A stretch of DNA of 64,000 bases from a virus (taxonomy: Duplodnaviria; Caudoviricetes). A program made the translations under genes and the position numbers. Position 1 is the first letter of the stretch, and each line of letters opens with the position of its first letter. The notes under the pieces are model-generated. The model saw nothing but the letters and a program-made list of their open reading frames with translations, made no database searches and was not told the origin of the DNA. This document shows positions 1 to 64,000 of this stretch, piece after piece. The stretch is taken from IMG/VR virus record IMGVR_UViG_3300025875_000014, positions 3,840-67,839 of that record. The stretch is one strand, 5' to 3'.

Positions 1-1
1 C

Positions 2-211
2 TCACAACTTCTCCCACTCGTCCGGGTGCTCGCGCTTCGTCTTCTCGACGTAGGCGGACCAGTCGCGTCGGGTCACGTGGCTGATGTTCTCGCCGTTGAT
101 GTCGACTGCCCGCAGCATGTCGCTCCACAGGGGGTCGGTCGCTTTGACGGTGCGCGTCTTCAGCGGCGGTTCGTCTCGTGGGCGATGAGGCACAACTAAG
201 GGTATCGACAT
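2..211 (-). CDS. ribbon-helix-helix-like DNA-binding protein
   Basis: 69 aa; TRTVKATDPLW strand-helix followed by GENISHVTRR, same pattern as the RHH ORFs at 6179 and 60707; TAGAGT -10 box 6 nt before the ATG. Confidence 0.55.
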   Translation of the reverse strand: MSIPLVVPHRPRDEPPLKTRTVKATDPLWSDMLRAVDINGENISHVTRRDWSAYVEKTKREHPDEWEKL

Positions 212-332
212 GCCGCCACTCTAGCGGGTGTACACGACGCGGCTACACCGTGTGTGTATTCTTCTGGCATGCAGCGGAGCCGCCGCCGCACCCATCCCCG
301 AAGGGAGCACGCATGAACCAGGACCGGTCCCC

Positions 333-470
333 GTGAAGGGCGGTCCGGGTGGGGCGTCGTTCCTCGCAGCCGTCGTGGTTGTCTGCCTGACTGTCTGGGT
401 CATCTTCCTCGCTTCGGGCGAGGCCGACCCCCGCGTTGTCGACGCTTGGCTCGGCAGCCGACATGGCTAA
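333..470 (+). CDS. small membrane protein
   Basis: GTG start; one hydrophobic stretch FLAAVVVVCLTVWVIFLA; overlaps next gene start. Confidence 0.5.
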   Translation: MKGGPGGASFLAAVVVVCLTVWVIFLASGEADPRVVDAWLGSRHG

Positions 471-915
471 GTCGCAGTTCGTGAGCGACCAGCAGACGGT
501 CGCTTGGCTAGCACGCCACAAGGTCGGGCTGCTGTCAGTCCTCGCTGGCGTTGTCGCTGGTGAGTTCTGGATGGTGCACCTGACTGGGCTCTACCTGCCG
601 ATCTCTGGCATGATCATGTTCGCCCTGCTCGCCTACGGGATCCGGTGGCTGGCCGGCCTCGCCTGGTGGTGGAACCGTCGGAGGATTCTGCTCGCCAAGC
701 ACAGCCTGCCCGCCCCCGGACCCGTCGAGATGTGGCGGCGTCGCAGCGAAGAGCGTAAGAAGATGCGCTACGTCACGAAGCAGTGGAACGCGTTCTGCAC
801 CGCCAACGGCATCGTCGGCACCGGGAAGATCGTTCCCAAGCTCCACCAGTTCGCGGCCACCGTGAACGGCGACCTCACCGCAGTCATCTCCCCCGGTGCG
901 ATCGGCGTCAAGGAC
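463..915 (+). pseudogene. truncated membrane protein resembling the N-terminus of actinobacterial FtsK/TraB-like translocases
   Basis: two TM segments then W-x2-FC-x3-GI...P-x-L; protein-like sequence ends abruptly at about nt 915 and no P-loop follows. Confidence 0.4.
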
Positions 916-965
916 TCGGGCCGAGGCTGCGGATCCGCTCGACGGCTGTCATGCCAGCAGCGTGC

Positions 966-1160
966 ATGGCTGAGATGCTCGGCAGGCCGCTACTACCCGG
1001 CGAGCAGGTTCACCACCGCAACGGCGTCAAGGACGACAATCGCCCAGAGAACCTCGAGTTGTGGGTTGTCTCGCAGCCGTCAGGCCAACGCCGCGAAGAT
1101 CTCGTGGCCTGGGCGTGGGAGATCATCCGCAGGTACGACAGTGAGAAGGGTGCAGAATGA
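966..1160 (+). pseudogene. HNH endonuclease C-terminal fragment
   Basis: MAEMLGRPLLPGEQVHHRNGVKDDNRPENLELW is the HNH_3 core; the usual N-terminal part is missing. Confidence 0.75.
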
Positions 1161-1405
1161 TCTGGTTTCTAGTTGGTCTCGTGGTCGGGCTGGTGCTCGG
1201 AACTATCACGACGGCGCGTCACCTTCGGAAACCGCAGCCTGTCGCTCCCGCAACGGAACGCCAGCTCGCCTACATCGATCGACTAGAGGGCGAGACCGGT
1301 GAGCATGCTGACTGCACCGGTTACAACGTTGATCAGGCCAGCACCTACATTGATCGCTTGCTCAAGGTTAGGGCTGAGGACGAGGCCGGGGATGAAGATG
1401 ACTGA
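1157..1405 (+). CDS. membrane-anchored hypothetical protein
   Basis: N-terminal TM; ATERQLAYIDRL...QASTYIDRL internal repeat; ATGA overlap with upstream ORF. Confidence 0.65.
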   Translation: MIWFLVGLVVGLVLGTITTARHLRKPQPVAPATERQLAYIDRLEGETGEHADCTGYNVDQASTYIDRLLKVRAEDEAGDEDD

Positions 1406-1447
1406 ACTGTCAGCGGCCAGTGACACGATGCGAGCAGGAGGCACACC

Positions 1448-1924
1448 ATGACCGAGGGCTTGATCTCAACCTATGAGGGCCGCATGATCCTGTGCGGCAT
1501 CCTCGCGTTCCTCGGCGTGCTCGGCAGCATCGCCCTCACCCTTGCCACGCATGTACGCAAGGGGCTGCCCCTCACGACGCAGACCGACCGCGTGACCGGC
1601 GTCAAGGAGCACGGGTTTTTTCGCTGGTTTGTCACCTTCGCCGCATTCCTCGCCGGCCCTTGGCTGCTGCTCATGTTCGCCATGACCGGCACCCACTACG
1701 TCCTGATGCTGTGGCACTGGGCGGTTGCGAACTGGGGCGTCCTCGTCATCGCCGCCGCCGCTAGCTCGCTCGCTGTCGGCGCATGGGTCCTGCGCCGCAC
1801 TAGCCGCCACGAGCTTGCCGTCGAGCCGAACGCCCTAGCCGCGTCTGTCCCCGCGCCTGCCGTGGCCGCACAGCCCCTCGGGTGGTCGCTTGACCCCAAC
1901 GCGCCGCAGTGGAGCGACCGGTGA
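1448..1924 (+). CDS. multi-pass membrane protein
   Basis: GGAGG RBS; 3-4 hydrophobic segments. Confidence 0.7.
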   Translation: MTEGLISTYEGRMILCGILAFLGVLGSIALTLATHVRKGLPLTTQTDRVTGVKEHGFFRWFVTFAAFLAGPWLLLMFAMTGTHYVLMLWHWAVANWGVLVIAAAASSLAVGAWVLRRTSRHELAVEPNALAASVPAPAVAAQPLGWSLDPNAPQWSDR

Positions 1925-2097
1925 GGATGCTCGGTCGGCTGGGCTGGTTCGGTCAATGCTCCTGCTGCAACGGACCTAGAGGCAAACACGAGATGAAGCG
2001 GCTTGAGGAACGTCAGTGGCGCAAAGAGGCGCTAGACGCACGCCCGCCCCCGTGGACGGCTCCTGCGGTCGAAGGGAACTGGAGCGACCGCGTATGA
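1921..2097 (+). CDS. hypothetical protein
   Basis: GTGA-coupled start; CSCC motif. Confidence 0.55.
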   Translation: MRMLGRLGWFGQCSCCNGPRGKHEMKRLEERQWRKEALDARPPPWTAPAVEGNWSDRV

Positions 2098-2258
2098 GCG
2101 ACCAAGAGAAGTGCATCGGACGGATGCGCAAAGAGAAGGATCGCGCTGCTGACGGTCTGGGCGGCTGTCTTCGCTGCGGCCTCGGCCCGTGTCGCGACCC
2201 CGAGATGGCTGCCGAACTGGGGCGCATGCTTGCGAAGTACACCAAGAAACGGGCCTAG
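2094..2258 (+). CDS. small Cys-rich hypothetical protein
   Basis: ATGA-coupled; CLRCGLGPC motif. Confidence 0.55.
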   Translation: MSDQEKCIGRMRKEKDRAADGLGGCLRCGLGPCRDPEMAAELGRMLAKYTKKRA

Positions 2259-2262
2259 ACGC

Positions 2263-2305
2263 ACAGCAGCCCCGGACCCTTCGCGGGAGTCCGGGGCTGC
2301 TTGCT
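2263..2305. terminator. bidirectional hairpin between convergent operons
   Basis: GCAGCCCCGGAC...GTCCGGGGCTGC inverted repeat between stops at 2258 and 2311. Confidence 0.75.
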
Positions 2306-2310
2306 GTCTG

Positions 2311-2592
2311 CTACCCGTTCCGGTCCGCGTTGGCTAGTTCAAGCCTCTCCCACTCGAGAAGGTTGGCGAGATGCAGGAACTCAACTGCGTGTTCATCTTT
2401 CGGGTCAGCGTGAACCACCGTCCGCAAGGCTTCGGCGGCGTTCCGAAGTTTCTCGTCTTGGGTCAATGGGCGGTTAGGGGGAGCCGCGTTGCCCATTCGT
2501 CCATTGACGCAGATGTGGTGATGAAGCCAGCCACTCTTATCGACAACGAACGGACCGCGCCCGCAGCGGTCACACATGCGCTGGGCAACCAT
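2311..2592 (-). CDS. hypothetical protein with CxxC/HxC putative Zn site
   Basis: CDRCG...HHHIC; coupled to upstream gene. Confidence 0.6.
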   Translation of the reverse strand: MVAQRMCDRCGRGPFVVDKSGWLHHHICVNGRMGNAAPPNRPLTQDEKLRNAAEALRTVVHADPKDEHAVEFLHLANLLEWERLELANADRNG

Positions 2593-2888
2593 CAGGGCTC
2601 GCGCTTCTCGACCAGCAGCAGAAGTTCGAGCACGGCTGCGTAAGCCTCACCCGAAGCCTTGTGGCAGGCGCGCTCGGTCCGGCTCGCCGTAGTGGATGCA
2701 GCGGCCACGAACTTCTGGGCGGCAGCCATTGCCCGAACCATGCCGATCACCTCGGCCAGCGTCGGCAGGGGTTCGGCATTAAGCCGCTTGGACCCGCTGC
2801 GGATAGGGAAAGGGTTGTCGAGGTGCGGCTCAGCCTCTGCTGCGGCTGCCCTCAGCGCATTCAACCGCGCCGTGACTTCTTCGTTCAT
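2592..2888 (-). CDS. hypothetical protein
   Basis: ATG at 2888 overlapping the GH113 stop. Confidence 0.6.
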   Translation of the reverse strand: MNEEVTARLNALRAAAAEAEPHLDNPFPIRSGSKRLNAEPLPTLAEVIGMVRAMAAAQKFVAAASTTASRTERACHKASGEAYAAVLELLLLVEKREP

Positions 2889-3937
2889 CTCGGAACCTTC
2901 CCGCCGAAGTACCCGGCGATCGTCTTCTCGGCAGGCTTCCCCTGCCACGAGAACGACGTGTCCGCCGCCCCACCATCCGTGGTCGCATTCATCGTGCGGT
3001 AAAGCATTACACCGTCAACCTCAGACCATCCTTCCACCGTGTGCAGCAGAGCATGAAACCACCGCTCCTGCACCTTCAGATCCACCTTCGCCGCCGCAAC
3101 CTCAGCCGGCGTCTTAGCGAACCGGTCATCCCACGCAATCGACCGCAACCCCGTCTCAGCCAGCACGATCCGCTTCCCGTACCGCTTCTTCGCCGACTTG
3201 AACTCGCCATGATCCTGCGCAAGTTTCCGCTTCAAGTCCCCGTAGGTCGCGCCCTCCTTCGGCACACGCGGATACCAAGTCGCCGAGATGTAGTCGAGCT
3301 TCTTGACCCACTTCGGATCCAGCAGCAGCAACTCGTCCCCCGTGTGCGCGGCGTACGTCAACTTCATCCGCCGCCCAGGGTCAGCCGCACGCAGAGCCGC
3401 GATCGTCTTCAGCCACCGCGCCGTGTTGCCCTTCGCCGTCATCCCCTTCTGCTCGATACCGATGATCAGCGTGTCCGCACCCTCATCGAGACCGATCCCC
3501 TGGTACTTCAGCAGCCACTTCGTCCACTCGCGGAACTCCACATCCGACCCGGGAATCTTCGCCCGCCACGAATGATCGACCAACTCCAGATGCGGCGCGA
3601 TCACCACACCCAAGCCGCACGCTCGAGCGTTGCGGATCGCCTGACGGAACTGCACATCCGTCGCCGTCGGCTCCACGTTCTTCTTCGCCTTCCGCTTCGT
3701 GATCACCCGCGACGTCGGCGTGTCCTGGATGAGGACCGGGTTCAGCGTGACGTGGTTTAAGCCCGTCGTCTTCAGGTCGCAGTAGACGGCCTTCACGCTG
3801 GCCGAGTCGAGCTGCTGGCCCGGCATCGCCTGGATGTTCGCCGACTGCATGTGGTTGCCCTTCACGTCCGCGTGAGCAGGCACGGCGACAGCAGCGAGGA
3901 CGAGGCCAGCAGCGAGGGCCGGGAGGATGCGCTTCAC
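2885..3937 (-). CDS. secreted glycoside hydrolase, GH113/GTA TIM-barrel-like (beta-mannanase-like)
   Basis: Sec signal MKRILPALAAGLVLAAVAVPAHA; LIIGIE (acid/base Glu), LTYAA, ISATWYP, VLAETGLRS (nucleophile Glu), FSWQGKPAE. Confidence 0.75.
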   Translation of the reverse strand: MKRILPALAAGLVLAAVAVPAHADVKGNHMQSANIQAMPGQQLDSASVKAVYCDLKTTGLNHVTLNPVLIQDTPTSRVITKRKAKKNVEPTATDVQFRQAIRNARACGLGVVIAPHLELVDHSWRAKIPGSDVEFREWTKWLLKYQGIGLDEGADTLIIGIEQKGMTAKGNTARWLKTIAALRAADPGRRMKLTYAAHTGDELLLLDPKWVKKLDYISATWYPRVPKEGATYGDLKRKLAQDHGEFKSAKKRYGKRIVLAETGLRSIAWDDRFAKTPAEVAAAKVDLKVQERWFHALLHTVEGWSEVDGVMLYRTMNATTDGGAADTSFSWQGKPAEKTIAGYFGGKVPR

Positions 3938-4401
3938 GAACGGACCATCCCTTGCCGAGATGCCATCTTGGCGTATCGGTCGTAGATGACGATGGAACCC
4001 GCTACGGCGACGTTCATCGACTGCGGCGCAGGGGTAGGAATCTGCACAAGGTGATGACAGCGGTCAGTCACTGCGGGCGGCAGGCCGTGGTCCTCAGCGC
4101 CGAGCAGGTAGATTCCGCGCTCCGGGTGCGTGAAGTCGTTTAGCATCCGCGCTCGCGGGTCCAGTTCGACGCCGATGAGTGGAGCCGAGAAGGGCAAGTG
4201 CTTGATCAGATCCGAGAGGTCTTCGAAGTGGAACAGCGGCTTGTGCTGCGGGGTGTTCATCGTGTCCGCCGCACGGCGCTGATAACGCAAGCCGACCGTG
4301 AAGACGAACGCTGCTCCGTAGAGGTTTGCCGTTCGGTAGAGGCTGCCGACATTTACCTCGGTCTTCGGGTGGTAGACGCCGATGGCGAAGTACCCCCTCA
4401 C
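3934..4401 (-). CDS. SpoU/TrmH-family (SPOUT) RNA methyltransferase
   Basis: NVGSLYRTA, LLGAEDHGL and IP...SMNVAVAGSIVIYD SPOUT motifs. Confidence 0.9.
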   Translation of the reverse strand: MRGYFAIGVYHPKTEVNVGSLYRTANLYGAAFVFTVGLRYQRRAADTMNTPQHKPLFHFEDLSDLIKHLPFSAPLIGVELDPRARMLNDFTHPERGIYLLGAEDHGLPPAVTDRCHHLVQIPTPAPQSMNVAVAGSIVIYDRYAKMASRQGMVRS

Positions 4402-5051
4402 GAAAGGTTCGCCACGTCGGAGGCCACGTGCTCACCGACCACCCGGTAACCAGCGTCTGAAGGATGCCCGGTGGCCTGGTCGACGTAAGGGTTGTCCTTC
4501 CACGCAATGCCCGGTCGAAACCAGCCCTCGCCGATCGCGTCGATGAACGGCACATCCGCAGCCCACGCCGCAGCCCGGAGCTTGTCGTTCACCTTCACCG
4601 TCGCCGCATCCGGTGTACCCGAGATCGCAGTCGGACCCACGACGACGATCAGCGCCGACGGATACCGCTTCTTCGCGGCCTTCAGCGTCATGTTCGCGTT
4701 CGACGCCAGCGTGCTCACATACGCCTTGTCGTTCGTCGACCCTTGGAGGATCACCACGTCGTACGCATCCGCAGGGTGACGGTAGACGCGCTGGCCGAAC
4801 GTGTTGTCGCCGTACGTCGTCCGGTTCACGTAGCCGCTGCCCCCCTTCCCATCCTGCGTCAGCGGCATGCCGAGCAGAGACGCAGTGACGGGAGCCCAGC
4901 CGAGGCCGTTACTCGAGACGCGGTCGCCGACACCCTCCGTCCACGAATCGCCGATGACGAGCAGGCTGTCAGTGGCAGCCTCAGCCGGGACCGCCACCGT
5001 CAACGACGCGGCGATCAGGGGCAGGGCTAGCGGGGCGAGGGTGTGCTTCAC
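4398..5051 (-). CDS. secreted SGNH/GDSL hydrolase (esterase/deacetylase)
   Basis: signal peptide ending PAEA; blocks IGDSW, GGSG, QGSTND, GHP. Confidence 0.85.
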   Translation of the reverse strand: MKHTLAPLALPLIAASLTVAVPAEAATDSLLVIGDSWTEGVGDRVSSNGLGWAPVTASLLGMPLTQDGKGGSGYVNRTTYGDNTFGQRVYRHPADAYDVVILQGSTNDKAYVSTLASNANMTLKAAKKRYPSALIVVVGPTAISGTPDAATVKVNDKLRAAAWAADVPFIDAIGEGWFRPGIAWKDNPYVDQATGHPSDAGYRVVGEHVASDVANLS

Positions 5052-5287
5052 GACTCGCCCTGGTTTGCGGCGCGGACCTTCGTGGCTGCCTCGATACACT
5101 CGCGCGCGATACGTAGCAGTTCCATTTCCGTCAGGGGAACTCTCACAACCCGCGATGACTTGCCGACGAATAGCGCCAGCTCGGGGCGGGGGTGGTGTCG
5201 AACATGGCGTCGCGTCTCGGGGTCAAGCGTCTCCGTGGGGGCTTCAATGCGCCCTAGGCGGTACTGAGGTTTTGCTTGTACGTTCAT
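5048..5287 (-). CDS. hypothetical protein
   Basis: GTGA overlap with SGNH gene. Confidence 0.55.
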   Translation of the reverse strand: MNVQAKPQYRLGRIEAPTETLDPETRRHVRHHPRPELALFVGKSSRVVRVPLTEMELLRIARECIEAATKVRAANQGES

Positions 5288-5459
5288 GTTCAGCCGATCC
5301 TTTGGTCGTGATCCATTGGGTTAGGTCAGCCCTCGTCACGCACGCCAGTGCGGGGCGAGGGCGCTTGCTGCTTGCGGTAAGGGTTAGACGGCACGGGTCC
5401 ACGCATCCAGAGTGTCCGGGCGCTCACGAAGCCACCGCTCCCGCTCCTCGTCGGTCACG

Positions 5460-5603
5460 TCACTCATCGCGAGACTCCTGGTCGGGCTGGTCAGCGAGGG
5501 AGAGCAGGGCCTCGTGGCTCATCGCCGCTCGCATGATGTCGTAAGCGTGCACATAACCGCCGGCGCGGTAGCCCTCTAGTGCGATGTCTTCACAGGTCCC
5601 CAC
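5460..5603 (-). CDS. small protein, LADQP(E/D)Q-tail family
   Basis: GTG overlaps the upstream gene end; ends LADQPDQESRDE. Confidence 0.5.
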   Translation of the reverse strand: MGTCEDIALEGYRAGGYVHAYDIMRAAMSHEALLSLADQPDQESRDE

Positions 5604-5907
5604 CGTTCTCGATTCGCTCCGCCTGATCGTGTAGCCACCCCTTGATCGCCCACCCGGTTTGCTTGTCGTCGCCAGCCCACCGCAGCGCCTTGACGGCTCC
5701 CCCGCGCTCCGCAGCCTCGACCCGGCGCAGCAGCTCGGCGCGCTCCGCCAGCAGCCACGCGAGGTCAGCGGGAGCGTTGGCCGCAACTTCGTCGCACGCT
5801 CTGATGTGAGCCCAGAGCGCATCTCCGCGCAACCACTCGCTGCCTTCTTCCGTTGACGCTGCTGCGAGGCGTGCGCTGATCTGCGCGGCGCGGTCGACGT
5901 CAGGCAT
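5590..5907 (-). CDS. hypothetical protein, VKALR...IENGGDL paralogue family
   Basis: shares DRAxQISARLAA and VEAAERxGAVKAL with 7644-8111, and its C-terminus with 6322, 8667 and 10793. Confidence 0.7.
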   Translation of the reverse strand: MPDVDRAAQISARLAAASTEEGSEWLRGDALWAHIRACDEVAANAPADLAWLLAERAELLRRVEAAERGGAVKALRWAGDDKQTGWAIKGWLHDQAERIENGGDL

Positions 5908-6115
5908 CGGGCGTCCAGTCGGTGCAGTCCTCGACCAGGTACGAACCCATCACGGCCTCCCACACAGCTTTTTCCGCGTCACGGTTGCCACGGCGCAGGC
6001 TGGACAGGTCAAGCTCCTGACAGTGGCGGTCGTCGGGACCCGTGCCCCACCAGAGGGCGTCGGCACCCTGCGCGTTCTTCGCTAGGAACAAGTGCGGTTC
6101 GGTACTCTCGGCCAT
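5900..6115 (-). CDS. hypothetical protein
   Basis: AAGGAG RBS upstream. Confidence 0.65.
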   Translation of the reverse strand: MAESTEPHLFLAKNAQGADALWWGTGPDDRHCQELDLSSLRRGNRDAEKAVWEAVMGSYLVEDCTDWTPDA

Positions 6116-6178
6116 GCTGACTCCTTAGTTGGTCGGCCACGCCCCCGGTCAGTTCGACGCTGACGCGGGGGTCTTGCG

Positions 6179-6325
6179 TTACTTGGACTTCTTGACGTAC
6201 GCGGCAGCAGCGCGGCGCACAATCTCGCTGGCAGACTCACCGTTCGCCTTCGCTGCCGCGATGAACTCCTGCCGTAACTGGCGAGGCAGACGGAACGTCG
6301 TCGGCACCATCGGCTCTTCGGTCAC
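6179..6325 (-). CDS. ribbon-helix-helix DNA-binding protein
   Basis: not in ORF track; VTEEPMVPTTFRLPRQLRQEFIAAAKANGESASEIVRRAAAAYVKKSK; GTGA-coupled; followed by hairpin at about 6141-6172. Confidence 0.75.
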   Translation of the reverse strand: MTEEPMVPTTFRLPRQLRQEFIAAAKANGESASEIVRRAAAAYVKKSK

Positions 6326-6603
6326 CAGTCAGCCCCGTTCTCGATCGCGTCGGCGCGGGCTAATGCGTTGAAGTAAGGCCATGTTGCACCGCGTCCCCAG
6401 CAGTCATCGGCAAAGCCACGCAACTCCTTGACGACGGCTGCGCGGGTCCGGTCGGGCTCGGTGAGGACGGTGTGCGCGAGGTCACGGATGCCATCGACTC
6501 CCGGGTCTCCATCTCCGGCGTCGATGTCAGCAAACGCCTCCGCAAGCCATTGCTGCGCCTCCTGTGGGGTGACGATGCGCGGGGCGGTCTGCTCGGTGCT
6601 CAT
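6322..6603 (-). CDS. TEPDR/ADAIENGAD paralogue
   Basis: PRIVTPQEA, LAHTVLTEPDRTRAAVVKELR, ADAIENGADW. Confidence 0.75.
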   Translation of the reverse strand: MSTEQTAPRIVTPQEAQQWLAEAFADIDAGDGDPGVDGIRDLAHTVLTEPDRTRAAVVKELRGFADDCWGRGATWPYFNALARADAIENGADW

Positions 6604-6639
6604 GCCCTCATCATGGCACACCGCCATACGTCAGCGCAA
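6604..6639 (-). promoter_or_regulatory. leaderless sigma70-type promoter
   Basis: TTGCGC-N18-CATGAT-N6-ATG on the minus strand. Confidence 0.5.
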
Positions 6640-6685
6640 TACGTCTAGCCTGCGAGTCTTTGACCGAGAATCTGCATTCGACGGG

Positions 6686-7324
6686 TCAGACGCCGAGCGA
6701 CTTCTCCACAGCCCGCACCGTCGACGCGTACCACTGCTTCCCCGCCTGCGACGTCGGCTCGGCACGCTCGTTCAGCAGCCCCGAGATGTGACGGTACGAC
6801 CGCCCCTCCTGCCGCAGCACCCGGATGAACGTCGCCGTCTCCTCGCTCACCCCAGACGGCCGGCCCAACACCTTGCCCTGAGACTTCGCCACCGCCAGAG
6901 CAGCCTTCGTCCTCGAGGCGATCATCCGCCGCTCCCACTGAGCCAACGCCATGATGATGTTCGCCAGCAGCTCGCCGTTGATCGTGGACGTGTCAATACC
7001 AAGGTCGAGCGCAACGATCGACCAGCCGTTGTTCTGGCCGCGCTCCATCAGCCGAGCGAAGTCGAGCAGGCTACGCGACAAGCGGTCGAGTTTGCTGATG
7101 ACCAGGACGTCAGCCTCGCCAGCGTCGAGCGCCTTCAACATCTTCTCCAGCTCAGGACGCCGCCTCATCGACTTCCCAGACGCGACGTCCACGAAGATCT
7201 CGCCCATGTCCCAATGTCGGTAGGCGACGTCGGCCACGATCTTCTCGCGCTGATCCGCCAGGCCGTAGCCGCGCTCACCCTGGCGGTCTGTAGAGACGCG
7301 GCAGTAGCCGAACGCGGTCGTCAC
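6686..7324 (-). CDS. small serine recombinase (resolvase/invertase family)
   Basis: GYCRVST (catalytic Ser), RRPEL, KLDRLSRS, ERRMIASRT, GRP and a short C-terminal HTH-like tail; 212 aa. Confidence 0.92.
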   Translation of the reverse strand: MTTAFGYCRVSTDRQGERGYGLADQREKIVADVAYRHWDMGEIFVDVASGKSMRRRPELEKMLKALDAGEADVLVISKLDRLSRSLLDFARLMERGQNNGWSIVALDLGIDTSTINGELLANIIMALAQWERRMIASRTKAALAVAKSQGKVLGRPSGVSEETATFIRVLRQEGRSYRHISGLLNERAEPTSQAGKQWYASTVRAVEKSLGV

Positions 7325-7647
7325 TGCTCGGGCTGGTCGGCGAGAAGTTCCTGGATCCTCTGCGCCGCCGCTGCCCGGGTCATAGTGTCGAGGTTTGCGG
7401 TGGGGCCGCTAGCGAGCCAGCGCGACTCTGCTTCAACCCGCGCCACCTTGCCCTGAAGGTCGAGCGCGAGAGTTGCGAGATCGTCAATCAGTGGAGCGAG
7501 GTGTGTTGCTAGCAGTAACGCGTGGTTGTACGAGCCGTTGCCTATCACCACCGGACACCCAGCGGATTCCATCAGCCGCACAAGAACCGTACCTGTCGGA
7601 TCGGTCAGCACCTTGGCGGGGTCGAGGCCGTTCTGCTCGGCGGTCAC
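7321..7647 (-). CDS. hypothetical protein, KVARVEA...LADQPEQ family
   Basis: GTGA-coupled on both sides; motifs shared with 17192 and 18468. Confidence 0.65.
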   Translation of the reverse strand: MTAEQNGLDPAKVLTDPTGTVLVRLMESAGCPVVIGNGSYNHALLLATHLAPLIDDLATLALDLQGKVARVEAESRWLASGPTANLDTMTRAAAAQRIQELLADQPEQ

Positions 7648-8111
7648 AGGGTCGCGCCGTTCTCTTGCGCAGACTGGCAGTCGAGGGCACGAATCGAGGT
7701 TGCGGCGGCGTTGGCTGCTTCCTGGATTAACTCGACGTGCGACTTCGGCTGCCACTTAGGATCGGTGTCGCTCCACCTCTCCGTGTGGTGGTAGCCCTTT
7801 CCTGCGGCGCAGACGGCGGAAAGAGTGCGGTCTACTGCACCCACGCCAGTCAGATCGAAGCCGAAGTAGTAAGCGTGGTCGCGCAACTGCTCCTCTGCGG
7901 GAGACTGCAAAGCGGCGATTTCCTCTGCCAGCGCCTTGACCGCTCCCGCGCGCTCCGCAGCCTCAACTCGGGCCAGCAACTCGGCGAGGGTCGCGTGGTC
8001 GATCATGTAAGCGCAGTCGCCTTCGCTGCCGTCGTGCTCGTGGTACAGGTCGCAGGTCATCGCTGCAAGGCGGGCGCTGATCTGGTCGGCGCGGTCGGTC
8101 TCTGTCATCAT
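7644..8111 (-). CDS. hypothetical protein, paralogue of 5590-5907
   Basis: RBS present; DRADQISARLAA and VEAAERAGAVKAL. Confidence 0.7.
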   Translation of the reverse strand: MMTETDRADQISARLAAMTCDLYHEHDGSEGDCAYMIDHATLAELLARVEAAERAGAVKALAEEIAALQSPAEEQLRDHAYYFGFDLTGVGAVDRTLSAVCAAGKGYHHTERWSDTDPKWQPKSHVELIQEAANAAATSIRALDCQSAQENGATL

Positions 8112-8136
8112 TTCCCCTAGTCAGACCCCATTTGGA

Positions 8137-8190
8137 GGGGTACTTGCTGTACACCTGAACCTAATGTACACCAGTGTTGAATGGGTGTAC
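8137..8190. promoter_or_regulatory. repeated TGTACACC boxes in the divergent control region
   Basis: TGTACACC at 8148 and 8165, inverted GGTGTAC at 8184; locally AT-richer intergenic DNA. Confidence 0.5.
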
Positions 8191-8349
8191 GCGTGAGCAG
8201 AACAACCCGATCGTGTTACCTTGAGTTTTGGCAGAGCGTTCTGAAACACGGACGTGGTCACCACTTCGAGCGGCCCCGTGCCTGTGCCCCACCTACTGGG
8301 GGTGCAGTACCGGGGCCGCTGCGGTTGTCGAGCTAGTTGGCCCAACGTC

Positions 8350-8385
8350 TTGCACGCCGCGTGCATAGAGTCTACAGTCGGGGGC
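8350..8385 (+). promoter_or_regulatory. leaderless sigma70-type promoter
   Basis: TTGCAC-N17-TACAGT-N7-ATG. Confidence 0.7.
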
Positions 8386-8670
8386 ATGACACTTACAACG
8401 CCGGAACTTGACAAGCAGGCGGCGCTCATCAAGAGCGGTCAGCCCCAAGTTGTCGAGGACTTCATCGACTGGCTCAACGCCAATGGCTACTGCATCTCGA
8501 TCAAATGCACCGTGGAGCACGACGGCTACTACTGCGGCGTCTGCCAAGACACCGGGATCTCTCAAGCCGCTGTTTACGACTTCGAGTCGCTCATGGCCGA
8601 GCACTTCGGCATCGACCGGCATAAAGTTGAGGAGGAGCGTACTGAACTCCTCCGTAGCATCCGGGCATGA
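8386..8670 (+). CDS. hypothetical phage protein
   Basis: EDFIDWL...FGIDRHKVEEER pattern; CxxC. Confidence 0.7.
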   Translation: MTLTTPELDKQAALIKSGQPQVVEDFIDWLNANGYCISIKCTVEHDGYYCGVCQDTGISQAAVYDFESLMAEHFGIDRHKVEEERTELLRSIRA

Positions 8671-8894
8671 ACGGTTGGAAGGTTGTTAGCCCCGAGGAAG
8701 CGAAGATCGTGATGTCCGGTCGCTGGGCTAGCAATCTTGCTCATACCGTTGCCACCGAACCAGACCGACTCCGCGCGGAGGTTGTCCGGGCTTTGCGTGA
8801 TCATGCGTTTTTGCTACTACGACGAGCCGAGACTACGGCTTCCGTGACGCTCTATAAAGCAGCCGACGTCATTGAAAACGGGGCCGACTGGTGA
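8667..8894 (+). CDS. TEPDR/ADAIENGAD paralogue
   Basis: LAHTVATEPDR, ADVIENGADW. Confidence 0.75.
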   Translation: MNGWKVVSPEEAKIVMSGRWASNLAHTVATEPDRLRAEVVRALRDHAFLLLRRAETTASVTLYKAADVIENGADW

Positions 8895-9082
8895 CCGACC
8901 TCATCGGCACCCCCGAAGCTGCACGACGCCTCGGCAAGCACCGGTCCACGTTCAGCCGCCTTGTCACCGCCGGCCGCATCACCCCCGTGATCCGAGCAGG
9001 CAACCGAGGACCGATGCTGTTCGACCCCGCTGAGGTCGACCGGCTCGTCGCTGAGATCCTCGCAGCTCGCTGCGCTGACTAG
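8891..9082 (+). CDS. HTH DNA-binding protein (excisionase/HTH_17-like)
   Basis: LIGTPEAARRLGKHRSTFSRLV...LFDPAEV. Confidence 0.8.
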   Translation: MTDLIGTPEAARRLGKHRSTFSRLVTAGRITPVIRAGNRGPMLFDPAEVDRLVAEILAARCAD

Positions 9083-9083
9083 T

Positions 9084-9902
9084 ATGAGCACCGGTCTCCG
9101 AGTCCTCGACGCCTTCTCCTGCAAAGGTGGTGCCGGCCAGGGCTACCTCGACGCAGGCTGCAACGTCGTCGGCGTCGACATCAAGGACTACTCCGACGAG
9201 TACCCGGGCCTGTTCATCCAGGGCGACGCAGTGGCGTTCATCCGCGACTACGGACGCGCGTTCGACCTCGTGCACATCTCCGCGCCGTGCCAGCCGTACA
9301 CGCGCGGCAACGCAATGCGGCGGGTGAACGGCGTTGACCCTCGCTGGCCGACGCTCATCGACGCAGCGCGCAATGCGGCGATCGAGGCCGGTGTGCCGTA
9401 CGTGATCGAGAACGTCGAGGACGCACGCAGTCAACTCCGCAACCCGATCCTGCTGTGCGGGCGCATGTTCGGCCTTGGTGCCACAGACACAGACGGCTGC
9501 CCGCTGATCCTCGACCGGCACCGCCTGTTTGAGTTCGGCAACATGCCGCAGCCTCAGCAGCCCGCTCACCCGAAGCACGTACGCACGTCAGGAATCGGCT
9601 TCTACGGCTACGACGAACTGGAACTCGACGCCGTTGACGCCTCGAAACTCGCGATCAGCGGGCGGCTGCGAATGCTTACCGGCCAGCCGCACGTCGCGGG
9701 CGTGTACGGCGGAGCTCGACGTGACAAGTGGGAAGCAAAGTACGTGCGTCACGGCGGCTACGTACCCAAGGACATCCGCGTCTTGCAGGGACTGCTCGGC
9801 GTCACGCACATCACGACCGAGCACGAACTCTTCGAGGCGATCCCGCCGGCCTACACGCGCTGGGTGGTCGAGGCTGTCTCAAAAGGAGCAACTCGTGACT
9901 AA
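9084..9902 (+). CDS. C5-cytosine DNA methyltransferase-like protein
   Basis: motif I LDAFSCKGG, motif IV SAPCQ, motif VI IENV, C-terminal EAIPPAY. Confidence 0.8.
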   Translation: MSTGLRVLDAFSCKGGAGQGYLDAGCNVVGVDIKDYSDEYPGLFIQGDAVAFIRDYGRAFDLVHISAPCQPYTRGNAMRRVNGVDPRWPTLIDAARNAAIEAGVPYVIENVEDARSQLRNPILLCGRMFGLGATDTDGCPLILDRHRLFEFGNMPQPQQPAHPKHVRTSGIGFYGYDELELDAVDASKLAISGRLRMLTGQPHVAGVYGGARRDKWEAKYVRHGGYVPKDIRVLQGLLGVTHITTEHELFEAIPPAYTRWVVEAVSKGATRD

Positions 9903-10077
9903 AGATGCGCGCACCGTTGGGGTCGAAGAAGCACGCGCCATCGCAGAGACTTTTGACCGAGACCTATACGGCAGCATCATTCCGGACCTCGCTCGCACGA
10001 TAGTGGTTCAGGCCGAGCAGATGGCTGCCATCCATGTCGTAGAGTGCTCATGCAAGTGCTCTCAAGCGCGCACTTGA
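9895..10077 (+). CDS. degenerate TEPDR-family member
   Basis: AAGGAG RBS; RTVGVEEA...DLARTIV resembles RIVTPQEA...DLAHTV. Confidence 0.55.
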   Translation: MTKDARTVGVEEARAIAETFDRDLYGSIIPDLARTIVVQAEQMAAIHVVECSCKCSQART

Positions 10078-10081
10078 CCGC

Positions 10082-10144
10082 AAATGCCGCTCCTTCGCGA
10101 GTGACGTCCCCTGCCCAGAGGACTCGCGGAGGGGCGGTGCATTT
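10082..10144 (+). other. long imperfect RNA hairpin
   Basis: AAATGCCGCTCCTTCGCGAGT pairs with ACTCGCGGAGGGGCGGTGCATTT. Confidence 0.6.
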
Positions 10145-10262
10145 CTGGCTGGCAACTAGCGGACATGGCATGTTCCTGCACCCGGAGTCAGCAGACAACC
10201 GCCCTGCCTGACCCCTAGCGTCATATCCAGGTCGGAACCGCCGGCCACCTAAGGAGACCCCC

Positions 10263-10367
10263 GTGAAGACTCGCCTCATCGCCCTCGCCGCCACCACCGG
10301 TGTCAGCCTGCTCGTCTACGGCACCGAGATCGCGTCGGCTGCCGGACGCGCATCCGGTCGCGCCTGA
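10263..10367 (+). CDS. 34-aa putative secreted peptide precursor
   Basis: TAAGGAG RBS; MKTRLIALAATTGVSLLVYGTEIASA-AGRASGRA has n/h/c regions and an A-x-A site; not in ORF track. Confidence 0.55.
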   Translation: MKTRLIALAATTGVSLLVYGTEIASAAGRASGRA

Positions 10368-10375
10368 GCTAGACG

Positions 10376-10406
10376 AGGGCGGGCCTGCTGCGGCAGGTCC
10401 GCCCCT
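10376..10406 (+). terminator. GC hairpin after the peptide ORF
   Basis: AGGGCGGGCCTGC-TGCG-GCAGGTCCGCCCCT. Confidence 0.65.
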
Positions 10407-10483
10407 TGCGCTACCTTGAGAGCGCCACATCCCCCACGCCTCTCCACGATGCGCACTTGGGGGATTTTCCTTGCCCAAACGGG

Positions 10484-10520
10484 TAGACAAGGCGAGGGAG
10501 ATGTGGGTACTGTTGTCCAC
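10484..10520 (+). promoter_or_regulatory. leaderless promoter of the early operon
   Basis: TAGACA-N18-TACTGT-N7-ATG. Confidence 0.65.
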
Positions 10521-10799
10521 ATGAGCACACCGAACGATTGGCGCATCGTCACCCCGCAGGAGGCAGATGCACTGTTGAAGGCATCCGAGACGGATCGCAC
10601 GGGACGATCTACGTGGCTGCTGCGTGACCAGGCCGAGCGTTATGCCCACACGGTTGCCACCGAGCCCGAGCGGATCGCCGCAGCCAAGCGCGCAGCCGTC
10701 GTCAAGGCGCTGCGAGACCTTGAGGATTCTTTCGACGGTCGCGACCAGGTTTGGATCAGCAGTAAGGCTGACGCAATCGAGCACGGTGCGGAATGGTGA
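10521..10799 (+). CDS. TEPDR/ADAIENGAD paralogue
   Basis: RIVTPQEA, AHTVATEPER, AAVVKALRD, ADAIEHGAEW. Confidence 0.75.
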   Translation: MSTPNDWRIVTPQEADALLKASETDRTGRSTWLLRDQAERYAHTVATEPERIAAAKRAAVVKALRDLEDSFDGRDQVWISSKADAIEHGAEW

Positions 10800-11161
10800 G
10801 CAATGAGTGCACGCGCTGCGGAGGGTTCGGTTTTGAGCCGCCCGACGACGATGACCCCGATGAGCGCACTTATCCCTGCCAGAAGTGCGGTGAACTCAAC
10901 CCCGATCGTCTGACCGTGGACAGCAGCAACGAACCGCGCATCGCCACCCCGCAGGAGGCGCAGGTGCACAAGACTTGGCCGCATCTAGTCTCCACCGAAG
11001 ATGTCGGTGCGCTCGCCCACACGGTCGCCACCGAGCCTGACCGGACCCGCGCAGCCGTCGTCAAGGCGCTGCGAGACGCCGCTCCCGAGTCACCAAACTT
11101 TTCGGCGGAGCGTTGGCTGATCTTGCGCGCAGACGCGATCGAGAACGGGGCCGACCTCTGA
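10793..11161 (+). CDS. TEPDR/ADAIENGAD paralogue with N-terminal Zn ribbon
   Basis: CTRC...CQKC, then PRIATPQEA, LAHTVATEPDRTRAAVVKALRD, ADAIENGADL. Confidence 0.75.
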   Translation: MVSNECTRCGGFGFEPPDDDDPDERTYPCQKCGELNPDRLTVDSSNEPRIATPQEAQVHKTWPHLVSTEDVGALAHTVATEPDRTRAAVVKALRDAAPESPNFSAERWLILRADAIENGADL

Positions 11162-11361
11162 TGGCCGAGTTCCTGACCATCGGCGACGCGGCCCGCATCA
11201 CCGGCTACAGCATCAAGACCCTCCGCCGCTGGTCCGACACCGACAAGCTCCCCGTCCGCCGCAGCCCCAGCAACCAGCGCATGTTCCGCCGTGAGGACCT
11301 GAACGCGCTCCCCAAGCGAGCCGCGCAGGAACTGTCAGACCAGACGCCTAGCGTCACCTAG
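11161..11361 (+). CDS. MerR-like HTH DNA-binding protein
   Basis: LTIGDAARITGYSIKTLRRW...NQRMF. Confidence 0.85.
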   Translation: MAEFLTIGDAARITGYSIKTLRRWSDTDKLPVRRSPSNQRMFRREDLNALPKRAAQELSDQTPSVT

Positions 11362-11495
11362 ACGGCGACCTAGCGGTGTGCATCCCCCAGCACCATCCCC
11401 GCCGCTAGGTCGGTCCCAAACCAACCAGCCCCGCACCCTGCACTCAGCCAGAGCACACAGGACACGGGGCCAGCAACGAAAGGCAAGGCTAGCAA

Positions 11496-11756
11496 ATGAG
11501 CATCCACAGAGTCGCATTCACTGACAACACGATCGGCCGCAGGCACGCGGTCGATCCCATCGAGATCGAGATCAGCGGAACTTTTCAGCGTCGACTCGAT
11601 GACGCCGCAGAAGCCATCTATCGCCACGCGCTCAAGAACCTTGGTAGTCGCGAGGTAGACGTCTACGTCGGCTCAAGTGGAGGCGAGATCATGGTGGGTG
11701 GCTTCCGTCGGGTCAGCGAGTTTACGATCACGCCAGCAATCGAGGTCGTTGCATGA
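11496..11756 (+). CDS. hypothetical protein
   Basis: ORF after intergenic gap, coupled downstream. Confidence 0.65.
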   Translation: MSIHRVAFTDNTIGRRHAVDPIEIEISGTFQRRLDDAAEAIYRHALKNLGSREVDVYVGSSGGEIMVGGFRRVSEFTITPAIEVVA

Positions 11757-11914
11757 CCCCCATCCACCGCGACGAGGCCCAGTACCTCCCGCACATCCCG
11801 TGGCGCCGCGCAGGCTTCACCTTCGCCACCATCGCCAGCGTCGCCATCGTCGGCCTGCTCAGCTCCGGGCTCATCTGGGCCACCATCCTCAACGCAAGCA
11901 AAGGACTCGGGTAG
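11753..11914 (+). CDS. small membrane protein
   Basis: ATGA-coupled; single TM; not in ORF track. Confidence 0.55.
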   Translation: MTPIHRDEAQYLPHIPWRRAGFTFATIASVAIVGLLSSGLIWATILNASKGLG

Positions 11915-12010
11915 ATGAGCGACAGCACGATGATCTACGTGATCATGCTCGCGGTCTTGTTCCTGGTAGGACTCGGGCTCGGCAACCTGATCGGCAGGTT
12001 CTTCGAGTGA
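11915..12010 (+). CDS. 31-aa membrane peptide
   Basis: MSDSTMIYVIMLAVLFLVGLGLGNLIGRFFE. Confidence 0.5.
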   Translation: MSDSTMIYVIMLAVLFLVGLGLGNLIGRFFE

Positions 12011-12396
12011 CAAACCTGACCGCCACCTGTGAGGTGTGCGACCTCAACATGCGCCTCGGACGCGGCGCTATCTGCGACGGCAGCGGCATCCTCGTCATCA
12101 GCGACATCCCCACCAGCCGCGTCCCGGTCTGCCCGGCCTGGCCAGTGGACGAGGACGAGCCGCTGGCCTACTTCCAGGCCGTCGAAGGCTGGGACCCGAT
12201 GCCCGCCACCATGCAGCAGCGGATCCGCGACAACGCCATCGCCGAGATGGAGCGCGAGTACCGGCACGCGCCCTACCTCGACGAGCCCGCCGACGACCCA
12301 GAGCGGATCCCCATGATCGTCACCCTGTTCGTCCTCGTGCTTCTGATGCTCGCGGTCCTCGCCGGCATCCTCTACCCCTGGGGAGGCCTCGCATGA
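12007..12396 (+). CDS. hypothetical protein with C-terminal TM
   Basis: GTGA-coupled; CxxC at the N-terminus. Confidence 0.6.
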   Translation: MTNLTATCEVCDLNMRLGRGAICDGSGILVISDIPTSRVPVCPAWPVDEDEPLAYFQAVEGWDPMPATMQQRIRDNAIAEMEREYRHAPYLDEPADDPERIPMIVTLFVLVLLMLAVLAGILYPWGGLA

Positions 12397-12689
12397 ACTA
12401 CAGGCAGATGGTCGAAACGGCCGGCGACGCGATGTGGCGTGACGATGCCGCCGACGCGTTCATGTCCACCGACGGCAAGACGCTGGACGACGCAGTCGGC
12501 GCAGACGACTACCGGCGGCGCGCCAAGGCAGTCCTCAACGCGATCCTGCCGCAGGTCACCACCGTGGCCGAGCTAGAAGCACTGCCGATCGGAACGCTGT
12601 TGCTCAAACCCGAAACGGGCCAGTGTGAACGGATCAATGAGGCGCGACTGCCTTATCGCCTTCCCCTGACTATCGTGTGGACTCCCTAG
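12393..12689 (+). CDS. hypothetical protein
   Basis: ATGA-coupled, GGAGG RBS. Confidence 0.6.
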   Translation: MNYRQMVETAGDAMWRDDAADAFMSTDGKTLDDAVGADDYRRRAKAVLNAILPQVTTVAELEALPIGTLLLKPETGQCERINEARLPYRLPLTIVWTP

Positions 12690-12697
12690 GCAACGGC

Positions 12698-12892
12698 ATG
12701 AACGACTGCATCCGCTGCGCCAACGAGAACCACGCAGCCTGCGATGGCGGCGCCTGGGACAACGCGCTGAAGCCCGCCGTGTGCGAGTGCTTCATGCGCT
12801 ACCACCACCGCCGCACCTACGCCGACGAGCAGGCCGACCGCTTGGCCGACCGCTACGAAGCCTCGCTTGAAAGGGGCGCGTCGAATGCCTAA
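12698..12892 (+). CDS. Cys/His-rich hypothetical protein
   Basis: CIRC...HAAC...CEC. Confidence 0.6.
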   Translation: MNDCIRCANENHAACDGGAWDNALKPAVCECFMRYHHRRTYADEQADRLADRYEASLERGASNA

Positions 12893-13070
12893 CAACTACC
12901 GACACCGCTGGGTCAGCGAGGCCGGGCGCGACGTTCGAAGCCGCCTCACCGAAGATGACCGCAAGTACCGCGAAGAGCACACCGCCAAGTACGGGGAGCA
13001 CGTCTGCACACCCGACCCTGCTGACCCGTGGTCGACGTGCAGCCTGCTCAGTGCGGAGGCGAAGGCATGA
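12885..13070 (+). CDS. hypothetical protein
   Basis: overlapping coupling with neighbours. Confidence 0.55.
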   Translation: MPNNYRHRWVSEAGRDVRSRLTEDDRKYREEHTAKYGEHVCTPDPADPWSTCSLLSAEAKA

Positions 13071-13576
13071 GTCTCCGCGTTCTCAAGAACCTCGAGCAGG
13101 GTTCGGAAGTAAAGCCTGCCGATGAGGCCAGGTTCGCCAAGTTTGTTGCCGAGTCTGACCCGAAGAAGTGCTGGGAATGGCAGAGCGTTCGCAACCGACG
13201 TGGCTACGGAAAGTTCTGGCTGAATGGTCGAACTGACCTTGCACATCGCGTCGCGTACCGAATCGGCAGCGGTGACTCGATTCCGGCTGGGCTGCTAGTT
13301 AGGCATTCATGCGACAACCCTCCGTGTGTGAACCCGGCTCACCTGCTTGTCGGGACCGTGAAGGACAACTCCCGAGACGCGATTGAGCGCAACCGCATGG
13401 AGTGCGGATCGGAGAACGGCAACGCCCGGCTAAATGAAGAGCAGGTGTTGGAGATCAAGCGTCTGTGGGCTTCGGGCGGTACCCAGGTTTCTATGGCTAA
13501 ACAATTCGGCGTCTCTAGGGCTGCTATCCAGTGGATCCTAAATGGCAGGAGCTGGAAGAAGGTGCGTGAAGCATGA
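13067..13576 (+). CDS. HNH homing endonuclease with C-terminal HTH
   Basis: CWEW, AHRVAY, RHSCDNPPCVNPAHL, DNSRD. Confidence 0.9.
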   Translation: MSLRVLKNLEQGSEVKPADEARFAKFVAESDPKKCWEWQSVRNRRGYGKFWLNGRTDLAHRVAYRIGSGDSIPAGLLVRHSCDNPPCVNPAHLLVGTVKDNSRDAIERNRMECGSENGNARLNEEQVLEIKRLWASGGTQVSMAKQFGVSRAAIQWILNGRSWKKVREA

Positions 13577-14397
13577 GCTTCCACGTATTCAATGAGATCG
13601 AGCAGGGGTCCGATCAATGGCACGCCCAACGACGCGGAATGGTCACTGCGTCCGTGGTTGGCCGGCTGATCTCGGTCGGCTACCTCGGAGCGGACGGCTA
13701 CGACTGCCCCGAGTGCAGTGCCCTTGCCGGGTTCGCCTGTGTGAGCAGAGCCCGCAAGGTCGCCGAGCCGATCAAGACGCACCACCGAGCGCGCTCTGAC
13801 TTCGCATCAAGCAACCGCAGTGAGTCGGCGCAGGTCATTACATCCAGCACCGGCGACGAAGCACGCGGGCTGACCCTCGTCCTCGCAGCCGAGCGCATCA
13901 CCGGGCACACCGACCCGACCTGGATGAGCAGCGACATGTGGCGGGGAGTCGAAGACGAGTCGTTCGCACGCGACGTCTACGCACAGCACTACGCACCCGT
14001 CGAGACAGTCGGCTTCATGGTCCGCGACGACTGGGGCTTCCAGATCGGGTACTCGCCGGATGGTCTAGTCGGCGACGACGGACTGATCGAGGTGAAGTCG
14101 CGGCGCCAGAAGACGCAGCTCAGCACCATCCTCGACGGCGAAGTGCCAGCGGAGAACATGGCGCAGATGCAGGCGGGACTACTCGTCTCTGGCCACGCCT
14201 GGTGCGACTACGTGAGTTACTGCGGCGGCATGAAGATGTGGCGTAAGCGAGTGCTACCCGACCCGCGCTGGTTCGAAGCCATCATCGCCGCCGTCGAGAA
14301 GTTCGAAGAGACAGCCGCGCAGATGGTCAACGCTTACAACGAGGCAACCCAGGGGATGCCCGACACCGAACGACTCGACCTAGAAATGGTGATTTGA
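13573..14397 (+). CDS. YqaJ/lambda-type exonuclease
   Basis: EQGSDQW...RRGMVTAS, YSPDGLV, IEVKS, QMQAGL. Confidence 0.9.
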   Translation: MSFHVFNEIEQGSDQWHAQRRGMVTASVVGRLISVGYLGADGYDCPECSALAGFACVSRARKVAEPIKTHHRARSDFASSNRSESAQVITSSTGDEARGLTLVLAAERITGHTDPTWMSSDMWRGVEDESFARDVYAQHYAPVETVGFMVRDDWGFQIGYSPDGLVGDDGLIEVKSRRQKTQLSTILDGEVPAENMAQMQAGLLVSGHAWCDYVSYCGGMKMWRKRVLPDPRWFEAIIAAVEKFEETAAQMVNAYNEATQGMPDTERLDLEMVI

Positions 14398-14398
14398 T

Positions 14399-14737
14399 AT
14401 GACGCTTTACATCTTCGGCGCTTCTGATGATTTGATCGAAGTCGAGGGCTTGCTTAGTGACGAACTCAACCCGCCGTACGGGAAGCCAGCACGCGTCGTC
14501 GTCAAGGTGGACGAGACTGTTTACGCAAGTCTGTGGGTTGAGTACGACCCAGACGACAGCGGTGAATGGCGGCTCTCCCCGGGCGCCATGCGAGGTCGAG
14601 TCGAAATTACTGCCGCTCGCGGGGAAGAAGACGGCGAAGACGAGCACGGATGCCCTGGCTATAGCGATCTGGCAACCATTCACTTAGATGACGTTGATGT
14701 TCGGCGCGTGAGCCTTCAGATTGAGGGCGCAGCATGA
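14399..14737 (+). CDS. hypothetical protein
   Basis: ORF fills the gap; FGASDDLIEVEG motif. Confidence 0.65.
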   Translation: MTLYIFGASDDLIEVEGLLSDELNPPYGKPARVVVKVDETVYASLWVEYDPDDSGEWRLSPGAMRGRVEITAARGEEDGEDEHGCPGYSDLATIHLDDVDVRRVSLQIEGAA

Positions 14738-15315
14738 CTACCTTCGACATCAGCGACACGCTCGCACCGAACTCCGACCAGCTCGACGCGGTGGATCTTC
14801 TCGGCGGACCGCAGACGTTCACCATCAACAAGGTCAGCAAGGGCAACCCCGAGCAGCCCGTACAGGTCCACCTCGCCGAGTTTGACCGACCTTGGCGACC
14901 TGGAAAATCAATGAGAAGGGTCATGGTGGCCTGCTGGGGACCTGACGCGAACCAGTACGTCGGCCGCAGCATCCGCCTCTGGTGCGACCCCAAGGTGGCA
15001 TTCGGCGGACAGGACGTCGGGGGAGTCCGCATCCTCGCCATGTCCCACATCGACAAGCCCCGAGGCATCCCGCTACTCATCTCTCGCGGCAAGAGCGCCA
15101 CCTACAAGGTGGACGTACTCAAGGTCGATGCGCCGAAGCAGCCGGAGCCTGCCGACGACCAAACCATCGCCAAGCTGATTTCTCTACTCGAGCAGAGAAG
15201 TGTTCCGACAGACGAGTGGCCCGACGTTCACGGTTTTACGGTCGATGAGGCGCGTGACGAGTGGCGCAAGATCAATGCGAAGTGGCCCGCCGTCGCCCAG
15301 GCAGGCACCAAGTGA
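14734..15315 (+). CDS. putative ssDNA-binding/annealing partner of the exonuclease
   Basis: position next to YqaJ; NSDQLDAVDL, KSMRRVM, VAFGG...GGVRI pattern. Confidence 0.55.
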   Translation: MTTFDISDTLAPNSDQLDAVDLLGGPQTFTINKVSKGNPEQPVQVHLAEFDRPWRPGKSMRRVMVACWGPDANQYVGRSIRLWCDPKVAFGGQDVGGVRILAMSHIDKPRGIPLLISRGKSATYKVDVLKVDAPKQPEPADDQTIAKLISLLEQRSVPTDEWPDVHGFTVDEARDEWRKINAKWPAVAQAGTK

Positions 15316-15512
15316 GCGCGTGGACGTGGCAGGTCGAGGCCCGCATCCCCGGCGACCGCTTCTCGTGGAAACGGCTCGTGGATAAGCTCCCGCACGACAA
15401 GGCTACCGACGCCGCAGCCGAGTACGCCGAACGCTACCCCCGCTGGCAGGTCCGCATCCACTGCCCAGACACGGGCGAGATCCAGCACGTAGAGAAGGGG
15501 CGCGCGGCATGA
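15312..15512 (+). CDS. hypothetical protein
   Basis: GTGA-coupled. Confidence 0.55.
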   Translation: MSAWTWQVEARIPGDRFSWKRLVDKLPHDKATDAAAEYAERYPRWQVRIHCPDTGEIQHVEKGRAA

Positions 15513-15844
15513 GCTGGGACGCGAGCCTTACCTTTCAAGGCGTGAACGAATGGCACTCGATGGGCGACTGGAACTACACGCACAACACCAGCCGCATGAT
15601 CTACGCGGCTCTCGGCGGGAGGAAAGATTCGGCCTGGTACGCCACACTCGACGGCACCAGCGGATCGGGTGGAGCGGACTACCTTCACCAGATCATTGTC
15701 GGGTTAGAGGCCGACCCCGAGAAGTTCCGCGCCCTAAACCCAGAGAATGGCTGGGGAGACTATGACTCGCTGCTCGAGGTGCTTCACGAGATGCGCTCCG
15801 CTGGCCGCGAATGGCCCGAGGGCAAGTGGTGGTGCTCCGGATGA
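15509..15844 (+). CDS. hypothetical phage protein
   Basis: NYTHN...NPENGWGDYD pattern. Confidence 0.7.
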   Translation: MSWDASLTFQGVNEWHSMGDWNYTHNTSRMIYAALGGRKDSAWYATLDGTSGSGGADYLHQIIVGLEADPEKFRALNPENGWGDYDSLLEVLHEMRSAGREWPEGKWWCSG

Positions 15845-16212
15845 ACAGTGTCGTCCTCCCGATCCCGGCGAACGAGCTGCTAACCGCGAACCAGCGCATG
15901 CACTGGCGGGCGAAGGCGGCGCGTACCAAGGCACTCCGCAGCCGCACCTACGTCCTCGCAGGGTTCCCCACCAAGCCGTTCCCCGACCGCGTCCGCCTCG
16001 TCGTCACCGTCCAGTACCGCGACGCCCGCCGCCGCGACGTCCACAACCTCATGCCCACCGTCAAGGCCTGCATCGACGGCCTCGTGGACGCAGGCTGGCT
16101 CACCGACGACAGCGACAAGTACCTGCAGGGTCCCGACCTGCGCCCCTCCGACGAGCGCTGCGACAAGGGGCTCGCCTGTACGTTGACTTTTTCATTCGAG
16201 GAGCCCGCATGA
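15841..16212 (+). CDS. RusA-like Holliday junction resolvase
   Basis: RRRDVHNLMPTVKACIDGLVDAGWLTDDS. Confidence 0.85.
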   Translation: MNSVVLPIPANELLTANQRMHWRAKAARTKALRSRTYVLAGFPTKPFPDRVRLVVTVQYRDARRRDVHNLMPTVKACIDGLVDAGWLTDDSDKYLQGPDLRPSDERCDKGLACTLTFSFEEPA

Positions 16213-16406
16213 ACCTCCACGACGACCGCGTTCGGCAGATCCGAGAGCGCATCGAAGCCGGCCGACCCGTCCCCGGAGACGCTGAGTACCTACTCGCCGC
16301 CCTCGACCACGCCGTCAGCGGAGACCCAGAGAACTACCGGTTCGCGCTGCTGTGCGAGAGCGTGGGGGAGACCGACGACGACCAGGAAGGCCCGGACTGT
16401 GGTTAA
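16209..16406 (+). CDS. hypothetical protein
   Basis: ATGA-coupled. Confidence 0.55.
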   Translation: MNLHDDRVRQIRERIEAGRPVPGDAEYLLAALDHAVSGDPENYRFALLCESVGETDDDQEGPDCG

Positions 16407-16911
16407 GACGTCGCATGACCTAACGCTTTATCTGACTGATCCGCGCGTTCTCCGTCGTTTCTGGGCCAAGGTCGACCGTGGGGGACCAGACGAATGCTGG
16501 CTCTGGAACAGCTACCGCAAGCCGCCGTACAACTACGGGCAGTTCCTTCTCGGCAGGAGCAAGTTCGTCACTGCTTCTCGTTTTAGCTTGGCGCTGAAGA
16601 TGGGCGGATTGCCCGAAGGCGTGCAGGCATGCCACTCCTGCGACAACCCGCCCTGCTGCAACCCACACCACTTGTTCGTTGGTACTCAGTTGGAAAACAA
16701 CCTGGACTGCATCAACAAGGGCCGTGGAAACAAGAGTCACGGAGAGGCGCATCGGGATGCGAGACTGACAACGGAGGTTGTCCGCATGCTTCGAGAGCTG
16801 CCTCACACATATGCAGTACAAAAAGAAATGGCAGCGGTCTACGGAGTGAGTTCTAACGCCATCTATAGGGCGCAAGTTGGACGGACGTGGAAGCACGTGA
16901 CGGCAGCGTGA
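16399..16911 (+). CDS. HNH homing endonuclease with C-terminal HTH
   Basis: CWLW, ACHSCDNPPCCNPHHLFVGT, ENNLD. Confidence 0.9.
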   Translation: MVKTSHDLTLYLTDPRVLRRFWAKVDRGGPDECWLWNSYRKPPYNYGQFLLGRSKFVTASRFSLALKMGGLPEGVQACHSCDNPPCCNPHHLFVGTQLENNLDCINKGRGNKSHGEAHRDARLTTEVVRMLRELPHTYAVQKEMAAVYGVSSNAIYRAQVGRTWKHVTAA

Positions 16912-17195
16912 CCGCTCGCAGGCCAGCGCCTTATCCCGAGTTGGGCGCGATGCCGGGGACTTGGGCCGACGACGCAGCTTGCGCCGGGAGCGCAGTTCCG
17001 GATGCTTGGTTCGCCACCGACAGCAAGAACGCCGAAACCGCCTACGCCAAATCCGTGTGCGCCCTCTGCCCGGTGACTGCGGCTTGTTTGCAGTTCGCGC
17101 TCGAGATCGGACCCAGCCAAGCACAGGGCATCTGGGGAAAGACCACGGAAGAACAGCGCAGCTACATGCGCAAGAAGAGGAGGCCCGCAGCATGA
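16908..17195 (+). CDS. whiB: WhiB-family transcription factor
   Basis: four Cys (CAG...AKSVCALCPV...CL) and GIWG turn. Confidence 0.9.
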   Translation: MTARRPAPYPELGAMPGTWADDAACAGSAVPDAWFATDSKNAETAYAKSVCALCPVTAACLQFALEIGPSQAQGIWGKTTEEQRSYMRKKRRPAA

Positions 17196-17701
17196 ACACC
17201 GAACCTATCGACCCCGCCTCCGTCATGGCCGCGCACCCGCAGCGGATTGTGGCTGGACACGACTGGTGTGATACCTGCGGCGACTTAGGGCTGAATGAGT
17301 TCGGCAAGACAGGATGTTGCGAGCCGTACCGCTTGGCTGAGGCACTGGCCGCCGGGCAGGCCAAGGTGGCGCGCGTTGAGGCGCAGCGTGATGACTGGCG
17401 CATTCGTTCGGAAGATGACTATGTAGGCCGCCCGTTGGTTGACGCGCCTGACGATGTCCGCCGGTACTACCGCAGCGTGTTGGCCGCCGCCGCCGATCGA
17501 CTCGACTCCGCCCTCGCTGACCAGCCCGAGCAAGAGTCGACGCGGTGCAGCGGGACTCTCGGCTCGCGCCCGTCCTGGATGAGTGAGGGCCAGTACGACC
17601 CGTGCCGGTGCAAGCTCCCTGGCGGACACTCTGGCGAGCACGCGTGTGAGCACACCGATCCAGGCCTCGGCCTCGCTGACCAGCCCGAGCGTGACGCATG
17701 A
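17192..17701 (+). CDS. hypothetical protein, IDPA...CEPYRLAEAL...LADQPEQ family
   Basis: motifs shared with 18468; LADQPE occurs twice. Confidence 0.7.
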   Translation: MNTEPIDPASVMAAHPQRIVAGHDWCDTCGDLGLNEFGKTGCCEPYRLAEALAAGQAKVARVEAQRDDWRIRSEDDYVGRPLVDAPDDVRRYYRSVLAAAADRLDSALADQPEQESTRCSGTLGSRPSWMSEGQYDPCRCKLPGGHSGEHACEHTDPGLGLADQPERDA

Positions 17702-18150
17702 CCGTCCTCCAGCTCACCGACGAGCAGATCATGTGGATCCGCAGCGACTACGCGGCCGGTCTGTCGCAGCACAAGATCGCCGTCAAGTACGGCATTGGTG
17801 AACGCGTCGTCCGCCGCCACGTTGAGGACATCCCCAGCCCAAGACAACGGCAGGACGTCGTCCGCAAGTGCCCCGCCTGCCCGATCCTCTTCTACGACCG
17901 CAAACGTGACCGCGTCTACTGCTCCGGCGCCTGTCGACTTCGCCATCAAAAGCAGGAAGCCGCGCACCGCATGGACGAGTTCAAGTGGATCGCCGGCACC
18001 GACACGTGGGCCAACATCGCCGAACGCGTCGGACTGTCCAGCGTCAAGTCTCTCCGCGAGTGGCTGCGTACGTACGGCGAGATCGCGTGGGCCGAGCGGG
18101 TCGTGGACGAGACCAGCGAGCGACCACGGCAGGGACGCTGGGCCGCATGA
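17698..18150 (+). CDS. HTH + Zn-ribbon + HTH putative regulator
   Basis: SQHKIAVKYGIG, CPAC...YCSGAC, WANIAERVG. Confidence 0.65.
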   Translation: MTVLQLTDEQIMWIRSDYAAGLSQHKIAVKYGIGERVVRRHVEDIPSPRQRQDVVRKCPACPILFYDRKRDRVYCSGACRLRHQKQEAAHRMDEFKWIAGTDTWANIAERVGLSSVKSLREWLRTYGEIAWAERVVDETSERPRQGRWAA

Positions 18151-18180
18151 CCGGCAACAGCGGGATGCCCGTGTGCAAGA

Positions 18181-18471
18181 ATGACCGATAGAAGAACGGC
18201 CCCGGCTGGCGCGGCGAACGCCAGGACCCGGGGCCTTGCCCTCAACGAGTACAAGTCGGAGGACTTAGCCACCATGTTAGACGAACCAACGCCTACGAAC
18301 GACCAGTGGGCCCACGAGGTCATCGCACAGTCGCAAAGCTGCCCGCTGTGCTTCGGAGCAGCCGTCGGTCACCACACCCGAAAGAACGGTCGAGTCATGC
18401 TCGCCACCTACGAGTGCGGCATGACGCACCGGTGGAACCTGACGTGGGTCCTCGCGCAGGTGATGGCATGA
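18181..18471 (+). CDS. Zn-ribbon hypothetical protein
   Basis: CPLC...YECGMTHRW; true start may be downstream. Confidence 0.55.
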   Translation: MTDRRTAPAGAANARTRGLALNEYKSEDLATMLDEPTPTNDQWAHEVIAQSQSCPLCFGAAVGHHTRKNGRVMLATYECGMTHRWNLTWVLAQVMA

Positions 18472-18872
18472 GCGACATCGACCCCGCCATCGTCATGGCC
18501 GCGCACGCGAACGAGCAGGACCCGATGTACCGGTGGTGGTACTGCCCTGCCTGCGGGAAGGCTGGTATTCCTGACCGGTGCGAGCCGTACCGCTTGGCTG
18601 AGGCGCTGGCTGCCACGCTCAGGGAGCGCGACGAGTGGGAAACGGCATCCCGTCAACGCGGCGGCCGCTACCTCAGGCGAGCGAAGGACGCTGAGGTAGC
18701 GCTGGCCGCCGAGCAGGCCAAGGTGGCGCGGATGTTGGCTGTGCACGCCCGCTACTTCGACCTCGACGGCCGCCCAGGATTCGACGACTGCGAACCCGAA
18801 CCGGAAGACGTGTGGCGCTACGACCGCGACCTCCGCGCCGCCGTCGCTGACCAGACCGAGCAGGCCACCTGA
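18468..18872 (+). CDS. hypothetical protein, IDPA/CEPYRLAEAL/ADQ family
   Basis: paralogue of 17192. Confidence 0.7.
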   Translation: MSDIDPAIVMAAHANEQDPMYRWWYCPACGKAGIPDRCEPYRLAEALAATLRERDEWETASRQRGGRYLRRAKDAEVALAAEQAKVARMLAVHARYFDLDGRPGFDDCEPEPEDVWRYDRDLRAAVADQTEQAT

Positions 18873-19717
18873 TGGCCCGCAAGCGCCCCGCGCCGTACGT
18901 TCCGCTGTCGGTCTACTACGCCGACGACGAGGCCATCATGGAAGCCGGCGAGGACGCCGAGCTGATGTACGTCCGCATGCTCGCCTATGCCGGACGGACC
19001 CCAACGACCGAGGGCTACGTCCCCAAGCGTGTGTGCCTGACCCGTCTCGGTATCGCCGTTCGTCCGGAACTGGGTCCGGAAACGAGTCCGGAAAGCCGAC
19101 TGGAACGGTTAACGGACTCCGGCCTGATTGCGATCGAGGGTGACGGATACCGCCTGGTGTCGTGGCTGAAGTGGAACCGTAGCGTCGAGGAGATGAACCG
19201 CGAGCAGAAGCAGGACCGCGAGCGTAAGGTGCCTCTGACTAGGCGTGCTCCGGAATCGGGTCCGGAAGACGTACCGGAAACGAGTCCGGAAACGGCACCG
19301 GAGTCGGGGCCGTTTCCAAGCGGCAGTACAGAAGCAGAAGAGAAGAGAATTAAAGACATGTCCGCTCGTCGCGGACGGTTCGATGAGTTTTGGTCGATCT
19401 ACCCAAAACGCGGCAAGCACTCCAACCCCAAGGAAGCTGCTCGGCAGAAGTGGAATGATCTCGTCAAGACGGTCGATCCCGAAGCGATCATCACTTCTGC
19501 TCGCGTGCTGGCAAAGACGCGTGAGGGCGAGGACCCCCAGCACACGCCTCAGGCGATCACGTGGCTACGGCAGAAGCGCTGGCAGGATGATGCGCCGATT
19601 GAGGTCGAGGCAGGCCGCCATCTTGTCGCGGTGCAGACCGGTCCGTCGCGCGATGCGCAGCTCCGGTACGAGGACGCGCAGCAGCAGGCGCCCGATGCAG
19701 GAGCACTGCCATGGTGA
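18872..19717 (+). CDS. replication initiator (lambda O/DnaD-like position)
   Basis: upstream of DnaB; internal iteron-like repeats; FDEFWSIYPKR...A...WL C-terminal domain. Confidence 0.8.
   Translation: MARKRPAPYVPLSVYYADDEAIMEAGEDAELMYVRMLAYAGRTPTTEGYVPKRVCLTRLGIAVRPELGPETSPESRLERLTDSGLIAIEGDGYRLVSWLKWNRSVEEMNREQKQDRERKVPLTRRAPESGPEDVPETSPETAPESGPFPSGSTEAEEKRIKDMSARRGRFDEFWSIYPKRGKHSNPKEAARQKWNDLVKTVDPEAIITSARVLAKTREGEDPQHTPQAITWLRQKRWQDDAPIEVEAGRHLVAVQTGPSRDAQLRYEDAQQQAPDAGALPW
19062..19303. repeat. 12-bp-period (T/A)CCGGA(A/G) iterons, putative origin
   Basis: 3 copies at 19063, 19075, 19087 and 5 copies at 19249, 19261, 19273, 19285, 19297. Confidence 0.7.
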
Positions 19718-20994
19718 GCGCCGACGAGTACGAACGCTCCCTGCTCGGTGCCGTCCTTCGCGGTTACCCAGATGTACCCGCACTGAGCCGCATCGTCTCG
19801 GGTGCCGACTTCGGCAGGTCGGGACACGGGGCGATCTGGGATGCATGCCTGACTGTCCACGCCACGGGCGACAAGGTCGAGCCCATGGCCGTCATGGAGG
19901 TTATGGGCAAGACCGCCCACCGCCTTCCGGGCGGCGCGGCCTACCTGACCGAGTTGGACGCAGACGTCATCGTCAAGGCACCGCACTACGCCAGCAAGGT
20001 CCGCGAGTTAGCGATCCGCCGGCAGGTGCAGGGCCTGGGCATTCGCTGCCAGCAAATGCTGGAGGATCCTGACCTGGCCGTTGACGATCTTTTGTCACGG
20101 ATCCGCAAGTGGGCCGACGAGATCCAGGCAGAGCAGCGCACGGGAGCCACGACGGTCGACGCCGCGCTCGAGCAGGTGCTGCGCATCGCTGAGGATGGCG
20201 CTGCGATCGGCGCTTCCTCGCCGTGGCTGGACTTGACTGAGGCGCTGGGCGGTGGCTGGTTTGCTGGCTTGTACGTCGTCGCGGCTCGACCGGGGGTGGG
20301 TAAGACGCTGATGCTTGAAAACATCAGCACTGACATGGCTCGGCGTCACCACAAGTTCGTCGCCTTCGCCTCGCTTGAGATGACCGCCGAAGAGATCACG
20401 CAACGGACCCTCGCGTACACGGCGAAGGTTGAGCTGTCGAAGATCCGCGCTGGTGGGTCGAAGTTGTCACCGCAGAACTGGGAGGCGATCCAGGAAGCCT
20501 CGGGCCGAATGGTGGGGACGCGGGTCAGGTATGATGACCGCCCTTCGCAGACCATCGATCACATCCGGGCTTTCGCTTGGGAAACGCGGCAGGAAGCTCT
20601 GCGTGCGGGTTCCGAACTGGGCATGGTCTGCGTCGACTACCTGCAGTTCATGGAGGCGCGCGATCGCCGACTGTCTCGTCAGCAGCAGGTCGGCGACATG
20701 TCGCGTGGCCTGAAGCGGCTGTCAAAGGAACTCGGCGTACCGGTTGTTGCTGGTGCTCAGCTCAACCGTGGTGGCTCCCAGCGTGCCGACGGGACACCGC
20801 TGTTGACTGACCTGCGCGAGGCCGGAGACATCGAGCAGGACGCGGATGTGGTGATGCTCATGCACGAAGAGGTCGATGCAGAGAAGACGCCGACGGGGAC
20901 GATCGACGTTCACTTGGCGAAGAACCGGCACGGCGCTCAGAAGCACGTTAAGTTTCAGCGCTGGGGCCACTACTCACGAATGGAAGCAGCATGA
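19711..20994 (+). CDS. dnaB: DnaB-like replicative helicase
   Basis: Walker A AARPGVGKT, SLEM, VDYLQ, QLNR, DLREAGDIEQDADVV, AKNRHG. Confidence 0.95.
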   Translation: MVSADEYERSLLGAVLRGYPDVPALSRIVSGADFGRSGHGAIWDACLTVHATGDKVEPMAVMEVMGKTAHRLPGGAAYLTELDADVIVKAPHYASKVRELAIRRQVQGLGIRCQQMLEDPDLAVDDLLSRIRKWADEIQAEQRTGATTVDAALEQVLRIAEDGAAIGASSPWLDLTEALGGGWFAGLYVVAARPGVGKTLMLENISTDMARRHHKFVAFASLEMTAEEITQRTLAYTAKVELSKIRAGGSKLSPQNWEAIQEASGRMVGTRVRYDDRPSQTIDHIRAFAWETRQEALRAGSELGMVCVDYLQFMEARDRRLSRQQQVGDMSRGLKRLSKELGVPVVAGAQLNRGGSQRADGTPLLTDLREAGDIEQDADVVMLMHEEVDAEKTPTGTIDVHLAKNRHGAQKHVKFQRWGHYSRMEAA

Positions 20995-21185
20995 GCGACG
21001 TCGTTCACGTTCGCCGCACGATCGTCGTCGAGTACGACGTGGGCCGCGACGAGTACGGGAGTCTGACCGATGACGAGATCGTGGCGTACGAAACGCTCGG
21101 CCACAACGAGGATGGCGGTTGGCGGATCATCGATTACGACGACGGCAACGTGAAGTTGAGCAGCGCCGAGGTGATGTTCCGGTGA
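20991..21185 (+). CDS. hypothetical protein
   Basis: coupled ORF. Confidence 0.55.
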   Translation: MSDVVHVRRTIVVEYDVGRDEYGSLTDDEIVAYETLGHNEDGGWRIIDYDDGNVKLSSAEVMFR

Positions 21186-21382
21186 GCGTCGCGTGGGACG
21201 GTAAAACGCTGAACGATTGGGAGAACTCACAGCTCTCGTATGGGTCTTTGATGGCTATTCGGAATCGCCGCAAGACCGACAAATTGCATGGTTACACGAT
21301 CGAAGTAGAAGGCAGTCCCTACAACGTAGGTTGCGGATTGCCTTGGGCTTGGCACGATTGGGAGGGTCGGTGTCCGAAATGA
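21182..21382 (+). CDS. hypothetical protein
   Basis: GTGA-coupled. Confidence 0.5.
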   Translation: MSVAWDGKTLNDWENSQLSYGSLMAIRNRRKTDKLHGYTIEVEGSPYNVGCGLPWAWHDWEGRCPK

Positions 21383-21594
21383 GCGCGACTGAATTCTGGC
21401 GGAACTACTGCCCTCACTTCATGCCGGGACGCAAGCGCATCGCCTCGAATCGGCTGGCTGCGGCAATCGAGGCACGTGGACGCAGTTACCGAATCTGGTT
21501 CGTCTGGGGGCACTTGATGGTTGTTACCGAGTCTCGCGAGAAAGCCGAGCCCGAGCATGTGGCCTACGTGCGTCACGATCTGGGCGTCCGGTGA
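21379..21594 (+). CDS. hypothetical protein
   Basis: ATGA-coupled. Confidence 0.5.
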   Translation: MSATEFWRNYCPHFMPGRKRIASNRLAAAIEARGRSYRIWFVWGHLMVVTESREKAEPEHVAYVRHDLGVR

Positions 21595-21758
21595 CTCGAG
21601 CGCGTCAGGTGGCTGTCCACACGCCCCGCTTTCAGAATGGGATGGGCGGGAAGTTCATCGTCTGCTCGTGTGACGATTTTCGGACGGGTGTCGCGGATCA
21701 CGCGTACATCCGCGAGCAGTTCGCCGACCACCTGCGGCTCGTAGGTGGGGCGAAGTGA
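21591..21758 (+). CDS. hypothetical protein
   Basis: GTGA-coupled; not in ORF track. Confidence 0.45.
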   Translation: MTRARQVAVHTPRFQNGMGGKFIVCSCDDFRTGVADHAYIREQFADHLRLVGGAK

Positions 21759-21925
21759 CCGTCAGTCTCGGATACGTTTTCGGCTACACGCTCATCCAGT
21801 TGGTCGCAATGGTCATCGTCATGATTCCGGCGTACTACCTCGGCCGTCAGTCTGCCCAGCTCGAGGCAGAGAAGAAGCGCGACGAAGAGTGGGATCGAAA
21901 GCACGACCGAGAGGCGGCGAAGTGA
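21755..21925 (+). CDS. small membrane protein
   Basis: TM followed by charged tail; not in ORF track. Confidence 0.55.
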   Translation: MTVSLGYVFGYTLIQLVAMVIVMIPAYYLGRQSAQLEAEKKRDEEWDRKHDREAAK

Positions 21926-22110
21926 TGACGTGCGTGGAATGCGGGGTCGTGCTGCCCGAGTTGTACGCCGACGTCTTGGCGCACCTGCGGGACGAGCACG
22001 GGCTGGAGCCTGAGCGATGGCCTGATGGCGGGCTGATGACTTACCAGGAGCTTGAGCCTGCGGACTTCCTGCCGCGCGACCCCTACGAGCGATCGGTGGA
22101 CATGTCATGA
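21925..22110 (+). CDS. C2H2-like Zn-finger protein
   Basis: CVEC-x12-HLRDEH. Confidence 0.6.
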   Translation: MTCVECGVVLPELYADVLAHLRDEHGLEPERWPDGGLMTYQELEPADFLPRDPYERSVDMS

Positions 22111-22457
22111 GTGAAGCGTCCGATCGAATTAGTCAGATCAAGGCACGGCTAGAGGCATCGAGAAACTGGCAAGGCATCATCTTCACCAATAAAAACCTGA
22201 TTGAGCACGGGCCCCACGATCTTCTGTGGCTAATCACCGAACTTGAGCGGGCACGGGCTGCGAGCGAGGGCGTGGACATGCTGATCGCTGCGGCTGATCG
22301 GCGAGGGGCGGTCAAGGCGCTGCGCGAGGCTGCGCGAGAGTCACCGCAAGCTAAAGGTGCTCTCACGAAACGCGCCGACGAGATTGAGTATCCCGAAACG
22401 TTTGGGTACCACGTTGAGGGCGGACGTGCCTTCGACGGACAAGGGCGTCCCCTGTGA
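22107..22457 (+). CDS. paralogue with DRIxQIKARL...GAVKALRE motifs
   Basis: related to 5590 and 7644. Confidence 0.65.
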   Translation: MSEASDRISQIKARLEASRNWQGIIFTNKNLIEHGPHDLLWLITELERARAASEGVDMLIAAADRRGAVKALREAARESPQAKGALTKRADEIEYPETFGYHVEGGRAFDGQGRPL

Positions 22458-22696
22458 CCGACCAGCATTTCGACTCGCAGATGCAGCGGACAGACCTTTA
22501 CGCCGACACGTGTGTTACATCTGAGGCTATTGGCGTCCGAACTAAGACCGAAAGCCGCGACGTTGCTGCGGTCGCCCACCGCCAGTGGATGAGCCGAGAG
22601 CAGTTGGCGGCGATGGTTCAGGTTGGTCAGGCTCTGTTGAGCCGGTGGACGTTAGAGGACCGCGTCGACGCCATCGAGAGTGGAGCCGATCTGTGA
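22454..22696 (+). CDS. hypothetical protein ending DAIESGADL
   Basis: family C-terminal motif. Confidence 0.6.
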   Translation: MTDQHFDSQMQRTDLYADTCVTSEAIGVRTKTESRDVAAVAHRQWMSREQLAAMVQVGQALLSRWTLEDRVDAIESGADL

Positions 22697-22971
22697 TCCA
22701 GCAGCCGTGCCAGCACTGTGGCCAGCCGTCCGAAACGCCGACATGCCTCACCTGCGCCTCCACGATGCAGCGCCTCGGTACCGGCGACGCCGACCGCAGA
22801 CTGGCCCAGCGGATGCTTGAAAAAACTTACTTGAAGACTCGGCGTCTGGTCGATCCCTGCGTGAAAGGCCATGACATAGCCGTTGTCGGACGAAGTTCTG
22901 CACGACGATGCCGCGAGTGCTCGCGGATATACGCCAAGACCCGCTACTGGAGTTTGAAGGCGAGCGCCTGA
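22693..22971 (+). CDS. Cys-rich hypothetical protein (two Zn-binding motifs)
   Basis: CQHC...CLTC; CVKGH...CREC. Confidence 0.6.
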   Translation: MIQQPCQHCGQPSETPTCLTCASTMQRLGTGDADRRLAQRMLEKTYLKTRRLVDPCVKGHDIAVVGRSSARRCRECSRIYAKTRYWSLKASA

Positions 22972-23675
22972 TGAGTACGCCGACCTGCTCGGCTTGTGCA
23001 GATCGCAAAGTTCAGCATGACCAGGACACGATTTGCCTTTCCTGCTTGCGGAAGACCCGCACTCGACTTCAGCGGCTGCCCGGTCTGATCGCCGACTTGG
23101 AAACCAGCCTTGCGGGTATGGCGGTGCTGGCTGAGAAGAACGACGGAGGCAAGAGCGCGGAGACAGCGCTCGCCTACACCGAGGCCGCTGGCGATGCACT
23201 GCGTGACATCCGCCAGATGTTGATCGGTTGGTGCCGCTTGCTGCATGAGGAGAAGCGCGTTCCGCTCCCCGCCGACCGCCTGACCAGCATGGCGGCACAC
23301 CTAGCCGCCAACGCTGAAAAGCTCGTGGCGCATCCTGCCGCTGCTGAATGGGTGGGAGAGGTAGAGCAGACCGTCCGCGACGCGACGACCGTCATTGACC
23401 TGCCGCTCAACCGCCTGCGCGTCAAGGTCGGCCCGTGTCCCGAGAATCAGGAAAACGAGGAAGGCGACTACCTCGGACCGTGCCCCGGCAAGGTGACGGC
23501 AACCATCCCGACCGACGAGCACATCCGCCCAACCATGATGTGCGGCTACTGCGAAACGGTCTGGATGCCCGAACAGTGGAACGCGACCGGGCACAAGATC
23601 CTTCAGCGTCAGGGTCAGGCCAGGCCGATGGATCTCGCGGCTGCTGAGCGGCTCCTGAAACGTCTTGCGTCTTGA
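22971..23675 (+). CDS. conserved actinophage protein at the end of the early operon (possible late regulator)
   Basis: CSAC...CLSC; GPCP...CPG...CGYC...W; last gene before the late promoter. Confidence 0.6.
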   Translation: MSTPTCSACADRKVQHDQDTICLSCLRKTRTRLQRLPGLIADLETSLAGMAVLAEKNDGGKSAETALAYTEAAGDALRDIRQMLIGWCRLLHEEKRVPLPADRLTSMAAHLAANAEKLVAHPAAAEWVGEVEQTVRDATTVIDLPLNRLRVKVGPCPENQENEEGDYLGPCPGKVTATIPTDEHIRPTMMCGYCETVWMPEQWNATGHKILQRQGQARPMDLAAAERLLKRLAS

Positions 23676-23685
23676 TGCCGCCGAC

Positions 23686-23706
23686 TTGACAAACATCTGT
23701 TAGGCT
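23686..23706 (+). promoter_or_regulatory. putative late promoter (extended -10)
   Basis: TG-T-TAGGCT at 23698-23706; the nearby TTGACA is too close (9 nt) to be its -35. Confidence 0.45.
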
Positions 23707-23902
23707 GAGCGCGTCGCGCGAGGAGTGTCCCTGGTGTGGCCCCGAAAGCGCCGTTGAGTCCCCCGCTCCGGCGCTTTCGCCTTGTCTCCGGCCACTGAGC
23801 CCGACTACCTGCCTCGGCGGGAACGGTCGGTGAGTGTCCACCTTCCCAGGAATCCGCCTGACACGCGGTGGCCGGATCTTACTTTGACGCTGGGAGGACC
23901 GC
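23707..23902 (+). ncRNA. structured 5' leader or candidate ncRNA
   Basis: 11-bp perfect stem 23743-23753/23769-23779 inside GTGGCC/GGCCAC, plus further stems. Confidence 0.4.
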
Positions 23903-24538
23903 ATGGCGTTCGGTCCTACTCCCCAGCTTGACCGCAAGGTCGTCGCATGGGCTGGCGTGAACACGGACGGCAGTCCCTGCGAGGGGCAGATCATCCTCCA
24001 ATATGCGGGTCCGGTAATGCTGGACGACAGCGAGCCGACTCCGATCAGTGTCTATCCCACACGTCTGGTCATGCCGCTGATTCAGCGGACGCTGATCCTC
24101 GACCAGGGTGACGGTACGACGGTCACGCAGGTTGTCGGTTATGCGGAAGCTCAGGTGCCGGCGTCAAACGATCCTGACTTGTCGGGTTCGGGTGGCGCGT
24201 ACACGGTTACCGAGAATCTGTCTTCGCGGAACGGCTTGACGCGCACGGTCGTGATCGACAAGGACGCGCAGGGTGTCATCTGGTTGAACCGTTTGACGTC
24301 TGCGGATGTGCTTGCTGGTGAGGCTCCGTCGTACGTGTCGGTGGCGACTGTCAATGCGATTCGGCGTGACGTGACTCTGCTGTCTGCCGAGATGACGCTG
24401 CTCTCGGGGACGGTCGATGCGATTGCTGGGGGCAGTTACGTCACCGACGAGGAACTAGACGCGCGACTCGAGCAGATGTACGCCGACTTGGACGATGGTC
24501 CCGACCTCACGCTCCTGTACGAGAACGCTAAGGCTTAG
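23903..24538 (+). CDS. virion appendage protein (paralogue of the N-terminus of 26790)
   Basis: GPTP...WAGVNxDGxPCxG shared with 26790. Confidence 0.6.
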   Translation: MAFGPTPQLDRKVVAWAGVNTDGSPCEGQIILQYAGPVMLDDSEPTPISVYPTRLVMPLIQRTLILDQGDGTTVTQVVGYAEAQVPASNDPDLSGSGGAYTVTENLSSRNGLTRTVVIDKDAQGVIWLNRLTSADVLAGEAPSYVSVATVNAIRRDVTLLSAEMTLLSGTVDAIAGGSYVTDEELDARLEQMYADLDDGPDLTLLYENAKA

Positions 24539-24546
24539 GAGACGCG

Positions 24547-25062
24547 ATGTCGCTACAGGTGCGGCTCAACAACTTCATCACCTCGGTCGGTACTGACTAC
24601 AAAGTCATTGTCGGCCGCATCGGTGATCTGTCGGGGTTGACGACCACAGCCAAGGGCTCCCTCGTCAGCGCAATCAACGAGGTCAAGGCTGGTCTCGCAA
24701 CCGCTGGTACGACCGAAGTCAACGACAGCGCCGCGACGAGCAGCACGACTCAGACGTACAGCGCGAACAAGCTGACGACGCTCATCTCGGCTAGTGCAGC
24801 GCAGGTCAAGTCGGACCTTGTCAACGGCGCAGGTGCGGCCCTTGACACCCTCAGCGAACTCGCCAACGCGCTCGGTAACGATGCCAACTTCGCTACGACG
24901 ATCACCAACGCGCTCGGTCTTCGGCTGCGCGTTGATGCGGCTCAGTCGTTCAACGGCACCCAGCAGCAGCAGGGGCAGGACAACCTGAACGTCTACTCGC
25001 GCACTCAGCTTGGTGACCCCGAGACTGATCTGGTCGCGCTGTACACGACCGCGAAGCAGTAG
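24547..25062 (+). CDS. fibre/head-appendage protein
   Basis: LTTTAKGSLVSAINE and ALDTLSELANALGNDANFATTITNAL fibre motifs. Confidence 0.65.
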   Translation: MSLQVRLNNFITSVGTDYKVIVGRIGDLSGLTTTAKGSLVSAINEVKAGLATAGTTEVNDSAATSSTTQTYSANKLTTLISASAAQVKSDLVNGAGAALDTLSELANALGNDANFATTITNALGLRLRVDAAQSFNGTQQQQGQDNLNVYSRTQLGDPETDLVALYTTAKQ

Positions 25063-25065
25063 CCA

Positions 25066-25602
25066 GTGAGCGGCCAGTCGCGCCTCGCCGCTCTCGTGTC
25101 CGCCGTTGGCGCGGACGTGAAGGTCATTCTTACGCGCGTACTTCCTCCGGGCGGAACCGCAGGCCAAGCCCTCGTCAAGTCGAGCGGTACGGACTATGCG
25201 GTGCAGTGGTCGACGGTCTCCAGTGGCGGTCAGAACACCACCTACTACCAGTCGCTGAACCCGGCGCAGGCCTTCGTCTGGTCGTCTGGTAACACGTTCA
25301 CGCTGTCGAGCCAGGCTTCATTGGTGGTCTCAGTTGACTTCAACGGCCAGGCTCTTCAGCCGTCTGAGTACGCGCTGACGAACAGCACGACGGTCACCGT
25401 GACGCTCGAGTCCACGTCGTTCGTGGCTGGCGACAAGGTCGTCATCACGACGGTGCAGGTCGGCTCTTTTACGGGGACCAGCTCGCAGGATCTTGAGATC
25501 ACCGAGCCGACCAAAGGCGTCATTCTCCGGAGTCCTAACGGGACTCGGTATCGGCTGACCGTCACCAATGGTGGCGGCATCTCTACTGCGGTGGTGTCCT
25601 GA
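25066..25602 (+). CDS. fibre/appendage protein
   Basis: LPPGGTAGQALVKSSGTDY and GVILRSPNGTRYRLTVTNGG motifs. Confidence 0.65.
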   Translation: MSGQSRLAALVSAVGADVKVILTRVLPPGGTAGQALVKSSGTDYAVQWSTVSSGGQNTTYYQSLNPAQAFVWSSGNTFTLSSQASLVVSVDFNGQALQPSEYALTNSTTVTVTLESTSFVAGDKVVITTVQVGSFTGTSSQDLEITEPTKGVILRSPNGTRYRLTVTNGGGISTAVVS

Positions 25603-26150
25603 TGCCTCTTCATCTGACTGCTGACGATCCTGTCGACAACCGTCTTTTTGTGCAGACGCAGAGCGGCGGAAAGCTGATCACGAATACCGCATCGGAGACG
25701 TCAGCGCTGGGTTCGGGTATCGGGTCGCGAATGGTGGCGCCGAACCAGTTGAAGGTCGGTAACCGCATCATGATCCGTGGCCGGGGTGTCTACTCCACCC
25801 CGACGTTGGGTCTTGGTGTGAGCATCGCCATTCGGGTAAAGATGAACTCGACGGTCGTTGCTCAGGTGACGACGACGAGCGTGACGCTTGGCGTGGCGAA
25901 TATGGCGTTCAAGTTCGAGTGCGAGGTCGTCGTCAACGCGGTCGGGGCTGCCGGCAAGGTCGTCTGCGGCGGTGAGGGTAGCTACACGATTGTTCCTGGG
26001 TCGAAGGCGTTCGATGACCTTGACAACGCGGGGGTCGAGACGACTGTGGACACGACGGTCGCGCAGATGCTTGATGTGACCTTGCAGTGGGATGCTGCTT
26101 CGACAACGCGGAGCCTGAGAACGACCCTCGCCACGATCACGCTCATCTAG
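25602..26150 (+). CDS. putative virion beta-sandwich protein
   Basis: beta-rich, Thr/Val-rich; context. Confidence 0.5.
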   Translation: MPLHLTADDPVDNRLFVQTQSGGKLITNTASETSALGSGIGSRMVAPNQLKVGNRIMIRGRGVYSTPTLGLGVSIAIRVKMNSTVVAQVTTTSVTLGVANMAFKFECEVVVNAVGAAGKVVCGGEGSYTIVPGSKAFDDLDNAGVETTVDTTVAQMLDVTLQWDAASTTRSLRTTLATITLI

Positions 26151-26161
26151 ACGGGAGTGAC

Positions 26162-26761
26162 ATGGCGAAGATGCGACCGGATCAGACAACCGCCACCCTG
26201 AGCGCGATCTATCCTCCCGCTTCCGGCTGGTGGGCTCATGCAGACGGAATTCTGTCGCTGAGTGTAGCGGCCATGACGGCGAACCGGATGACTCTCCATC
26301 CGTTCCCTGTACCTGCGGGAACCTACGACGCTATCGGGTTGAAGACGGACGCAGCGCAGACCAACGACGGCACCGTTGCCTGCACCCTTGCGGTCTACGG
26401 CTCCGACGCAAACGGCAACCCCGACACGACTAGCGTCATCCGTTCGGGTTCGGTCACTCTGACCGCTGTGGGTATGCGCTCTGCGGTGTTTGGCACGACG
26501 TGGTCTGTTGCGTCTCCTGGTCGTTATTGGGTCGGCTGTCTGTACGTCGTGACAGCTGCTCCGACCACCGCAGCGACGGTGCGCCTTATCAGCAACTGCA
26601 CTTACCCGATACCGGTGAGTGATGCAACCAGCATCGGGTCGCGTCCTCGCGGCTGGCAGCGTACGGGAATCACGGCACTGCCGACTGATGCGTTCAGCAC
26701 CGCGAGCTGGACGACCTCGACGTCCAGCGACGTCCCGACTGTCGGTCTTCGTCGGCCATGA
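26162..26761 (+). CDS. putative virion protein
   Basis: GGGAG RBS; Thr/Ala-rich; context. Confidence 0.5.
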   Translation: MAKMRPDQTTATLSAIYPPASGWWAHADGILSLSVAAMTANRMTLHPFPVPAGTYDAIGLKTDAAQTNDGTVACTLAVYGSDANGNPDTTSVIRSGSVTLTAVGMRSAVFGTTWSVASPGRYWVGCLYVVTAAPTTAATVRLISNCTYPIPVSDATSIGSRPRGWQRTGITALPTDAFSTASWTTSTSSDVPTVGLRRP

Positions 26762-26789
26762 TGCCTGATTTTGAGAGGGGTTGACCCGA

Positions 26790-28094
26790 ATGGCGGTGTC
26801 TACCGGACCTACCCCCGACTGGAACCAGGTTGTCTTGCGCTGGGCGGGCGTCAACCTTGATGGCACGCCTTGCGCTGGCACACTGAGCCTGACGTACAAC
26901 GCAACGGTTCCGCTATTGGACGACGACGCGGTTCTTCCGGTGAGCATTTACCCGGTTGAGTTGACGAAGACGTTGACGACGGCGACGATCGCACTGACCG
27001 ATGCGAATGGCGCAACGGTTAACCGCACGGTCGGCTATGCCGAGTGGCTGGTGCCCGCTTCTGACGATCCTGATATCCAAGGCTTCGGCGGGACGTACAC
27101 GCTGGTCGAGAAGCTCGCGAACGGCAAGGGTCAAACGCGGAATTTTGTGGCGTCCAAGGATGCTGCGGACCCGATCTGGCTGAACCGGATCACGAGTGTC
27201 ACGGCTGTTCCGGGGCAGGCTATCTCTGCCGTCTCGGTGGCGCAGGTAAACCAAATGCAGGCGCAGCTCAACGCGCTGATTGCCAACGGTGGCGGAGGGT
27301 CTGGCGGTTCGTTCTCGGGCGTCCCGACGGACGGCTCGGTCACGAACGCGAAGGTTGCGAGTAACGCGGCGATCAGCGCCGACAAGCTCGTGGACGGCAC
27401 CAACGGCAAGATCATGACTGCGGCCGAACGGACGCGTTTGACGAGCGTTGCGAACGGCGCCACCGCGAACAGTCCCGACGGCACGCTGCTCAACCGCGCG
27501 AACCATACGGGCACCCAGCCGGCTTCGACTATCTCCGACTTCACGACTGCCGTTCAGGCGGTTGGCACTACGGCTGTTCCAGGTGACGGCACGATCACGA
27601 ACGTCAAGGTCGCGTCGAATGCGGCGATCTCGGCGGACAAGCTTGCGGATGGCACGTCGAGCAAGGTCTTGACGGCTGCTGAGCGGTCGCGTCTGGCTGG
27701 TATGGCGAACGGCGCGACGGCGAACAGCGCGGATTCTGTGCTGCTAAACCGTGGCAATCACACTGGGTCGCAGACCTCGAGCACGATCAGCGATTTCACG
27801 GAGGCCTCTGAAGACACCGTGGGCGCGATGGCTGTGCGCTCGGGTGGTGTCTATGACGACCCGAACGGTAAGGTGACGTGGTCGGCTGCTGGCGTCGCGT
27901 TCACGCCGACCGGTTCTCTGACTGCAACGACTGCCCAGGCTGCGATCGTTCAGGCTGCGTCGATGGGTAGCGGTTCGGGTGGCGGTAGTTCGTTCGTGAC
28001 GTGGTCGACTTCTACGCAGGGCGAGATTACGGCTTCGAAGGTGGCTGCTGCGGGCATCCCGAACAACTCGCTCATCGTCGTCGACCCTTCCTAA
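26790..28094 (+). CDS. fibre protein with internal duplication
   Basis: two copies of DG(S/T)(V/I)TNxKVASNAAISADKLxDGT...NRxNHTG(T/S)Q. Confidence 0.65.
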   Translation: MAVSTGPTPDWNQVVLRWAGVNLDGTPCAGTLSLTYNATVPLLDDDAVLPVSIYPVELTKTLTTATIALTDANGATVNRTVGYAEWLVPASDDPDIQGFGGTYTLVEKLANGKGQTRNFVASKDAADPIWLNRITSVTAVPGQAISAVSVAQVNQMQAQLNALIANGGGGSGGSFSGVPTDGSVTNAKVASNAAISADKLVDGTNGKIMTAAERTRLTSVANGATANSPDGTLLNRANHTGTQPASTISDFTTAVQAVGTTAVPGDGTITNVKVASNAAISADKLADGTSSKVLTAAERSRLAGMANGATANSADSVLLNRGNHTGSQTSSTISDFTEASEDTVGAMAVRSGGVYDDPNGKVTWSAAGVAFTPTGSLTATTAQAAIVQAASMGSGSGGGSSFVTWSTSTQGEITASKVAAAGIPNNSLIVVDPS

Positions 28095-28126
28095 CTCCTT
28101 ACTCATTCTCCTAAGGAGAAACAGTC

Positions 28127-29020
28127 ATGGCCGGAACTGTTCTGAAGTCTCTGAGTGCGACCCCGCAGGCCGACAACACGGTCATGACTTCGGCGAACTC
28201 GGGCGTCTCGTCGCTGGTAACCACCACTGGTGGCGCGGGCGTTCACCTGGCTGCCGCCAGGATGGGCGGCACGGCCGGGTATGCGCTGACGCAGACGAGC
28301 ACCGGCACGTCTTTCTTCTACCTCGACCTTGACGCGGCTGTCACCTCAGCTTCGATCCTGCTGCCCATGAACTACTCGGCGGCCCCTTCGACGTCGTTGC
28401 AGTTTATCCGTGGGTACAGCGATGCGGCGCATACCGCCGTTCTATTCACGCTGAACTTCCTGACGCTGAACAAGTGGCAGTTCGTCGAGAACGGTGGCGC
28501 GAACGTCACCGCGAACAACGCGCTCACGCCGTCCACCAAGGACTATGTGACCGAGATGTTCATCGATTATGCGAACGCGCAGATGTCGCTGAACGTGTAC
28601 GAACGTGGCTCGCTGTCGAAGGTCGCGACAATCGGCAGCACGGCGCTGACGAACTCGACCGGTCAGTCGCTGCGGTCCTGGCGCATCGGTCTGGCCACCG
28701 CTTCTTCGATCCCCCAACTCTACCTAAACAACACGCTCGCGGTCGGCTCTGGTGACTTCCTGCCTCGCTCGGACGTGACGACCTCGACCTTGAGCCTGAC
28801 GGGTGCGATCACGCCGAACCCGTCTGACATCAATGTGGCCCGCACGCTGACGCTGAACGCGACTGGCGGCAACGGGAACGCGATCAGCCTCGACGTCGAC
28901 TGGGGTGACGGGTTGGCCCACGACACCGGCACGATGACGACCTCTGCCGCTAAGACGTTCACGCGCACCCCGACGGTCTCCGGTTCCAAGAACGCGGTCA
29001 TCACCTACAACCAGGCTTAG
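28127..29020 (+). CDS. virion protein with lectin-like core and C-terminal PKD-like domain
   Basis: AAGGAG RBS; VDWGDG PKD motif near the C-terminus. Confidence 0.55.
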   Translation: MAGTVLKSLSATPQADNTVMTSANSGVSSLVTTTGGAGVHLAAARMGGTAGYALTQTSTGTSFFYLDLDAAVTSASILLPMNYSAAPSTSLQFIRGYSDAAHTAVLFTLNFLTLNKWQFVENGGANVTANNALTPSTKDYVTEMFIDYANAQMSLNVYERGSLSKVATIGSTALTNSTGQSLRSWRIGLATASSIPQLYLNNTLAVGSGDFLPRSDVTTSTLSLTGAITPNPSDINVARTLTLNATGGNGNAISLDVDWGDGLAHDTGTMTTSAAKTFTRTPTVSGSKNAVITYNQA

Positions 29021-29023
29021 CCG

Positions 29024-30682
29024 ATGGCCGTCCTGACGGTTCCCTACTCAGTCACATACCCGGTAGGTACCTCGGGGAACATCACTGTTCCCTACAGCGT
29101 GACGACGACCGCGCCGCCGCCCTCGGCCTCGGGCGAGTTGGACATTCCTTACGGGGTTACAGAGGTCAAGGACGTCCGCACCTTGACTGTTCCGTATGTG
29201 ACGTCGAAGTCGTTGACAATCCCGTACACGGTCAACAACGTGACCGTGCAGCCAGGCGTCATGCGGCTGTACCAGTGGCTCGACAAGAAGTTGTGGCCGC
29301 TCGACGGTGGGACGCCGCTGACGGCCAGCACGACGGGCAGTCTGACCGTTCCGTATTCGGTGACGACGCCCACGACCTCGTTTGCACATCCGGGCGTCAT
29401 GTACTCGGCTGCTCAGCTCGACTTCACGAAGGCGAAGCTCGCGGCGGGTCAGCAGCCGTGGACGCAGGCGTACGCGAACATGGTGAGCCAGAAGGCGGGC
29501 GGCACCGGCTCCACGGGCGGGCAGAACACGGGCGTGCCGTACTCCTCGCTGTCCTGGACGCCGCACCCGAAAGCGTCGGTTGCTCGCGGTTCGTTCAACG
29601 CTGGCGGTACCGACGACGACGACTTGCAGGACGACCTTCGCGCCGCCTTCTGTCACGCCCTGATCTGGGTGTACACCGGCAGCCGTCCGAGCGCGCAGAA
29701 GTCGATCGAGATCATGAACGCGTGGGCGCAGACGCTCAACATCATCCAGTTCGACCTGACGCAGTACCAAGACGGGAAGTTGCTCGCCGGCTGGACCGGG
29801 ACCATCTTCGCCCGCGCTGCCGAGCTGATGCGCTACACGTACACCCCTCAGGCTGGCGAGACCGCACTGGATGTCACGAACGTCAAGCGCGTTTTCAATG
29901 ACGTGTGGTGGCCGCGTGTTGGTGTCGGGCACTCTGGGGTCGGCTTCAACACGTACACGTCGATGGCTGACACGGCGACGCAGATCGCCGTCTTCCTCGA
30001 CGACTCGTCAAAGTGGAACTACGCCACGCAGTATGTGCGGCGGATCATGCCGGGTCTTGCTTACCTGACGGGCGACGACAACCCCTGGTCGTGGGGTGGG
30101 CCGCAGAACCTCACGTATGCGGACGGCACCGTGCTCAACGCGCCGCTGGGTCTGCCGATCCCGCCCGACTCGGTCAGCCCGCCCGACTCGAACGTCTACA
30201 ACCGGTCGAACTCGAGCGCTGTCGGCTTCATGACTTCGTGGACGAAGCCGACGTCGCTGCCGAATGGTTTGTGGGGCGAGATGGGCCGCGACATGCACCA
30301 CACGGCGATGGGCCTTGCGGGCATCAGCAATGCGTGCGAGACCGCTTGGCATCAGGGCCTTGACTTGTACGGCGAGATCCAGACTCGCTACACGACGACG
30401 GTCGAGCTGTCGACGAAGTTTATCTACGACCGGTTCGTGAACAACATCGATCCGCCTCCGGGATGGCCGTTCGCGGTGTCGGTGTCGAACGCTGCATCGA
30501 AGTCGTATGCCACGTCGACTCAGCGCGCGTGGGGTGAGATCGCCTACAACCACTATGCGCGCAGGAGGGGTTTGAGTTTGCCGAACCTGACCGCCTACGT
30601 GAACGACTATGTCCGTCCCTCTGCCTACGACGCGGACCTGCACATCTGCTATGAGACGCTGACGTCTTACGGGACTCCGTGA
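29024..30682 (+). CDS. alginate-lyase-like (alpha/alpha toroid) protein with repeated xTVPYxV N-terminus
   Basis: FAHPG...QPW, AQKSIEIMNAWA, EMGRDMHHT, ETAWHQGLDLY, EIAYNHY. Confidence 0.75.
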   Translation: MAVLTVPYSVTYPVGTSGNITVPYSVTTTAPPPSASGELDIPYGVTEVKDVRTLTVPYVTSKSLTIPYTVNNVTVQPGVMRLYQWLDKKLWPLDGGTPLTASTTGSLTVPYSVTTPTTSFAHPGVMYSAAQLDFTKAKLAAGQQPWTQAYANMVSQKAGGTGSTGGQNTGVPYSSLSWTPHPKASVARGSFNAGGTDDDDLQDDLRAAFCHALIWVYTGSRPSAQKSIEIMNAWAQTLNIIQFDLTQYQDGKLLAGWTGTIFARAAELMRYTYTPQAGETALDVTNVKRVFNDVWWPRVGVGHSGVGFNTYTSMADTATQIAVFLDDSSKWNYATQYVRRIMPGLAYLTGDDNPWSWGGPQNLTYADGTVLNAPLGLPIPPDSVSPPDSNVYNRSNSSAVGFMTSWTKPTSLPNGLWGEMGRDMHHTAMGLAGISNACETAWHQGLDLYGEIQTRYTTTVELSTKFIYDRFVNNIDPPPGWPFAVSVSNAASKSYATSTQRAWGEIAYNHYARRRGLSLPNLTAYVNDYVRPSAYDADLHICYETLTSYGTP

Positions 30683-30834
30683 TGGCTAGCCTTTCTGTGC
30701 CATACGTGGTCAGCGCAAAGGTCCCAGGTAAGACGCTCAGGTTCTACAAGGCTGGCGTCTTGGTTCGGCCTGAGGTGTGGCATTGGGTCGACCAGAAGCT
30801 GGTCAAGGTACTCGACGGTCCGTCGAACGCTTAG
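30682..30834 (+). CDS. 50-aa protein resembling the lyase N-terminus
   Basis: MASLSVPYVVS...VWHWVDQKL vs LTVPYSV...LYQWLDKKL; TGATG-coupled; not in ORF track. Confidence 0.6.
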   Translation: MASLSVPYVVSAKVPGKTLRFYKAGVLVRPEVWHWVDQKLVKVLDGPSNA

Positions 30835-30880
30835 GCGACCGTCGTGCGCCCTTCTGCTACGACGCGGGTCGTTTGTCGGC
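30835..30880 (+). terminator. putative terminator
   Basis: CGACC-GTCGT...ACGAC-GC-GGGTCG followed by TTT. Confidence 0.45.
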
Positions 30881-31016
30881 ATGGTCGTGTGCTTCACGGT
30901 GCGCGGCCTGACGCGGTGGCTTGTGTGTGTTGCGGCAACGACTACCGCAGTCCGGGTCCGCTGTGCCTTGCGTGCCGTTAAGCCCAACGCTTCCACTTTG
31001 ATAGACGGGAGATGCG

Positions 31017-31232
31017 ATGCCTGACCTGAACCCTGGCGATGGTGGCGCTGCGAAGTTGAAGGCTTACTGGGTCAGAGGACCAGGGGCTCTCAAGATTGCG
31101 TGGGGCGCTCCCGGCGACTTCGATCGTTGTGTGTCCGAGCTGAGCAAGTACGTGGGACCTGGCATCGTTAAGGGCCTGTGTAGTAACTACCACCTCGCTG
31201 CTCTCGGCGTACGGCCAGGGCAAGAGCACTAG
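31017..31232 (+). CDS. small conserved actinophage protein
   Basis: LKAYW..G.G..KIAWG.PGDFDRC...KY...GLC..H motif. Confidence 0.65.
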   Translation: MPDLNPGDGGAAKLKAYWVRGPGALKIAWGAPGDFDRCVSELSKYVGPGIVKGLCSNYHLAALGVRPGQEH

Positions 31233-31483
31233 TGGCTGACGAACCTGCCGTCAGCATTGAAGCGTCCAACGATCTCGTGCAGGAGAAGTTGAGCGAGGCG
31301 CTGCACCAGATCTACCCGGGCGATGTGCCGCTGAAGTTCGTAGTCATCATGGAAACACTCGACGCCGACGATGGCGGCCGAAGCATCGTGCACTTCACCC
31401 ACAACGACGCCCGCTTCTGGGACACGCTCGGCCTGATCGAGTGGCTGAAGACCGTGGTCAACAACGCGATGGTGCAGCCGTGA
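31232..31483 (+). CDS. hypothetical protein
   Basis: coupled ORF. Confidence 0.55.
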   Translation: MADEPAVSIEASNDLVQEKLSEALHQIYPGDVPLKFVVIMETLDADDGGRSIVHFTHNDARFWDTLGLIEWLKTVVNNAMVQP

Positions 31484-31563
31484 GCGCTAGAATCTAAGTT
31501 GAAAGAACCCGGCGACGGTTGCAGCCGCCCCGGGTAGTGGCCAGTCCTGTGAAGGGGACCGAC

Positions 31564-32337
31564 GTGAACGATGGTACGCGAGAGTGCTCCCGATGTGGTC
31601 AGTCCCTAGACGGCCTGAGCTACCGGTTTAAGAAGCACCCAGCATGCTCGGAGCCTGAGGTGCATCGGACTCGAAAGTGCACTTGGTGTGATACCGAGTT
31701 CACATACAAGAAGAGCCGTGGAACTGATAGGACCTACTGCTCGATTGGCTGTCGTCGATCACGCCACGCGTCATTGGCCGAACCAGTCCTGGACCGCTGC
31801 ACTGTCGAGAATTGCTCGACCCCGATACGTTCGTCGGGTTCTTCGTACTGCGAAATGCACTACGGACGCATGCGAAGAAACGGCCATCTCGAGCCGACTG
31901 TTCGTCGAGGAAACGGCACCTGTCACTACTGCGGCGGGTTAGCTCCTGGCAAGCTCGTCTTCTGCACACCGCTGTGCGCTACGCGCGAGCGCGCAGGTCG
32001 ACCACTAGATAAGCGAGCTTGCGCTGTATGTGATGTTGAGATACCGGCAGCGTCTCACTGGCGCCGCATCTATTGCGGTCGTGAGTGCAGGTGGATCGCG
32101 TTCCGAGCGCGCCGATACGATGTACCCGTCAAGCAATACCAGAACGACATGCGGGCCGGTTGCGCCATCTGTGGAGAAACTAGACAGGACTTAGTGACTG
32201 ACCACAGTCACAAGACTGGTCGGTATCGGGCGATGCTATGCGGCTCATGCAACGTGGGGCTGGGTATGTTCAAGGACGACCAGTCCTTGCTTCTGCTAGC
32301 AGTGGGGTACTTGAGCCAACATGCCGAGAGCTCCTAA
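31564..32337 (+). CDS. endonuclease VII-family nuclease with Cys-rich N-terminus
   Basis: CAICG...DHSHKTG...LCGSCNVGLGMFKDD; TAGAAT box and hairpin 31507-31535 upstream. Confidence 0.85.
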   Translation: MNDGTRECSRCGQSLDGLSYRFKKHPACSEPEVHRTRKCTWCDTEFTYKKSRGTDRTYCSIGCRRSRHASLAEPVLDRCTVENCSTPIRSSGSSYCEMHYGRMRRNGHLEPTVRRGNGTCHYCGGLAPGKLVFCTPLCATRERAGRPLDKRACAVCDVEIPAASHWRRIYCGRECRWIAFRARRYDVPVKQYQNDMRAGCAICGETRQDLVTDHSHKTGRYRAMLCGSCNVGLGMFKDDQSLLLLAVGYLSQHAESS

Positions 32338-32662
32338 GTTCTGCGGTGCTACGGGTTGCACGGTCAAGGTCACGACCACTTACTGCATCACACACGAAGC
32401 TGAGGCTCAGGCCCGGATGGATGCAAACCGTGGCACTAGCAGACAGCGTGGCTACGACGGCAAGCATGACTGGTCTGCCGTGAACGCTAAACGAGCAGCG
32501 GTCAAGGCGGGTGCCTTGTGTCCTCGGTGCGGCGAGCCGATGCTGGCAGGCCAGTCGCTTGACTACGGCCACGTTATTGCGCGCGTATTTGATTCTTCAA
32601 GTCGCGCGACTCGCGTAGAACATGCGAAGTGCAATCGGAGTGCTCAACATCTGAACGGGTAG
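32321..32662 (+). CDS. packaging-associated HNH endonuclease
   Basis: MPRAPKFC...QRGY...CPRCGE...GH...EHAKCNRS directly before TerS. Confidence 0.8.
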   Translation: MPRAPKFCGATGCTVKVTTTYCITHEAEAQARMDANRGTSRQRGYDGKHDWSAVNAKRAAVKAGALCPRCGEPMLAGQSLDYGHVIARVFDSSSRATRVEHAKCNRSAQHLNG

Positions 32663-32700
32663 GGCACCCCTCCCCCGGGGTCCCTTGCCGTGGACCGGGA
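32657..32700. other. candidate cos/packaging site
   Basis: G/C runs and GGTCC-N8-GGACC inverted repeat between HNH and TerS. Confidence 0.4.
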
Positions 32701-32754
32701 CGTACTGCCAAATGACCTGCCTACGGTTCCCAGGATTCTGAAAGGAGGGCGGAG

Positions 32755-33207
32755 ATGCCCGCTGCAAAAAAGCATCCTTCTACGCGAGCGCGCATGAACC
32801 GCGCTTCTTCAGCAGCGGTGCTGTCAGATCCTGCTGCTCGATCCGTACGCCCTCTTCCAGATACTCGCCCTTGGCACGACCTCACCCGTCAGTGGTGGTC
32901 GGATCTTTGGACATCGCCGATGTCGGGTGAGTATCACTCGTCCGACTGGTACCAACTGATCCTTCTGGCTACGGCCTACGACCTGCTCCTCCAGGATGAT
33001 CTGACGCCGGGTCAATTCAAGGCGCTGTCCGAAGAGGTCAGAGCACATCGGTCTCCATTCGGCCTCACTCCTTACGATCGCCGTCGTCTTGAGTGGACGA
33101 TCGAGCAGGCGGAAGAGTCCAAGGATCGCGGCCAGGCACGTCGGCAGCGCCAGGCTCCGCAGCCTGCTGCCTCCGACGACCCTCGGAGTGTGCTGAGGCT
33201 CGCGTGA
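32755..33207 (+). CDS. terS: terminase small subunit
   Basis: GGAG RBS; WW..LW.SPM...FGLTP.DRRRLEW; position. Confidence 0.85.
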   Translation: MPAAKKHPSTRARMNRASSAAVLSDPAARSVRPLPDTRPWHDLTRQWWSDLWTSPMSGEYHSSDWYQLILLATAYDLLLQDDLTPGQFKALSEEVRAHRSPFGLTPYDRRRLEWTIEQAEESKDRGQARRQRQAPQPAASDDPRSVLRLA

Positions 33208-34844
33208 GTCTGCTCATGGTTCCCTCTATGGAGGGAGAAGCCTGGCCGACGCTAGGCCCGCAGGTCGCTTCGCTTCTTGAAGAGCAGTCGATCTTCGGGC
33301 CGGGGTCGTTCAAGGGCCAGCCATACAAGTTGAGTGCTGACTGGCGCGCGGCGCTCTACCGCATGTACGAGGTGTACCCCCAGTGGCATCCGTTCGCGGG
33401 TCGGCGACGATTCAAGCGGGTGGGACTGTCGGTTCGCAAGGGCCTCGCAAAGACCGAGTTCATGGCCCAGGTCGCGTACGCCGAGCTGCACCCCGACGGC
33501 CCGGTCCGCTGCGACGGTTTCGACGCAAATGGCGAGCCTGTCGGACGTCCAGTGGTCGACCCGTATATTCCGCTGCTCGCGGTGACGGTGGAGCAGGTTG
33601 AGGAGTTGGCTTACGGCGCGATGTACGTGCTGTGCACCGAAGGCCCTGACGCCGACCTGTTCGATGCCACGCTCGATCGCATCCTGCGGCTTGGGTTGCG
33701 CGGGGAGGCTGACGGCAAGTGCGTTCCGCTGTCGAACTCGCCGGGTGCTCGAGATGGTGCGCGAACAACGTTCCAAGGATTCGACGAGCCGCACCGTCTC
33801 TATCTGCCCCGCCAGGTACAGGCGCACGAGACGATGGTTGCGAACCTTGAGAAGCGCGTTCTAGAAGACCCGTGGGGTCTCTACGTCGGCACCGCAGGCG
33901 AGCCTGGTCAGGGCAGCATCGCGGAGGGCCTACACCATGAGGCCGAGTCCATCCAACGTGGCGAGATAGACGAGCCCGAACTGTTCTACCTGCACCGCGA
34001 AGCCGCACCCGGGCACGACATCACGACCCTTGAAGGCCGCATCGCTGCCGTCGAGGACGCGACGGGTCCTGCCGGCGAGTTCGGTCCTGGGCAGTTCCGT
34101 AGCATCGCTCGGCAGTGGGACCGTCCAGCCGCCGACAAGAAGTACCTTGAGCGTGTATGGCTGAATCGTTGGACGCGCTCCGATGAGCAGGCGTTCAACG
34201 TCAAGCGCTGGACAGACGACCTCGGCATCGCTGAGCCGATCCCTCTCGGGTCTTTCGTCGCTGCTGGCTTCGACGGTGCTCGCTTCCGCGACTCGACCGG
34301 TATCGTCATCACCGATATTGCCACTGGTCGTCAGCAGCTCTGGGCGACGTGGGAACGCCCGGCAGATGTTGAAGAGTGGGAGATCCCTGAGCGTGAAGTC
34401 ACCGAGGCCTGGGTCGATCTTCAGTCCAAGCACGTTCTTTGGAACTGCTACGGCGATCCTCCGCACTGGACGGAGACGTACGGCTCGTGGGCTGCGAGAT
34501 GGCCTGACAAGTTCACAGAGTGGTGGACGAACGCAACAGCCAAAATGGCCCGCGCAGTTCGCTCCTACTCAGAAGGCATCAAGTCCGGGGCGGTAACCCA
34601 CGTTTCTCGCCCTGGAAATCCGTTGGACGAGGCGTTTGACCGTCACATCGCAGCCGCAGGCCGCAAGGATGTCAATCACTGGGACGAAGATCAGCGCCTC
34701 TTTGTGCTGCGAAAGATCCACGAAGACCGCAAGTTCGACAACGCTATGGCGGGTTGCTTGTCGTGGACGGCCTACCTTGACGCAGTCAAGACTGGGGCCA
34801 AGCCCCCAGCTGACGATTGGTTCATGCCGTACCGCGTGAGATGA
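33204..34844 (+). CDS. terL: terminase large subunit
   Basis: VRKGLAKTE Walker A-like, FDEPH Walker B, GFDGA..DSTG and KFDNAMA nuclease motifs. Confidence 0.93.
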   Translation: MSLLMVPSMEGEAWPTLGPQVASLLEEQSIFGPGSFKGQPYKLSADWRAALYRMYEVYPQWHPFAGRRRFKRVGLSVRKGLAKTEFMAQVAYAELHPDGPVRCDGFDANGEPVGRPVVDPYIPLLAVTVEQVEELAYGAMYVLCTEGPDADLFDATLDRILRLGLRGEADGKCVPLSNSPGARDGARTTFQGFDEPHRLYLPRQVQAHETMVANLEKRVLEDPWGLYVGTAGEPGQGSIAEGLHHEAESIQRGEIDEPELFYLHREAAPGHDITTLEGRIAAVEDATGPAGEFGPGQFRSIARQWDRPAADKKYLERVWLNRWTRSDEQAFNVKRWTDDLGIAEPIPLGSFVAAGFDGARFRDSTGIVITDIATGRQQLWATWERPADVEEWEIPEREVTEAWVDLQSKHVLWNCYGDPPHWTETYGSWAARWPDKFTEWWTNATAKMARAVRSYSEGIKSGAVTHVSRPGNPLDEAFDRHIAAAGRKDVNHWDEDQRLFVLRKIHEDRKFDNAMAGCLSWTAYLDAVKTGAKPPADDWFMPYRVR

Positions 34845-34884
34845 ACCGAGTTGCCCGCACACCCGAAGACCCTTAGGAGGCTGC

Positions 34885-36483
34885 GTGATCGACACGACGG
34901 TCCCCTATTCGGACGGCTGGTGGCTTCAGCGTCTGTCTAACCAGCTCCGTGAGCAGGCGGTCCACTGCGAGGAGTTGCAGCAGCGGTATGAGGGCAACTC
35001 TCCGCTTCCGTTCGTGTCGTCGCTTCAACAGGCTGCGGTCCGTTGGTTTGTGGAGAAGTCCCGGACGAACTTCGAGCGGCTGATCGTCTCGTCGGTGCTG
35101 TCGCGGCTGCGGATCAGCGGCCTGCGTACCTCTGTCGACAACGACGAAGGCGGCGACGCTGAGGCGTTCGACCAGTGGAAGCGCGCTCGCATGAAGCTTG
35201 TGACGTTGGACGCGCACAAGATGATGCTGGCGATGTCCCGCTCGTACATCGTGGTCGGCAAGGACTCTGGCGGACGCCCTCTGGCTACCGCCGAGGATCC
35301 GCGTTTCGTCACTGCGATCACCGACCCGGCCGACCCGTACCATGTCCTGGCTGCGCTCAAGTTGTGCCACGACGACGTGAACGACCGTGACGAGGCCTAC
35401 CTATACCTCCCGGGCCGTGTGGCCGTTGCGACGCGCGACAGGAAGTCGACAGGTCTGCGTAACTCGGTGGGCTTCTCAGCCGTCTCGTTCGCGTGGGACG
35501 AGGAGCGGTCGGTCGACATCCCGGAGCTTCAAGCGAAGGGCGCGACCGAGGACCTGCCGGCACTTCCTGCGCTGGCGCCGATCGCTCCGTTCTTCAACGA
35601 GGACGGCATGGCTGAGTTCGAGCCGTTCTTGAACGTGATCGACCGGATCAACCAGCAGATCTTGCAGCGGATGACGATTGCTACGGTTCAGGCGTTCAAG
35701 CAGCGGGCTTTCAAGGGCCTGCCGACTTCCGATCCGAAGACTGGCGCGAAGATCGACTGGAATGACATCCTTGTCGCTGACCCCGGCTCGGTGTGGAACA
35801 TTCCCGCGTCGATTGAAATTTGGGAGTCCGGGCAGGTCGACTTCTCGGGGATCTTGCTGGCGATCCGCGACGACGTGAAGGATCTGGCCGCGACTTCCGG
35901 TACGCCGCTGTACTCGGTGACGCCTGACGTTGCCAACGGATCGGCTGAGGGCGCGTCGTTGCAGCGCGAGATGAACGTGTTCAAGGTCGAGTCGCGCATG
36001 GACCGCACTGAGCCGTCGCACGAACTCGCCAGCGAACTCCTGTTCCGCATGGCTGGCGATGAGAGGCGCGCCGACCCCGGGGCTGTGCAGATCATCTGGG
36101 CTCCCGTTCAGCGGTACTCGCTCGCCGAGCGGGCATCGGCTATCTCGCTCACCAAGGGCGTTATCCCCCGCTACCAGCAGCTCACCGAGATCTGGGGCAT
36201 GGACCCGTCGCAGGCGGATCGTGCGATGTCCGAGCTGACCGACGATATGGTGTTTGCCCAGCAGATGAACAGTTCAGACCCGACTGTTCCTATTGCTGCC
36301 GACCCGAGCGCATCGCCGCCTGCAACCCTTACGCAGAAGGCGACTGCGTTTGGCGTGCTCATCAGATCTGGTGTAACGCCGGAGTCGGCAGCCGCGCAGA
36401 CAGAACTGTCTGGCGTGAAGATGATTCCGGACTTTGTCCCGGTCACGATCAAGGACGCGACCCCTGAGCCTCGGGTCAACTAG
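34885..36483 (+). CDS. portal protein (SPP1 gp6-like)
   Basis: size, position, NF..LIV and QAFKQRA motifs. Confidence 0.9.
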   Translation: MIDTTVPYSDGWWLQRLSNQLREQAVHCEELQQRYEGNSPLPFVSSLQQAAVRWFVEKSRTNFERLIVSSVLSRLRISGLRTSVDNDEGGDAEAFDQWKRARMKLVTLDAHKMMLAMSRSYIVVGKDSGGRPLATAEDPRFVTAITDPADPYHVLAALKLCHDDVNDRDEAYLYLPGRVAVATRDRKSTGLRNSVGFSAVSFAWDEERSVDIPELQAKGATEDLPALPALAPIAPFFNEDGMAEFEPFLNVIDRINQQILQRMTIATVQAFKQRAFKGLPTSDPKTGAKIDWNDILVADPGSVWNIPASIEIWESGQVDFSGILLAIRDDVKDLAATSGTPLYSVTPDVANGSAEGASLQREMNVFKVESRMDRTEPSHELASELLFRMAGDERRADPGAVQIIWAPVQRYSLAERASAISLTKGVIPRYQQLTEIWGMDPSQADRAMSELTDDMVFAQQMNSSDPTVPIAADPSASPPATLTQKATAFGVLIRSGVTPESAAAQTELSGVKMIPDFVPVTIKDATPEPRVN

Positions 36484-37499
36484 TGGACGATGACCGGCTC
36501 GAGGAACTGGCTCGGGCGGTGCAGGTCCAGGAGGCTGCCCGCACATCCGCCGAGCAGCAGATCAATGCCCTCGTGCTGGCGGCGGTCCGCGACTTCTCCG
36601 ACTGGTACGGCACTTCGGCGATCACGTCTTGGGCGCGGGCGCTGGTCAGGCGTGTGCAGCCCGTGCAGCGTTCCCTGGCGCGCTCAACGGACGCGTACCT
36701 GGCGTCGGTGGCCTCTGTCACCACAGGCCGCAGGGTCCGCCCTGTGGGGTCTGTGGATGTGTCTACGCTCCGCTCGGGCGTCACTCACGAGGGTGCTTAC
36801 GGGCGCGTCGCTGAGTCGTACCGCTATCAGGAGTACGCACTTCAGCGGTCGTCGTCTCCAGCCGACTTGGCGACTCCAGACGAAGCCGCTACTAAGCGCG
36901 CGCTTGATGTCGCTGGAACTGATGCGATGTTGGTGCCTCGGGCCCAGTCGCAGAAGTTCATGACGCGGTCGCCAAGGATCACAGGCTATCGGCGGATCAT
37001 CCACCCGGAACTGTCGAAGACGGGAACTTGCGGTCTGTGTGTGGCTGCGTCTGATCGTCTCTACGGTCCGACCGAGTTGATGCCGATTCATCCGCCTACT
37101 TGTCACTGTGTGCCGCTACCGGTGTATGACGGCAAGGACCCGGGAAGCATCCTCAACAAGCGCGACCTGGACCGTCTTTACCGTGATGCCGGTGACTCGA
37201 CTTCCGGCGATGCGCTGCGACGTACTCGATACCAGGTCAACGACAACGGCGAACTCGGACCGGTTCTGGCTGAGAAGGGCTATAAGGACCCTCAGTCCGG
37301 GCGTCGAGAGCGTAAGCAGCCGATTGGCTCTACGCCGGTCGAGTTGACGCCAGAGCGGGCTCAAGTAGTCCTGGAAGGTCAGAGGAAGGCCCTGGCGAAA
37401 GCCCAGGAGCTTGCCGACGCCGATCCGCAGAAGTGGGGCCAGTACCTGTCTCAGGTGCAGGCACGCATCGCCGATCTTGAGAAGACCGCTGATTCCTGA
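36483..37499 (+). CDS. capsid maturation / MuF-like protein
   Basis: GYRRII...CGLC...IHP..CHC. Confidence 0.75.
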   Translation: MDDDRLEELARAVQVQEAARTSAEQQINALVLAAVRDFSDWYGTSAITSWARALVRRVQPVQRSLARSTDAYLASVASVTTGRRVRPVGSVDVSTLRSGVTHEGAYGRVAESYRYQEYALQRSSSPADLATPDEAATKRALDVAGTDAMLVPRAQSQKFMTRSPRITGYRRIIHPELSKTGTCGLCVAASDRLYGPTELMPIHPPTCHCVPLPVYDGKDPGSILNKRDLDRLYRDAGDSTSGDALRRTRYQVNDNGELGPVLAEKGYKDPQSGRRERKQPIGSTPVELTPERAQVVLEGQRKALAKAQELADADPQKWGQYLSQVQARIADLEKTADS

Positions 37500-37589
37500 G
37501 CGGCACTCCCTTAGTTCACCCGCACGGCCTGGGTCATGGCCGGTTCCCGCCCACGGTGCGCGTTCAAGCGCCGGTCGAAAGAAGGCACC

Positions 37590-38228
37590 ATGCACAAGCG
37601 CAAGATCACCAGCCTGATCGTCAAGACCGCCGATGGCGAGCCTGATGCTGGCGGTAGTGGTGAGCCCGATCCCGACGCCCCAAAGGGCGGAGATCCCGGC
37701 AAGGGTTCTGAGTGGACTCCTCCTTCCTCGCAGGAGGAATTCGACAAGATCATCACGGCTCGGGTGGCGCGTGCGACCAAGCCGTACAAGGGACTCGACA
37801 TCGACGACCTGAAGGCCAGGGCAGCCCGCGCGGATGCCTTGGATAACGAGTTGGCGTCGGAGACCGAGAAGGCCGTAAGGGCTGCCCGCGAGGAAGAGAA
37901 GAAGTCGGCGCGCAGCGCCTACGCACCCCGTCTGGTCCAGACCGAGTTCCGGGCGCAGGCCAAGGGTGTGCTGTCAGCCGACCAGCTCGATGCGCTACTC
38001 GAAGACCTTGACCTGTCCAAGTACCTGACGGACAACGACGAGGTTGATGTGGAGCGCATCGAGAAGAAGGTCACCGCTTTCGCCCCCCCGCCCAAGGAAG
38101 AGGCTCCGCCGCCGCGCGGAACCGACTTCGGTCAGGGCCGTCGTGCCGCACCCGCCCCCAAGGGTGTTGACGCCGGTCAGGCGCGGTACGAGGCGACGCG
38201 GAAGAAAAGCACACCTCCTCAGCGATAG
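37590..38228 (+). CDS. capsid scaffolding protein
   Basis: SQEEFDKII..RVAR, SETEKA, coiled coil, DFGQG C-terminus. Confidence 0.85.
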   Translation: MHKRKITSLIVKTADGEPDAGGSGEPDPDAPKGGDPGKGSEWTPPSSQEEFDKIITARVARATKPYKGLDIDDLKARAARADALDNELASETEKAVRAAREEEKKSARSAYAPRLVQTEFRAQAKGVLSADQLDALLEDLDLSKYLTDNDEVDVERIEKKVTAFAPPPKEEAPPPRGTDFGQGRRAAPAPKGVDAGQARYEATRKKSTPPQR

Positions 38229-38251
38229 CTGACCCTTAGAAGGAGCACCAA

Positions 38252-38647
38252 ATGGACCTCAGCGTCCGCACGGATTCTGTTGGGGCTGACGATCAGTCCT
38301 GGATGGGATCCCGGCACGGCACGAACAACGCTCGGACGGTGACGCTGGCGAAGGCCTCGTTTACCCCCGCAACTCACTACCCGCAGGGCTTTGTGCGCTC
38401 GGGTACTCCGCTGGCGAAGTACACCAGCGGTGGTAACACGGGCCTGTACGGGCCTTACACGCCGGGGGCTACGGATGGTTCGCAGACCTTCGTCGGTCAC
38501 CTTCTGACCCCGGTTTCGGTCACGTCGGGGACCGGCAACATCGTTGCCGCTCTGATGGACCACGGTCGTATCGTCGAGGCTCGCCTCCCGATCGCGATCG
38601 ACACCGCCGCCAAGACTGCGGCCGCCGGCCGTCTGATCTACGTCTGA
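38252..38647 (+). CDS. head decoration protein
   Basis: SGTPL...GLYGPY...DG...VGHL; between scaffold and MCP. Confidence 0.8.
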   Translation: MDLSVRTDSVGADDQSWMGSRHGTNNARTVTLAKASFTPATHYPQGFVRSGTPLAKYTSGGNTGLYGPYTPGATDGSQTFVGHLLTPVSVTSGTGNIVAALMDHGRIVEARLPIAIDTAAKTAAAGRLIYV

Positions 38648-38664
38648 GAAGGGAGGACTGACCA

Positions 38665-39705
38665 ATGGCACTCTGGACTGACATCGTCGACCCCGCAACC
38701 CTCACCGGGTTTGTCCGGGCTGATCTCGCCGACTATGAGGCGAACCGCAACACCCTGGCCGCGTTCCTTCCGAACCGGCAGATCAACGACATCATCGTCA
38801 GGTTCTCGTCGGGTGGCGCTGGCCTCACCGATGTGGCGATGTACCGCTCGTACGATGCGGAGACGCGGATCCAGTCGGGTCCTGCTGCTCAGCGTCAGAC
38901 CGTCGAGCTTCCGCCGCTCGGTTCCAAGACCCGCGTGTCGGAGTACGACCGTCTCCGTTCGATCGGGGCTGACTCGCCGGAGGCGGTTCTGACGTCGATC
39001 GAGCGCGTTGCTGTGCAGCGTGCTCGTGCGGTCGCTGACCGTGTCGAGGTCGCTCGCGGGGCTGCTCTTGTCAGCGGCACCGTGTCGATCAACGAGAACG
39101 AGTTCGTCGCTACCGCTGACTTCGGTCGCGCTGCCGGTCACACTGTGACCGCTGGCACGCTTTGGTCTGCTGGTTCTCCGACTCCGCTGTCTGACCTGGC
39201 TGCGTGGACGCAGACCTACATCGACGCGAACGGGCAGGCTCCGGGCGCGATCCTCATGTCCACTGCGGGCATCACTGCGCTTCAGCGGACTGCGGACTTC
39301 CGCACGTCGGCTGTCCAGCTCGGTGGGACGCTCCCCGGCCTCATCTCGGTCGATGGCGTCAACGGTGTCCTCTCCGGCTTCGGCCTCCCGCCGATCGTCC
39401 GCTACGACCGGACTGTGCGGGTTGCTGGTTCCACGCAGCGGGTGATCCCCGCGAACCGTGTGATCCTGCTTCCGGCTCAGGTCGGTATCGATGACGCTGA
39501 GGGCACTGACCTTGGTGGCACCGTGTGGGGCCGCACTCTGGAGGCTCAGGAGCCGAACTACAACCTGACGCCTTCTGACCAGCCCGGTCTGGTTGTCGGC
39601 GCCTACAAGGACGACGACCCGCTGTCCGTGTGGGTGCGTTCGGCTGCGATTGCGCTGCCGATCCTGAGCAACCCCAATCTCAGTTTCTGCGCGACGGTTC
39701 TTTGA
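38665..39705 (+). CDS. major capsid protein (gpE-like)
   Basis: 346 aa; LAAFLPN, RSYDAE, ELPPLG, AIALP; position. Confidence 0.9.
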   Translation: MALWTDIVDPATLTGFVRADLADYEANRNTLAAFLPNRQINDIIVRFSSGGAGLTDVAMYRSYDAETRIQSGPAAQRQTVELPPLGSKTRVSEYDRLRSIGADSPEAVLTSIERVAVQRARAVADRVEVARGAALVSGTVSINENEFVATADFGRAAGHTVTAGTLWSAGSPTPLSDLAAWTQTYIDANGQAPGAILMSTAGITALQRTADFRTSAVQLGGTLPGLISVDGVNGVLSGFGLPPIVRYDRTVRVAGSTQRVIPANRVILLPAQVGIDDAEGTDLGGTVWGRTLEAQEPNYNLTPSDQPGLVVGAYKDDDPLSVWVRSAAIALPILSNPNLSFCATVL

Positions 39706-40016
39706 TGAGTCGGCGGCTGGTCGCAAACGTCACGATGATGAGTGACGACGGCATGGTCGCCCACTTCCCCGTCGGCATGTCGGACTCGGACCTGCCGGAG
39801 TGGGCGGCTGCTCGCATCACCAACCCTGATGTTTGGGAGCAGCCGGTCGTGGATCTGCCGAGCGTCGTCGTGGAGGTGCCGCCGAAGTCAGGTGCTGGTT
39901 CCAGCGTCTCGGCTTGGGCGTCTTACGCCTCTACCAATGACGTTTCGGTGAAGCCTGACGCCAAGCGGGACGACGTCATCGCTGCCTGTGAGGCAGCCGG
40001 CGTTCCGACCGACTAG
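39705..40016 (+). CDS. hypothetical head-associated protein
   Basis: C-terminal W.SYA...KRDDVIAA helical motif. Confidence 0.65.
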   Translation: MSRRLVANVTMMSDDGMVAHFPVGMSDSDLPEWAAARITNPDVWEQPVVDLPSVVVEVPPKSGAGSSVSAWASYASTNDVSVKPDAKRDDVIAACEAAGVPTD

Positions 40017-40031
40017 GTATTTGGAGGGTTC

Positions 40032-40412
40032 GTGTCGTACATCCTGCCGTCTGACCTTGACTGGGTCGGATCAGCGAGTGACACCGGTTTGGTGGCGAAG
40101 CTGATCAGCAAGGCTGAGATCAGGCTGGCATCGATTGTCGGCGCGCGCGGCGGGGACCTTTTGGTCCTCGCCGCGGACCCCACCAAACTTCCTCTGATCC
40201 AAGATGTCCTCGAGAACGCTGTTGCTCGGGTCCTCCGCAATCCGGAGGGACTCAAGTCGGAGTCTGAGGGCGACTACTCGTACACGTTGAACGCTATGGA
40301 TGCGTCGGGCAACATTTGGTTTCCTGAGTCGGAGATCGACGCCATCTACTCGGTCGCGTCTTCCTACGGCTCGATTCGTCTGGGTATCACCGCTCCTGGC
40401 TGGACGCGATGA
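40032..40412 (+). CDS. head-to-tail adaptor
   Basis: VARVLRNPEGLKSESEGDYSY. Confidence 0.85.
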   Translation: MSYILPSDLDWVGSASDTGLVAKLISKAEIRLASIVGARGGDLLVLAADPTKLPLIQDVLENAVARVLRNPEGLKSESEGDYSYTLNAMDASGNIWFPESEIDAIYSVASSYGSIRLGITAPGWTR

Positions 40413-40744
40413 GTCTGCTGGACCGGGCCCGTCATTGGGTGTTGGTCGAGTCGGCGGTGTCGGGTGTCGGCGAGTACGGCGAGGACACGGTTACCTACGG
40501 TCCTGCCGTGTCGGTGGCGTGTGCTGTGCAGCCGGTTCGTGCGGAGGAGGCTAACGGTCTCGGCGTTCAGGCGGACACGGCCTACAAGGTCATCGCCCGC
40601 GATTGGCCAGGTGGGATCCATTCGCGTGTGACGTGGCTGGGTCGCACGTGGTTTCAGCATGGCGAGACTCTGCGCCACTCGATGAGTGCGCGCACTCAGC
40701 ACGACGTGGCGATCATCGAAGCGGCTAGTGCGGGGGTGCGGTGA
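40409..40744 (+). CDS. head-to-tail stopper
   Basis: GEYGE...CAVQP; position. Confidence 0.8.
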   Translation: MSLLDRARHWVLVESAVSGVGEYGEDTVTYGPAVSVACAVQPVRAEEANGLGVQADTAYKVIARDWPGGIHSRVTWLGRTWFQHGETLRHSMSARTQHDVAIIEAASAGVR

Positions 40745-41052
40745 TGGCGCAGGTTTACAAGAGCGTCGGCGTCGAGGCTGCTCGCATCGCTGGCCGCTCC
40801 CCAGAGATGGACGCTGCGGCTGAGAGGGTCGCGAACGCGGCTCGCGCCCTGGCGGCGGGCCACAACATCACGGGCGAGTACCTGAACGGTATCGGTACCA
40901 GCGAGATTCGTGGCAAGCGTGGCGTCACTGACCGCATCGCCTTTGTTGACGCCGAGGCTGCCGCTAGCCGCGAGTTCGGTCACCGGACGCGCGACGGCAA
41001 GGGCTACGTCGAGGGCCTCCACATCTTCGGCCGTGCGGCTGGCGTCCGCTGA
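40744..41052 (+). CDS. neck protein
   Basis: AASREFGH...VEGLHIFGRA; position. Confidence 0.7.
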   Translation: MAQVYKSVGVEAARIAGRSPEMDAAAERVANAARALAAGHNITGEYLNGIGTSEIRGKRGVTDRIAFVDAEAAASREFGHRTRDGKGYVEGLHIFGRAAGVR

Positions 41053-41471
41053 TGGCGTTCGCCTATCTGCCGCGCAAGACGGTCGACTTCGAGCTGCTGA
41101 TGTCGAGCCTGCTCGCCTACGACGGCTTGACGGTGAAGCCGTACATCGACGTCACCGGCTACGACGCCCTGCCGCTGCTTGCGTTCCGTGGACTTAACGG
41201 TGTCGGTGTCGGCAATGTCGCTGCTGCCGCTGGCCTTGGTTCATCATGGGACCTGGTCCTGACGCTGTGGACAAAGGGCATGGACGGTCGCCTGTGCGAC
41301 ACCGTCTACCAGCACGTTCACGGCCTCGAGGGCTTCGGCATCGAGAGCGTGGGTGTCGTGGTGAGCGTCGAAGACGTTGCCATGTTCGACCGCGTTGCTG
41401 GGGTGGTCCTGCCCGACAAACAGGTCATTCAGTACGACGCGACTTTCTCCGTGACGGTTGAGCCCGTCTAA
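41052..41471 (+). CDS. tail terminator
   Basis: position before MTP; size. Confidence 0.7.
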   Translation: MAFAYLPRKTVDFELLMSSLLAYDGLTVKPYIDVTGYDALPLLAFRGLNGVGVGNVAAAAGLGSSWDLVLTLWTKGMDGRLCDTVYQHVHGLEGFGIESVGVVVSVEDVAMFDRVAGVVLPDKQVIQYDATFSVTVEPV

Positions 41472-41536
41472 CTCCTGCTCTGCCACCCTCTTAACGCCCT
41501 CGGGCGTCCTTCAACCGACCCCGGAGGTCATTCGTT

Positions 41537-42157
41537 ATGCCTGCTGCTGACCCGTCCAAGCTGATCATCCCGTCGCGTGGCCTCGTGTACAAGGGCGATG
41601 TCGACGCGACTCCGCCCGCTGCTTCCACGCTGGCGACGCTGTCTGACACGACTGTGCCTTCGGGCTCGGGTAACTGGGTGTGCCTTGGGCACACGTCGCG
41701 CGAGAACCTTCCTGCGTACAGCAAGGACGGCGGTGACGTGAACACGTTCGGATCGTGGTTCAACGACGCGATCGACTCGACGACCGACCCGATCACGTGG
41801 TCGCTGACGATCAATGCCCTGCAGTCGGATGCGACGACTCTCGGGCTCGCATTCGGTGGCGGCGTGCTGAACGCTGAGGATGGCACGTTCGATATCGGCA
41901 CCGTCTCGCAGACGCCGTGCTCGCTGCTGATCCTGATGATTGGCGGCGTGAAGCGTCGGGCGCTGTACCACCCGAACACACTGACGAGCATTGGCGACGC
42001 TCCCGAGATCGCCGTGGACTCGTACTTCGAGATCCAGCTTCAGGCGTCGCTGCTCAACTCGGGCGGCACGACGGCCGGTTCGACTGCTGCCGCTCCGGCT
42101 GGTTGGGCTGGGAAGTTTTGGCGGATCATCGACCCGGCTCTCGTCGTTGCGCCGTGA
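41537..42157 (+). CDS. major tail protein
   Basis: GGAGG RBS; W..LGHTSRE, GSW, ALQ motifs. Confidence 0.85.
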   Translation: MPAADPSKLIIPSRGLVYKGDVDATPPAASTLATLSDTTVPSGSGNWVCLGHTSRENLPAYSKDGGDVNTFGSWFNDAIDSTTDPITWSLTINALQSDATTLGLAFGGGVLNAEDGTFDIGTVSQTPCSLLILMIGGVKRRALYHPNTLTSIGDAPEIAVDSYFEIQLQASLLNSGGTTAGSTAAAPAGWAGKFWRIIDPALVVAP

Positions 42158-42420
42158 GCGTCTCCCAGCAGCTCGTTGCGACGTGCGATCACCTTCAGTG
42201 TGAGAACACGGTGTCGCGTGATGGTGGTGCGCCGAATGACACGGACCTGCTGTCGTGGCTGGATTCTGTGGGTTGGATTCAGTTCAAGACAAAGCAGCAG
42301 CAGACGGTGACGGGAACGTTCACGTTTTGTGCTGCGCACCTGATCGACCTTCGCGGGTTCTTCGGGAACTCGCTCGACGCTTCTGTCGGGCTCACTCTGG
42401 TCCTAGCCAAGATCGGCTGA
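42154..42420 (+). CDS. hypothetical protein
   Basis: GTGA-coupled; CD...C and FCAAH. Confidence 0.6.
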   Translation: MSVSQQLVATCDHLQCENTVSRDGGAPNDTDLLSWLDSVGWIQFKTKQQQTVTGTFTFCAAHLIDLRGFFGNSLDASVGLTLVLAKIG

Positions 42421-42431
42421 CCTTTCCTACG

Positions 42432-42482
42432 CAGCGCCGGTCCGCTCTTGGCAGGGCACGGGCCGGCGCTGTGCCCTGCCAA
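42432..42482 (+). promoter_or_regulatory. overlapping alternative hairpins
   Basis: 42432-43 pairs with 42460-71; 42448-59 pairs perfectly with 42471-82. Confidence 0.55.
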
Positions 42483-42510
42483 AGTCCCTGCTGCCAGTTA
42501 GGATACGAAA

Positions 42511-42846
42511 ATGACCCTGCCTAGTTGTTCTCACCCCGGCTGCTTGCTTGAAGCGTTCGAGGGCGCGTCGTCCGACCTCGTTTACATCACCGAGGCCAAC
42601 ACGATCACCGCCTACGACCTACAGCCTCCGCGCGACCGGATCACCTTGTACTTTTGCTACCACCATTGGGCTTGCGTAGTGAAGATCTTTGGACACATGC
42701 TCAGCCCCGCGATCACCCTGCGCGATATTGGCTGGCCTGGTGACGATCGTGACTACTTTCCTGAGGCTTGCCGAAGTGCAGACCACGAGCCGAAGGGTCG
42801 TCACTGGTGGATCTGGTTTCGCCGTCAGGAAGAGGTGGCGGCATGA
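42511..42846 (+). CDS. Cys/His-rich hypothetical protein inserted in the tail operon
   Basis: AGGA RBS; CSHPGC, FCYHHW. Confidence 0.55.
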   Translation: MTLPSCSHPGCLLEAFEGASSDLVYITEANTITAYDLQPPRDRITLYFCYHHWACVVKIFGHMLSPAITLRDIGWPGDDRDYFPEACRSADHEPKGRHWWIWFRRQEEVAA

Positions 42847-43202
42847 CAGAACGCAAAATGCCTCAGGATCGGCAGCAAAAGAAGACCGCCGATGAGAAGC
42901 CTGAGGGTTGGGAACTGCTGAAGCCGCCTGGCGATGTGCCGGGTTGGGATCAGGCCGAGTTCCTGGCCGTGATCGAGCCGCTGACGAAGTCGGCGAACGC
43001 GCAGGGTGAGGTTACCTTTTCTGCTGACGTTCTCCGTGTGGTGGCCGAGGTGGGCATCCTCACCTATGAACGCTTCGCCAAGGATCCTGCTGCCTTCCAG
43101 AAACTGACCACGGGTGGCATGTCGGGTCTGACGAAGATGATCGAACTCTGCTTCTGGTATGCCGACCTGCTGGGAAAAGCCGAAGGCTCCGCGACTTCTT
43201 GA
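42843..43202 (+). CDS. tail assembly chaperone (gpG-like)
   Basis: precedes TMP; ends with slippery site. Confidence 0.8.
   Translation: MTERKMPQDRQQKKTADEKPEGWELLKPPGDVPGWDQAEFLAVIEPLTKSANAQGEVTFSADVLRVVAEVGILTYERFAKDPAAFQKLTTGGMSGLTKMIELCFWYADLLGKAEGSATS
43172..43178 (+). other. -1 programmed frameshift site GGGAAAA giving gpGT-like product (42843-43579)
   Basis: CTG GGA AAA; the -1 frame reads SRRLRDFLTEHPDVTFDLW into ORF 43199-43579. Confidence 0.85.
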
Positions 43203-43579
43203 CGGAGCATCCCGACGTCACATTCGACCTGTGGGACCTGTTTCACTTCGACGTCGAGGAAGTCTTCGCCGGTCGTAGGGCCGTTGAGTGGGCGTACGGG
43301 CTGATTGAGCGGCTCCTTGACGAGCCGTGGTCGCGGTATCGGGCGAGGCTGTTGGGCGGCGACAAGTGGCGTGAGCACCTCGGGTGGACGCCTGACACGT
43401 ACACCGCGGTTTTGCTGGTCGACGCGCTGCAAGTGAACACGTCGGTGACGGCTTACCACGGCTCCGGGAAGAAGCCGAAGCTACCGCAGCCCGTGCCGCG
43501 TCCGCTGTTGCAGGACGTGGATCCGGAGCAGTTGAGCGACGAAGATCTGGCCGCGTTGGCCCGAGAACTTGACATGTGA
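43199..43579 (+). CDS. tail assembly chaperone, frameshifted C-terminal part
   Basis: GWTPDTY...KPKLPQPVPRP; position. Confidence 0.8.
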   Translation: MTEHPDVTFDLWDLFHFDVEEVFAGRRAVEWAYGLIERLLDEPWSRYRARLLGGDKWREHLGWTPDTYTAVLLVDALQVNTSVTAYHGSGKKPKLPQPVPRPLLQDVDPEQLSDEDLAALARELDM

Positions 43580-43593
43580 GAGGCGGGTGAACT

Positions 43594-46500
43594 GTGCCGA
43601 CTGGTGCTGGTAAGTCCGCTGGTCGGGTCAGTATCCGCGTAGTTCCCGACTCCACAGGGTTCCGTGCGGACCTTCAGAAGTCTCTTGACCGCATTGAGCG
43701 CACTGCGTCCCTTGACGTCAAGGTTAAGGCTGACACTTCGAGTCTGCGTGAGTCGTTGGTCAAGGCCAAGGAGACTGTTCGCAGTACGGAACTTCCTAAG
43801 GTCAAAGTCGCTGCTGACCTGTCGAAGTTCGACGAGCAATTTAAGTCGCTCGATCGGAAGCTTGCTGGAAACCCGCTGCACATGCGGTTGGAGGCGGAGA
43901 CCGAAAAGGCCGAGGCGGAACTCAAGAGATTCCGAGACTCGCTCGGTATTGGGCCTGTGACGGTTGAGGTTCAGGCGCAGATCGACGAGGCTGAGCGGAA
44001 GATCGCAGGCCTCAAGGCACGCGCGGCTGATGAAAAGGCCAAGTTCAAGATTGTGCCTGAGGTCGACAGCACGGCGAAGCGGATTGTGCAGTTCGAGCTG
44101 ATCCGACTGGCGACCAACAAGGTCGTTGACATCGTGGTGCGCATCAACAAGGCGTCTCTGCTAGCGGTCGGCGGCGCTCTGGCGTCCCTCTCTGGCGGCA
44201 AGAATGCCGTTGGTTACCTCCGTGGCATCGGCGGAGCGCTCACTAATCTGGACAAGTCGATCCCGCGCATCGCGCTGCTGGCGACGTCCATCGGTGCTGT
44301 CGGGGCTGCGTCGTTCGCTTCGCTGTCGGGGACTCTCTCTTTGGCGTCGGGGCTGCTGGCTGTATCGGGCGCCGCCGTGGCGCTGCCCGGTTTGCTGGCT
44401 GGCATCGGTGTAGCAGGCGGGACGCTCGCCATCGCACTGACGAATGTCGGCGATCAACTCGGCGATCTGCTGCCGAAGCTTACGGACTTCCAGCTCGCTA
44501 TTTCTAAGAACTTCTTCGACAAGGCCGAGGGTCCGATCCGGAACCTCGTCGACTCTGCCCTGCCCGCACTCCAGACTGGCTTGGGTAGGGTGTCGACGTC
44601 ACTGGGCGGCTTTGCGGCTGCGGCTGCCACTGCCTTTCAGGGCCTCTTCGACCGGGGTGATCTGTCGCCGCTGTTCAACAACACTGCGCTGGCGATCGAC
44701 AAGGCGAAGGTGGCGATCACTCCGCTGCTGTCGGCGCTGACGACGCTGGTGACGGTCGGGTCCTCGTACCTGCCGATTCTGTCGTCGTCTATCGGTGATG
44801 TCGCCACGCGGTTCGACTCTTTCATTCAGGCTGCTGCGGCCGACGGTTCCCTGAGGGGCTGGATCGACACTGGTATCGCTGGTCTGAAGTCGCTCGGCTC
44901 GATCGTTGGTTCTGTCGCGGGGATCCTCAAAGGTCTTTTCGATGCGGCTAACGCTGCAACGGGCGGTAACGGCCTCGCCGTCTTCGCTCAGGGACTGCAG
45001 CAGGTGTCGGACGCCGTTAACTCGTCGGGCTTGCAGTCGGCGCTGACAACGATCTTTACGGGCGCGCAGGCTGGCGCCCAGGGTCTTGCGGCTGCCATCA
45101 AGCCGATCGGTGCGCTGCTGTCGTCGCTGGCGCCCACGATCTCGGGTGTGTTCGAGACGGCCGGTTCCGTCATTGGTGGTGCGCTGTCGGCGATCGCCAA
45201 CGCCCTGCAGGCTCCTGCCTTCGCACGGGGGCTGACCGGCTTCTTCGCGGGTATCGCTACCGGCGTCAACGCTGTTCTCCCCGTGCTTCCCGCGATCGTG
45301 TCTGCGCTGTCGGCTGTTGCGGCTACGGCTGGCATGGTCGCCGCTCAGCTCGGCCCTGTCTTCGCAGCGTCGTTCGCGGCCATCGCACCGGTCGTCACGT
45401 CGGTGCTGTCTGCGCTGCAGCCGCTGATTCCTGTGCTGGGTGAGGCACTTGCTACGTCGGTCAGCATCCTCGCGGTGTCGCTGCAGCAGTTGGCGCCGAT
45501 CTTCTCCGCCATCATCACTGCCGTCGCGCCTCTCATTCCGATCCTTGCGGGTGCGCTCGCAGGGGCCATCACCACGCTGGGGCCGGCTATCACGACGCTG
45601 GTCACGGCTCTGGGCACGGGCTTGGCCCCGACCATCGCGGCTATCGCCACAACTGTGGCGGCCCTCGCTCCGGTGCTGGCTCAGACGATCGTCGCGCTTG
45701 CGCCACTGGTGCCGCTGATCCTGTCGCTGATCCCGCCCCTGCTGCAGCTCGCGACCTCGGTTCTGCCGCTGATCCCGCAGATCGTGGCCCTCATCGTGCC
45801 ACTCGTGCAGCAGCTCGTGCCGATCATCGCGCAGATTATCTCGGCAATCATCCCGCTGGTACCGACGCTCATTCAGCTCGTTGTCGCGGCCCTGCAGTTC
45901 GCGGCTGCGATCCAGGGCAGCGTCTTCGCCGCGCTGAGTGCCCTGGCGGCGCTCCTGCCGGTGGTCATCGCCGCCATCAACGCATCATTGACCGCCATCA
46001 CCACCTTCGTGCAGGTGGCCGTGGCTTTGTTCACCGGCAACTTCTCGGCCATTCCTGGCATTGTGTCGGGCGCCATGGCTCGGGTGGTCGGCTTCATCCG
46101 CTCGGGACTCGCCTCGGCGGGAGCGGTCATCTCGTCGTTTGCTGCGGCGGGTGTCGCAAGGGTCGTGGCTTTCGGCTCTGGTATCGTCTCGGCGGTCTCG
46201 AGCGCTCTGTCGCAGTTCGTAGCGCGGATCTCAAGCGGCATCAGTCAGGCTGTGGCGCTGCTCGCGAGCCTGCCTGGTCGGGCGAGGTCGGCCATCGGCA
46301 ACGTCGGCGGTCTGTTCGTCAGCGTCGGCGCGGACATCATCCGCGGCATGATCTCGGGCATCAACTCCGCCATCGGTGGCCTGGTTTCTGCTGCCGCGAA
46401 TGCTGCCAAGTCGGCCCTCAGCGCGGCGAAGTCGGCGCTGGGCATCAACTCCCCGTCACGCGTCTTTCGTGATGAGGTCGGCAAGCAGATCCCTGCGGGC

Positions 46501-46749
46501 ATTGTCGTCGGCATCAAGTCCGGTGCGGGTGCGATCGACAACGCCGTAGCTGGTCTCGTCAACCCGAACACTGCCGCTCTGGCTGCAGCCCGCATCACGT
46601 CGCCGCTGGTCGTTGGCGGATCAGCGAACGTCGACCGCTCCATCAACATTGGCAGCGTCACGGGCACAGACGTGCAGTCTTTGGCGTCCGCGATCATGGC
46701 CGAGATTGCCATGCGTGATGCCATGTCCGCTGCTACCGGGTGGGGCTGA
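43594..46749 (+). CDS. tape measure protein
   Basis: 1051 aa; AGRVSIRVVPD start, periodic Ala/Pro/Leu repeats, LGINSPSRVF. Confidence 0.95.
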   Translation: MPTGAGKSAGRVSIRVVPDSTGFRADLQKSLDRIERTASLDVKVKADTSSLRESLVKAKETVRSTELPKVKVAADLSKFDEQFKSLDRKLAGNPLHMRLEAETEKAEAELKRFRDSLGIGPVTVEVQAQIDEAERKIAGLKARAADEKAKFKIVPEVDSTAKRIVQFELIRLATNKVVDIVVRINKASLLAVGGALASLSGGKNAVGYLRGIGGALTNLDKSIPRIALLATSIGAVGAASFASLSGTLSLASGLLAVSGAAVALPGLLAGIGVAGGTLAIALTNVGDQLGDLLPKLTDFQLAISKNFFDKAEGPIRNLVDSALPALQTGLGRVSTSLGGFAAAAATAFQGLFDRGDLSPLFNNTALAIDKAKVAITPLLSALTTLVTVGSSYLPILSSSIGDVATRFDSFIQAAAADGSLRGWIDTGIAGLKSLGSIVGSVAGILKGLFDAANAATGGNGLAVFAQGLQQVSDAVNSSGLQSALTTIFTGAQAGAQGLAAAIKPIGALLSSLAPTISGVFETAGSVIGGALSAIANALQAPAFARGLTGFFAGIATGVNAVLPVLPAIVSALSAVAATAGMVAAQLGPVFAASFAAIAPVVTSVLSALQPLIPVLGEALATSVSILAVSLQQLAPIFSAIITAVAPLIPILAGALAGAITTLGPAITTLVTALGTGLAPTIAAIATTVAALAPVLAQTIVALAPLVPLILSLIPPLLQLATSVLPLIPQIVALIVPLVQQLVPIIAQIISAIIPLVPTLIQLVVAALQFAAAIQGSVFAALSALAALLPVVIAAINASLTAITTFVQVAVALFTGNFSAIPGIVSGAMARVVGFIRSGLASAGAVISSFAAAGVARVVAFGSGIVSAVSSALSQFVARISSGISQAVALLASLPGRARSAIGNVGGLFVSVGADIIRGMISGINSAIGGLVSAAANAAKSALSAAKSALGINSPSRVFRDEVGKQIPAGIVVGIKSGAGAIDNAVAGLVNPNTAALAAARITSPLVVGGSANVDRSINIGSVTGTDVQSLASAIMAEIAMRDAMSAATGWG

Positions 46750-46751
46750 GC

Positions 46752-47708
46752 ATGGCGATTGTTGGCGCATACCCGATCATGCTTGCCCCCACGCAGGTGG
46801 TGGACTCGGAGACGCGGACCCTCGGGTTCCGCAACCTTGACGGCACGTCTTTCTTCGACTGCACGGGCCGCGAGTTCGCTGGCATGGACGGCATGACGGG
46901 CCTCGACCTTCCGCCTGTGGAAGCTGTCGAGGACCGCGTACCGGGTCAGCACGGCGACCGGCTGCTGTCGATGCGTTACGCCTCGCGGGACATCACGTTC
47001 CCACTGTGGGTCCGGTCCGACTCGAGCCACCGCGACTTCCTCCGCAAGCGCAGTGAACTGCAGGAACTGTTCGACTTCGATGACGTGGACTACGCCTACG
47101 AGGGCGGCACGTTCGATCTGGTCGCGAACAGCATCGACGGCAACCGCGAGCGGACCCTGCGGGTTCGGTACGTCGGCGGCATGGAGGGAAACCTCACGCA
47201 CACGGCCGAGCGCGCACGTTGGGCTATGCTGCCGTTGAAGTTCCGGTGTGTGCGACCATTCTGGTCGGGTGCGGATTGGGCGACTCCTGAGATCCGGCAA
47301 CTGGTGTCGGGTGTGTCGTTCTTCCGTCGCTTCCCGGGGCAGTTGAGCAACGATCGGGCGCTTGGTGCGGATATCACGGTGACGGTGCCGGGTACGGCGC
47401 GGTCGTGGCCGCAGATCAACGTGACGGGGCCTTCGACGGGTGTGCAGATCACGGGCCCGAACTTGTACGTCAGCATTCCCGGTGGTCTCACTGAGGGTGA
47501 GGTGCTGGTGCTGGAGACGGACCCGGAGCTTCGCGCTGAGGGGACGACGTTCGACGGTGACCCGGATTGGGCGCGCATCTCCCCGAACTGTGTGTTCGGG
47601 TCTGGGCTGCGTCCGGGGAACAACACGTTCAACATCGACGTGGGTACGGCTGGTCCGACGACGGTCGCCTACGTGGCTGGCGTCTCCCGGTGGAAGGCGC
47701 CCTGGTAG
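46752..47708 (+). CDS. distal tail (Dit-like) protein
   Basis: GLDLPPVE, RDITFPL, PFW, LRPGNN. Confidence 0.85.
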   Translation: MAIVGAYPIMLAPTQVVDSETRTLGFRNLDGTSFFDCTGREFAGMDGMTGLDLPPVEAVEDRVPGQHGDRLLSMRYASRDITFPLWVRSDSSHRDFLRKRSELQELFDFDDVDYAYEGGTFDLVANSIDGNRERTLRVRYVGGMEGNLTHTAERARWAMLPLKFRCVRPFWSGADWATPEIRQLVSGVSFFRRFPGQLSNDRALGADITVTVPGTARSWPQINVTGPSTGVQITGPNLYVSIPGGLTEGEVLVLETDPELRAEGTTFDGDPDWARISPNCVFGSGLRPGNNTFNIDVGTAGPTTVAYVAGVSRWKAPW

Positions 47709-47709
47709 A

Positions 47710-48087
47710 TCAGACCCTCCACTCCGGCTGGTAGTCCGGGTGATCGGCATAAGGTAGGGCGAGAAGGCGTACGGCGTCGCTGCTGGCGTCTTCCCAGCCT
47801 GATTCGTATCCGCCTTCGTAGTTGGGGAACTGGGCGGTGCCCTCGACCTGGCTCAGCGCCACGATCCGCCGCTTGGCCTCGCACTCAGCCAGCACGCGGA
47901 AAGGGTCGTGCTTGGCGATGTGCTCGGCATACGCCACGCGTACGGGATGAGAAACAAGAGCATTGGCGGTGCCCACCTCTCCGTCGCTGTCGTGTTCCCA
48001 AATTGTGTAACCAGACGCGGCGTCGCAATCCGCGGCGGCTTTCTCGTCTTCGGCGATGCGTGCAAGCAGAAACTCGGCGAGGGTCAT
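47710..48087 (-). CDS. DUF6221-like protein (antisense)
   Basis: MTLAEFLLARIAEDE, DPFRVLAECEAKRRIV, LALPYADHPDYQPEW. Confidence 0.8.
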   Translation of the reverse strand: MTLAEFLLARIAEDEKAAADCDAASGYTIWEHDSDGEVGTANALVSHPVRVAYAEHIAKHDPFRVLAECEAKRRIVALSQVEGTAQFPNYEGGYESGWEDASSDAVRLLALPYADHPDYQPEWRV

Positions 48088-48121
48088 GCCTCATCATCTC
48101 GCACTTACACTGGACGGAGGC

Positions 48122-50143
48122 GTGTTGGACGTCCGCGTTTTGTACGGAAATTGTTACGGCGGTTACTCGCTCCACGACGACGACCGCAAGGTCAACGGCA
48201 AGGACTACGCCCAGCGCGTCCCCCTACTCGTCAACCTGATCGTCAACTCTGGTGCGCACGTCTTCCTCGCGGTTGAGATCCACGAAGAGACCAGCTCGTC
48301 GTTCGGTGCCGCTGGCAGTGGGCACAAGTACCTGCTGAACGCGCTCAAGGCTGTCGATCCGGACTGGGCGCTACTTGAGGGGCGTGCGGGCAACCACTGC
48401 TACTACAAGCCGAGTCGTCTCGACGCGATCAGCGCGACGAACAAGAATATGCCCGGCTCAAGGTCCATGACGGACTTTGTGCTGCAGGACTCGGCTACCG
48501 GCTACCAGTGGCACAACGTCCTCGCGCACTTCCGCGCCGACGACAAGGACTACTACACCCCGAAGACGCACCAGAAGCGCAAGGGCAAGGAACGCACCAA
48601 GGAGCGCCGCCAGCAGGCTGAGTTCGTGGTCAAGTACACGGCGAACCTGCAGCGGGCGATCATCGCTGGTGACTTCAACTCGTCGACCGATGCGTCTGGG
48701 TATCCTCGCGCGATCTTCAAGGCGGCCGGTTTCCAGGGTCTTCGTGCTCGATCGACAACGCCAGTGGTGAACAAGGACCGGTCGACGCGTTCCACGAACT
48801 CGAAGGCGAAGTTCTGGATCGAGGACATCGAGACGCGCAAGACGCAGACGGTGTCGAACGCGGCGCTGATCCTGACGAACGGCGCATCGGACCACAACGG
48901 TTGGCTTGTTGCGACGATCACGTGGTCGGACGCTGGCGTTGCTGCGGTGCAGGCGGGGCTGCGGCCTGTCACGTCGTCGCTGGCGGCGACGTACGCGGGT
49001 CTACCGTGGACTGCTCGGGTGCGGAACCCCGACCTGTCGCTGGGTGTACCGCTGTCGTTCACGCGAGCTGAGCTGGTCGAAAACTACTGCGCGCCGAGTA
49101 TGTTGACGCTCACCGGTCGCACGTCTGATCTTGAGGCGGGCGCGAACATCGGCACGGGCGTGCTGATGACGGACGATCAGGGTGGCGTGCGCTGCTCGGG
49201 TCCGCTCGTCAACTTTGTGCGGCGTGGCAACAAGACGATGACGCTGGTCTACCGCAGCGATGCTGTGGAGGCTGCCGGTCGGATTGTGTGGCCGTCGCCG
49301 CTGGGTGCGTGGTCGAAGGCGGGCCAGGTTGCGGCGTACCACGTCGTGTCGGGCACGGCGGAGACGCGGCTACTCACGTACCTGTCGCTACACCTGGGCC
49401 CGAGTGCGCGGGTCGAACGGCGCTTGTCGGCCCTGCGGCTGCCTCTCACCAAGGAGCGCGGGCCGACGGCGGTGACGTCGGCTCGGTTCGACATCCTCGG
49501 TGAACTTATGGGCGTCCTCGCAGAACTGGCTGGTCTGCACTTCGGGATTCGGCAGGCGTACGACGGGATGACGCCGTATCGCGAGTTCTACCTAGACGAT
49601 GCTCCGGACTTGTCGGAGTGGGCCCGTTTCGGAACGCCCGAGTCGGGTGGCCCGTACATGCTCAGCAGCGACTGGTCTTACTCGGGCGGGCTGGGTGCGA
49701 CGACGATCCTTGGCGCGGCTGGTGGCGAGGGGTCTGACCGGATCCTCAACGCTGTCACCGATACCGATACGGAGGCCCTGTGGCATCGCCGGGTCGAGTA
49801 CTTCCTTGACCAGCGCAGTCAGACCGACCCCACCGAGATAGCTGAGGGTCTGGCGAAGGCGCTGCTCGACAAGGCCGGCGCGTCTGACGTGTCCGTGCCG
49901 CTGGGCAGCGTTCCCGGTATCGGCACGACCATCCCGATCGGCGCTCGAGCGTCTGCGGTCCTCGATGGGCAGTTGGTCACGGACCGGATCCGCCAGATCA
50001 CTACGGTGCTGTCGTCGGAGAACGGCGCAGTTCCTACGCAGGTCGATGCCGTCCTCGGTTCCCCCGATGCAGGCGTGAAGTCCCCGACGTGGCGTCAGCT
50101 TCAGCAGATGCTGCGCCGCATTAGGGAACTGGAGCGCCGCTAA
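48122..50143 (+). CDS. EEP (endo/exonuclease/phosphatase) domain fused to Gp37-like baseplate/minor tail protein
   Basis: GGAGG RBS; N-terminal LYGN, AVE, AHF, IAGDFNS, SDH; C-terminal region with GGEGSDR, RVEYFLDQR typical of ReqiPepy6 Gp37-like proteins. Confidence 0.8.
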   Translation: MLDVRVLYGNCYGGYSLHDDDRKVNGKDYAQRVPLLVNLIVNSGAHVFLAVEIHEETSSSFGAAGSGHKYLLNALKAVDPDWALLEGRAGNHCYYKPSRLDAISATNKNMPGSRSMTDFVLQDSATGYQWHNVLAHFRADDKDYYTPKTHQKRKGKERTKERRQQAEFVVKYTANLQRAIIAGDFNSSTDASGYPRAIFKAAGFQGLRARSTTPVVNKDRSTRSTNSKAKFWIEDIETRKTQTVSNAALILTNGASDHNGWLVATITWSDAGVAAVQAGLRPVTSSLAATYAGLPWTARVRNPDLSLGVPLSFTRAELVENYCAPSMLTLTGRTSDLEAGANIGTGVLMTDDQGGVRCSGPLVNFVRRGNKTMTLVYRSDAVEAAGRIVWPSPLGAWSKAGQVAAYHVVSGTAETRLLTYLSLHLGPSARVERRLSALRLPLTKERGPTAVTSARFDILGELMGVLAELAGLHFGIRQAYDGMTPYREFYLDDAPDLSEWARFGTPESGGPYMLSSDWSYSGGLGATTILGAAGGEGSDRILNAVTDTDTEALWHRRVEYFLDQRSQTDPTEIAEGLAKALLDKAGASDVSVPLGSVPGIGTTIPIGARASAVLDGQLVTDRIRQITTVLSSENGAVPTQVDAVLGSPDAGVKSPTWRQLQQMLRRIRELERR

Positions 50144-50448
50144 ACCGCCCACTCCTGCTGGTAGTCCGGGTGATTGGCGTACGGGTAAGCAAGTGCCTCT
50201 ATAGCCGCCCACAGGCCTTCGCGGGCGGGTGGGAACGCAATGCGGTCGCTCAGACTTCGAGGATTCAGCAGCATCTCGTACGCCTGGACGATCTGACGTT
50301 TTGCCTCGCACTCGGCCCGCATGCGTGCGTCTGTCCAGTGGATGGGGTCATCGCAGTAGAGCCGCAACACGGTCTCGCCTTCGATCACGCCCCCAATCGC
50401 AGCCTCATCTTCAGCAACTCGGGCGAGCAAAAACTCAGGCAGGGTCAT
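50140..50448 (-). CDS. DUF6221-like protein (antisense, second copy)
   Basis: MTLPEFLLARVAEDE, RMRAECEAKRQIV, LAYPYANHPDYQQEW. Confidence 0.8.
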   Translation of the reverse strand: MTLPEFLLARVAEDEAAIGGVIEGETVLRLYCDDPIHWTDARMRAECEAKRQIVQAYEMLLNPRSLSDRIAFPPAREGLWAAIEALAYPYANHPDYQQEWAV

Positions 50449-50477
50449 GCCGCCAATTCTCTCACTTAGGAGATGCC

Positions 50478-51434
50478 TTGACAGGCTCATACCCGGCTGA
50501 CGGTAACGGTGGCCTGACGATTACCGACTGGGCCGACTTCTTCAACAGCCGTGACGGCGCTACTGACTCCTACGTGGCCGGTGACCTGGCGCTGACACGG
50601 ATCGACGCGGGCAACCTTTGTCAGATCGCACCCGGCAAAGTTGACATCAACGGTTACCGCCTTGTCGTCGACGCAACAGAGGCGCTGACCTGCCCGACGC
50701 CCGCATCGGGTACAGCGACCTACTACATCGTCGCCTACTACGACCCGAACCTGAACGTTGCCAACGCTGACGGGTCCGCTCCCCGCCCCCTCGGGCCGTG
50801 CCGTCTCGGCCTCTACGCGTCGACTGACATCGAGGCTGAGCTGGCGGCGAAGTCGTGGGTGCTGCTCTACCAGATTGTCCGCGGCTCCGGGCAGCTTCTG
50901 TCGGCTGCCGTCGTGACGTCTTTCGTGCGCTGGCTCGGTGGTCCGTCGATCGAGTGGCCGCTCAGCATGACCAACCCGCCGACCGGGTCGTACCTGCTGC
51001 CTCGCGGAACCCTGCGTACCGCCATGGACTCGGGCGCCAAGCGGTCCCTGCTCGTCCGCAGCCTCAACTCCAGCGGCGTTATGGCGTGGGTCGACCTGCT
51101 CAACCAGGGGCCGTTCGCTTTTCCGTCGCCGTCGTCCCTCGTGGCGAACAGCGGCCCTGCTCAGTACTTCGTGCACTCGGGCGTCATGGTCAAGTGTCGC
51201 GGCACCCTCAAGCGGTCCAGCGGCACCCTCTCCCAGTCGAGCAACGACGTCACCCTCGGCACCCTCCCCGCCGGCTTCCGGCCTGCCTTCACCGAACGGT
51301 TCCTGTGCAAGACAGGCGCCGGCAAGAACTACATCGAGGTGCGCGTCGAGCCGAACGGCGTCGTGACGATGACCGGCGAGTCCGGCGTCGACTGGATCGA
51401 CCTCTCACCCATCTCGTTCCGCGCTGAGAATTAG
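50478..51434 (+). CDS. minor tail protein
   Basis: AGGAG RBS and TTG start; SYP, GKVDING, TLPAGFRPA C-terminal motif. Confidence 0.8.
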   Translation: MTGSYPADGNGGLTITDWADFFNSRDGATDSYVAGDLALTRIDAGNLCQIAPGKVDINGYRLVVDATEALTCPTPASGTATYYIVAYYDPNLNVANADGSAPRPLGPCRLGLYASTDIEAELAAKSWVLLYQIVRGSGQLLSAAVVTSFVRWLGGPSIEWPLSMTNPPTGSYLLPRGTLRTAMDSGAKRSLLVRSLNSSGVMAWVDLLNQGPFAFPSPSSLVANSGPAQYFVHSGVMVKCRGTLKRSSGTLSQSSNDVTLGTLPAGFRPAFTERFLCKTGAGKNYIEVRVEPNGVVTMTGESGVDWIDLSPISFRAEN

Positions 51435-51445
51435 GACGTTGCCTG

Positions 51446-54400
51446 ATGGCCCGTAACCTGTATTCGCCCATTTTCGTCCAGCTCGCTGGTACCGCCCTGC
51501 CCGCGCCGAACCTGCCGTTCACCGTGTGGACGGATCTGACGACCGGCACGAACGTCACCGCCCAACTCGTCATCCCCGACGGCACCGCTGCCTACTCCGC
51601 GGTCACGGACAGTCAGGGCAACATCGCGCCCTTTCGTGGCCCCGACGACTACGTGGGCAACCTCTTCGTTGACACGGGCGCCTCGTACCGCTTCCAGCTC
51701 GACTCGCCGACGCTACTCGACTACCTCGTTACAAACGCTCAGTCGGGCGGCGCGAACGGTGTCACCGACCACGGTGCCCTGTCTGGCCTCGGCGACGACG
51801 ACCACCCGCAGTACCACACGGACGCTCGCGGCGACTTGCGCTACTACACGCGGGCGCAGTCTGACGGCAACGTATCGTCGGCCGTCTCGGCGTCGTCGGC
51901 CGAAGATCGCAAGCGTTCAAATCACTCGGGCACGCAGCTTGCCTCAAGTATCAGCGACTTCACTCCCGCCGTCCAGGCCGTCCCCGGCTTCGGCGGCGGT
52001 ACTACTTCGGTGGCTGACGGTTCGGTCACGGATGCAAAGGTCGTCGCGGGCCGCTCCCTCATTGGCTCCACAGCCGGCTGGGAAGCACTCCAGGACCACC
52101 TCGGCACCACGTTCCTCCAGGGCGGTTCCTACGACGACGCAGCGGGCACGTGGACGCCGATTGCGGGTGGCGGCGGAGGCGGGTCCAACTCTGGTGTCGA
52201 CGTCTACGCATACGGCTTCCGCACCACGAACACGCGCGACCAAAACGGCACCGCTCTCCTGTCCGCCGTTGGTGCTGCGGGCAAGCGTCCCGTCTACTGC
52301 TCGGTGCCCGGTCGCTACCCCCTCGCGGTGACGTTCGCCAACGAGGACATCAACCTCGACCTCTCGAGCGTTACCCTCATTCACCCGCAGGTAGCGGGCG
52401 ACATGAAGCCGGTCATCACCGTTGAGCGGTCGTTCAGCACCCCGCAGGCGGTCGGACCCACCCGCGTCGTCGAGTGGGGTCCTCGCCTCACCGGTGGCGT
52501 GTCCTGGTCCGCGAAGTACACGGCGATCGACCTCACCTCGGGTGGGTACTCCGCGTACAAGGGTGGCGACCTCATTCATATCTCGTCGGGTGACGTGTAC
52601 CCGTGGGCGTGGACCGCGATCAAGGCTCCGCTGACGCAGACGACGGGGCTCGTCTACCAGGCTGAGTTCCTGCCCGTCCTCGGCATCGGCATGCTCGTCG
52701 TCGCCACCACCAACGGTGGACCCCGTGAGCAGATGATGGTGCAGGGCTCCCTCTCCGGTGCGACCGGCCTCATCCAGTCCGACCTTGTGGGGAACGGCAA
52801 CGGCGGCATCACCGCCACACAGGCACATATCACGTTCGCTGCTGTTTCGGGTGACTTCCAGGACGGCGACGTACTCACCCGTACAACCGGCGGCAACCCT
52901 GACGGTGGCGCAGGCACGTTCGCCGCAGTCGGACAGGCAGTCGGCACCGTCTCTGGCGCGCCCATGCTGCTGATCAACAAGCTCCTCGACTACCAGTACG
53001 GCGTCGTCTCCGCGGCACAGGCTAGTCCGGGCACGCAGAAGCCGCTCCAGACGAACACGACAGTCCGCGTCCGCCGCGTCGACCGCACGAGGGTCTGCAA
53101 CATCCGCGCCAACTTCGACATCGACGGCGTGGCCGGCGACCAGGACAAGTACGTCACGGACGCGTCGCGCATCGACATGATGAAGCTGCGCGGCGTGTTC
53201 ATGCCGAACGTCGATGCCCGCGTTCACAACTCGTGGACGCGTTCGATCGTCGTCACGTCCTGCTTCCAGGGCCGTTTCCGTGCGATGTTCGACGGACTTC
53301 CGAACCACGCCTACCTCGACCAGGAGGGCTTTGGCTACGGGTTCGAGTGCAAGTCGGCTAGCAACGGCAACGTCTTCGAGTACGTTGGGCGGAACCTGCG
53401 GCACTCGTTCACGACGAACCCGAACCAGCGGACGTTCAGCACTGGCGACGCCAGCCACATCGACTACGGCACGCCGATGGACAACACTGTTCAGAACTCG
53501 GTTGGGTTCGCCACCTACACCAACACTTTCGACACTCACGCGGGCGACCTCCGGACCCGGTTCGTCAACTGTATCGCGGTTGGTGGCGGTTCCGGTGGTC
53601 GGTACAACTCGGACGGTGGTGCGCAGTTCGCGTCTCGCGGGTTCGCTACCGAGTGGGTCAACTGTAAGTCGGTCAACAGCGTCGAGGGCATCGACTACCT
53701 GGGTGGCGAGCACGACCCCGGCATCGACCACACCGTCATCGTCAAGGACGCCCACGTGCTCGGGTTCCAGGCGCGCGGGTTCTTCGCCACTGACGCCATC
53801 ACCGACCACTGCTCGATCGTCATCGACGGCGGCAGGTTCATCGGCGATGGTTCACCGACCGGCCAGCAGTACACGCACGAAGCCATCGCCCTCGGCAAGG
53901 GCATCAAGCTCACCATCAAGGGTGAAGTTGAGGTGGGCGGCTTCAACGGCTTCCCGATTCGCATGCGCGAGGCTGGCACGGCTGGGATCCAGTCCGAGCT
54001 CGACATCATCAGCATGCTCATCGACTACCGGGGCACGACCACCAGCAACGCGCAGGGCATCCGCGTGGACGGCACCCTGGCCCGCGCGAACTATGAGGGC
54101 ATCACCCTGCGGCTCGCGTCGGGCAGCATCCCCGGTGGTTTGATCACGAACCGTGGCGGCTCAACCGTCCACAACATCGGCCGTGTCGTTCCGTTCGGCC
54201 TCGCCGGTCGTACGCTCCCGGTCCTCCAGACGGCCAGCCAGGCAGGCACCCCGACGCAGACGGTCCTCACCGATCTCGTCGGTAGCGGTGGCGGCAGCGG
54301 AAGCGGGACGGGCAGCGGGACTCAGGTCACCGTTGACGGCGTGCCCGTGTCGACGTTCGACGTCAGCTCTACTCCGGTCGTGCAGACGTTGACGATCGGC

Positions 54401-54862
54401 GCGGACATCGCTGGTCCCACGGCGGGTACGACGATCGCGAACCTGTCGCAGTTTCAGACGCGACTCGAGACTGGCGCATACATCGTCGAGGCGGCGCTGT
54501 TCTACCAGCAGTCAGTGATCTCGGCGGGTGCACTGCGGTTCGGTCTCGGCGGGCCGGGTGCTGCGGGTGCGTCGATCACGAACGTCCTCGTTGACCAGAA
54601 CACGTCGGTCACGGCCAAGTCGGCTGGGTTCGTCAGCGTTCTCGGGTCGGCTGGGAATGCGGTCGTGACGACCGCTGGCTCGGCGAATGTTTTCGGACTC
54701 TCTGCTGGTACGGCTGCGACGACGCTGCCGATCCTCGTGAAGGGACGCATCCTCGTCACCAGTGCTGGCACGCTCGGCCTCATGTGGGGGCAGTCGAACG
54801 GTGCGACGTCCGCGGCCACGCTGAAGGCCGGGTCGTACATCACGTTCACGAAGGTGTCCTGA
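51446..54862 (+). CDS. tail spike/fibre with putative right-handed beta-helix (depolymerase)
   Basis: DHGALSGLGDDDHPQY fibre motif; long Gly/Asn/Thr-rich beta-helix-like central region (FDTHAG). Confidence 0.7.
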   Translation: MARNLYSPIFVQLAGTALPAPNLPFTVWTDLTTGTNVTAQLVIPDGTAAYSAVTDSQGNIAPFRGPDDYVGNLFVDTGASYRFQLDSPTLLDYLVTNAQSGGANGVTDHGALSGLGDDDHPQYHTDARGDLRYYTRAQSDGNVSSAVSASSAEDRKRSNHSGTQLASSISDFTPAVQAVPGFGGGTTSVADGSVTDAKVVAGRSLIGSTAGWEALQDHLGTTFLQGGSYDDAAGTWTPIAGGGGGGSNSGVDVYAYGFRTTNTRDQNGTALLSAVGAAGKRPVYCSVPGRYPLAVTFANEDINLDLSSVTLIHPQVAGDMKPVITVERSFSTPQAVGPTRVVEWGPRLTGGVSWSAKYTAIDLTSGGYSAYKGGDLIHISSGDVYPWAWTAIKAPLTQTTGLVYQAEFLPVLGIGMLVVATTNGGPREQMMVQGSLSGATGLIQSDLVGNGNGGITATQAHITFAAVSGDFQDGDVLTRTTGGNPDGGAGTFAAVGQAVGTVSGAPMLLINKLLDYQYGVVSAAQASPGTQKPLQTNTTVRVRRVDRTRVCNIRANFDIDGVAGDQDKYVTDASRIDMMKLRGVFMPNVDARVHNSWTRSIVVTSCFQGRFRAMFDGLPNHAYLDQEGFGYGFECKSASNGNVFEYVGRNLRHSFTTNPNQRTFSTGDASHIDYGTPMDNTVQNSVGFATYTNTFDTHAGDLRTRFVNCIAVGGGSGGRYNSDGGAQFASRGFATEWVNCKSVNSVEGIDYLGGEHDPGIDHTVIVKDAHVLGFQARGFFATDAITDHCSIVIDGGRFIGDGSPTGQQYTHEAIALGKGIKLTIKGEVEVGGFNGFPIRMREAGTAGIQSELDIISMLIDYRGTTTSNAQGIRVDGTLARANYEGITLRLASGSIPGGLITNRGGSTVHNIGRVVPFGLAGRTLPVLQTASQAGTPTQTVLTDLVGSGGGSGSGTGSGTQVTVDGVPVSTFDVSSTPVVQTLTIGADIAGPTAGTTIANLSQFQTRLETGAYIVEAALFYQQSVISAGALRFGLGGPGAAGASITNVLVDQNTSVTAKSAGFVSVLGSAGNAVVTTAGSANVFGLSAGTAATTLPILVKGRILVTSAGTLGLMWGQSNGATSAATLKAGSYITFTKVS

Positions 54863-57800
54863 TGCCGGGTCGCGTCCTGTTCGTCCCTGGTCGTGGTGTC
54901 GTCGACATCCTCGACGGCGGCTGGACGGAGAGGGACGCTGCAGCGCCGCCCACATCCGGCGGCGGAGTGGTCGTACTGTCGTCGACTCTTGATGCTGCGA
55001 CGGTGGCGAATCCGATCAGCCTCACCGACATGCGGACGTTCATCGGCGCCAACTACGGCGGTGCCACGAACTACCAGTACACGTCGGTCGTCTCCACGAT
55101 CGGTACGGGTGGCACGACGTCGAAGGTGCTGAACCAGTACATGCGCGCTGGTACGTGGGGGATGCCCGGCGGTACCGGTAACGGCACCGGCATCGCGCTC
55201 ACCTCGACGCCGCTCAAGGGCGGTGCGGTTGACGAGGCGTCGATCGAGTTCGACATCCGGTTCGTCGGGTCGGGCCAGTGGGATCTCGGCGGGAAGATCC
55301 CCGGGCTCGGTGGTCTGCTCCCCGGTCAGAGCGGTGGCATCCCTACCGGTGGCACGCCGTCGATCTACGGCTGGTCCGGGCGCAGCATGTTCCGCCGCAA
55401 CAACGCGGCCCCCACGGTTTCCGCGAACTGGGTCGGCTACATGTACGACCCGACGCAGCCCGCGAACCAATACGGGCAGGACCGTGCGACCGGGCAGCTC
55501 TTCACCTGGGGCACGTGGGTCCACGTCAAGCAGGCGTACAAGATGAACACGGTCACCACGGAGGGTTCGACTAACCCCCCGGCAGACGGCGTGCACCGCA
55601 TGTGGTTCAACGGGAATCTCGTCTACGAGAACACGTCGCAGGTGTTCCGCTACTACAAGGCCGCGAACATCACCGGCATAGTGTGGGACAACTTCTGCGG
55701 CGGCAACGACGTCTCGTTCGCCGTCCCGAACGACTTCAACATCCAGTTCGACAACCTCGTCATCACGACCGGTGCGGGAAGCAGCGACGTGGGCGGCTCC
55801 GTACCCGTCGGTGACACGACCGCACCGACGACGCCCACCAACGTCGTTGCATCGAACATCACGAGCAGCGGCTTCGACCTCGCCTGGGGAGCCTCAAGTG
55901 ATGCCGTCGGGGTCACGTCGTACAGCATCCAGCTCAACGGCTCCACCTACACGACGAGCCCCACGAACAGCGCGACCCTAGACGGCCTGACGAACGGCAC
56001 GGCCTACTCGGTGCGGGTGACGGCTCGGGATGCGGCGGGGAACTTCTCAGGCCTGTCGACGGCTGTCACGGTGACGACGGCTGCAGCGTCAGCCGCTACG
56101 GGCACGCCGCTGCCGTTGTGGGCTGCGCCGGTCGGCGTCAACTCGTACGTCGCCGCGAACCCTGACCTCCAGGTCATCTCCGACGTCCCCCACGCCGCGT
56201 GGGTTGGGGACTGGATGTCGACGTCAACTGTGCAGAACACCGTGTCGGGATATCGGACGTCTGCAGCGGGGACGACCATCGCCTTGTGCGTGTACGCCAT
56301 CCCGGGCCGCGACTCCGGGGGCTACTCCGCCGGAGGGTTCCCAGACCGGGCGTCGTACCTGGCGTGGGTGACGAACGTGAAGAACGGCATGGCGAACGCA
56401 CCATTCCTTGTCGTGTACGAGCCGGACGCGCTCGGACTCGCCCGCAACCTGAGTCAGACGGTGAAGGACGAGCGCATCGAAACGATGCGTCAGGCCGTGA
56501 ACATCCTAAAGGTCGGTGCTGCGACGGAGGTGTACGTCGACGCGTCGATGTGGGTCCCGGCGGCGGAGCAGGCAACGCTGCTGCAGGCGGCCGGTGTCTC
56601 CGTGTGCCACGGGTTCTCGATCAACGTGTCGAACTTCAACGACCAGGCCACGTGCTACGCATACGGCAACGCTGTCGTGTCCGCGCTGAACGGATTAGGG
56701 ATCACGGGGAAGAAGTTCGTCGTCGACTCGAGCCGTAACGGCAACGGGTCGTTGACGACAAGTTTTCCCGGGTCGGCGCCGTGGTTCAACACGTCTCAGA
56801 CGTGGTGCAACCCGCCCGGACGTGGCCTCGGGTTGACCCCGCAGGTTCCGGCTGACCAGCCGGACTGTCGGGCGACGCTGTGGGTGAAGGACCCTGGCGG
56901 TTCGGACGGAACGTTCCCGACGGCCGCCCAGTCCACCTATTTCGGGGAGAACGCTCCGGCTGCGGGCAGTTTCTGGGTGAAGTACGCCCGCGACATGATC
57001 GCCAACACCAGCACTCCGAGGCCATATTTTCAGCAGGCTGACTGGCTATGGCAGGCGCTGCCTCCGAACCCGGTCCTCGATGCAAACTCGTCAACGTGGG
57101 TCGGCTACCTGTCGGAGGCCGGGAAGCAGCGCGGCCTGGCGCTCGTCGACTACTCGACCGCACTCAGCCAGGCGACCGCATCCACTCCGCGCTACGACAT
57201 CACGTTCGCCAACGTGCCCGCGTGGGGGCCGGACCCGTTCCCCGACAACATGCCCGTCCCGAACGGGCAGATCGTCCCCCCGGGCACAGACGGTCACGTT
57301 GCTGTCGCGGACCCGACGACGAACCGCGTCTACTCGCTGTGGCAGGCGACGCCCACGCCGAACCCCCGCAGCGCCACCTACGGCGGACTGGCCGCGCTCA
57401 ACGGCAACGGTATCGAGACGGCGGGCTCAAGCACGGCGGGCAACCTGTCCCGCTATGCCGCCGTGATCCGAGCTGCCGACCTCACCGCAGCAGCGGCGGC
57501 AGGCACGGGGCTTCCCTATGCGCTGTTCTGCTCGTCCGACGTCGTGGGCACCTCGTTCCGCGCGCCGTCCACCAAGGCTGACGCGACCGCCAACAACGCC
57601 AACGTGGCAACCCCGATCCCGAACGGGGCGCGGATCTTCCTCGACCCGACGATCAACGTGGACGCCATCCCCAGCATCACCGCCGGCGAGAAGGTCATCG
57701 CTCGGACGCTCCAGCAGCGGGGCGCATACCTGGCCGACAAGGGCGGGTCGCGGCTCGGGTTCATCTGCGAACTTCAGCCGGACGGCGTCTCCGGTGGCAC

Positions 57801-57906
57801 ACCAGGCGCGGCGTACACGGCCCTCGGCTGGAACTGGGACTACTTCAACATGACTCATATCCCGTGGGGATCACTCCGCGTGACTGCTAACTCGAGCGGC
57901 ACCTGA
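54862..57906 (+). CDS. multidomain virion CAZyme: jelly-roll polysaccharide-lyase-like + Fn3 + GH6 cellulase + unknown C-terminal domain
   Basis: GGKIPGLGG/WSGRSMF (lyase-like); DTTAPTTPTN...Y.VRVTARDAAGN (Fn3); YAIPGRD, YEPDAL, SINVSNF, VDSSRNG, WCNPPGRGLG, WVKDPGGSDG (GH6). Confidence 0.85.
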   Translation: MPGRVLFVPGRGVVDILDGGWTERDAAAPPTSGGGVVVLSSTLDAATVANPISLTDMRTFIGANYGGATNYQYTSVVSTIGTGGTTSKVLNQYMRAGTWGMPGGTGNGTGIALTSTPLKGGAVDEASIEFDIRFVGSGQWDLGGKIPGLGGLLPGQSGGIPTGGTPSIYGWSGRSMFRRNNAAPTVSANWVGYMYDPTQPANQYGQDRATGQLFTWGTWVHVKQAYKMNTVTTEGSTNPPADGVHRMWFNGNLVYENTSQVFRYYKAANITGIVWDNFCGGNDVSFAVPNDFNIQFDNLVITTGAGSSDVGGSVPVGDTTAPTTPTNVVASNITSSGFDLAWGASSDAVGVTSYSIQLNGSTYTTSPTNSATLDGLTNGTAYSVRVTARDAAGNFSGLSTAVTVTTAAASAATGTPLPLWAAPVGVNSYVAANPDLQVISDVPHAAWVGDWMSTSTVQNTVSGYRTSAAGTTIALCVYAIPGRDSGGYSAGGFPDRASYLAWVTNVKNGMANAPFLVVYEPDALGLARNLSQTVKDERIETMRQAVNILKVGAATEVYVDASMWVPAAEQATLLQAAGVSVCHGFSINVSNFNDQATCYAYGNAVVSALNGLGITGKKFVVDSSRNGNGSLTTSFPGSAPWFNTSQTWCNPPGRGLGLTPQVPADQPDCRATLWVKDPGGSDGTFPTAAQSTYFGENAPAAGSFWVKYARDMIANTSTPRPYFQQADWLWQALPPNPVLDANSSTWVGYLSEAGKQRGLALVDYSTALSQATASTPRYDITFANVPAWGPDPFPDNMPVPNGQIVPPGTDGHVAVADPTTNRVYSLWQATPTPNPRSATYGGLAALNGNGIETAGSSTAGNLSRYAAVIRAADLTAAAAAGTGLPYALFCSSDVVGTSFRAPSTKADATANNANVATPIPNGARIFLDPTINVDAIPSITAGEKVIARTLQQRGAYLADKGGSRLGFICELQPDGVSGGTPGAAYTALGWNWDYFNMTHIPWGSLRVTANSSGT

Positions 57907-58409
57907 TGGCCCCGCACCGGCTGAAGTCGAGGCTTGATCTGCGCAAGGAAGCAGCGGGGTTCACCCCGCCAACGTTCCGGTTCTGGCTCATCGCCCGCAC
58001 CCCCACTGTCCTCATCGACAACCTCCTCGAAGTGCTCGCGGCGATCGTTGGCCTGATCCTCGGCCCAGCGTTCATGACGGGATTCGTCGCCACCCCCGTG
58101 TCGAACCAGATCTCCGTACCTGTGACGATGGCGTTGAGCTGGGTCCTCATCATCGGAGGGGTCGTCGTATTCATCGGACTCCTCATCATGAAGTACGGGA
58201 CGACAGTTCCGGCGGGGATGTTCATGCTCGCCGGCGGCTTCCTCTGCTATGGGGTGGCGGTCATGGCGTACGCGGAACTTCGGGTCGGCTTGGTGACGCT
58301 GGTCCTCCTCGTCGGCCTCGCGGCCCTCACCGCATGGAAGGGTTTCCTGTTGCGGTCTACATTCCTGCTCGTCTCTGCCCGGCCGGTTCCTACGGACCAC
58401 AAGGGCTGA
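57906..58409 (+). CDS. 4-TM membrane protein (possible holin-associated)
   Basis: four hydrophobic segments. Confidence 0.65.
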   Translation: MAPHRLKSRLDLRKEAAGFTPPTFRFWLIARTPTVLIDNLLEVLAAIVGLILGPAFMTGFVATPVSNQISVPVTMALSWVLIIGGVVVFIGLLIMKYGTTVPAGMFMLAGGFLCYGVAVMAYAELRVGLVTLVLLVGLAALTAWKGFLLRSTFLLVSARPVPTDHKG

Positions 58410-58413
58410 GCGG

Positions 58414-58827
58414 GTGGACGTCACCGCAATCCTGCTCGTCATACTCGGGATCCCCAGCACCGGAGGTCTGTTTGTTGCAGCCAGAGCGGCTATCCGTTGG
58501 CTCAGCAAGGGCCGCAAGGGCCGACGGGCTGAGGTTGAGTCGAGGCGCATCCACGACGACGTAGCCGCAGCCAATGCGAGCGTGCTTGTTGTCGCTCAGT
58601 CGCAGCAGCAGCTCGTCGCCGACAACGCTCGCCTTCGGGTCCAGCTAGCCGAGTCCGACGCCCGTCATGCGGCAGAGCGCGCGGAGTGGATGGCCGACAA
58701 GGCTCAGATGCGCGCCGAGATCGACGACATGGAGATCCGCCTGCGCACGGCGATGGACCGCCTCAACGAGGCCCTCGCCGAAGTCCACGAATGGCGACGC
58801 AAGCACGGATCGGACACCGCAACGTGA
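58414..58827 (+). CDS. membrane-anchored coiled-coil protein
   Basis: N-terminal TM then heptad-rich helix; common in actinophage lysis regions. Confidence 0.65.
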   Translation: MDVTAILLVILGIPSTGGLFVAARAAIRWLSKGRKGRRAEVESRRIHDDVAAANASVLVVAQSQQQLVADNARLRVQLAESDARHAAERAEWMADKAQMRAEIDDMEIRLRTAMDRLNEALAEVHEWRRKHGSDTAT

Positions 58828-59165
58828 GTGCTCGTACATGGCAGGTGTGGGCTCACGTCCAGGAGTGGATCGACGGCGACACCTGGAAGGGCTACGTCGA
58901 CCTCGGCTGCCACGTGTACCTAGGTACCAGCGACAGGCCCATCCGCTTCCGGTGCAGCCTGATCAACGCACCAGAGAAGAGCGCGGGCGCGGCGGGTGCA
59001 GAGTCGACTGCCTACGCCCGTTCACTGGTACCGCCCGGTGACTACCCGGCCACATCTACGGGGCTCGATAACTACGGTAGGCCGCTCGTGGACCTGCATC
59101 TACCCGACGGGCGCTTGTTCAGCCGCGCGATGCTAGACGCTGGATTTGCAGTCCTTTACCGCTAG
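58824..59165 (+). CDS. thermonuclease (SNase)-like protein
   Basis: WIDGDT, INAPE, DNYGRPL, MLDAGFA. Confidence 0.8.
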   Translation: MSARTWQVWAHVQEWIDGDTWKGYVDLGCHVYLGTSDRPIRFRCSLINAPEKSAGAAGAESTAYARSLVPPGDYPATSTGLDNYGRPLVDLHLPDGRLFSRAMLDAGFAVLYR

Positions 59166-59172
59166 GAGCACA

Positions 59173-59985
59173 GTGCCTCAGTACCCGCTAGGTCGCCTGA
59201 AGCAGCACGATGAGCGCTCTCGTGCGTTCGCCTACCGTGCCGCCGCACCCGCCGTCCTCAGGTCGGTCCGCCACACGTCGCACATCGGCATCCTCGACCA
59301 AGGGGACGTCGGCTCCTGCACCGGTAACGCCACCGTCGGAGCGCTCGGCTACGACCCCTACTTCTCAACCGTCAACGGCACCTCGCTGGACGAAGACCTC
59401 GCCGTCAAGGTCTACAGCCTCGCCACGACACTCGACCCGTTCACCGGCACCTACCTACCGGACGACACCGGATCGTCAGGACTGGCAGCAGCGAAGGCAG
59501 CGCAACAGCTCGGGCTCATCTCTGGATATCAGCACGCGTTCAACCTTGCCGCTGCACTTACCGCGCTACAGGCTGGGCCAGTCATCACCGGAATCACTTG
59601 GTACGAGTCCTTCTTCACGCCCAGTAGCAGCGGACTCGTCAATATCCAGACCGGCGACAAGCCAGCAGGCGGACACGAGGTCTGCGTAGACGGCTACGAC
59701 GACGCCGAGCAGCTCGTGTGGTTCCGCAATTCGTGGTCGGACTCGTGGGGTGTCGGTGGCCGGTTCTGCATGCCCGTAACGACGTGGGCGCAACTCCTGT
59801 CCGACGACGGCGACGCGACGATCCTGACGCCGCTCACGCTGCCCGCGCCCGTCCCCAACATCACCCCCGACGCCATCCTCATTCGAGCGATGGACCCGTG
59901 GGCGTCAGGTACCTTCGCCACCTACACGAAAGCAGGCAAGGCCGCATCCGCCTTCCGTACGTGGCGCGCAAGTAAGGGGATCTAG
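59173..59985 (+). CDS. papain-like (C1A) cysteine peptidase
   Basis: DQGDVGSCTG (Gln, Cys), GGHEV (His), FRNSWSDSWG (Asn). Confidence 0.88.
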   Translation: MPQYPLGRLKQHDERSRAFAYRAAAPAVLRSVRHTSHIGILDQGDVGSCTGNATVGALGYDPYFSTVNGTSLDEDLAVKVYSLATTLDPFTGTYLPDDTGSSGLAAAKAAQQLGLISGYQHAFNLAAALTALQAGPVITGITWYESFFTPSSSGLVNIQTGDKPAGGHEVCVDGYDDAEQLVWFRNSWSDSWGVGGRFCMPVTTWAQLLSDDGDATILTPLTLPAPVPNITPDAILIRAMDPWASGTFATYTKAGKAASAFRTWRASKGI

Positions 59986-60002
59986 GTGGTCATTTTCTCT
60001 CA

Positions 60003-60290
60003 CTACTCCCCCTGCCCTTCCTTGAGTCGCCGCAACTCGGCCTCAGCCGCTAGTGCCCGGGCATCCTCGGCGTCGTTGACGATCTTGTACGCGACGCACT
60101 GACCAAACGCGTCGTAGACACGCTCAAGGTGATGCGGCTCTTTGAACGCAAATCGGCGGACGCTCCAGCCGAGCCCTGACGTCTTCTCGCTCATCGTCCC
60201 TCCAACTGCTCGGTGTAGGTCCACCAGAAAGATCATGTCGGCATCAGCCTCCCAGAGGTGGGATTCCTCAAGCGATTCCGCTGGAGTCAC
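60003..60290 (-). CDS. hypothetical protein
   Basis: coupled reverse cassette. Confidence 0.55.
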   Translation of the reverse strand: MTPAESLEESHLWEADADMIFLVDLHRAVGGTMSEKTSGLGWSVRRFAFKEPHHLERVYDAFGQCVAYKIVNDAEDARALAAEAELRRLKEGQGE

Positions 60291-60499
60291 TTGTTCGCCA
60301 TCCAGTCTTCGTAATCTTCGTAGTCTGACTCATTCAACGTCCCCAGACCGAGTGCACGACGTGTCCTGCAGGGCCAACAGGGGTCCGACTCTCCAAGGAC
60401 GTAGCACTCCGGCTTGAAGTTCATGTCAGCGCACTTGCGGCAGTCTGGTATCCCCCTGTCCGCTTCTTGCTTCCAGATCTGACTCGTGTAGTCAGTCAC
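60287..60499 (-). CDS. Cys-rich hypothetical protein
   Basis: CRKC...C...CWPC. Confidence 0.6.
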   Translation of the reverse strand: MTDYTSQIWKQEADRGIPDCRKCADMNFKPECYVLGESDPCWPCRTRRALGLGTLNESDYEDYEDWMANK

Positions 60500-60710
60500 G
60501 TCGCGAGTTCCTCTCCATCCACTTTGGCTTATCCCAGGGCCGATCTGGCATCGCTATGGCACCACAGGCGCACCTGACCACCTGCAAGTGCAGCCCGAGC
60601 CAACCCTCTGACTGCGCGCGGCACCGGTGCAGGTAAAATGGGCGTGGTGCATCCATCCAAGACACGCCGTCTTTGTGAACAAGCTCAAGGGTTTCTTGCC
60701 AGTTGCTCAT
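60492..60710 (-). CDS. hypothetical protein
   Basis: HRC...RCACGA...W.ERN motif. Confidence 0.6.
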   Translation of the reverse strand: MSNWQETLELVHKDGVSWMDAPRPFYLHRCRAQSEGWLGLHLQVVRCACGAIAMPDRPWDKPKWMERNSRRD

Positions 60711-60844
60711 CGGCTGTACCTCTCTAGGAACTTTCTAACCGCCTCACTGACGGTCTCGCCCTTCTCGTCGGCCTTCAGCAGCGCCGCATCCCACACTGCG
60801 TCACCGACGCGGACCACCCGGTTCTTCATCGGCTCTCGGGGCAT
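60707..60844 (-). CDS. ribbon-helix-helix protein
   Basis: MPREPMKNRVVRVGDAVWDAALLKADEKGETVSEAVRKFLERY; TACTCT-N6-ATG; not in ORF track. Confidence 0.8.
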   Translation of the reverse strand: MPREPMKNRVVRVGDAVWDAALLKADEKGETVSEAVRKFLERYSR

Positions 60845-60862
60845 GTCCTCAGAGTAGCGTAC

Positions 60863-60883
60863 GCATAGGCATCTGCATAGGCA
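60863..60883. promoter_or_regulatory. GCATAGGCA direct repeat, putative RHH operator
   Basis: copies at 60863 and 60875 (12-bp period) between divergent RHH and endolysin starts. Confidence 0.5.
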
Positions 60884-60899
60884 CTACATCGGAGGCTTC

Positions 60900-62291
60900 G
60901 TGGTCATCCTCGCCGTACCCCGCACAGCCGGCGCGCCCTCAGGTCTGACGGGCGCACACATCACCGCTGCCCTCAAGGCCGCCGGTGCGGGCTCTGGGCT
61001 CGTCATGCCCGCCAGTCAGATCGCCGTCGCGTTCAACGATGCGATCAGCAAATATGGCGGCGGCCTGTTCACCACCATCAACTCCTACGCGGCGCTCGTC
61101 TCCGAGTGCATGATGGAGTCTGCCTACTTCCGCACCACCGCCGAGTACGCGACCACTGGCCCTTACCAGCCGTACAAGGGGCGCACGTTCATCCAGATCA
61201 CCTGGAAGGACAACTACGCCGCGTTCGGCAAATGGTGCTTGTCCGTCGGCCTCGTCACTGATGCGGACTACTTCGTGAAGAACCCGACCAAGCTCGCCGA
61301 CCTCAAGTGGGCTGCGATCGGCGGCGTCTGGTACTTCACCAAGGTCCTGAAGAAAGACAAGCAGGGCAACCTGCACCCGATCGTCTGGTGGGCCGACGAC
61401 CCGCTCGCCATCGGTCGCGCCGTCAACATGGGCAACCCGTACAGCACTGCCACGCCCAACGGTCAGAAGGCACGCGACGCCGCCTACGTTGCCGTCGTCA
61501 AAGCGCTCACCGCAACCCCACAGGAGCCAGACGTGTCAGTCGCTTTCCGTGGTGGCCGCACCTGTTCGTGCGTCGCCACCAGCCTCCCCCTCGTCGAGAG
61601 GGACATGATCAGACGAGGCTTGATCAAGTACAACATCGACGTCTACCAACTCGGCTACCGCAACGACGTCAGCGCCTCTGCCGGCACGCATGCGGGTGGA
61701 GGGAACACCGACGTCGCCCAGTTCTCCGACGCGCAGATCGACGTGTGGCGGCTCTGGGGCTGGACTATCCAGCACCGCACCAAAGCCCAGGGGTTCGACA
61801 TGGACCACGGGCACGGCTGGCCGCTCGGCTGCGACCACCTGTCCGCTGGTGGTCGTGCGCAGGCCACGCAGTGGGCGAACCGTCAGAACGGACTCGCCAG
61901 CAAGGGACGCGTCGAAGGCCGCTGGCCGATCGACGACTGGAAGACCGCCATGAAGAAGCGGCAGGCGGAACAGCAGGCACGCGACGACGCGGCAGCCGAA
62001 GCCGAACGACAGAAGGAGCTTGAGTTGCCCACGACCAAAGAGGTTGGCGACTACCTCGCCACGAACGACAAGTTCCTCGACGCGATCGCCAAGAAGGTCG
62101 CCGAGGCAGTGTGGAACGCCGACGTCATCCCGAACGCTGGCGTCCTTACGTCGAACGTCGACAACGTGAACGTCTCCCCGAAGACGGCACTGACGCAGAT
62201 CGGCAAGAAGATCAACGACGCGAACGCCGACCTGGACGCTCTGTCCGCCCGGTTTCCCAATCCCAGCCCCGAGCCCCCTCCCGCCGCTTGA
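60900..62291 (+). CDS. endolysin: GH19-like glycosidase + M15-like Zn peptidase + C-terminal domain
   Basis: ECMMES...EY, YKGRTFIQITWKDNY (GH19); SASAGTHAGGGNTD...H (M15-like). Confidence 0.85.
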   Translation: MVILAVPRTAGAPSGLTGAHITAALKAAGAGSGLVMPASQIAVAFNDAISKYGGGLFTTINSYAALVSECMMESAYFRTTAEYATTGPYQPYKGRTFIQITWKDNYAAFGKWCLSVGLVTDADYFVKNPTKLADLKWAAIGGVWYFTKVLKKDKQGNLHPIVWWADDPLAIGRAVNMGNPYSTATPNGQKARDAAYVAVVKALTATPQEPDVSVAFRGGRTCSCVATSLPLVERDMIRRGLIKYNIDVYQLGYRNDVSASAGTHAGGGNTDVAQFSDAQIDVWRLWGWTIQHRTKAQGFDMDHGHGWPLGCDHLSAGGRAQATQWANRQNGLASKGRVEGRWPIDDWKTAMKKRQAEQQARDDAAAEAERQKELELPTTKEVGDYLATNDKFLDAIAKKVAEAVWNADVIPNAGVLTSNVDNVNVSPKTALTQIGKKINDANADLDALSARFPNPSPEPPPAA

Positions 62292-62295
62292 GCCG

Positions 62296-63024
62296 CTGAC
62301 GTTCAGTGCGTTCCAGTTCAACGCGCGCTGGCCGGGGTTCTCGAGCACACCCGCGTCCCCGTCGTGGGCGGTCCGTATGCCGATGCTGGTCGCTCGGGCG
62401 AAGGCATCCAAGGCGTCGGTCCTGATCGTGCAGGAGTTGGGCGCAGACCAGGCGCCCGGCTTCTTCGCCGCGATGGGCTCCGACTGGCACTACGACCGAG
62501 CCGGTCTGAACGTCGTCGGCTGGGACACGCGGCAGTGGACGTGGCAGGCGAGCAACCCGCTGGACTTGTCCTCGTTCGGGCAGATGCAGCGGACCCTGAT
62601 CGCGGTGACCTTACAAGAGTTAGAAGGGTTTAGCGGATCCGACAAAAACGGGTCAAGACTCGGCCGGTTCGCCAGCACCCACCTTGCTGCAGCAGCCTCT
62701 GACCTGACGGAAGCCAGAGCCATCGTGGCAAGGGCTACGCAAGCCGCTGAGGTCGCAGGAGCACTCGCCCTAGCTCCAGTACCCACCCTGCTCGGCGCCG
62801 ACTGGAACAGCCGCGCAGCTACCGACAGTGGACCCTCAGCCCCCCGCACCATCCTCGGTGCGCTCGGCTGGACGTTCGACTCAACCCCGCTCGCCGCCGA
62901 TGCCAAGAAGGGCATCGACGGGACCGCCGCCAACTACGGCATGGGCATCACCAGCAGCCAGGTCGTCGACCTCGGCACAGCATCCGACCACGACGGCCGC
63001 CTGGTCGTCGCCACCACCCAGTAG
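62296..63024 (+). CDS. EEP-superfamily phosphodiesterase in the lysis cassette
   Basis: TFSAFQFNAR...W..R...IVQEL, STH, GADWNS, IDG, SDH; first ATG (62377) lies inside the domain. Confidence 0.75.
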   Translation: MTFSAFQFNARWPGFSSTPASPSWAVRMPMLVARAKASKASVLIVQELGADQAPGFFAAMGSDWHYDRAGLNVVGWDTRQWTWQASNPLDLSSFGQMQRTLIAVTLQELEGFSGSDKNGSRLGRFASTHLAAAASDLTEARAIVARATQAAEVAGALALAPVPTLLGADWNSRAATDSGPSAPRTILGALGWTFDSTPLAADAKKGIDGTAANYGMGITSSQVVDLGTASDHDGRLVVATTQ

Positions 63025-63031
63025 GAGCACC

Positions 63032-63283
63032 ATGTCCGACCCCACCACGTACCCCGAGCCCGTCTCGACCGACCCCACGCGAGTCAGTCCTAAGGTGGTG
63101 ATCAGCACCGTGCTCGCGCTGATCGTCCCCGGCGTCATCGCTGGCCTGTCCTACATCCAGGACAACTTCGCCGTCCTCGGGATCGATAACCCGATCCTCG
63201 GTACCGCTGTGCTGGCTCTGATCCCCGGCCTGCTCGTCTTCTTCGGCGGCTACCTCAAGCGGGACCCCGCCCGCAACGGCTAA
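63032..63283 (+). CDS. holin
   Basis: AGGAG RBS; VSPKV, two TMs, GYLKRDP C-terminus; follows endolysin. Confidence 0.8.
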   Translation: MSDPTTYPEPVSTDPTRVSPKVVISTVLALIVPGVIAGLSYIQDNFAVLGIDNPILGTAVLALIPGLLVFFGGYLKRDPARNG

Positions 63284-63383
63284 CCTCCGACACCCCGCCT
63301 GTCGCTCATCCCGGCAGGAGGGGTCACACTTCCGCCCCAACTCTCGCCGCGATCCGGCTGAGGGTTGGGGCGGTTTCGTACGT

Positions 63384-63557
63384 CTATCGGTAGACCACCG
63401 AGATCGTAATCGGCTGCCGAACAGTCCACAGCGCGAGGCCGACAAGAGCGGCCACCATAAGGGTCAGGGCAAACCGCGTTACGGGCCAAGACGTTGGCGT
63501 TCCGAGACGCAGGGTAGCGAACACAATCGCCGCGAGGACGAGGACGAGGGCGTTCAC
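63384..63557 (-). CDS. small 2-TM membrane protein
   Basis: VNALVLVLAAIVF...LMVAALVGLALW; GTGA-coupled; not in ORF track. Confidence 0.55.
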   Translation of the reverse strand: MNALVLVLAAIVFATLRLGTPTSWPVTRFALTLMVAALVGLALWTVRQPITISVVYR

Positions 63558-63748
63558 TGCCCAGACCCAACAGGGATGTCGCGCAGCAGATTGAGCACGT
63601 CGATGTAGGCGCCGCTCAGTTCCTTATGGATCGTCCGCTGCGTTCGGGTGACGCCATCGGCCTTCATAGCTGCGGTCTCTTCGTGTGCCCAGGCATCCAC
63701 CAGTGCGATCACTTGGGGGAGAGTCAACGGCAGTCGAAACTCAGCCAT
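63554..63748 (-). CDS. hypothetical protein
   Basis: ATG at 63748 overlapping the upstream gene. Confidence 0.55.
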   Translation of the reverse strand: MAEFRLPLTLPQVIALVDAWAHEETAAMKADGVTRTQRTIHKELSGAYIDVLNLLRDIPVGSGQ

Positions 63749-63941
63749 CGGTTGAGGTCCAGAGTTCCATAGCAGTATCCATGGCGTCGGCGGGATGACA
63801 GAACCCGTCGCGCCACAAGAGTTCTGCAAGTGCGATAGTGCGTGGCCTCAACAGGCCTTCTAGGCGAGTGGCGGCGTCAACCTCACCTTCTCCGGTGGCG
63901 CGTTGGCGATTCGCGACTAGATCCCTACGCGAAACGATCAT
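63741..63941 (-). CDS. hypothetical protein
   Basis: TGATG-coupled. Confidence 0.5.
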   Translation of the reverse strand: MIVSRRDLVANRQRATGEGEVDAATRLEGLLRPRTIALAELLWRDGFCHPADAMDTAMELWTSTDG

Positions 63942-64000
63942 CAGAGGTCACCCGACATATCCATGCCGACCAGCCAGCCGACGACGCATCCGAGCACCAA
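63941..64000 (-). CDS. partial membrane protein (5' end outside window)
   Basis: LVLGCVVGWLVGMDMSGDL-stop. Confidence 0.4.
   Translation of the reverse strand: MVLGCVVGWLVGMDMSGDL

Follow-up and report, generated by a model that had tools for sequence, protein, structure and literature searches.

The window, that is, the whole stretch of DNA analysed here, covers 64 kb of a 67.8-kb IMG/VR contig from an uncultured, high-GC, siphovirus-type actinophage, whose portal is 34% identical to portals of Rhodococcus, Gordonia and Mycobacterium phages. As judged from its sequence, it encodes sugar-polymer- and phosphodiester-cutting domains in unusual number and variety, distributed over the tail, a fibre-like module, the lysis genes and secreted proteins:

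2885..3937, minus strand: GH113-like TIM-barrel glycosidase, 350 aa, predicted secreted; closes a leftward operon
3934..4401, minus strand: SpoU-type RNA methyltransferase (Pfam PF00588, E 5.7e-22)
4398..5099, minus strand: SGNH/GDSL hydrolase, predicted secreted (Pfam PF13472, E 7e-18)
23903..29020, plus strand: fibre-like gene module, upstream of the terminase
29024..30682, plus strand: 552-aa alginate-lyase-like protein (Pfam PF05426)
43594-46749: tape-measure gene, 1051 aa
46740..47708, plus strand: Dit-like (distal tail protein) gene
48056..50143, plus strand: Tal-position protein
~48122-49000: its N-terminal EEP phosphodiesterase-like domain
~49055-50020: its Gp37-like tail domain (Pfam Sipho_Gp37, E 3e-26)
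51446..54862, plus strand: tailspike, 1138 aa, with a central right-handed beta-helix (~residues 250-920 of the model)
54862..57906, plus strand: tail-module protein, 1014 aa
~55117-55758: its PL14 lyase-like domain (Pfam, E 7e-19)
~55831-56067: its Fn3 domain (Pfam, E 3e-10)
~56158-56928: its GH6 domain (Pfam, E 5.5e-45)
~57016-57903: its conserved C-terminal domain, ~300 aa, fold unassigned
57906..58827, plus strand: two membrane proteins between tail and lysis genes
58824..59165, plus strand: SNase-like (thermonuclease-fold) protein, 113 aa
59173..59985, plus strand: papain-like cysteine peptidase, 270 aa
60900..62291, plus strand: LysA-type endolysin; N-terminal domain GH19-like, C-terminal end rich in proline
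62290..63024, plus strand: second EEP phosphodiesterase-like domain, flanked by the endolysin and holin-like genes
63032..63283, plus strand: holin-like protein, 83 aa, with hydrophobic spans (translation judged by eye)

All domains named in the initial annotation were recovered at or near the same places (GH113, SGNH, PF05426, spike, PL14-Fn3-GH6, two EEPs, SNase-like, papain-like and GH19-type endolysin), with their catalysis being predicted. Position and sequence are also consistent with the four proposed modes of deployment: a tail-tip module that follows the tape-measure and Dit genes, a putative second appendage whose fibre-like genes have a fibre motif in common with the spike, Sec signal peptides on the GH113 and SGNH proteins, and a lysis cassette that includes a holin-like gene. 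The purpose ascribed to the set, a specialisation on biofilm- or EPS-embedded hosts in which polysaccharide, phosphodiester polymer, extracellular DNA and protein are dissolved by tail, second appendage, secretion and lysis, appears unlikely to us, and we weigh it below against the individual results.

The tail module runs in the order tape measure, Dit, Tal-like protein, spike and GH6 protein, with the Dit-like gene (weak Pfam matches to Sipho_tail and SPP1_Dit) directly after the tape measure anchoring the tail-tip module. The tailspike gave no match in the Pfam search. An AF2 model based on an 11-sequence alignment was confident for residues 250-920, and Foldseek matched it to beta-helix tailspike depolymerases (7w1c, 4ru4, 9k4a and 4y9v), including the Klebsiella K1 capsule lyase 7w1c (E 3e-13), LKA1 gp49 and the K64-1 and AP22 tailspikes; metagenomic homologues reach 69% identity. 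The spike may thus combine a capsule or wall-polysaccharide depolymerase with receptor binding. Klebsiella phage PhiK64-1 and other multi-depolymerase phages carry several virion-borne polysaccharide-degrading proteins; they multiply one fold, the beta-helix spike, and thereby cover a Gram-negative host's various capsule types. The present phage resembles them in its several predicted polysaccharide-degrading proteins and in the modelled right-handed beta-helix of its spike, but it is an actinophage and combines unrelated folds and mechanisms (GH6, PL14, PF05426, GH113, SGNH and EEP).

The best PDB match of the 1014-aa protein was CelA1/Cel6 of Mycobacterium tuberculosis (PDB 1uoz, 1up0; E 6e-41), the closest solved GH6 enzyme; T. 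fusca E2 (1e-33) and the PL14 alginate lyase 5gmt (1.8e-7) were matched as well. GH6 signature motifs were seen in its translation, and its C-terminal domain recurs in P0016 at 43% identity. We expect this protein to cut uronic-acid-containing and beta-1,4-linked glycans. Cellulose is a reported component of mycobacterial biofilm, and the proximity to CelA1 therefore speaks for the biofilm reading. Envelope and biofilm matrix polymers overlap, cellulose being an example, and sequence cannot fully separate the two readings. Another actinobacterial GH6 enzyme, Streptomyces CslZ, has as its substrate a cellulose-like glycan at the apex of the cell that makes it, and also takes part in wall remodelling (PMC9040799). 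CelA1 and CslZ are cellular enzymes, secreted or lipoproteins, whereas the GH6 domain studied here lies inside a phage tail-module protein. Among phages, Erwinia phage S6 encodes the cellulases gp094 (GH48) and gp095 (GH5) and uses bacterial cellulose as its first receptor (PMC9544554). Both phages would encode a beta-1,4-glucanase, in S6 directed at a host with a cellulose-type surface glycan; however, S6 is a podovirus of a Gram-negative host with GH5 and GH48 enzymes, while our candidate belongs to GH6. Gp72 of Streptomyces phage Gilgamesh, annotated "glycoside hydrolase", is also a GH6 protein (30% identity over 270 residues) and is encoded by the last gene of that phage's tail module. In contrast to the protein described here, it is a 444-aa single-enzyme protein of a 129-kb phage and lacks PL14, Fn3 and the C-terminal domain; further enzymes shared between the two phages were not detected.

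The Tal-position protein joins its EEP domain to the Gp37-like tail domain. This EEP domain scored 16 bits with PF03372, below the Pfam threshold, and no stand-alone homologues of 161-513 aa were found for it. An hhalign comparison with the family of the second EEP domain nevertheless gave 97.7% probability (E 2.3e-12), with the motifs E, H, D-x-N and D-H aligned. By this alignment, the two domains are paralogues. Their positions, at the tail tip and in the lysis cassette, point to a wall-bound polymer that the phage would have to breach twice, when it enters and when it leaves. The Tal-position EEP would act on a phosphodiester-linked wall polymer of teichoic-acid or sugar-phosphate type, by analogy with the baseplate GDPD domains of other Gram-positive phages. 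Such phosphodiesterases, probably directed at teichoic-acid-type polymers, occur in the baseplates or tail modules of enterococcal phages and of Lactobacillus phage Ld17 (PMC10194240). Like these, our phage is predicted to carry a phosphodiesterase on a tail-tip protein; unlike the GDPD TIM barrel, the EEP fold is a four-layer sandwich, placed N-terminal to the Gp37-like domain and with a paralogue in the lysis cassette.

The second EEP domain had been counted in the matrix-degrading set, but a role in lysis explains it better than one against extracellular DNA or matrix. We found 45 homologues, the longer of which are fused N-terminally to GH25, Amidase_2, LysM or PG_binding_1. Together with its position between endolysin and holin, these fusions mark it as a probable lysis and cell-wall module, and an endolysin-family module within a lysis cassette argues against the biofilm reading. 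The family profile matches EEP structures in the PDB (E 1e-6), with the glycan-phosphate-specific mannosyl-6-phosphatase 4c1r among the top matches; PF03372 was passed by 16 of 29 homologues, and the ESM Atlas scored the domain 0.95 for EEP. Of the family's catalytic set, E81, H163, D203, D265 and H266 are invariant, and N43 and N205 near-invariant. It is read in the +1 frame with respect to the endolysin. In this frame no canonical start precedes the ATG at 62377, and homologue matches begin 5' of it, so that the domain may not be produced in this form.

The endolysin itself was identified by PHROG 317 (E 9.6e-30) and PDB 9hqw, "Endolysin A" (E 1.9e-15). Mycobacteriophage lysis cassettes follow the order LysA-LysB-holin; their LysB, a cutinase-like esterase, attacks mycolyl-arabinogalactan. 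Rhodococcus phage GuyFagieri likewise has genes annotated as lysin A, lysin B and holin. The order appears to be retained in our phage, with an endolysin, a second non-peptidoglycan enzyme and a holin, but an EEP phosphodiesterase-like domain takes the LysB slot. No LysB-like gene was found in the window, which argues against a mycolic-acid host.

Two neighbouring members of the proposed arsenal are better explained as ordinary accessory genes of actinophages. The SNase-like gene, whose GTG start overlaps the stop of the preceding gene, had been taken for a matrix DNase. Its product matches PF00565 with 22.3 bits (26 bits in a six-frame search; cut-off 21) and keeps Arg35, Glu43 and Arg87 of staphylococcal nuclease, but Asp40 and Thr41 of the calcium site are changed to Asn and Ala, and the protein has no signal peptide. 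The papain-like protein (PHROG 16701 "peptidase", E 3.7e-46; Pfam Peptidase_C1, E 1.3e-6) has an intact catalytic signature. A role as matrix protease does not fit its family, which is widespread, occurring in 53 actinophage records and mostly outside structural and lysis modules; among the mycobacteriophage matches listed, it lies at ~60 kb in 70-kb genomes, that is, at the far end. Of the biofilm interpretation, the placement of the enzymes thus agrees with the sequence, while for three members, including the second EEP domain, another explanation is more convincing. In the preceding membrane protein pair, a hydropathy scan showed one protein with four hydrophobic spans and one with an N-terminal span and a coiled coil.

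The genes of the candidate second appendage lie a long way from those of the tail, and sequence motifs suggest that it is part of the virion. Its genes at 23903 and 26781 have paralogous N-terminal domains (BLASTP, 47% identity, E 2e-44), the region 26781-28094 matches head-decoration, tail-fibre and tail-collar PHROGs, and the fibre repeat motif common to the gene at 26781 and the tailspike N-terminus reaches E 4e-9 (BLASTP). The module ends in the PF05426 protein, which begins with short, repeated strand motifs followed by an alginate-lyase-like alpha/alpha toroid domain (residues 120-552). This protein scored 25.8 bits with PF05426 (cut-off 22.2); all 30 of its nearest ESM Atlas clusters are PF05426, with a feature score of 0.95 and a structural TM of 0.78/0.83 across 361 residues. 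The module probably forms side fibres with further specificity.

The GH113 protein (Pfam PF22612, E 8.7e-23) has a clear N-terminal Sec signal peptide ending in AHA and weak PDB matches to GH113 endo-beta-1,4-mannanases (E 1e-4 to 9e-3). The SGNH hydrolase has a signal peptide followed by the GDS block, and its gene likely starts at ~5051. The SpoU-type methyltransferase gene between them is context and lies outside the arsenal. Two predicted secreted enzymes would suit a biofilm phage. They could also be auxiliary metabolic genes with which, possibly joined by GH6, a saprophytic actinobacterial host, while infected or lysogenic, degrades plant polymers of its surroundings such as acetylated mannan or cellulose. 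The mannanase matches would suggest this, as would the accessory operon, set apart from the structural genes, in which an esterase is paired with a mannanase and each bears a Sec signal peptide; a carbon-cycling role has been proposed for soil viral and prophage CAZymes (PMC13507307, PMC6460857). We nonetheless regard this as very unlikely. The GH6, PL14, beta-helix and PF05426 domains are all encoded within tail or fibre genes and lack signal peptides, domain searches of the window found none of the carbohydrate-binding modules that biomass enzymes typically have, and a soil virus survey assigns most viral CAZyme annotations to entry or lysis, that is, to core viral functions (bioRxiv 10.1101/2024.12.20.629349). 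Most likely, the two enzymes strip or modify surface glycan around infected or lysogenic cells, which would destroy receptors or free progeny.

We gauged rarity by tblastn against 50,697 phage records. The GH6 protein was matched in three of these and the GH113 protein in one; the spike, the PF05426 protein and the second EEP domain were matched in none, and the Tal-position protein matched phages through its Gp37-like part alone. With so few relatives for most domains, the combination is unusual, and this number and diversity of polymer-degrading domains favours the biofilm reading. Whether the set is "integrated", as had been claimed, is doubtful. In a relative on a single 9-kb contig, the spike (66% identity) and PL14-Fn3 (78%) are retained, but DUF4082 replaces GH6 and the C-terminal domain. 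Other metagenomic proteins combine the GH6 subtype with LamG and GH5, and on an unrelated contig the subtype adjoins a TMP-like gene. Retention of the spike with exchange of GH6 makes the set look mosaic, and independent swapping of modules among relatives weakens the biofilm reading. Taken further, the set could be a chance pile-up of mobile receptor-binding and enzyme modules, several of them inactive or binding-only and without common purpose, with which the altered SNase-like metal site and the start-less second EEP domain would agree. This is quite unlikely in our estimation, since catalytic signatures are intact in GH6, both EEPs and the papain-like protein, coincidence would hardly place two paralogous EEPs at the positions for entry and for exit, and several non-peptidoglycan functional genes occur here although such genes make up ~0.13% of the genes in a soil virus catalogue (bioRxiv 10.1101/2024.12.20.629349).

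On balance, we favour, with slightly better than even confidence, a layered toolkit with which the phage crosses and later leaves a thick, glycan-rich Gram-positive envelope, rather than a dedicated biofilm-matrix arsenal. From position and fold, we infer that three tail-tip proteins would act on surface polymers during entry, in series or in parallel. On exit, the GH19-type endolysin and the paralogous EEP, in the position of mycobacteriophage LysB, would be followed by the holin. One wall polymer may thereby be cut from the outside at entry and from the inside at lysis.

The linear IMG/VR virus record, of which the 64-kb window covers bases 3840-67839, is 67.8 kb long and has an estimated completeness of 84%. 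Genes were called by third-position GC and assigned by family searches (Pfam, PHROG), giving a normal siphovirus layout in which no tRNAs were found within the window. A contig chimera was ruled out by this gene order together with the GC content, which is even along the window (61-67%). Searching 50,697 phage records by megablast with the structural region returned no close relative, and no IMG/VR relatives were found with the Tal-position protein, the GH6 protein, P0014, or the metagenomic homologues P0011 and P0029 as queries; the portal shares approximately 34% identity with portals of Rhodococcus, Gordonia and Mycobacterium phages. The features considered here are as follows.

8.1 to 2.9 kb, minus strand: leftward accessory operon with a small serine recombinase inside
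2885-3937, minus strand: GH113 protein (PF22612, E 8.7e-23)
4398-5099, minus strand: SGNH protein (PF13472, E 7e-18)
After the leftward operon, plus strand: early and replication genes (methyltransferase, YqaJ-type recombinase, replication initiator, DnaB)
23.9-30.7 kb, ahead of the terminase: fibre-like module
29024-30682: lyase-like protein, 552 aa (PF05426)
Then in order: terminase, portal, protease, capsid, tape measure, Dit, tail-tip genes, lysis region
48056-50143: Tal-position protein, N-terminal EEP domain (EEP#1)
51446-54862: spike, 1138 aa
54862-57906, directly after the spike: GH6 protein with PL14 (E 7e-19), Fn3 and GH6 (E 5.5e-45) domains
58824-59165: SNase-like protein (PF00565, just above threshold)
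59173-59985: papain-like protein (PHROG 16701, E 3.7e-46)
60900-62291: endolysin (PHROG 317 and a solved "Endolysin A")
62194-63024: open frame of the second EEP domain (EEP#2)

The recombinase of the leftward operon is of the resolvase type (6686-7324, 212 aa), and neither the window nor the remaining 3.8 kb of the contig showed a large integrase.

The initial annotation had described these enzymes, from ten domains called by eye, as an integrated matrix-degrading arsenal of a phage specialised for biofilm- or EPS-embedded hosts. All ten calls were reproduced by profile, structure or motif evidence, and no further matrix-type enzymes came to light when the other larger ORFs of the window were scanned with PHROG and Pfam. 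The proposed placement of the enzymes also agrees with the sequence: the Tal-EEP, spike and GH6 protein genes follow those for the tape measure and Dit, a characteristic fibre motif is common to the fibre module and the spike N-terminus (E 4e-9), and the GH113 and SGNH proteins are predicted to be secreted.

At the tail tip, the fold of the spike emerged from structure prediction. Pfam gave no match to the protein, the Pfam Beta_helix profile matched nothing on the contig, and a PDB search with a spike profile was uninformative. An AlphaFold2 model built on 11 homologues was confident for residues 250-920 and matched six phage tailspike or depolymerase structures with a Foldseek probability of 1.0 (E 3e-13 to 1e-6); the best match was the Klebsiella K1 capsule lyase (E 3e-13), and LKA1 gp49, K64-1 S2-4 and AP22 gp54 were also among them. 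The modelled spike is a right-handed parallel beta-helix like those of phage tailspikes, and its metagenomic homologues share 66-69% identity with it. Among these homologues are P0028, P0029 and P0030, encoded on contigs of 60, 28 and 9 kb, respectively.

The GH6 protein encoded directly downstream combines two predicted carbohydrate-active domains. Its GH6 domain scored 154.9 bits against PF01341 (cut-off 27), with Mycobacterium tuberculosis CelA1 as the closest solved structure (E 6e-41). The E-P-D acid motif, P-G-x-S-D-G and P-x-R-D, which we take to be the GH6 signature motifs, are intact in the translation and invariant in an alignment of four homologues. The PL14 domain scored 68.8 bits against PF21294 (cut-off 27) and matched an alginate lyase structure (PDB 5gmt, E 1.8e-7). 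The last 300 residues (57016-57903) form a conserved domain with 43% identity to residues 324-618 of the metagenomic homologue P0016; it has no Pfam match and may be a further enzyme or a receptor-binding domain. An AlphaFold2 model of the whole protein from a seven-sequence alignment reached a mean pLDDT of 40.

The lyase-like protein of the fibre module lies narrowly above the PF05426 cut-off (25.8 versus 22.2 bits), no single stretch being sufficient alone. All 30 of its nearest ESM Atlas clusters by features are PF05426, and its Atlas model superposes on actinobacterial alginate-lyase-domain clusters over 361 residues with TM scores of 0.78/0.83. Profile and predicted structure together place it in the PF05426 alpha/alpha toroid family; a single-sequence phmmer search of the PDB gave no match. 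Its N-terminus (29024-29380) contains five to six copies of a strand-like T/I-V/I-P-Y-S/T-V-T motif separated by short spacers, for which no known match was found. Elsewhere in the module, the products of 23903-24538 and 26781-28094 have a common 160-aa N-terminal domain (47% identity, E 2e-44), which suggests two alternative fibres predicted to dock at the same site.

Of the two proteins predicted to be secreted, GH113 scored 81.5 bits against PF22612 (cut-off 27) across profile positions 22-286 of 289, carries a clear Sec signal peptide, and matched the PDB weakly, the matches being to solved GH113 mannanases. The SGNH protein belongs to the SGNH/GDSL family (PF13472, 66.2 bits, cut-off 32.9), with the block I GDS motif following its signal peptide and an Asp/His spacing in block V that is atypical by eye. 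The two genes are separated by an odd operon partner, a SpoU-type RNA methyltransferase gene (3934-4401) that overlaps each of them by 4 nt.

We assessed the rarity of these proteins by tblastn against the 50,697 phage records. The spike, the lyase-like protein and EEP#2 occurred in none of them, GH113 in one, and the GH6 protein in three, namely the two records of Streptomyces phage Gilgamesh, in which the GH6 gene likewise ends the tail module, and one faecal contig; for Tal, only the Gp37-like half matched. In a survey of 1.43 million soil-virus genes, non-peptidoglycanase functional annotations made up 0.13%, and just four genes were PL14 (bioRxiv 10.1101/2024.12.20.629349). The phage studied here encodes, among about 100 ORFs, four genes above curated CAZyme-type thresholds plus the spike and the EEPs, a concentration that is clearly unusual even though the comparison is rough. 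To our knowledge, phages with many depolymerases exist but multiply one fold. For three features we found no counterpart among the 50,697 sequenced phages: enzymes of unrelated folds mixed in a single actinophage, a tail protein in which a PL14 lyase-like and a GH6 hydrolase domain are joined, and EEPs present at the tail tip as well as in the lysis cassette.

Relatives of the tail proteins bear on whether the enzymes form one integrated set. A spike homologue (P0030) and a protein with 78% identity to PL14-Fn3 of the GH6 protein (P0011) both come from a 9,004-bp contig, and we infer from the identical size and source that this is one and the same contig. In P0011, a DUF4082 domain replaces GH6 and the C-terminal domain. 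The same GH6 subtype is joined with LamG or GH5 in other large metagenomic proteins. Scans for GH6 loci with a tighter alignment yielded a 1.3-kb Frankia fragment and, from metagenomes, just two loci. On an unrelated 75-kb metagenome contig (Ga0182232_1000015, region 9113-18966), a 789-aa GH6 protein of this subtype is encoded upstream of a tape-measure-like protein of 1911 aa, at a distance of two genes, and the contig probably represents a further uncultured phage of high GC that carries GH6 in its virion. The DUF4082 swap, the LamG and GH5 combinations and this locus imply that the modules move independently, which speaks against the integrated set originally proposed.

Two proteins encoded ahead of the endolysin fit the matrix reading poorly. 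The SNase-like protein, which is without a signal peptide, scored 22.3 and 26 bits against a cut-off of 21 over profile positions 1-82 of 107. Of the calcium-binding and catalytic set considered (Asp21, Asp40, Thr41, Arg35, Glu43 and Arg87), Arg35, Glu43 and Arg87 are kept in the alignment and Asp40 and Thr41 are replaced by Asn and Ala; a D-G-D-T motif is visible by eye upstream. The papain-like protein belongs to clan CA by PHROG 16701 and a partial PF00112 match (29.1 bits, cut-off 20.7), and its Cys, His and Asn motifs read G-S-C, G-G-H and N-S-W in the translation. This family is common, occurring in 53 actinophage records, and in the mycobacteriophages among the matches listed it is encoded at about 60 kb of 70-kb genomes, away from the virion genes in the left arm.

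Of all elements of the locus, the paired EEPs are the most novel. EEP#2 alone has no PF03372 match; 16 of 29 homologues pass this profile, and in the ESM Atlas the domain falls among EEP clusters (0.95). An exhaustive phmmer search yielded 45 homologues, all in clusters of metagenomic proteins. The EEP catalytic set (Asn43, Glu81, His163, Asp203, Asn205, Asp265 and His266) is invariant or nearly so in their alignment, and the family profile matches solved EEP enzymes (nocturnin, 1e-6; two EEP-family proteins; mannosyl-6-phosphatase; sphingomyelinase C). Profile homology and catalytic residues together place EEP#2 in the EEP superfamily. EEP#1, the N-terminal 290 residues of Tal, scored 16.2-16.4 bits against PF03372 and so missed the curated threshold of 24.5. 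With hhalign, it matches the EEP#2 family (97.7%, E 2.3e-12, 198 columns) with the Glu, His, D-x-N and S-D-H motifs in register, which identifies the two EEPs as paralogues. Single-sequence PDB searches were uninformative for both, and no stand-alone homologue (161-513 aa) of the Tal EEP domain was found. Both gaps beside the Tal-EEP gene contain minus-strand ORFs (47710-48087 and 50140-50490).

EEP#2 is flanked by the endolysin and an 83-aa holin-like gene (63032-63283), a slot that in mycobacteriophages is the position of LysB. Roughly half of the homologues reach 380-760 aa and have the EEP domain at the C-terminus, and the N-terminal parts found among the aligned homologues include GH25, Amidase_2, PG_binding_1 and LysM. 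By its sequence context, EEP#2 is a predicted lysis and cell-wall module rather than a matrix or eDNA enzyme. BLASTP detected no similarity between the endolysin of the window and these N-terminal parts, so the fused homologues do not carry this endolysin.

The start of EEP#2 is anomalous. Its frame has 61 open codons before the first ATG (62377), with no ATG, GTG or TTG among them; the homologues align from query residues 26-41 on, and the near-invariant catalytic Asn43 falls upstream of that ATG. The proline-rich end of the endolysin is shifted by one base relative to the frame of EEP#2, and in P0048, the closest metagenomic homologue (64% identity), the gene call likewise begins at the equivalent Met. 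This may reflect a +1 fusion, an unusual start or an assembly indel in a C-rich run.

Depolymerases carried on the virion are well known, as are two-enzyme lysis cassettes, and virion lysins and endolysins both cut peptidoglycan. With EEP#2 in the lysis slot and its paralogue on the tail tip, the simplest inference is a parallel arrangement in which the EEPs would cut one wall-bound phosphodiester-linked polymer at entry and at exit. GDPD domains in the tail modules of other Gram-positive phages offer a parallel to the tail-tip EEP (PMC10194240). Erwinia phage S6 is a documented case of phage cellulases, with cellulose as the receptor (PMC9544554), and actinobacteria produce a cellulose-like glycan, associated with the cell, on which the GH6 enzyme CslZ acts (PMC9040799).

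Based on these findings, the deployment routes originally proposed are plausible, while a biofilm-matrix purpose is conjectural for the set as a whole and unlikely for several members, namely EEP#2 and the SNase-like and papain-like proteins. The best reading of the enzymes is a layered toolkit for entry and exit through the envelope, put together by exchange of modules. We tentatively propose, as a conjecture that may well prove wrong, that the paralogous EEPs, one fused to Tal and one in the LysB slot and possibly +1-joined to the endolysin, represent a new class of phage enzymes cutting an actinobacterial phosphodiester-linked wall polymer at entry and exit, in a phage whose glycan-degrading domains, at least six and each of a different mechanism, would serve together to cross an envelope of several layers.

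For viral ecology, the locus calls for caution: by domain annotation alone, four or five of its genes would count as carbon-cycling "auxiliary metabolic genes", although most of these belong to the tail, fibre or lysis modules. A LysB-like gene, present in the nearest cultured relatives, was not found here, which weakly argues for a host without mycolic acids. If the EEPs cut teichoic-acid-type or sugar-phosphate wall polymers, they would constitute a new enzyme class for breaching actinobacterial walls and a functional analogue of LysB for hosts that lack mycolic acids.

What the first reader, a model, noticed from the sequence alone, without database searches (positions are those of the whole stretch)
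5590..22696. Recurrent cassette: TEPDR/ADAIENGAD paralogue coupled to a small DNA-binding gene
Seen: six ORFs (5590, 6322, 8667, 10521, 10793, 22454) end in (A)D(A/V)IE(N/H/S)GA(D/E)(W/L) or close variants. Four also share RIVTPQEA-like / HTV(A/L)TEP(D/E)R / VVKALR blocks around unrelated middles. A 30-bp exact repeat CGCGCAGCCGTCGTCAAGGCGCTGCGAGAC lies at 10689 and 11048. Three members overlap the start codon of a different small regulator: RHH (6325), HTH (8891) and MerR-HTH (11161). All three cassettes are at or near the start of leaderless transcripts. Inference: a modular effector-regulator (TA-like or anti-defence) system diversified by recombination at conserved blocks.
Basis: partly seen in the sequence, partly recalled or inferred. 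Interest (0 to 1): 0.72.

Follow-up and report, generated by a model that had tools for sequence, protein, structure and literature searches.

The report
Mosaic small-protein family in actinophage
An uncultured high-GC phage carries eight copies of a previously unnamed family of small helical proteins built from three short conserved blocks around swappable middles; their tie to neighbouring DNA-binding genes is real in this genome but not shown to be functional, and an orphan antitoxin-type RNA sits beside one cluster.

Summary
The sequence observation holds and is larger than reported. There are eight paralogues, not six. The 30-bp exact repeat is confirmed, as are the three overlapping RHH/HTH_17/MerR genes.

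The proteins form one mosaic family. It has about 100 unnamed relatives among 1.84 billion representatives. No Pfam, PHROG, NCBIfam or PADLOC family fits. A relative of the family gives a weak, sub-threshold match to Ead/Ea22.

- The conserved blocks are under protein-level selection.
- Database chimeras show module exchange at the blocks.
- The models are all-helical, with no specific fold match.

Start-codon overlap is generic here: 32 of 38 early junctions overlap. All three class-B units are followed by small DNA-binding genes. In the two other loci with DNA, direct adjacency fails, though an RHH homologue lies about 360 nt downstream in one. Nothing supports a toxin-antitoxin reading, and the leaderless claim is unsupported.

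In passing: an orphan abiF antitoxin-type RNA lies 55 nt upstream of the tandem pair. It is identical over 43 nt to actinobacterial AbiF leaders, and the record holds no AbiF gene.

The parts
5590..5907 (-). Family member, class A (N-block DRxxQIxARLAA, long central helix, AVKALR, C-terminal IENGGDL)
   Evidence: A profile E 3.7e-39; model pLDDT 92, helices 4-17, 28-79, 86-100
6322..6627 (-). Family member, class B (PRIVTPQEAQ / HTVLTEPDRTRAAVVKELR / ADAIENGADW). The start is probably the second ATG, at 6603
   Evidence: B profile E 2.8e-31; model pLDDT 80, four helices
7644..8111 (-). Family member, class A, with a long insert matching phrog_6530. First gene of the leftward early operon
   Evidence: (phrog_6530 E 1.3e-18, residues 62-143)
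8667..8894 (+). Family member, class B, minimal form (75 aa). Its codons have diverged from the other copies
   Evidence: 10-13 synonymous against 3-5 amino-acid-changing codons of 21 versus the four copies other than w6322; 8 against 6 versus w6322
10521..10799 (+). Family member, class B, first of a tandem pair. Its C-terminal half is shared with a class-A database protein
10793..11161 (+). Family member, class B, with an N-terminal CxxC...CxxC extension
   Evidence: (weak ECs_2282_CxxC, E 0.02)
22107..22457 (+). Family member, class-A-like, with a divergent C-terminus (…GQGRPL)
   Evidence: the last 50 residues are near-identical to P0119, whose N-half differs
22454..22696 (+). Divergent member that keeps mainly the C-terminal block (DAIESGADL)
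   Evidence: (all-family profile E 4e-18)
6179..6325 (-). Ribbon-helix-helix gene overlapping the stop of 6322 (GTGA)
   Evidence: A homologue lies about 360 nt downstream of the class-B gene in L005
8891..9082 (+). HTH_17 (excisionase/MerR-like) gene overlapping the stop of 8667 (GTGA)
   Evidence: PADLOC mad1, E 5e-9
11161..11361 (+). MerR/HTH_17 gene overlapping the stop of 10793 by one base. It closes the three-gene unit 10521-11361
   Evidence: homologue P0127 on a 1542-nt contig, the same length as the contig of class-B P0007
10689..10718 (+). 30-bp exact repeat, copy 1 (codes RAAVVKALRD)
11048..11077 (+). 30-bp exact repeat, copy 2
10430..10465 (+). Orphan abiF-type RNA hairpin (Rfam RF03085), with a conserved -10-like TACCTT at 10412-10417 and a U tract after it
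   Evidence: (41.3 bits, gathering score 37)
11366..11412 (+). Strong hairpin directly after the MerR-like gene; a possible terminator of the three-gene unit (no U tract)
   Evidence: -29.2 kcal/mol, z -4.07

Best explanation
The eight ORFs are real genes of one mosaic family of small, all-helical early phage proteins. Each protein is built on a short conserved scaffold. It has an N-cap (PRIVTPQEAQ, or DRxxQIxARLAA), a central helix (…TEPDRTRAAVVKALR, or …AERAGAVKALR) and a C-terminal helix (…ADAIENGADL/W). The last two pack as an alpha-hairpin. Between the blocks lie unrelated inserts. Shown: the family has grown by duplication within this phage, and by recombination or gene conversion inside the conserved blocks, which act as in-frame splice points for modules. 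Inferred: the scaffold is a folding or oligomerisation core, the variable inserts are the working surfaces, and the proteins are non-essential early accessory factors that bind host or phage partners (host takeover, counter-defence or lysis-lysogeny tuning), as is thought for the Ead/Ea22-like proteins, their closest named kin. The small RHH/HTH genes behind the class-B copies are most likely transcriptional regulators of the same short early units, or independent excisionase-type early regulators. They are probably not binding partners or antitoxins.
For: One family, eight genes. The alignment with TPGPW-bearing database relatives links classes A and B column by column.

Protein-level selection: in the 21-codon central block the diverged copy 8667 differs from four of the other five copies (w10793, L005, L007, w10521) by 10-13 synonymous-only codons against 3-5 amino-acid-changing codons; against w6322 the split is 8 against 6.

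Mosaicism:
- 10521 (class B) and P0116 (class A) share only the last 39 residues, at 67% identity.
- 22107 and P0119 share a near-identical C-half behind different N-halves.
- P0063 joins the N-module of the window's 18306-18872 gene to a class-B C-half.
- Fusions exist with DUF6221 (P0055) and with duplicated or inserted blocks (P0043, P0058, P0072).
- DNA identity is confined to block islands, with a 30-bp exact tract in the adjacent pair.
- Several database contigs seem to carry 2-4 members, judged by equal contig lengths.

Fold: class B gives four helices, confident for residues 58-96. Class A gives pLDDT 92 with a 52-residue central helix.

Location: both divergent early operons, next to a resolvase, a methyltransferase, recombination and replication genes.

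Kinship with Ead/Ea22: relative P0120 hits PF13935 at E 0.0015, below the cut-off.
Against: No function is shown. No fold or family match tells what the proteins bind. The Ead/Ea22 link is one sub-threshold hit in one relative; none of the window's members hits it. The related 49.9-kb phage record holds only one member, so the eightfold expansion is not general.

All three class-B units here are followed by a small DNA-binding gene. By my own arithmetic, post hoc, that has a chance of about 0.001, taking 4-5 such genes among 38 non-family early genes. A functional pairing therefore cannot be dismissed.

Only three independent DNA contexts were available.
Confidence: 0.55

Rival explanations
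1. Acr-Aca-like anti-defence units. The family proteins are counter-defence effectors, and each short transcription unit is closed by its own small DNA-binding autoregulator (RHH, HTH_17 or MerR-like). That regulator controls the unit's promoter and does not bind the effector.
For: All three class-B units (3 of 3) are followed by a small DNA-binding gene. The unit 10521-10793-11161 has a promoter-like TAGACA-18-TACTGT just upstream (by eye) and a strong hairpin after it. In L005 the class-B gene heads a short rightward unit that ends in a homologous RHH. Neighbours are an orphan abiF antitoxin-type RNA and a DNA methyltransferase. The MerR-like gene probably accompanies a class-B gene on another 1542-nt contig.
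Against: No anti-defence activity or family match is known. No anti-defence library was on hand. No operator repeats were found beyond weak 5-bp arms seen by eye. In L007 the member is followed by a 284-aa unknown protein inside a longer operon. Class-A members are not followed by regulators. In known acr-aca loci the regulator is the conserved part and the effector varies (recalled); here it is the reverse.
Confidence: 0.2
2. One reading: toxin-antitoxin-like pairs in which the family protein is a toxin or effector neutralised by the overlapping DNA-binding protein.
For: Gene order (small protein, then overlapping small RHH/HTH gene) resembles reversed-order type II modules. The within-genome association is 3 of 3 for class B.
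Against: No toxin family or fold matches. The regulators are minimal DNA-binding domains of 48-66 aa, with no extra neutralising domain. Three unrelated regulator families pair with one 'toxin' family. Overlap is generic. Five of the eight members have no such partner. Direct adjacency is absent in L005 and L007.
Confidence: 0.07
3. The conserved blocks are kept for nucleic-acid reasons and the proteins matter little. The C-terminal codons (GAGAACGGGG, 7-8 nt before the next start, and a last codon that forms GTGA) would serve as ribosome-binding and coupling signals. The central block would serve as a recombination linker.
For: All 8 members end ...TGA, and 7 of 8 have a downstream in-frame start at -7, -4 or -1. 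The ENG codons resemble a Shine-Dalgarno stretch at the right distance (by eye). The rare codon GCA is kept in 5 of 6 central blocks, and DNA is near-identical across three contigs.
Against: The 8667 copy keeps the amino acids while changing most synonymous positions. The glycine third base varies (G, T, C, A). The blocks are conserved as amino acids in about 100 proteins. 5590 ends in the motif with no gene behind it.
Confidence: 0.08

Closest known systems
Ead/Ea22-like proteins (Pfam PF13935; lambda Ea22, P22 Ead)
   Same: Both are small early-region phage proteins of high sequence diversity built from modules. Lambda Ea22 has a short N-domain, a coiled coil and a variable C-domain, and favours lysogeny (abstracts of PMC10834534 and PMC7093339). 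Class A here has a long central helix. Relatives carry an ...ARLAAATPGPW... insert, and one of them, P0120, hits PF13935 at E 0.0015.
   Different: No window member matches PF13935, and the hit in the relative is below Pfam's cut-off. The defining blocks here (TEPDRTRAAVVKALR, ADAIENGADL/W) belong to no named family. The window copies lack the TPGPW insert. No mixed alpha-beta C-domain is predicted.
acr-aca operons (anti-CRISPR gene followed by a small HTH/RHH autoregulator)
   Same: A small protein gene or genes is followed by a small DNA-binding gene in a short early unit. This fits 10521-11361 and the L005 unit best.
   Different: Architecture only; no activity or homology is shown. Here the upstream protein family is the conserved part and the regulators differ. 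This comparison rests on recalled knowledge of acr-aca loci.
Type II toxin-antitoxin modules
   Same: Two small overlapping genes, one of them an RHH/HTH protein.
   Different: No toxin family or fold, no neutralising domain on the regulators, and pairing not conserved in 2 of 2 other loci.
abiF RNA / AbiF (Abi_2) type III toxin-antitoxin, and RNA antitoxin mimics such as pseudo-ToxI of phage PhiTE (for the RNA at 10430-10465 only)
   Same: The hairpin passes Rfam's gathering score. It is identical over 43 nt to leaders that precede Abi_2 genes in Actinomycetota. abiF-motif RNA neutralises AbiF by direct binding (abstract of PMC12373285). Phages escape ToxIN with RNA antitoxin mimics (title and abstract of PMC3475682 in listing; passage in PMC13064643).
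   Different: No Abi_2 gene lies in the phage record. There is a single motif, where RCd22 has two. Activity against AbiF has not been tested.

Membership tests
Ead/Ea22-like (PF13935) | Match to the Pfam model above its gathering score | tested here: not met
   None of the 8 window members matches at E<=0.1; two class-A members rescanned at E<=10 also do not. Of the 7 relatives scanned (most with the TPGPW insert; P0120) scores 19.5 bits against a cut-off of 27.
Ead/Ea22-like (PF13935) | Tripartite build: short N-domain, coiled coil, variable C-domain; tetramer | tested here: inconclusive
   The class-A model has a 52-residue central helix flanked by shorter helices. The oligomeric state was not tested. 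The build of Ea22 is taken from the abstract of PMC10834534.
Type II toxin-antitoxin pair | One partner belongs to a known toxin family or fold | tested here: not met
   No Pfam, PHROG, NCBIfam or PADLOC toxin family. Fold searches give only generic helical hairpins.
Type II toxin-antitoxin pair | The two genes stay adjacent across unrelated genomes | tested here: inconclusive
   3 of 3 class-B units in the window; probably one more by equal contig length of 1542 nt. 0 of 2 are directly adjacent in L005 and L007, but an RHH homologue lies about 360 nt downstream in L005. DNA for the other ~100 relatives could not be fetched.
Type II toxin-antitoxin pair | Toxicity of one partner and rescue by the other | not testable with these tools
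   Needs expression in a laboratory host.
acr-aca-type anti-defence operon | Short unit with its own promoter, small effector gene(s) and a terminal HTH/RHH autoregulator | tested here: inconclusive
   10521-11361 has a promoter-like site by eye and a hairpin after it. The consensus scan found no site at the cassettes. No operator was identified.
acr-aca-type anti-defence operon | Inhibition of a host defence system | not testable with these tools
   No anti-defence profile library was on hand; a bench test is needed.
RHH_1 / HTH_17 / MerR DNA-binding domains (the three neighbours) | Pfam match above the gathering score | tested here: met
   RHH_1 22.1 bits (cut-off 20.5); HTH_17 28.7 (27); MerR 37.8 (28.2) and HTH_17 36.0 (27).
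abiF RNA (Rfam RF03085) | Covariance-model score at or above the gathering score, with all stem pairs standard | tested here: met
   41.3 bits against 37; no non-standard pair is flagged. There were 0 hits in 14 control genomes.
abiF RNA (Rfam RF03085) | Lies directly upstream of an Abi_2 (AbiF) gene | tested here: not met
   No PF07751 match at E<=1 in the 67.8-kb record. The next gene is class-B 10521. In bacterial loci, 15 of 22 first downstream ORFs tested are Abi_2.

The most novel reading that the evidence does not exclude
The stretch from about 8.2 to 11.4 kb is a counter-defence island. It would hold a DNA methyltransferase, a stand-alone abiF antitoxin RNA that disarms the host's AbiF abortive-infection nuclease, and recombination-diversified scaffold proteins (this family) whose swappable inserts each target a different host factor, with each short unit shut off by its own small DNA-binding autoregulator. 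The conserved blocks would then be a built-in cassette-exchange system for evolving new counter-defence specificities.
Probability: 0.15. Interest if true: 0.75.

Novelty: new variant of a known kind. Interest (0 to 1): 0.5.

Why it matters
Most early genes of actinobacterial phages have no assigned function. This family gives a clear, testable example of how such genes diversify. Three short protein blocks are kept under purifying selection and serve as in-frame recombination points, so inserts and whole halves move between genes and between gene families. If the inserts are host-binding surfaces, the family would be a natural library of phage-host interaction modules.

The side observation may matter more widely. 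An antitoxin-type abiF RNA without its toxin sits in this phage, and the same holds in most of the viral contigs I sampled. That points to a common RNA-decoy route of escape from AbiF abortive infection. In the library I searched I found only one report of an abiF sRNA in a cyanophage, and its role there was left open.

Tried and rejected
- **Complex prediction.** 8667-8894 with 8891-9082, both as alignments: no verdict. It counts neither for nor against binding.
- **Fold searches.** Both models against PDB (Foldseek), BFVD and the wide VIA search gave only generic two-helix hairpins or nothing. A profile against PDB sequences gave nothing below E 0.26.
- **ESM Atlas.** Scores of 0.83-0.88, no usable family. 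One neighbouring cluster carries PF27050 in 22% of its members. PF27050 is also on record for P0069, but my Pfam copy gave no such hit.
- **Cultured-phage collection.** No match by DNA or by protein with four queries.
- **One genome per species (185,579).** 34 pattern hits, none a relative.
- **Back-translated C-terminal motif in viral contigs.** Four loci: one already known and three chance hits with no profile match.
- **All-against-all test of module shuffling.** Mosaicism therefore rests on four chosen pairs and on alignments, not on a systematic count.
- **HEPN-like reading of class B.** Suggested by the abiF RNA just upstream. Rejected by eye: no conserved R-x4-6-H motif in the alignment.
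- **ORF 9895-10077 as a ninth member.** 4.6 bits only, so not counted.
- **Leaderless transcripts.** They cannot be tested without RNA ends. I did not use the sequencing-run tools.
- **Earlier notes of this scan.** None bore on the family.

Full report
**What the window is**

The window is bases 3840-67839 of a 67.8-kb IMG/VR virus record, linear and about 84% complete. GC is 61-67%. It carries a WhiB gene, a DnaB-type helicase, a YqaJ-type recombinase, HNH endonucleases and a small serine recombinase. It is therefore an uncultured phage of a high-GC actinobacterium.

The finding lies in the early region. This region consists of a leftward operon starting at 8111 and a rightward operon starting after about 8220.

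**Checking the observation**

All six ORFs exist and end as described. Two further members were missed: 7644-8111(-) and 22107-22457(+). A profile search of the whole record finds these eight genes and nothing else.

The members fall into two classes and one divergent copy.
- Class B comprises 6322, 8667, 10521 and 10793. These share PRIVTPQEAQ, (A)HTVATEPDRTRAAVVKALR and ADAIENGADW/L, with 24 invariant columns among the four.
- Class A comprises 5590, 7644 and 22107. These share DRxxQIxARLAA, …DLAWLL…RVEAAERxGAVKALR and a C-terminal NGxxL.
- 22454 keeps mainly the C-terminal block.

The 30-mer occurs exactly twice, against 0 matches in 100 shuffles. The three downstream genes are RHH_1, HTH_17 and MerR/HTH_17, all above Pfam's cut-offs. 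Their starts overlap the upstream stop.

**What the overlap is worth**

In my own ORF list of the rightward early operon, 32 of 38 junctions have the next start overlapping the previous stop. Without the five junctions behind family members the figure is 27 of 33. The list is ORF-based and did not come from a gene caller. Overlap with the next gene therefore says nothing special about these pairs.

All eight members end in …(CTG/TGG/CTC) TGA. Seven of the eight have an in-frame start in that junction.

**What follows each member**

| Member | Next gene |
|---|---|
| 6322 | RHH |
| 8667 | HTH_17 |
| 10521 | paralogue 10793 |
| 10793 | MerR-like |
| 22107 | paralogue 22454 |
| 22454 | 92-aa cysteine-rich protein with no Pfam family |
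| 7644 | 108-aa unknown, then the resolvase |
| 5590 | nothing (a 5-codon frame) |

All three class-B units are thus followed by a small DNA-binding gene. Pfam recognises only four or five small DNA-binding genes among about 38 non-family early genes: RHH, HTH_17, MerR-like, WhiB and a weak HTH_28. The chance of three out of three is therefore about 0.001 by my own arithmetic. That figure is post hoc and rests on tiny numbers.

**Relatives**

The class-B profile finds 85 proteins in the 5.8-billion set, four of them the window's own. It finds 105 representatives among 1.84 billion, 79 of them at E<=1e-10. None carries a name.

The class-A profile finds 12 proteins, three of them the window's own. 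Nothing was found in 50,697 cultured-phage records or in one genome per 185,579 species. No Pfam, PHROG, NCBIfam or PADLOC family fits. The one exception is that the insert of 7644 is phrog_6530.

The family is real, narrow and confined to uncultured phages.

**One family, built from modules**

Database relatives bridge the two classes. Many class-A relatives carry …ARLAAATPGPW… followed by …LIANAPADLAWLLAER…. In P0105, P0103 and P0069 this aligns with the class-B …DLAHTVATEPDR… block. P0064 and P0090 carry both N-caps.

Chosen pairs show exchange of halves.
- 10521 (class B) and P0116 (class A) share only the last 39 residues, at 67% identity.
- 22107 and P0119 have near-identical C-halves behind different N-halves.
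- 5590 and P0064 share the scaffold around different inserts.
- P0063 joins the N-module of the window's 18306-18872 gene to a class-B C-half.
- P0055 is a DUF6221 fusion.
- P0043, P0058 and P0072 have the central block duplicated around inserted segments.

At the DNA level, the four class-B genes align only in three islands.

**Protein or DNA constraint?**

In the 21-codon central block, copy 8667 differs from four of the other five copies by 10-13 codons that change only synonymously. Only 3-5 codons change the amino acid. Against 6322 the split is 8 against 6. So the blocks are kept as protein.

The other copies, including those on two other contigs (L005, L007), are nearly identical in DNA, with 14-17 of 21 codons identical. 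The adjacent pair shares 30 exact bases. This fits recent exchange or conversion.

The codons for E-N-G (GAGAACGGG) lie 7-8 nt before the next start and resemble a ribosome-binding stretch. However, the third base of the glycine codon varies, and 5590 keeps the motif with no gene behind it. I rate a purely nucleic-acid explanation as unlikely.

**Fold**

- Class B (alignment of 43 sequences): pLDDT 80, helices 21-33, 43-56, 58-78 and 82-96, confident only from residue 58.
- Class A (16 sequences): pLDDT 92, helices 4-17, 28-79 and 86-100.

Foldseek and the wide VIA search return only generic helical hairpins. The best Z is 7.8 over 43 residues, which is within the range the tool describes as common for helical models. 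The conserved core is an alpha-hairpin, and the fold gives no function.

**Coupling outside this genome**

Only two other DNA contexts could be fetched.
- In L005 (a 49.9-kb phage record with a single member) the class-B gene is followed, again with GTGA, by a 66-aa protein of no family. About 360 nt further on, a homologue of the window's RHH closes the short rightward unit (39% identity over 38 residues, E 9e-7).
- In L007 the member is followed by a 284-aa unknown protein.
- A homologue of the MerR-like gene (P0127) comes from a 1542-nt contig. That is the same length as the contig of class-B P0007, so the two are probably on the same contig. P0007 resembles 10793 even in its variable parts, so this may be plain synteny.

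Coupling is thus loosely conserved at best. The complex prediction gave no verdict and is not used.

**Leaderless claim**

- The consensus scan found no promoter at a cassette.
- By eye, 10521 has TAGACA-18-TACTGT ending 7 nt before its ATG, which would fit a leaderless start.
- 8667 is the second gene, behind 8386-8670, whose ATG is preceded by a purine-rich (GGGGG) stretch.
- Relatives begin 3-6 residues before PRIV, which points to the second ATG of 6322.
- The claim is untested.

**Closest known**

The nearest named kin are the Ead/Ea22-like proteins. One relative (P0120) hits PF13935 at E 0.0015, below the cut-off; no window member does. Lambda Ea22 is an early, modular, coiled-coil protein that favours lysogeny (abstracts only).

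The gene order recalls acr-aca operons (recalled knowledge). It recalls type II toxin-antitoxin pairs less well, and their defining features are not met.

**An unexpected neighbour**

The 443-nt gap before 10521 holds three features.
- A Shine-Dalgarno-led 34-codon hydrophobic ORF (10263-10367).
- A strong hairpin (10377-10405).
- A match to Rfam's abiF RNA at 10430-10465: 41.3 bits against a gathering score of 37, with no hit in 14 control genomes.

In five of the Actinomycetota loci the motif and its U tract are identical to the phage's over 43 nt: Microlunatus (L020), Arsenicicoccus (L082), Microbacterium (L085), Friedmanniella (L086) and an Actinomycetes MAG (L089). An upstream -10-like element is also conserved.

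There the first long downstream ORF is Abi_2 in 8 of 15 actinobacterial loci and in 7 of 7 others. My crude ORF pick missed at least one more. The phage record has no Abi_2 gene, and homology ends right after the U tract.

abiF-motif RNA neutralises the AbiF nuclease by direct binding (abstract of PMC12373285; passages of PMC12737573). The phage RNA is therefore most simply an antitoxin decoy against the host's AbiF. This is analogous to the RNA antitoxin mimics by which phages escape ToxIN (passage in PMC13064643).

**abiF motifs in other viral contigs**

- 18 of the 20 loci I checked pass the gathering score.
- 0 of 32 downstream ORFs tested are Abi_2.
- By my count from the table, only 7 of 72 loci with enough sequence have any ORF of 250 aa or more starting within 260 nt.
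- Several motifs sit just behind tRNA genes.

The loci were chosen by the loop pattern, and only the nearest ORF was tested, so this is a sample and not a census.

In print, five searches of the held library (and the passages read) turned up an abiF sRNA noted in cyanophage S-CREM1 and three other phage genomes, with its role called unconfirmed (passages of PMC9964418 and PMC12197685). I met no statement that orphan abiF RNAs are a common phage counter-defence. Subscription papers, including the 2025 AbiF/Cas13 study cited in those reviews, were not seen.

The related phage record G001 has no abiF motif. The RNA is therefore not tied to the protein family.

**Verdict**

The 'effector-regulator / TA-like' half is not, although an operon-level link to small regulators remains possible.

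Function is unknown. My best reading is a scaffold-plus-insert family of early accessory proteins. This is a new variant within the loose world of Ead/Ea22-like mosaic phage proteins, and of moderate interest. The orphan abiF RNA beside it is the more directly testable lead.

Noticed in passing
window 10405-10480 (+); abiF match 10430-10465: Orphan abiF antitoxin-type RNA (Rfam RF03085, 41.3 bits) with a conserved -10-like element and a U tract. It is identical over 43 nt to leaders of Abi_2 genes in several Actinomycetota. No Abi_2 gene lies in the phage record. Likely a decoy against host AbiF.
   Followed up: partly
loci L136-L254 (viral contigs) and L014 onward (genomes): The abiF loop pattern is in at least 119 viral contigs. 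18 of 20 checked pass Rfam's score, and 0 of 32 nearest downstream ORFs are Abi_2, against 15 of 22 in bacterial loci. Several viral copies sit directly behind tRNA genes (L146, L151, L152).
   Followed up: partly
window 10263-10367 (+) and 10377-10405: A 34-codon hydrophobic ORF with an AAGGAG ribosome-binding site and a GTG start, followed by a strong GC hairpin, just upstream of the abiF RNA. It could be a small membrane peptide gene.
   Followed up: no
window 7321-7647 (-), about 17192-17701 (+), about 18468-18872 (+): A second mosaic family. The genes end in (L/V)ADQ(P/T)E(Q/R)…, again overlapping the next start (repeat family D2). Two of them share an N-module (…IMAAH…CEPYRLAEAL…, 94% identical over 36 nt). 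Database protein P0063 fuses that N-module to a class-B C-half.
   Followed up: partly
window 11161-11361 (+) and 6686-7324 (-): The MerR-like HTH and the 212-aa resolvase both hit PHROG 6620 ('transposase'), at complementary parts of the profile (positions 2-52 and 60-192). A homologue of the HTH (P0129) is named 'putative resolvase' by its source. Together they resemble the two halves of an IS607-type serine recombinase.
   Followed up: no
window 8891-9082 and 11161-11361: Both HTH_17 proteins match the PADLOC model mad1 of the MADS defence system (E 5e-9 and 1e-10). This is probably shared HTH_17 ancestry only.
   Followed up: no
window 9895-10077 (+): A 60-aa ORF with a strong AAGGAG site, whose GTG overlaps the methyltransferase stop by 8 nt. 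It shows a faint resemblance to the N-half of class B (4.6 bits) and is not counted as a member.
   Followed up: partly
window 8218-8226 and 10412-10420: The string TACCTTGAG occurs both before the abiF RNA and in the divergent early control region. Both may be -10 elements of early promoters. A 22-nt-arm inverted repeat lies at 8269-8320 in the 5' leader of the rightward operon.
   Followed up: no
last 30 nt of every family gene, e.g. window 8865-8894: The codons for I-E-N-G (…GAGAACGGGG…) lie 7-8 nt before the next gene's start and look like a ribosome-binding stretch. The final Leu or Trp codon plus TGA forms the GTGA overlap in 6 of 8 members.
   Followed up: partly

Follow-up and report, generated by a model that had tools for sequence, protein, structure and literature searches.

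A candidate +1 frameshift at UUU_CCC predicted to fuse a phage endolysin to an EEP-fold phosphoesterase domain

Introduction

Phage lambda G/GT undergoes a -1 frameshift at G_GGA_AAG, and +1 frameshifts at CCC_UGA are reportedly used in the capsid and tail genes of Listeria phage PSA. In both cases, as we propose below for an endolysin, recoding sets the ratio of a short to a C-terminally extended phage product; however, the genes there are structural and the slip sites are different ones. In yeast antizyme, the +1 shift takes place at GCG_UGA_C. Lysis loci can also carry LysB, a serine esterase with a fold other than EEP. LysB is an accessory enzyme directed against a non-peptidoglycan envelope bond, and its likeness to the EEP domain described here lies in the proposed role, while the folds differ.

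UUU_Ynn is an especially +1-prone site in bacteria, and known +1 shifts at UUU_Y include Yersinia YopN-TyeA, the ICE activator FseA and influenza PA-X, which shifts at UCC_UUU_CGU (PMC5009743). In YopN-TyeA, ribosomes shift +1 at a UUU that precedes a pyrimidine, close to where the first gene ends, and the adjacent +1-frame product is thereby fused on, with no strong stimulator known (PMC5009743); the shift proposed here would resemble it. Yet tyeA has its own start, which makes the YopN-TyeA fusion an extra product, whereas the EEP domain is apparently reached by the shift only; moreover, the gene families differ, and YopN-TyeA serves type III secretion while the present locus serves lysis. 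Influenza A PA-X and rhizobial ICE FseA share with our proposal a UUU to UUC shift giving a trans-frame C-terminal extension (PMC5009743). They differ in that a rare A-site codon (CGU) or, in the nascent chain, a conserved WG motif has been implicated, whereas the A-site codon here is the common CCC. Two endolysin isoforms from one lysis locus, as proposed here, are also known from mycobacteriophage Ms6, where nested LysA isoforms arise from an in-frame internal start (PMC3111421).

Results

An EEP frame without a start codon overlaps the end of an endolysin gene

The window, that is, the whole 64,000-nucleotide stretch of DNA analysed, comes from an uncultured high-GC phage, and all features given below lie on its plus strand. 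The endolysin ORF from the ORF list (60900..62291, frame 0) encodes the predicted short isoform of 463 aa, in which a GH19-like catalytic domain (~aa 41-205) is followed by a central domain that is conserved and a C-terminal domain that is helical. It matches phrog_317 endolysin in PHROGs (9.6e-30) and 'Endolysin A' (9hqw) in the PDB (E 1.9e-15), and tblastn matched it to lysin A of mycobacteriophage and Gordonia phage. The helical domain closes with ...DALSARFP and is followed by the Pro-rich tail NPSPEPPPAA; in the AF2 model of the C-terminal domain, the last helix stops at R451, and F452-P453 come next. The ORF ends at TGA (62289..62291), preceded by CCC GAG CCC CCT CCC GCC GCT. Downstream lies a small protein of 83 aa (63032..63283) with hydrophobic stretches, holin-like by position. 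It gave no significant family match in Pfam or PHROGs; its positional counterpart in two relatives (L007 and L015) matches PF16945 Phage_r1t_holin. The endolysin is a modular one of the lysin A type: its catalytic domain is a peptidoglycan hydrolase, and its gene lies in a lysis cassette beside a holin-like gene.

The +1 frame (positions = 1 mod 3) is open from 62194, directly behind a TGA at 62191..62193, and reads ...PPGFPIPAPSPLPPLEPLTFSAFQFNARWPGF... up to its stop at 63022-24. Counted from the TTC at 62254, this extension comprises 256 codons to the stop (62254..63024) and encodes a complete EEP-fold domain preceded by a Pro-rich linker. Within the C-rich overlap at 62259..62288 both frames are coding, frame 0 for the tail of the short form and the +1 frame for the linker IPAPSPLPPL. 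The first EEP strand begins at L 62296, 27 codons 5' of the first canonical start in this frame, the ATG at 62377..62379, from which gene callers derive a truncated product of 215 aa. AAC for the conserved first-strand Asn, a metal-binding position of EEP enzymes, is found at 62320..62322, 19 codons 5' of that ATG. None of the 42 open +1 codons preceding this Asn in the window is ATG, GTG or TTG, and the downstream ORF overlaps the endolysin ORF with no initiation codon of its own. A sequence-only reading had already described the 3' sequence of the endolysin, the frame opening at 62194, the first ATG at 62377 and the EEP strand with its Asn upstream of it, and each of these was verified on the sequence.

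The +1 frame encodes a divergent EEP domain that includes its first strand

The EEP assignment, which had rested on motif reading, was confirmed by structure using an AF2 model, Foldseek and VIA-align. The model has a pLDDT of 89 and a pTM of 0.90. Foldseek against the PDB returned EEP proteins (E 6.4e-14, TM 0.79 to 3mpr), and VIA-align gave a Z of 26.5 and an rmsd of 2.2-2.3 with 219-222 residues aligned across residues 1/2-244. The model shows the four-layer alpha/beta sandwich of the EEP superfamily, and the protein carries the catalytic and metal-binding set of that superfamily, namely N (strand 1), E (QE), H, D-x-N, D and an SDH motif. In alignment A1, E49, H131, D171, N173, D210, D233 and H234 are invariant and N11 nearly so, absent only from one truncated gene call (P0012). 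Protein sequence searches with the EEP domain against Pfam, PHROGs, NCBIfam and the PDB gave no match; it did not match PF03372, and one relative (P0019) scored 23.6 bits against a gathering cutoff of 24.5. The domain is a divergent subfamily, detectable only by structure or profile. Its structural neighbours at similar Z, which include nucleases, Tdp2, nocturnin and sphingomyelinases, give no pointer to the substrate.

The conserved Asn sits within strand E4-11 of the model, and as judged from the model, the EEP fold requires this N-terminal strand. A form started at ATG 62377 lacks both the core strand and the catalytic Asn.

Ten diverged loci keep the same +1 offset

We compared the window with nine diverged relatives, giving ten distinct loci from SRA, ENA and JGI samples with 51-90% DNA identity. 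The EEP frame is +1 to the endolysin frame in all ten (10/10), a recurrence that, as judged by comparison of these sequences, is far beyond chance. The sequence-only reading had left open a 1-nt insertion or sequencing error in a natural four-domain endolysin. Because the offset is the same in ten independent assemblies, of diverged loci and from different samples, we exclude such an artefact. It had also suggested checking whether homologues are fused or keep the shift: the nine relatives keep it, and more distant ones are fused or separate.

Among the separate ones, two standalone EEP genes (P0013, P0017) begin with a GTG that overlaps the stop of the preceding gene (GTGA), 6-12 codons before the Asn. 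The fused ones carry the EEP domain in frame and C-terminal to a wall hydrolase, with a Pro-rich linker between, as Amidase_2-EEP (P0014-16), GH25-EEP (P0020, P0029, P0040) or PG_binding_1-EEP (P0018, P0033). Their EEP modules belong to the same subfamily, with 38-46% identity and profile E values of 1e-104 to 1e-27. Since relatives have EEP attached in frame at their C-termini, fusion of an endolysin to EEP represents a natural architecture. In contrast to these single ORFs, the group of the window requires a change of frame. A search with the C-terminal domain of the endolysin found 11 homologues of 332-474 aa, none of them an in-frame version of this endolysin type of ~700 aa. Relatives of the EEP gene were sought by megablast and tblastn in deposited phages, with none found; a protein-pattern scan of 185k species genomes gave no EEP match, and scans of viral and metagenome contigs recovered only an already-known contig.

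ATG, GTG and TTG are absent before the Asn of the +1 frame in 9/10 loci. The ratio pN/pS over the 22 codons around the Asn that lie 5' of the window's ATG is 0.45 in the EEP frame, compared with 1.24 and 1.90 for the remaining two; judged by this ratio, purifying selection acts on the codons upstream of the ATG, and in the EEP frame only.

These data bear on the proposals that the EEP domain is truncated, being made from its annotated internal ATG or GTG, or is a decaying remnant or an assembly indel; although every database call for a close homologue does start internally (189-215 aa, without the catalytic Asn), the internal start is conserved neither in position (+12 to +36 codons past the Asn; no start codon at the ATG 62377 position in L002, L004, L010 and L019) nor in kind (ATG, GTG or TTG), and such a product would lose the core strand and the Asn, so that the comparative data already contradict this reading and we regard it as very improbable.

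A separate EEP protein could instead arise by initiation or reinitiation at a non-canonical codon just past the endolysin stop, such as the CTG at 62296..62298 that the sequence-only reading had named. The standalone relatives starting at a stop-overlapping GTG favour such an arrangement, and a near-cognate codon (CTG or ATT) does lie between the endolysin stop and the Asn in 8/10 loci, where weak reinitiation would be possible. However, the CTG is not conserved among relatives, being CTC in L002, GTC in L007 and also not CTG in L018; L002 has neither a canonical nor a near-cognate codon anywhere ahead of the Asn, and L007 has none of either kind beyond its stop. CTG is, moreover, the Leu codon that these genomes use most, and the one in the window sits within the C-rich tract with no SD-like sequence 5' of it. 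Nor would separate initiation account for the invariant TTT CCC described next. We therefore consider a CTG start, and independent initiation generally, improbable.

TTT CCC is the invariant element of the overlap

A +1-frame stop lies three codons before the TTC in 7/10 loci (7/9 besides the window), and because it stands so close upstream, the frame change is confined to the 24-39 nt between the TTT and the frame-0 stop. The C-rich overlap itself varies between loci from 18 to 33 nt, in multiples of 3. Within the confined interval, the only invariant block is TTT CCC (10/10 loci), located in the window at 62253..62258. In frame 0 it encodes F452 P453, and in the +1 frame it reads U UUC CCA, so that Phe-Pro is encoded here in both frames. 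In the full-length endolysin genes, this TTT is the only TTT Phe codon, against 10-15 TTC; elsewhere in these genes TTT makes up ~4.5% of Phe codons. The overlap therefore contains a frame-0 UUU_Y conserved against codon bias, although another nucleotide-level constraint could in principle account for the invariance. If TTTC is read as a single Phe, an uninterrupted product of 707 aa results. Counting GGTTTCCC in the window gave two occurrences, with no excess above chance, and the motif count alone is uninformative.

The sequence-only reading had placed a +1 slip in the C-rich run. Comparison supports its proposal of a programmed +1 endolysin-EEP fusion; for the slip itself, however, UUU_CCC at 62253-58, which falls a little outside the interval considered in that reading, is the likelier site, because TTT CCC never varies among the loci while the C-run does. 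A programmed +1 shift elsewhere in the overlap would use a CCC_N of the C-run, or the GCY_UGA stop through out-of-frame A-site decoding. CCC codons do occur in the overlap of every locus, and GCC or GCT plus a stop ends it in 8/10. Against this, the C-run differs between loci in length (C3 to C6), sequence and frame position, and the stop, which follows TTT CCC by 7-12 codons, may be TGA (followed by G, A or C) or TAG (followed by T) and moves even between the close relatives L010 and L011, unlike stop-dependent cassettes. The invariant rare TTT would be left unexplained as well. On balance, a shift at another point of the overlap appears unlikely.

Transcriptional slippage and DNA phase variation were rejected, since the C-runs are short (3-6) and lack conservation. 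A stop-dependent +1 shift of the prfB/antizyme type does not fit the loci: the identity, 3' base and position of the stop vary among loci, and the codon before the endolysin stop (GCY or GTC) makes re-pairing in the +1 frame impossible.

No conserved stimulator detected at the candidate slip site

We searched for conserved RNA structure around and after the slip site and found none; RNAalifold gave -6.2 kcal/mol, the covariation term being positive, and z-scores from single-sequence folding were insignificant in 5/6 loci. A small hairpin 5' of the TTT is present only in the loci with the KLDAL sequence, without covariation. No clear SD-like stimulatory element was seen at the slip site, and no tRNA gene of the phage, for instance one for a frameshift suppressor, occurs in the window. 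With no conserved stimulator detected, and with CCC, a common codon in these genes, in the frame-0 A site, slippage efficiency could be low.

Discussion

We propose that the EEP domain is probably made by a +1 slip at UUU_CCC, yielding an endolysin-EEP fusion besides the endolysin. Most ribosomes would stay in frame 0 to the TGA at 62289 and produce the 463-aa endolysin. Some would slip +1 at UUU_CCC (62253-58), where the peptidyl-tRNA-Phe would shift from UUU to the better-paired UUC, possibly with tRNA-Pro shifting alongside from CCC to CCN. The slipped ribosomes would then continue through the Pro-rich linker and the EEP-fold metal-dependent phosphoesterase, giving the 707-aa fusion. Because the candidate site falls exactly at the end of the last endolysin helix, both predicted products would be cleanly bounded. 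The proposal predicts distinct peptides, with FPIPAPSPLPPLEPLTFSAFQFNAR marking the junction of a UUU_CCC shift, FPNPSPEPPPAAEPLTF... a shift at the stop and FPNPSPEPPPAA the terminus of the short form.

During lysis, the EEP module would be expected to cleave a phosphodiester of the host envelope, be it the linkage or backbone of a wall polymer or a lipid head group. More tentatively, and on balance short of what we would expect to hold in full, a conserved unannotated +1 cassette (UUU_CCC, then a C-rich tract coding for Pro, with a stop 7-12 codons beyond the slip site) may determine in what ratio two endolysin isoforms are made. The long one would carry an undescribed class of lysis enzyme, an EEP phosphodiesterase that acts on a phosphodiester-linked envelope component, with a distant tail-hub paralogue serving entry. 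In this version, given how near the slip site lies to the stop, ribosomes queuing at Pro-rich decoding or at termination could drive the slip.

Our literature searches found no published recoding in an endolysin or phage lysis gene. The shift, if real, would place recoding within a phage lysis gene, and current gene callers would systematically mis-annotate the second enzyme of these loci. The locus also points to an uncharacterised catalytic module, a putative EEP phosphoesterase, which recurs as an in-frame part of amidase, GH25 and PG-binding endolysins. This suggests that lysis by certain phages of high-GC Gram-positive hosts requires cleavage of a phosphodiester bond as well as of peptidoglycan, which is relevant to endolysin engineering and to the understanding of envelope barriers. 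The three natural arrangements, fused, coupled and frameshifted, offer a comparison for asking why phages should restrict production of the long form.

A complete EEP domain is predicted in the +1 frame of the endolysin gene

The endolysin ORF (463 aa, 60900-62291, plus strand) ends in ...GCC CGG TTT CCC AAT CCC AGC CCC GAG CCC CCT CCC GCC GCT TGA. On the same strand, the +1 frame is open downstream of a TGA stop at 62191-93 and translates as PPGFPIPAPSPLPPLEPLTFSAFQFNARWPGFSSTPASPSWAVRMPML... up to a stop at 63022-24. Its earliest ATG, GTG or TTG is the ATG at 62377, 27 codons past the start of the first beta-strand of an endonuclease/exonuclease/phosphatase (EEP) domain and 19 codons past the codon of its metal-binding Asn (62320-22). 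Since the ORF ends, the +1-frame translation and the position of this ATG all check out, the layout described in the sequence-only reading, with an endolysin ending in TGA, an open +1 frame, and the first strand and Asn upstream of ATG 62377, is accurate.

Sequence libraries (Pfam, PHROGs, NCBIfam and PDB sequence searches) did not recognise the EEP domain. A structure model built from ten homologues was confident (pLDDT 89, pTM 0.90); Foldseek matched it to solved EEP proteins (E 6e-14), and VIA-align superposed model residues 1/2-244 on them with Z 26.5 and rmsd 2.2-2.3. Nucleases, Tdp2, nocturnin and sphingomyelinases were structural neighbours at similar scores, and all ESM Atlas neighbours were EEP clusters. 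In the protein alignment (A1), the canonical EEP residue set (N, E, H, D-x-N, D and SDH) is fully or almost fully conserved, and the downstream +1-frame domain is predicted to be a complete EEP enzyme. Residues 4-11 form strand 1, and this strand and its Asn lie upstream of ATG 62377, so the 215-aa product predicted by gene callers would be missing one core strand and one catalytic residue. The close homologues P0003-P0012 are publicly annotated as 189-206-aa proteins, each starting at an internal ATG or GTG and lacking the first strand and catalytic Asn, a systematic mis-annotation. Within the EEP gene, 62611-62660 has about 45% GC (64% for the window), holds a GGATCC site and codes for a 9-residue insertion (ELEGFSGSDKNGS) that is absent from all nine relatives and falls in a surface loop of low pLDDT.

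A conserved TTT CCC is the probable site of the frame change

Homology search gave close EEP relatives with 61-78% amino-acid identity, and nine more distinct loci, drawn from different SRA, ENA and JGI samples, were compared (L001, L002, L004, L007, L008, L010, L011, L018 and L019). Across the ten loci, the first canonical start past the Asn lies anywhere from +12 to +36 codons on and is not always the same codon, and nine have no +1-frame ATG, GTG or TTG before the Asn. In most loci, ribosomes might still reinitiate weakly at a near-cognate codon downstream of the endolysin stop; L002 has no such codon before the Asn either, and the equivalent of CTG 62296, a start considered in the sequence-only reading, is CTC in L002, GTC in L007 and ATT in L018. 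The 22 codons surrounding the Asn behave as coding sequence only when translated in the EEP frame (pN/pS 0.45; 1.24 and 1.90 in the remaining two frames). An indel from sequencing or assembly, also raised in the sequence-only reading, is excluded, since the EEP frame is +1 to the endolysin in all nine further loci, at 51-90% DNA identity over the EEP frame and behind endolysins ending in the same C-terminal domain.

Judged from the sequences, a programmed frameshift within the overlap likely makes an endolysin-EEP fusion. Seven loci carry a +1-frame stop three codons upstream of TTT CCC, which confines the frame change to the 24-39 nt between this TTT and the frame-0 stop. Within this stretch, TTT CCC is the sole invariant block (10/10 loci). 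Loci vary in how long the C-rich run is and in its sequence; their frame-0 stop can be TGA or TAG with G, A, C or T as the next base, and it shifts position between close relatives. Synonymous sites of conserved residues neighbouring TTT CCC vary freely. TTT is disfavoured elsewhere in these genes (5 TTT versus 105 TTC Phe codons), and every full-length endolysin gene uses TTT only once, at this site.

The +1 shift itself probably takes place at UUU_CCC. There, tRNA-Phe would slip +1 from UUU to UUC or, alternatively, a tandem slip would run from UUU_CCC to UUC_CCN; either would give Phe-Pro in both frames. If TTTC is translated as a single Phe, the result is a continuous 707-aa protein. Slippage by +1 at UUU_Y is an established kind of recoding; a review names UUU_Ynn as notably prone to +1 shifts in bacteria, and UUU-based +1 cases include YopN-TyeA, the ICE activator FseA and influenza PA-X (UCC_UUU_CGU) (PMC5009743). 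The A-site codon is not rare, no conserved RNA structure and no clear SD-like element were found at the proposed slip region of the loci, and the window holds no tRNA genes. Our literature search found no published report of +1 slippage appending a second enzyme to an endolysin, nor of an EEP module in endolysins.

The proposed slip site coincides with a domain boundary

The N-terminal half of the endolysin matches endolysin families (phrog_317 in PHROGs, 9.6e-30) and solved 'Endolysin A' GH19-type domains in the PDB (E 1.9e-15) and shares ~38% identity with lysin A of mycobacteriophages and Gordonia phages. In an AF2 model of modest confidence (pLDDT 73), the last helix of the C-terminal domain stops at R451, abutting F452-P453, which places the proposed slip site at the domain boundary. 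Endolysins P0166-P0174 share this helical domain and end in ...LDALIARFP plus a Pro/Ala tail; 'FP' is kept in 17/17 C-termini seen, and in homologues of the domain a short Pro/Ala tail always follows it. The N-terminal catalytic partners of the domain differ (GH19-like, a JGI-named GH24 lysozyme and others), and by sequence it seems to behave as a mobile module. No in-frame form of ~700 aa was present among the homologues found of this domain.

EEP domains in lysis cassettes and on the virion

Searching 1.8 billion representatives with a profile returned 211 EEP relatives. Many carry the EEP in frame at the C-terminus, joined through a Pro-rich linker to wall hydrolases containing Amidase_2, GH25 or PG_binding_1, which marks the endolysin-EEP fusion as a natural architecture. 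Others are standalone lysis-cassette genes that begin at a GTG overlapping the stop of the gene before them (GTGA), as in L012 (2677-3504/3501-4259) and L015 (2252-2932/2929-3669). The upstream protein has collagen-like repeats and a D/P-rich, linker-like tail at its end in L012, and a weak PG_binding_1 match in L015; both pairs look like split versions of fused forms. The distant relative P0030 has an Arg-rich stretch of ~30 residues at its start, resembling out-of-frame translation, and follows the EEP alignment from QELG onward, which may point to a further frame disruption, here in a distant lineage.

Around the endolysin, 58686-59985 holds, on the same strand and ~0.9-2.2 kb upstream, a staphylococcal-nuclease-like ORF (PF00565, E 1.9e-4) and a papain-like peptidase (PF00112, E 1.3e-6; phrog_16701, 3.7e-46), with minus-strand ORFs between (60003-60844). 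Downstream of the holin-like gene, a GC-rich inverted repeat at 63332-63379 (CCGCCCCAAC...GTTGGGGCGG, then TTTCGT) is likely the lysis operon terminator; a plus-strand consensus terminator scan did not list it.

That the EEP domain is found fused, coupled or frameshifted fits a role in lysis. A distant EEP paralogue forms the N-terminus of a tail-hub-like protein (48122-50143), with 23% identity to the lysis-cassette EEP over the whole domain (BLASTP, E 0.03) and an hhalign probability of 89% against A1 (E 2.6e-6). The phage thus has two EEPs, one virion-borne and one from its lysis cassette, which hints that a like bond may be cut at entry and exit.
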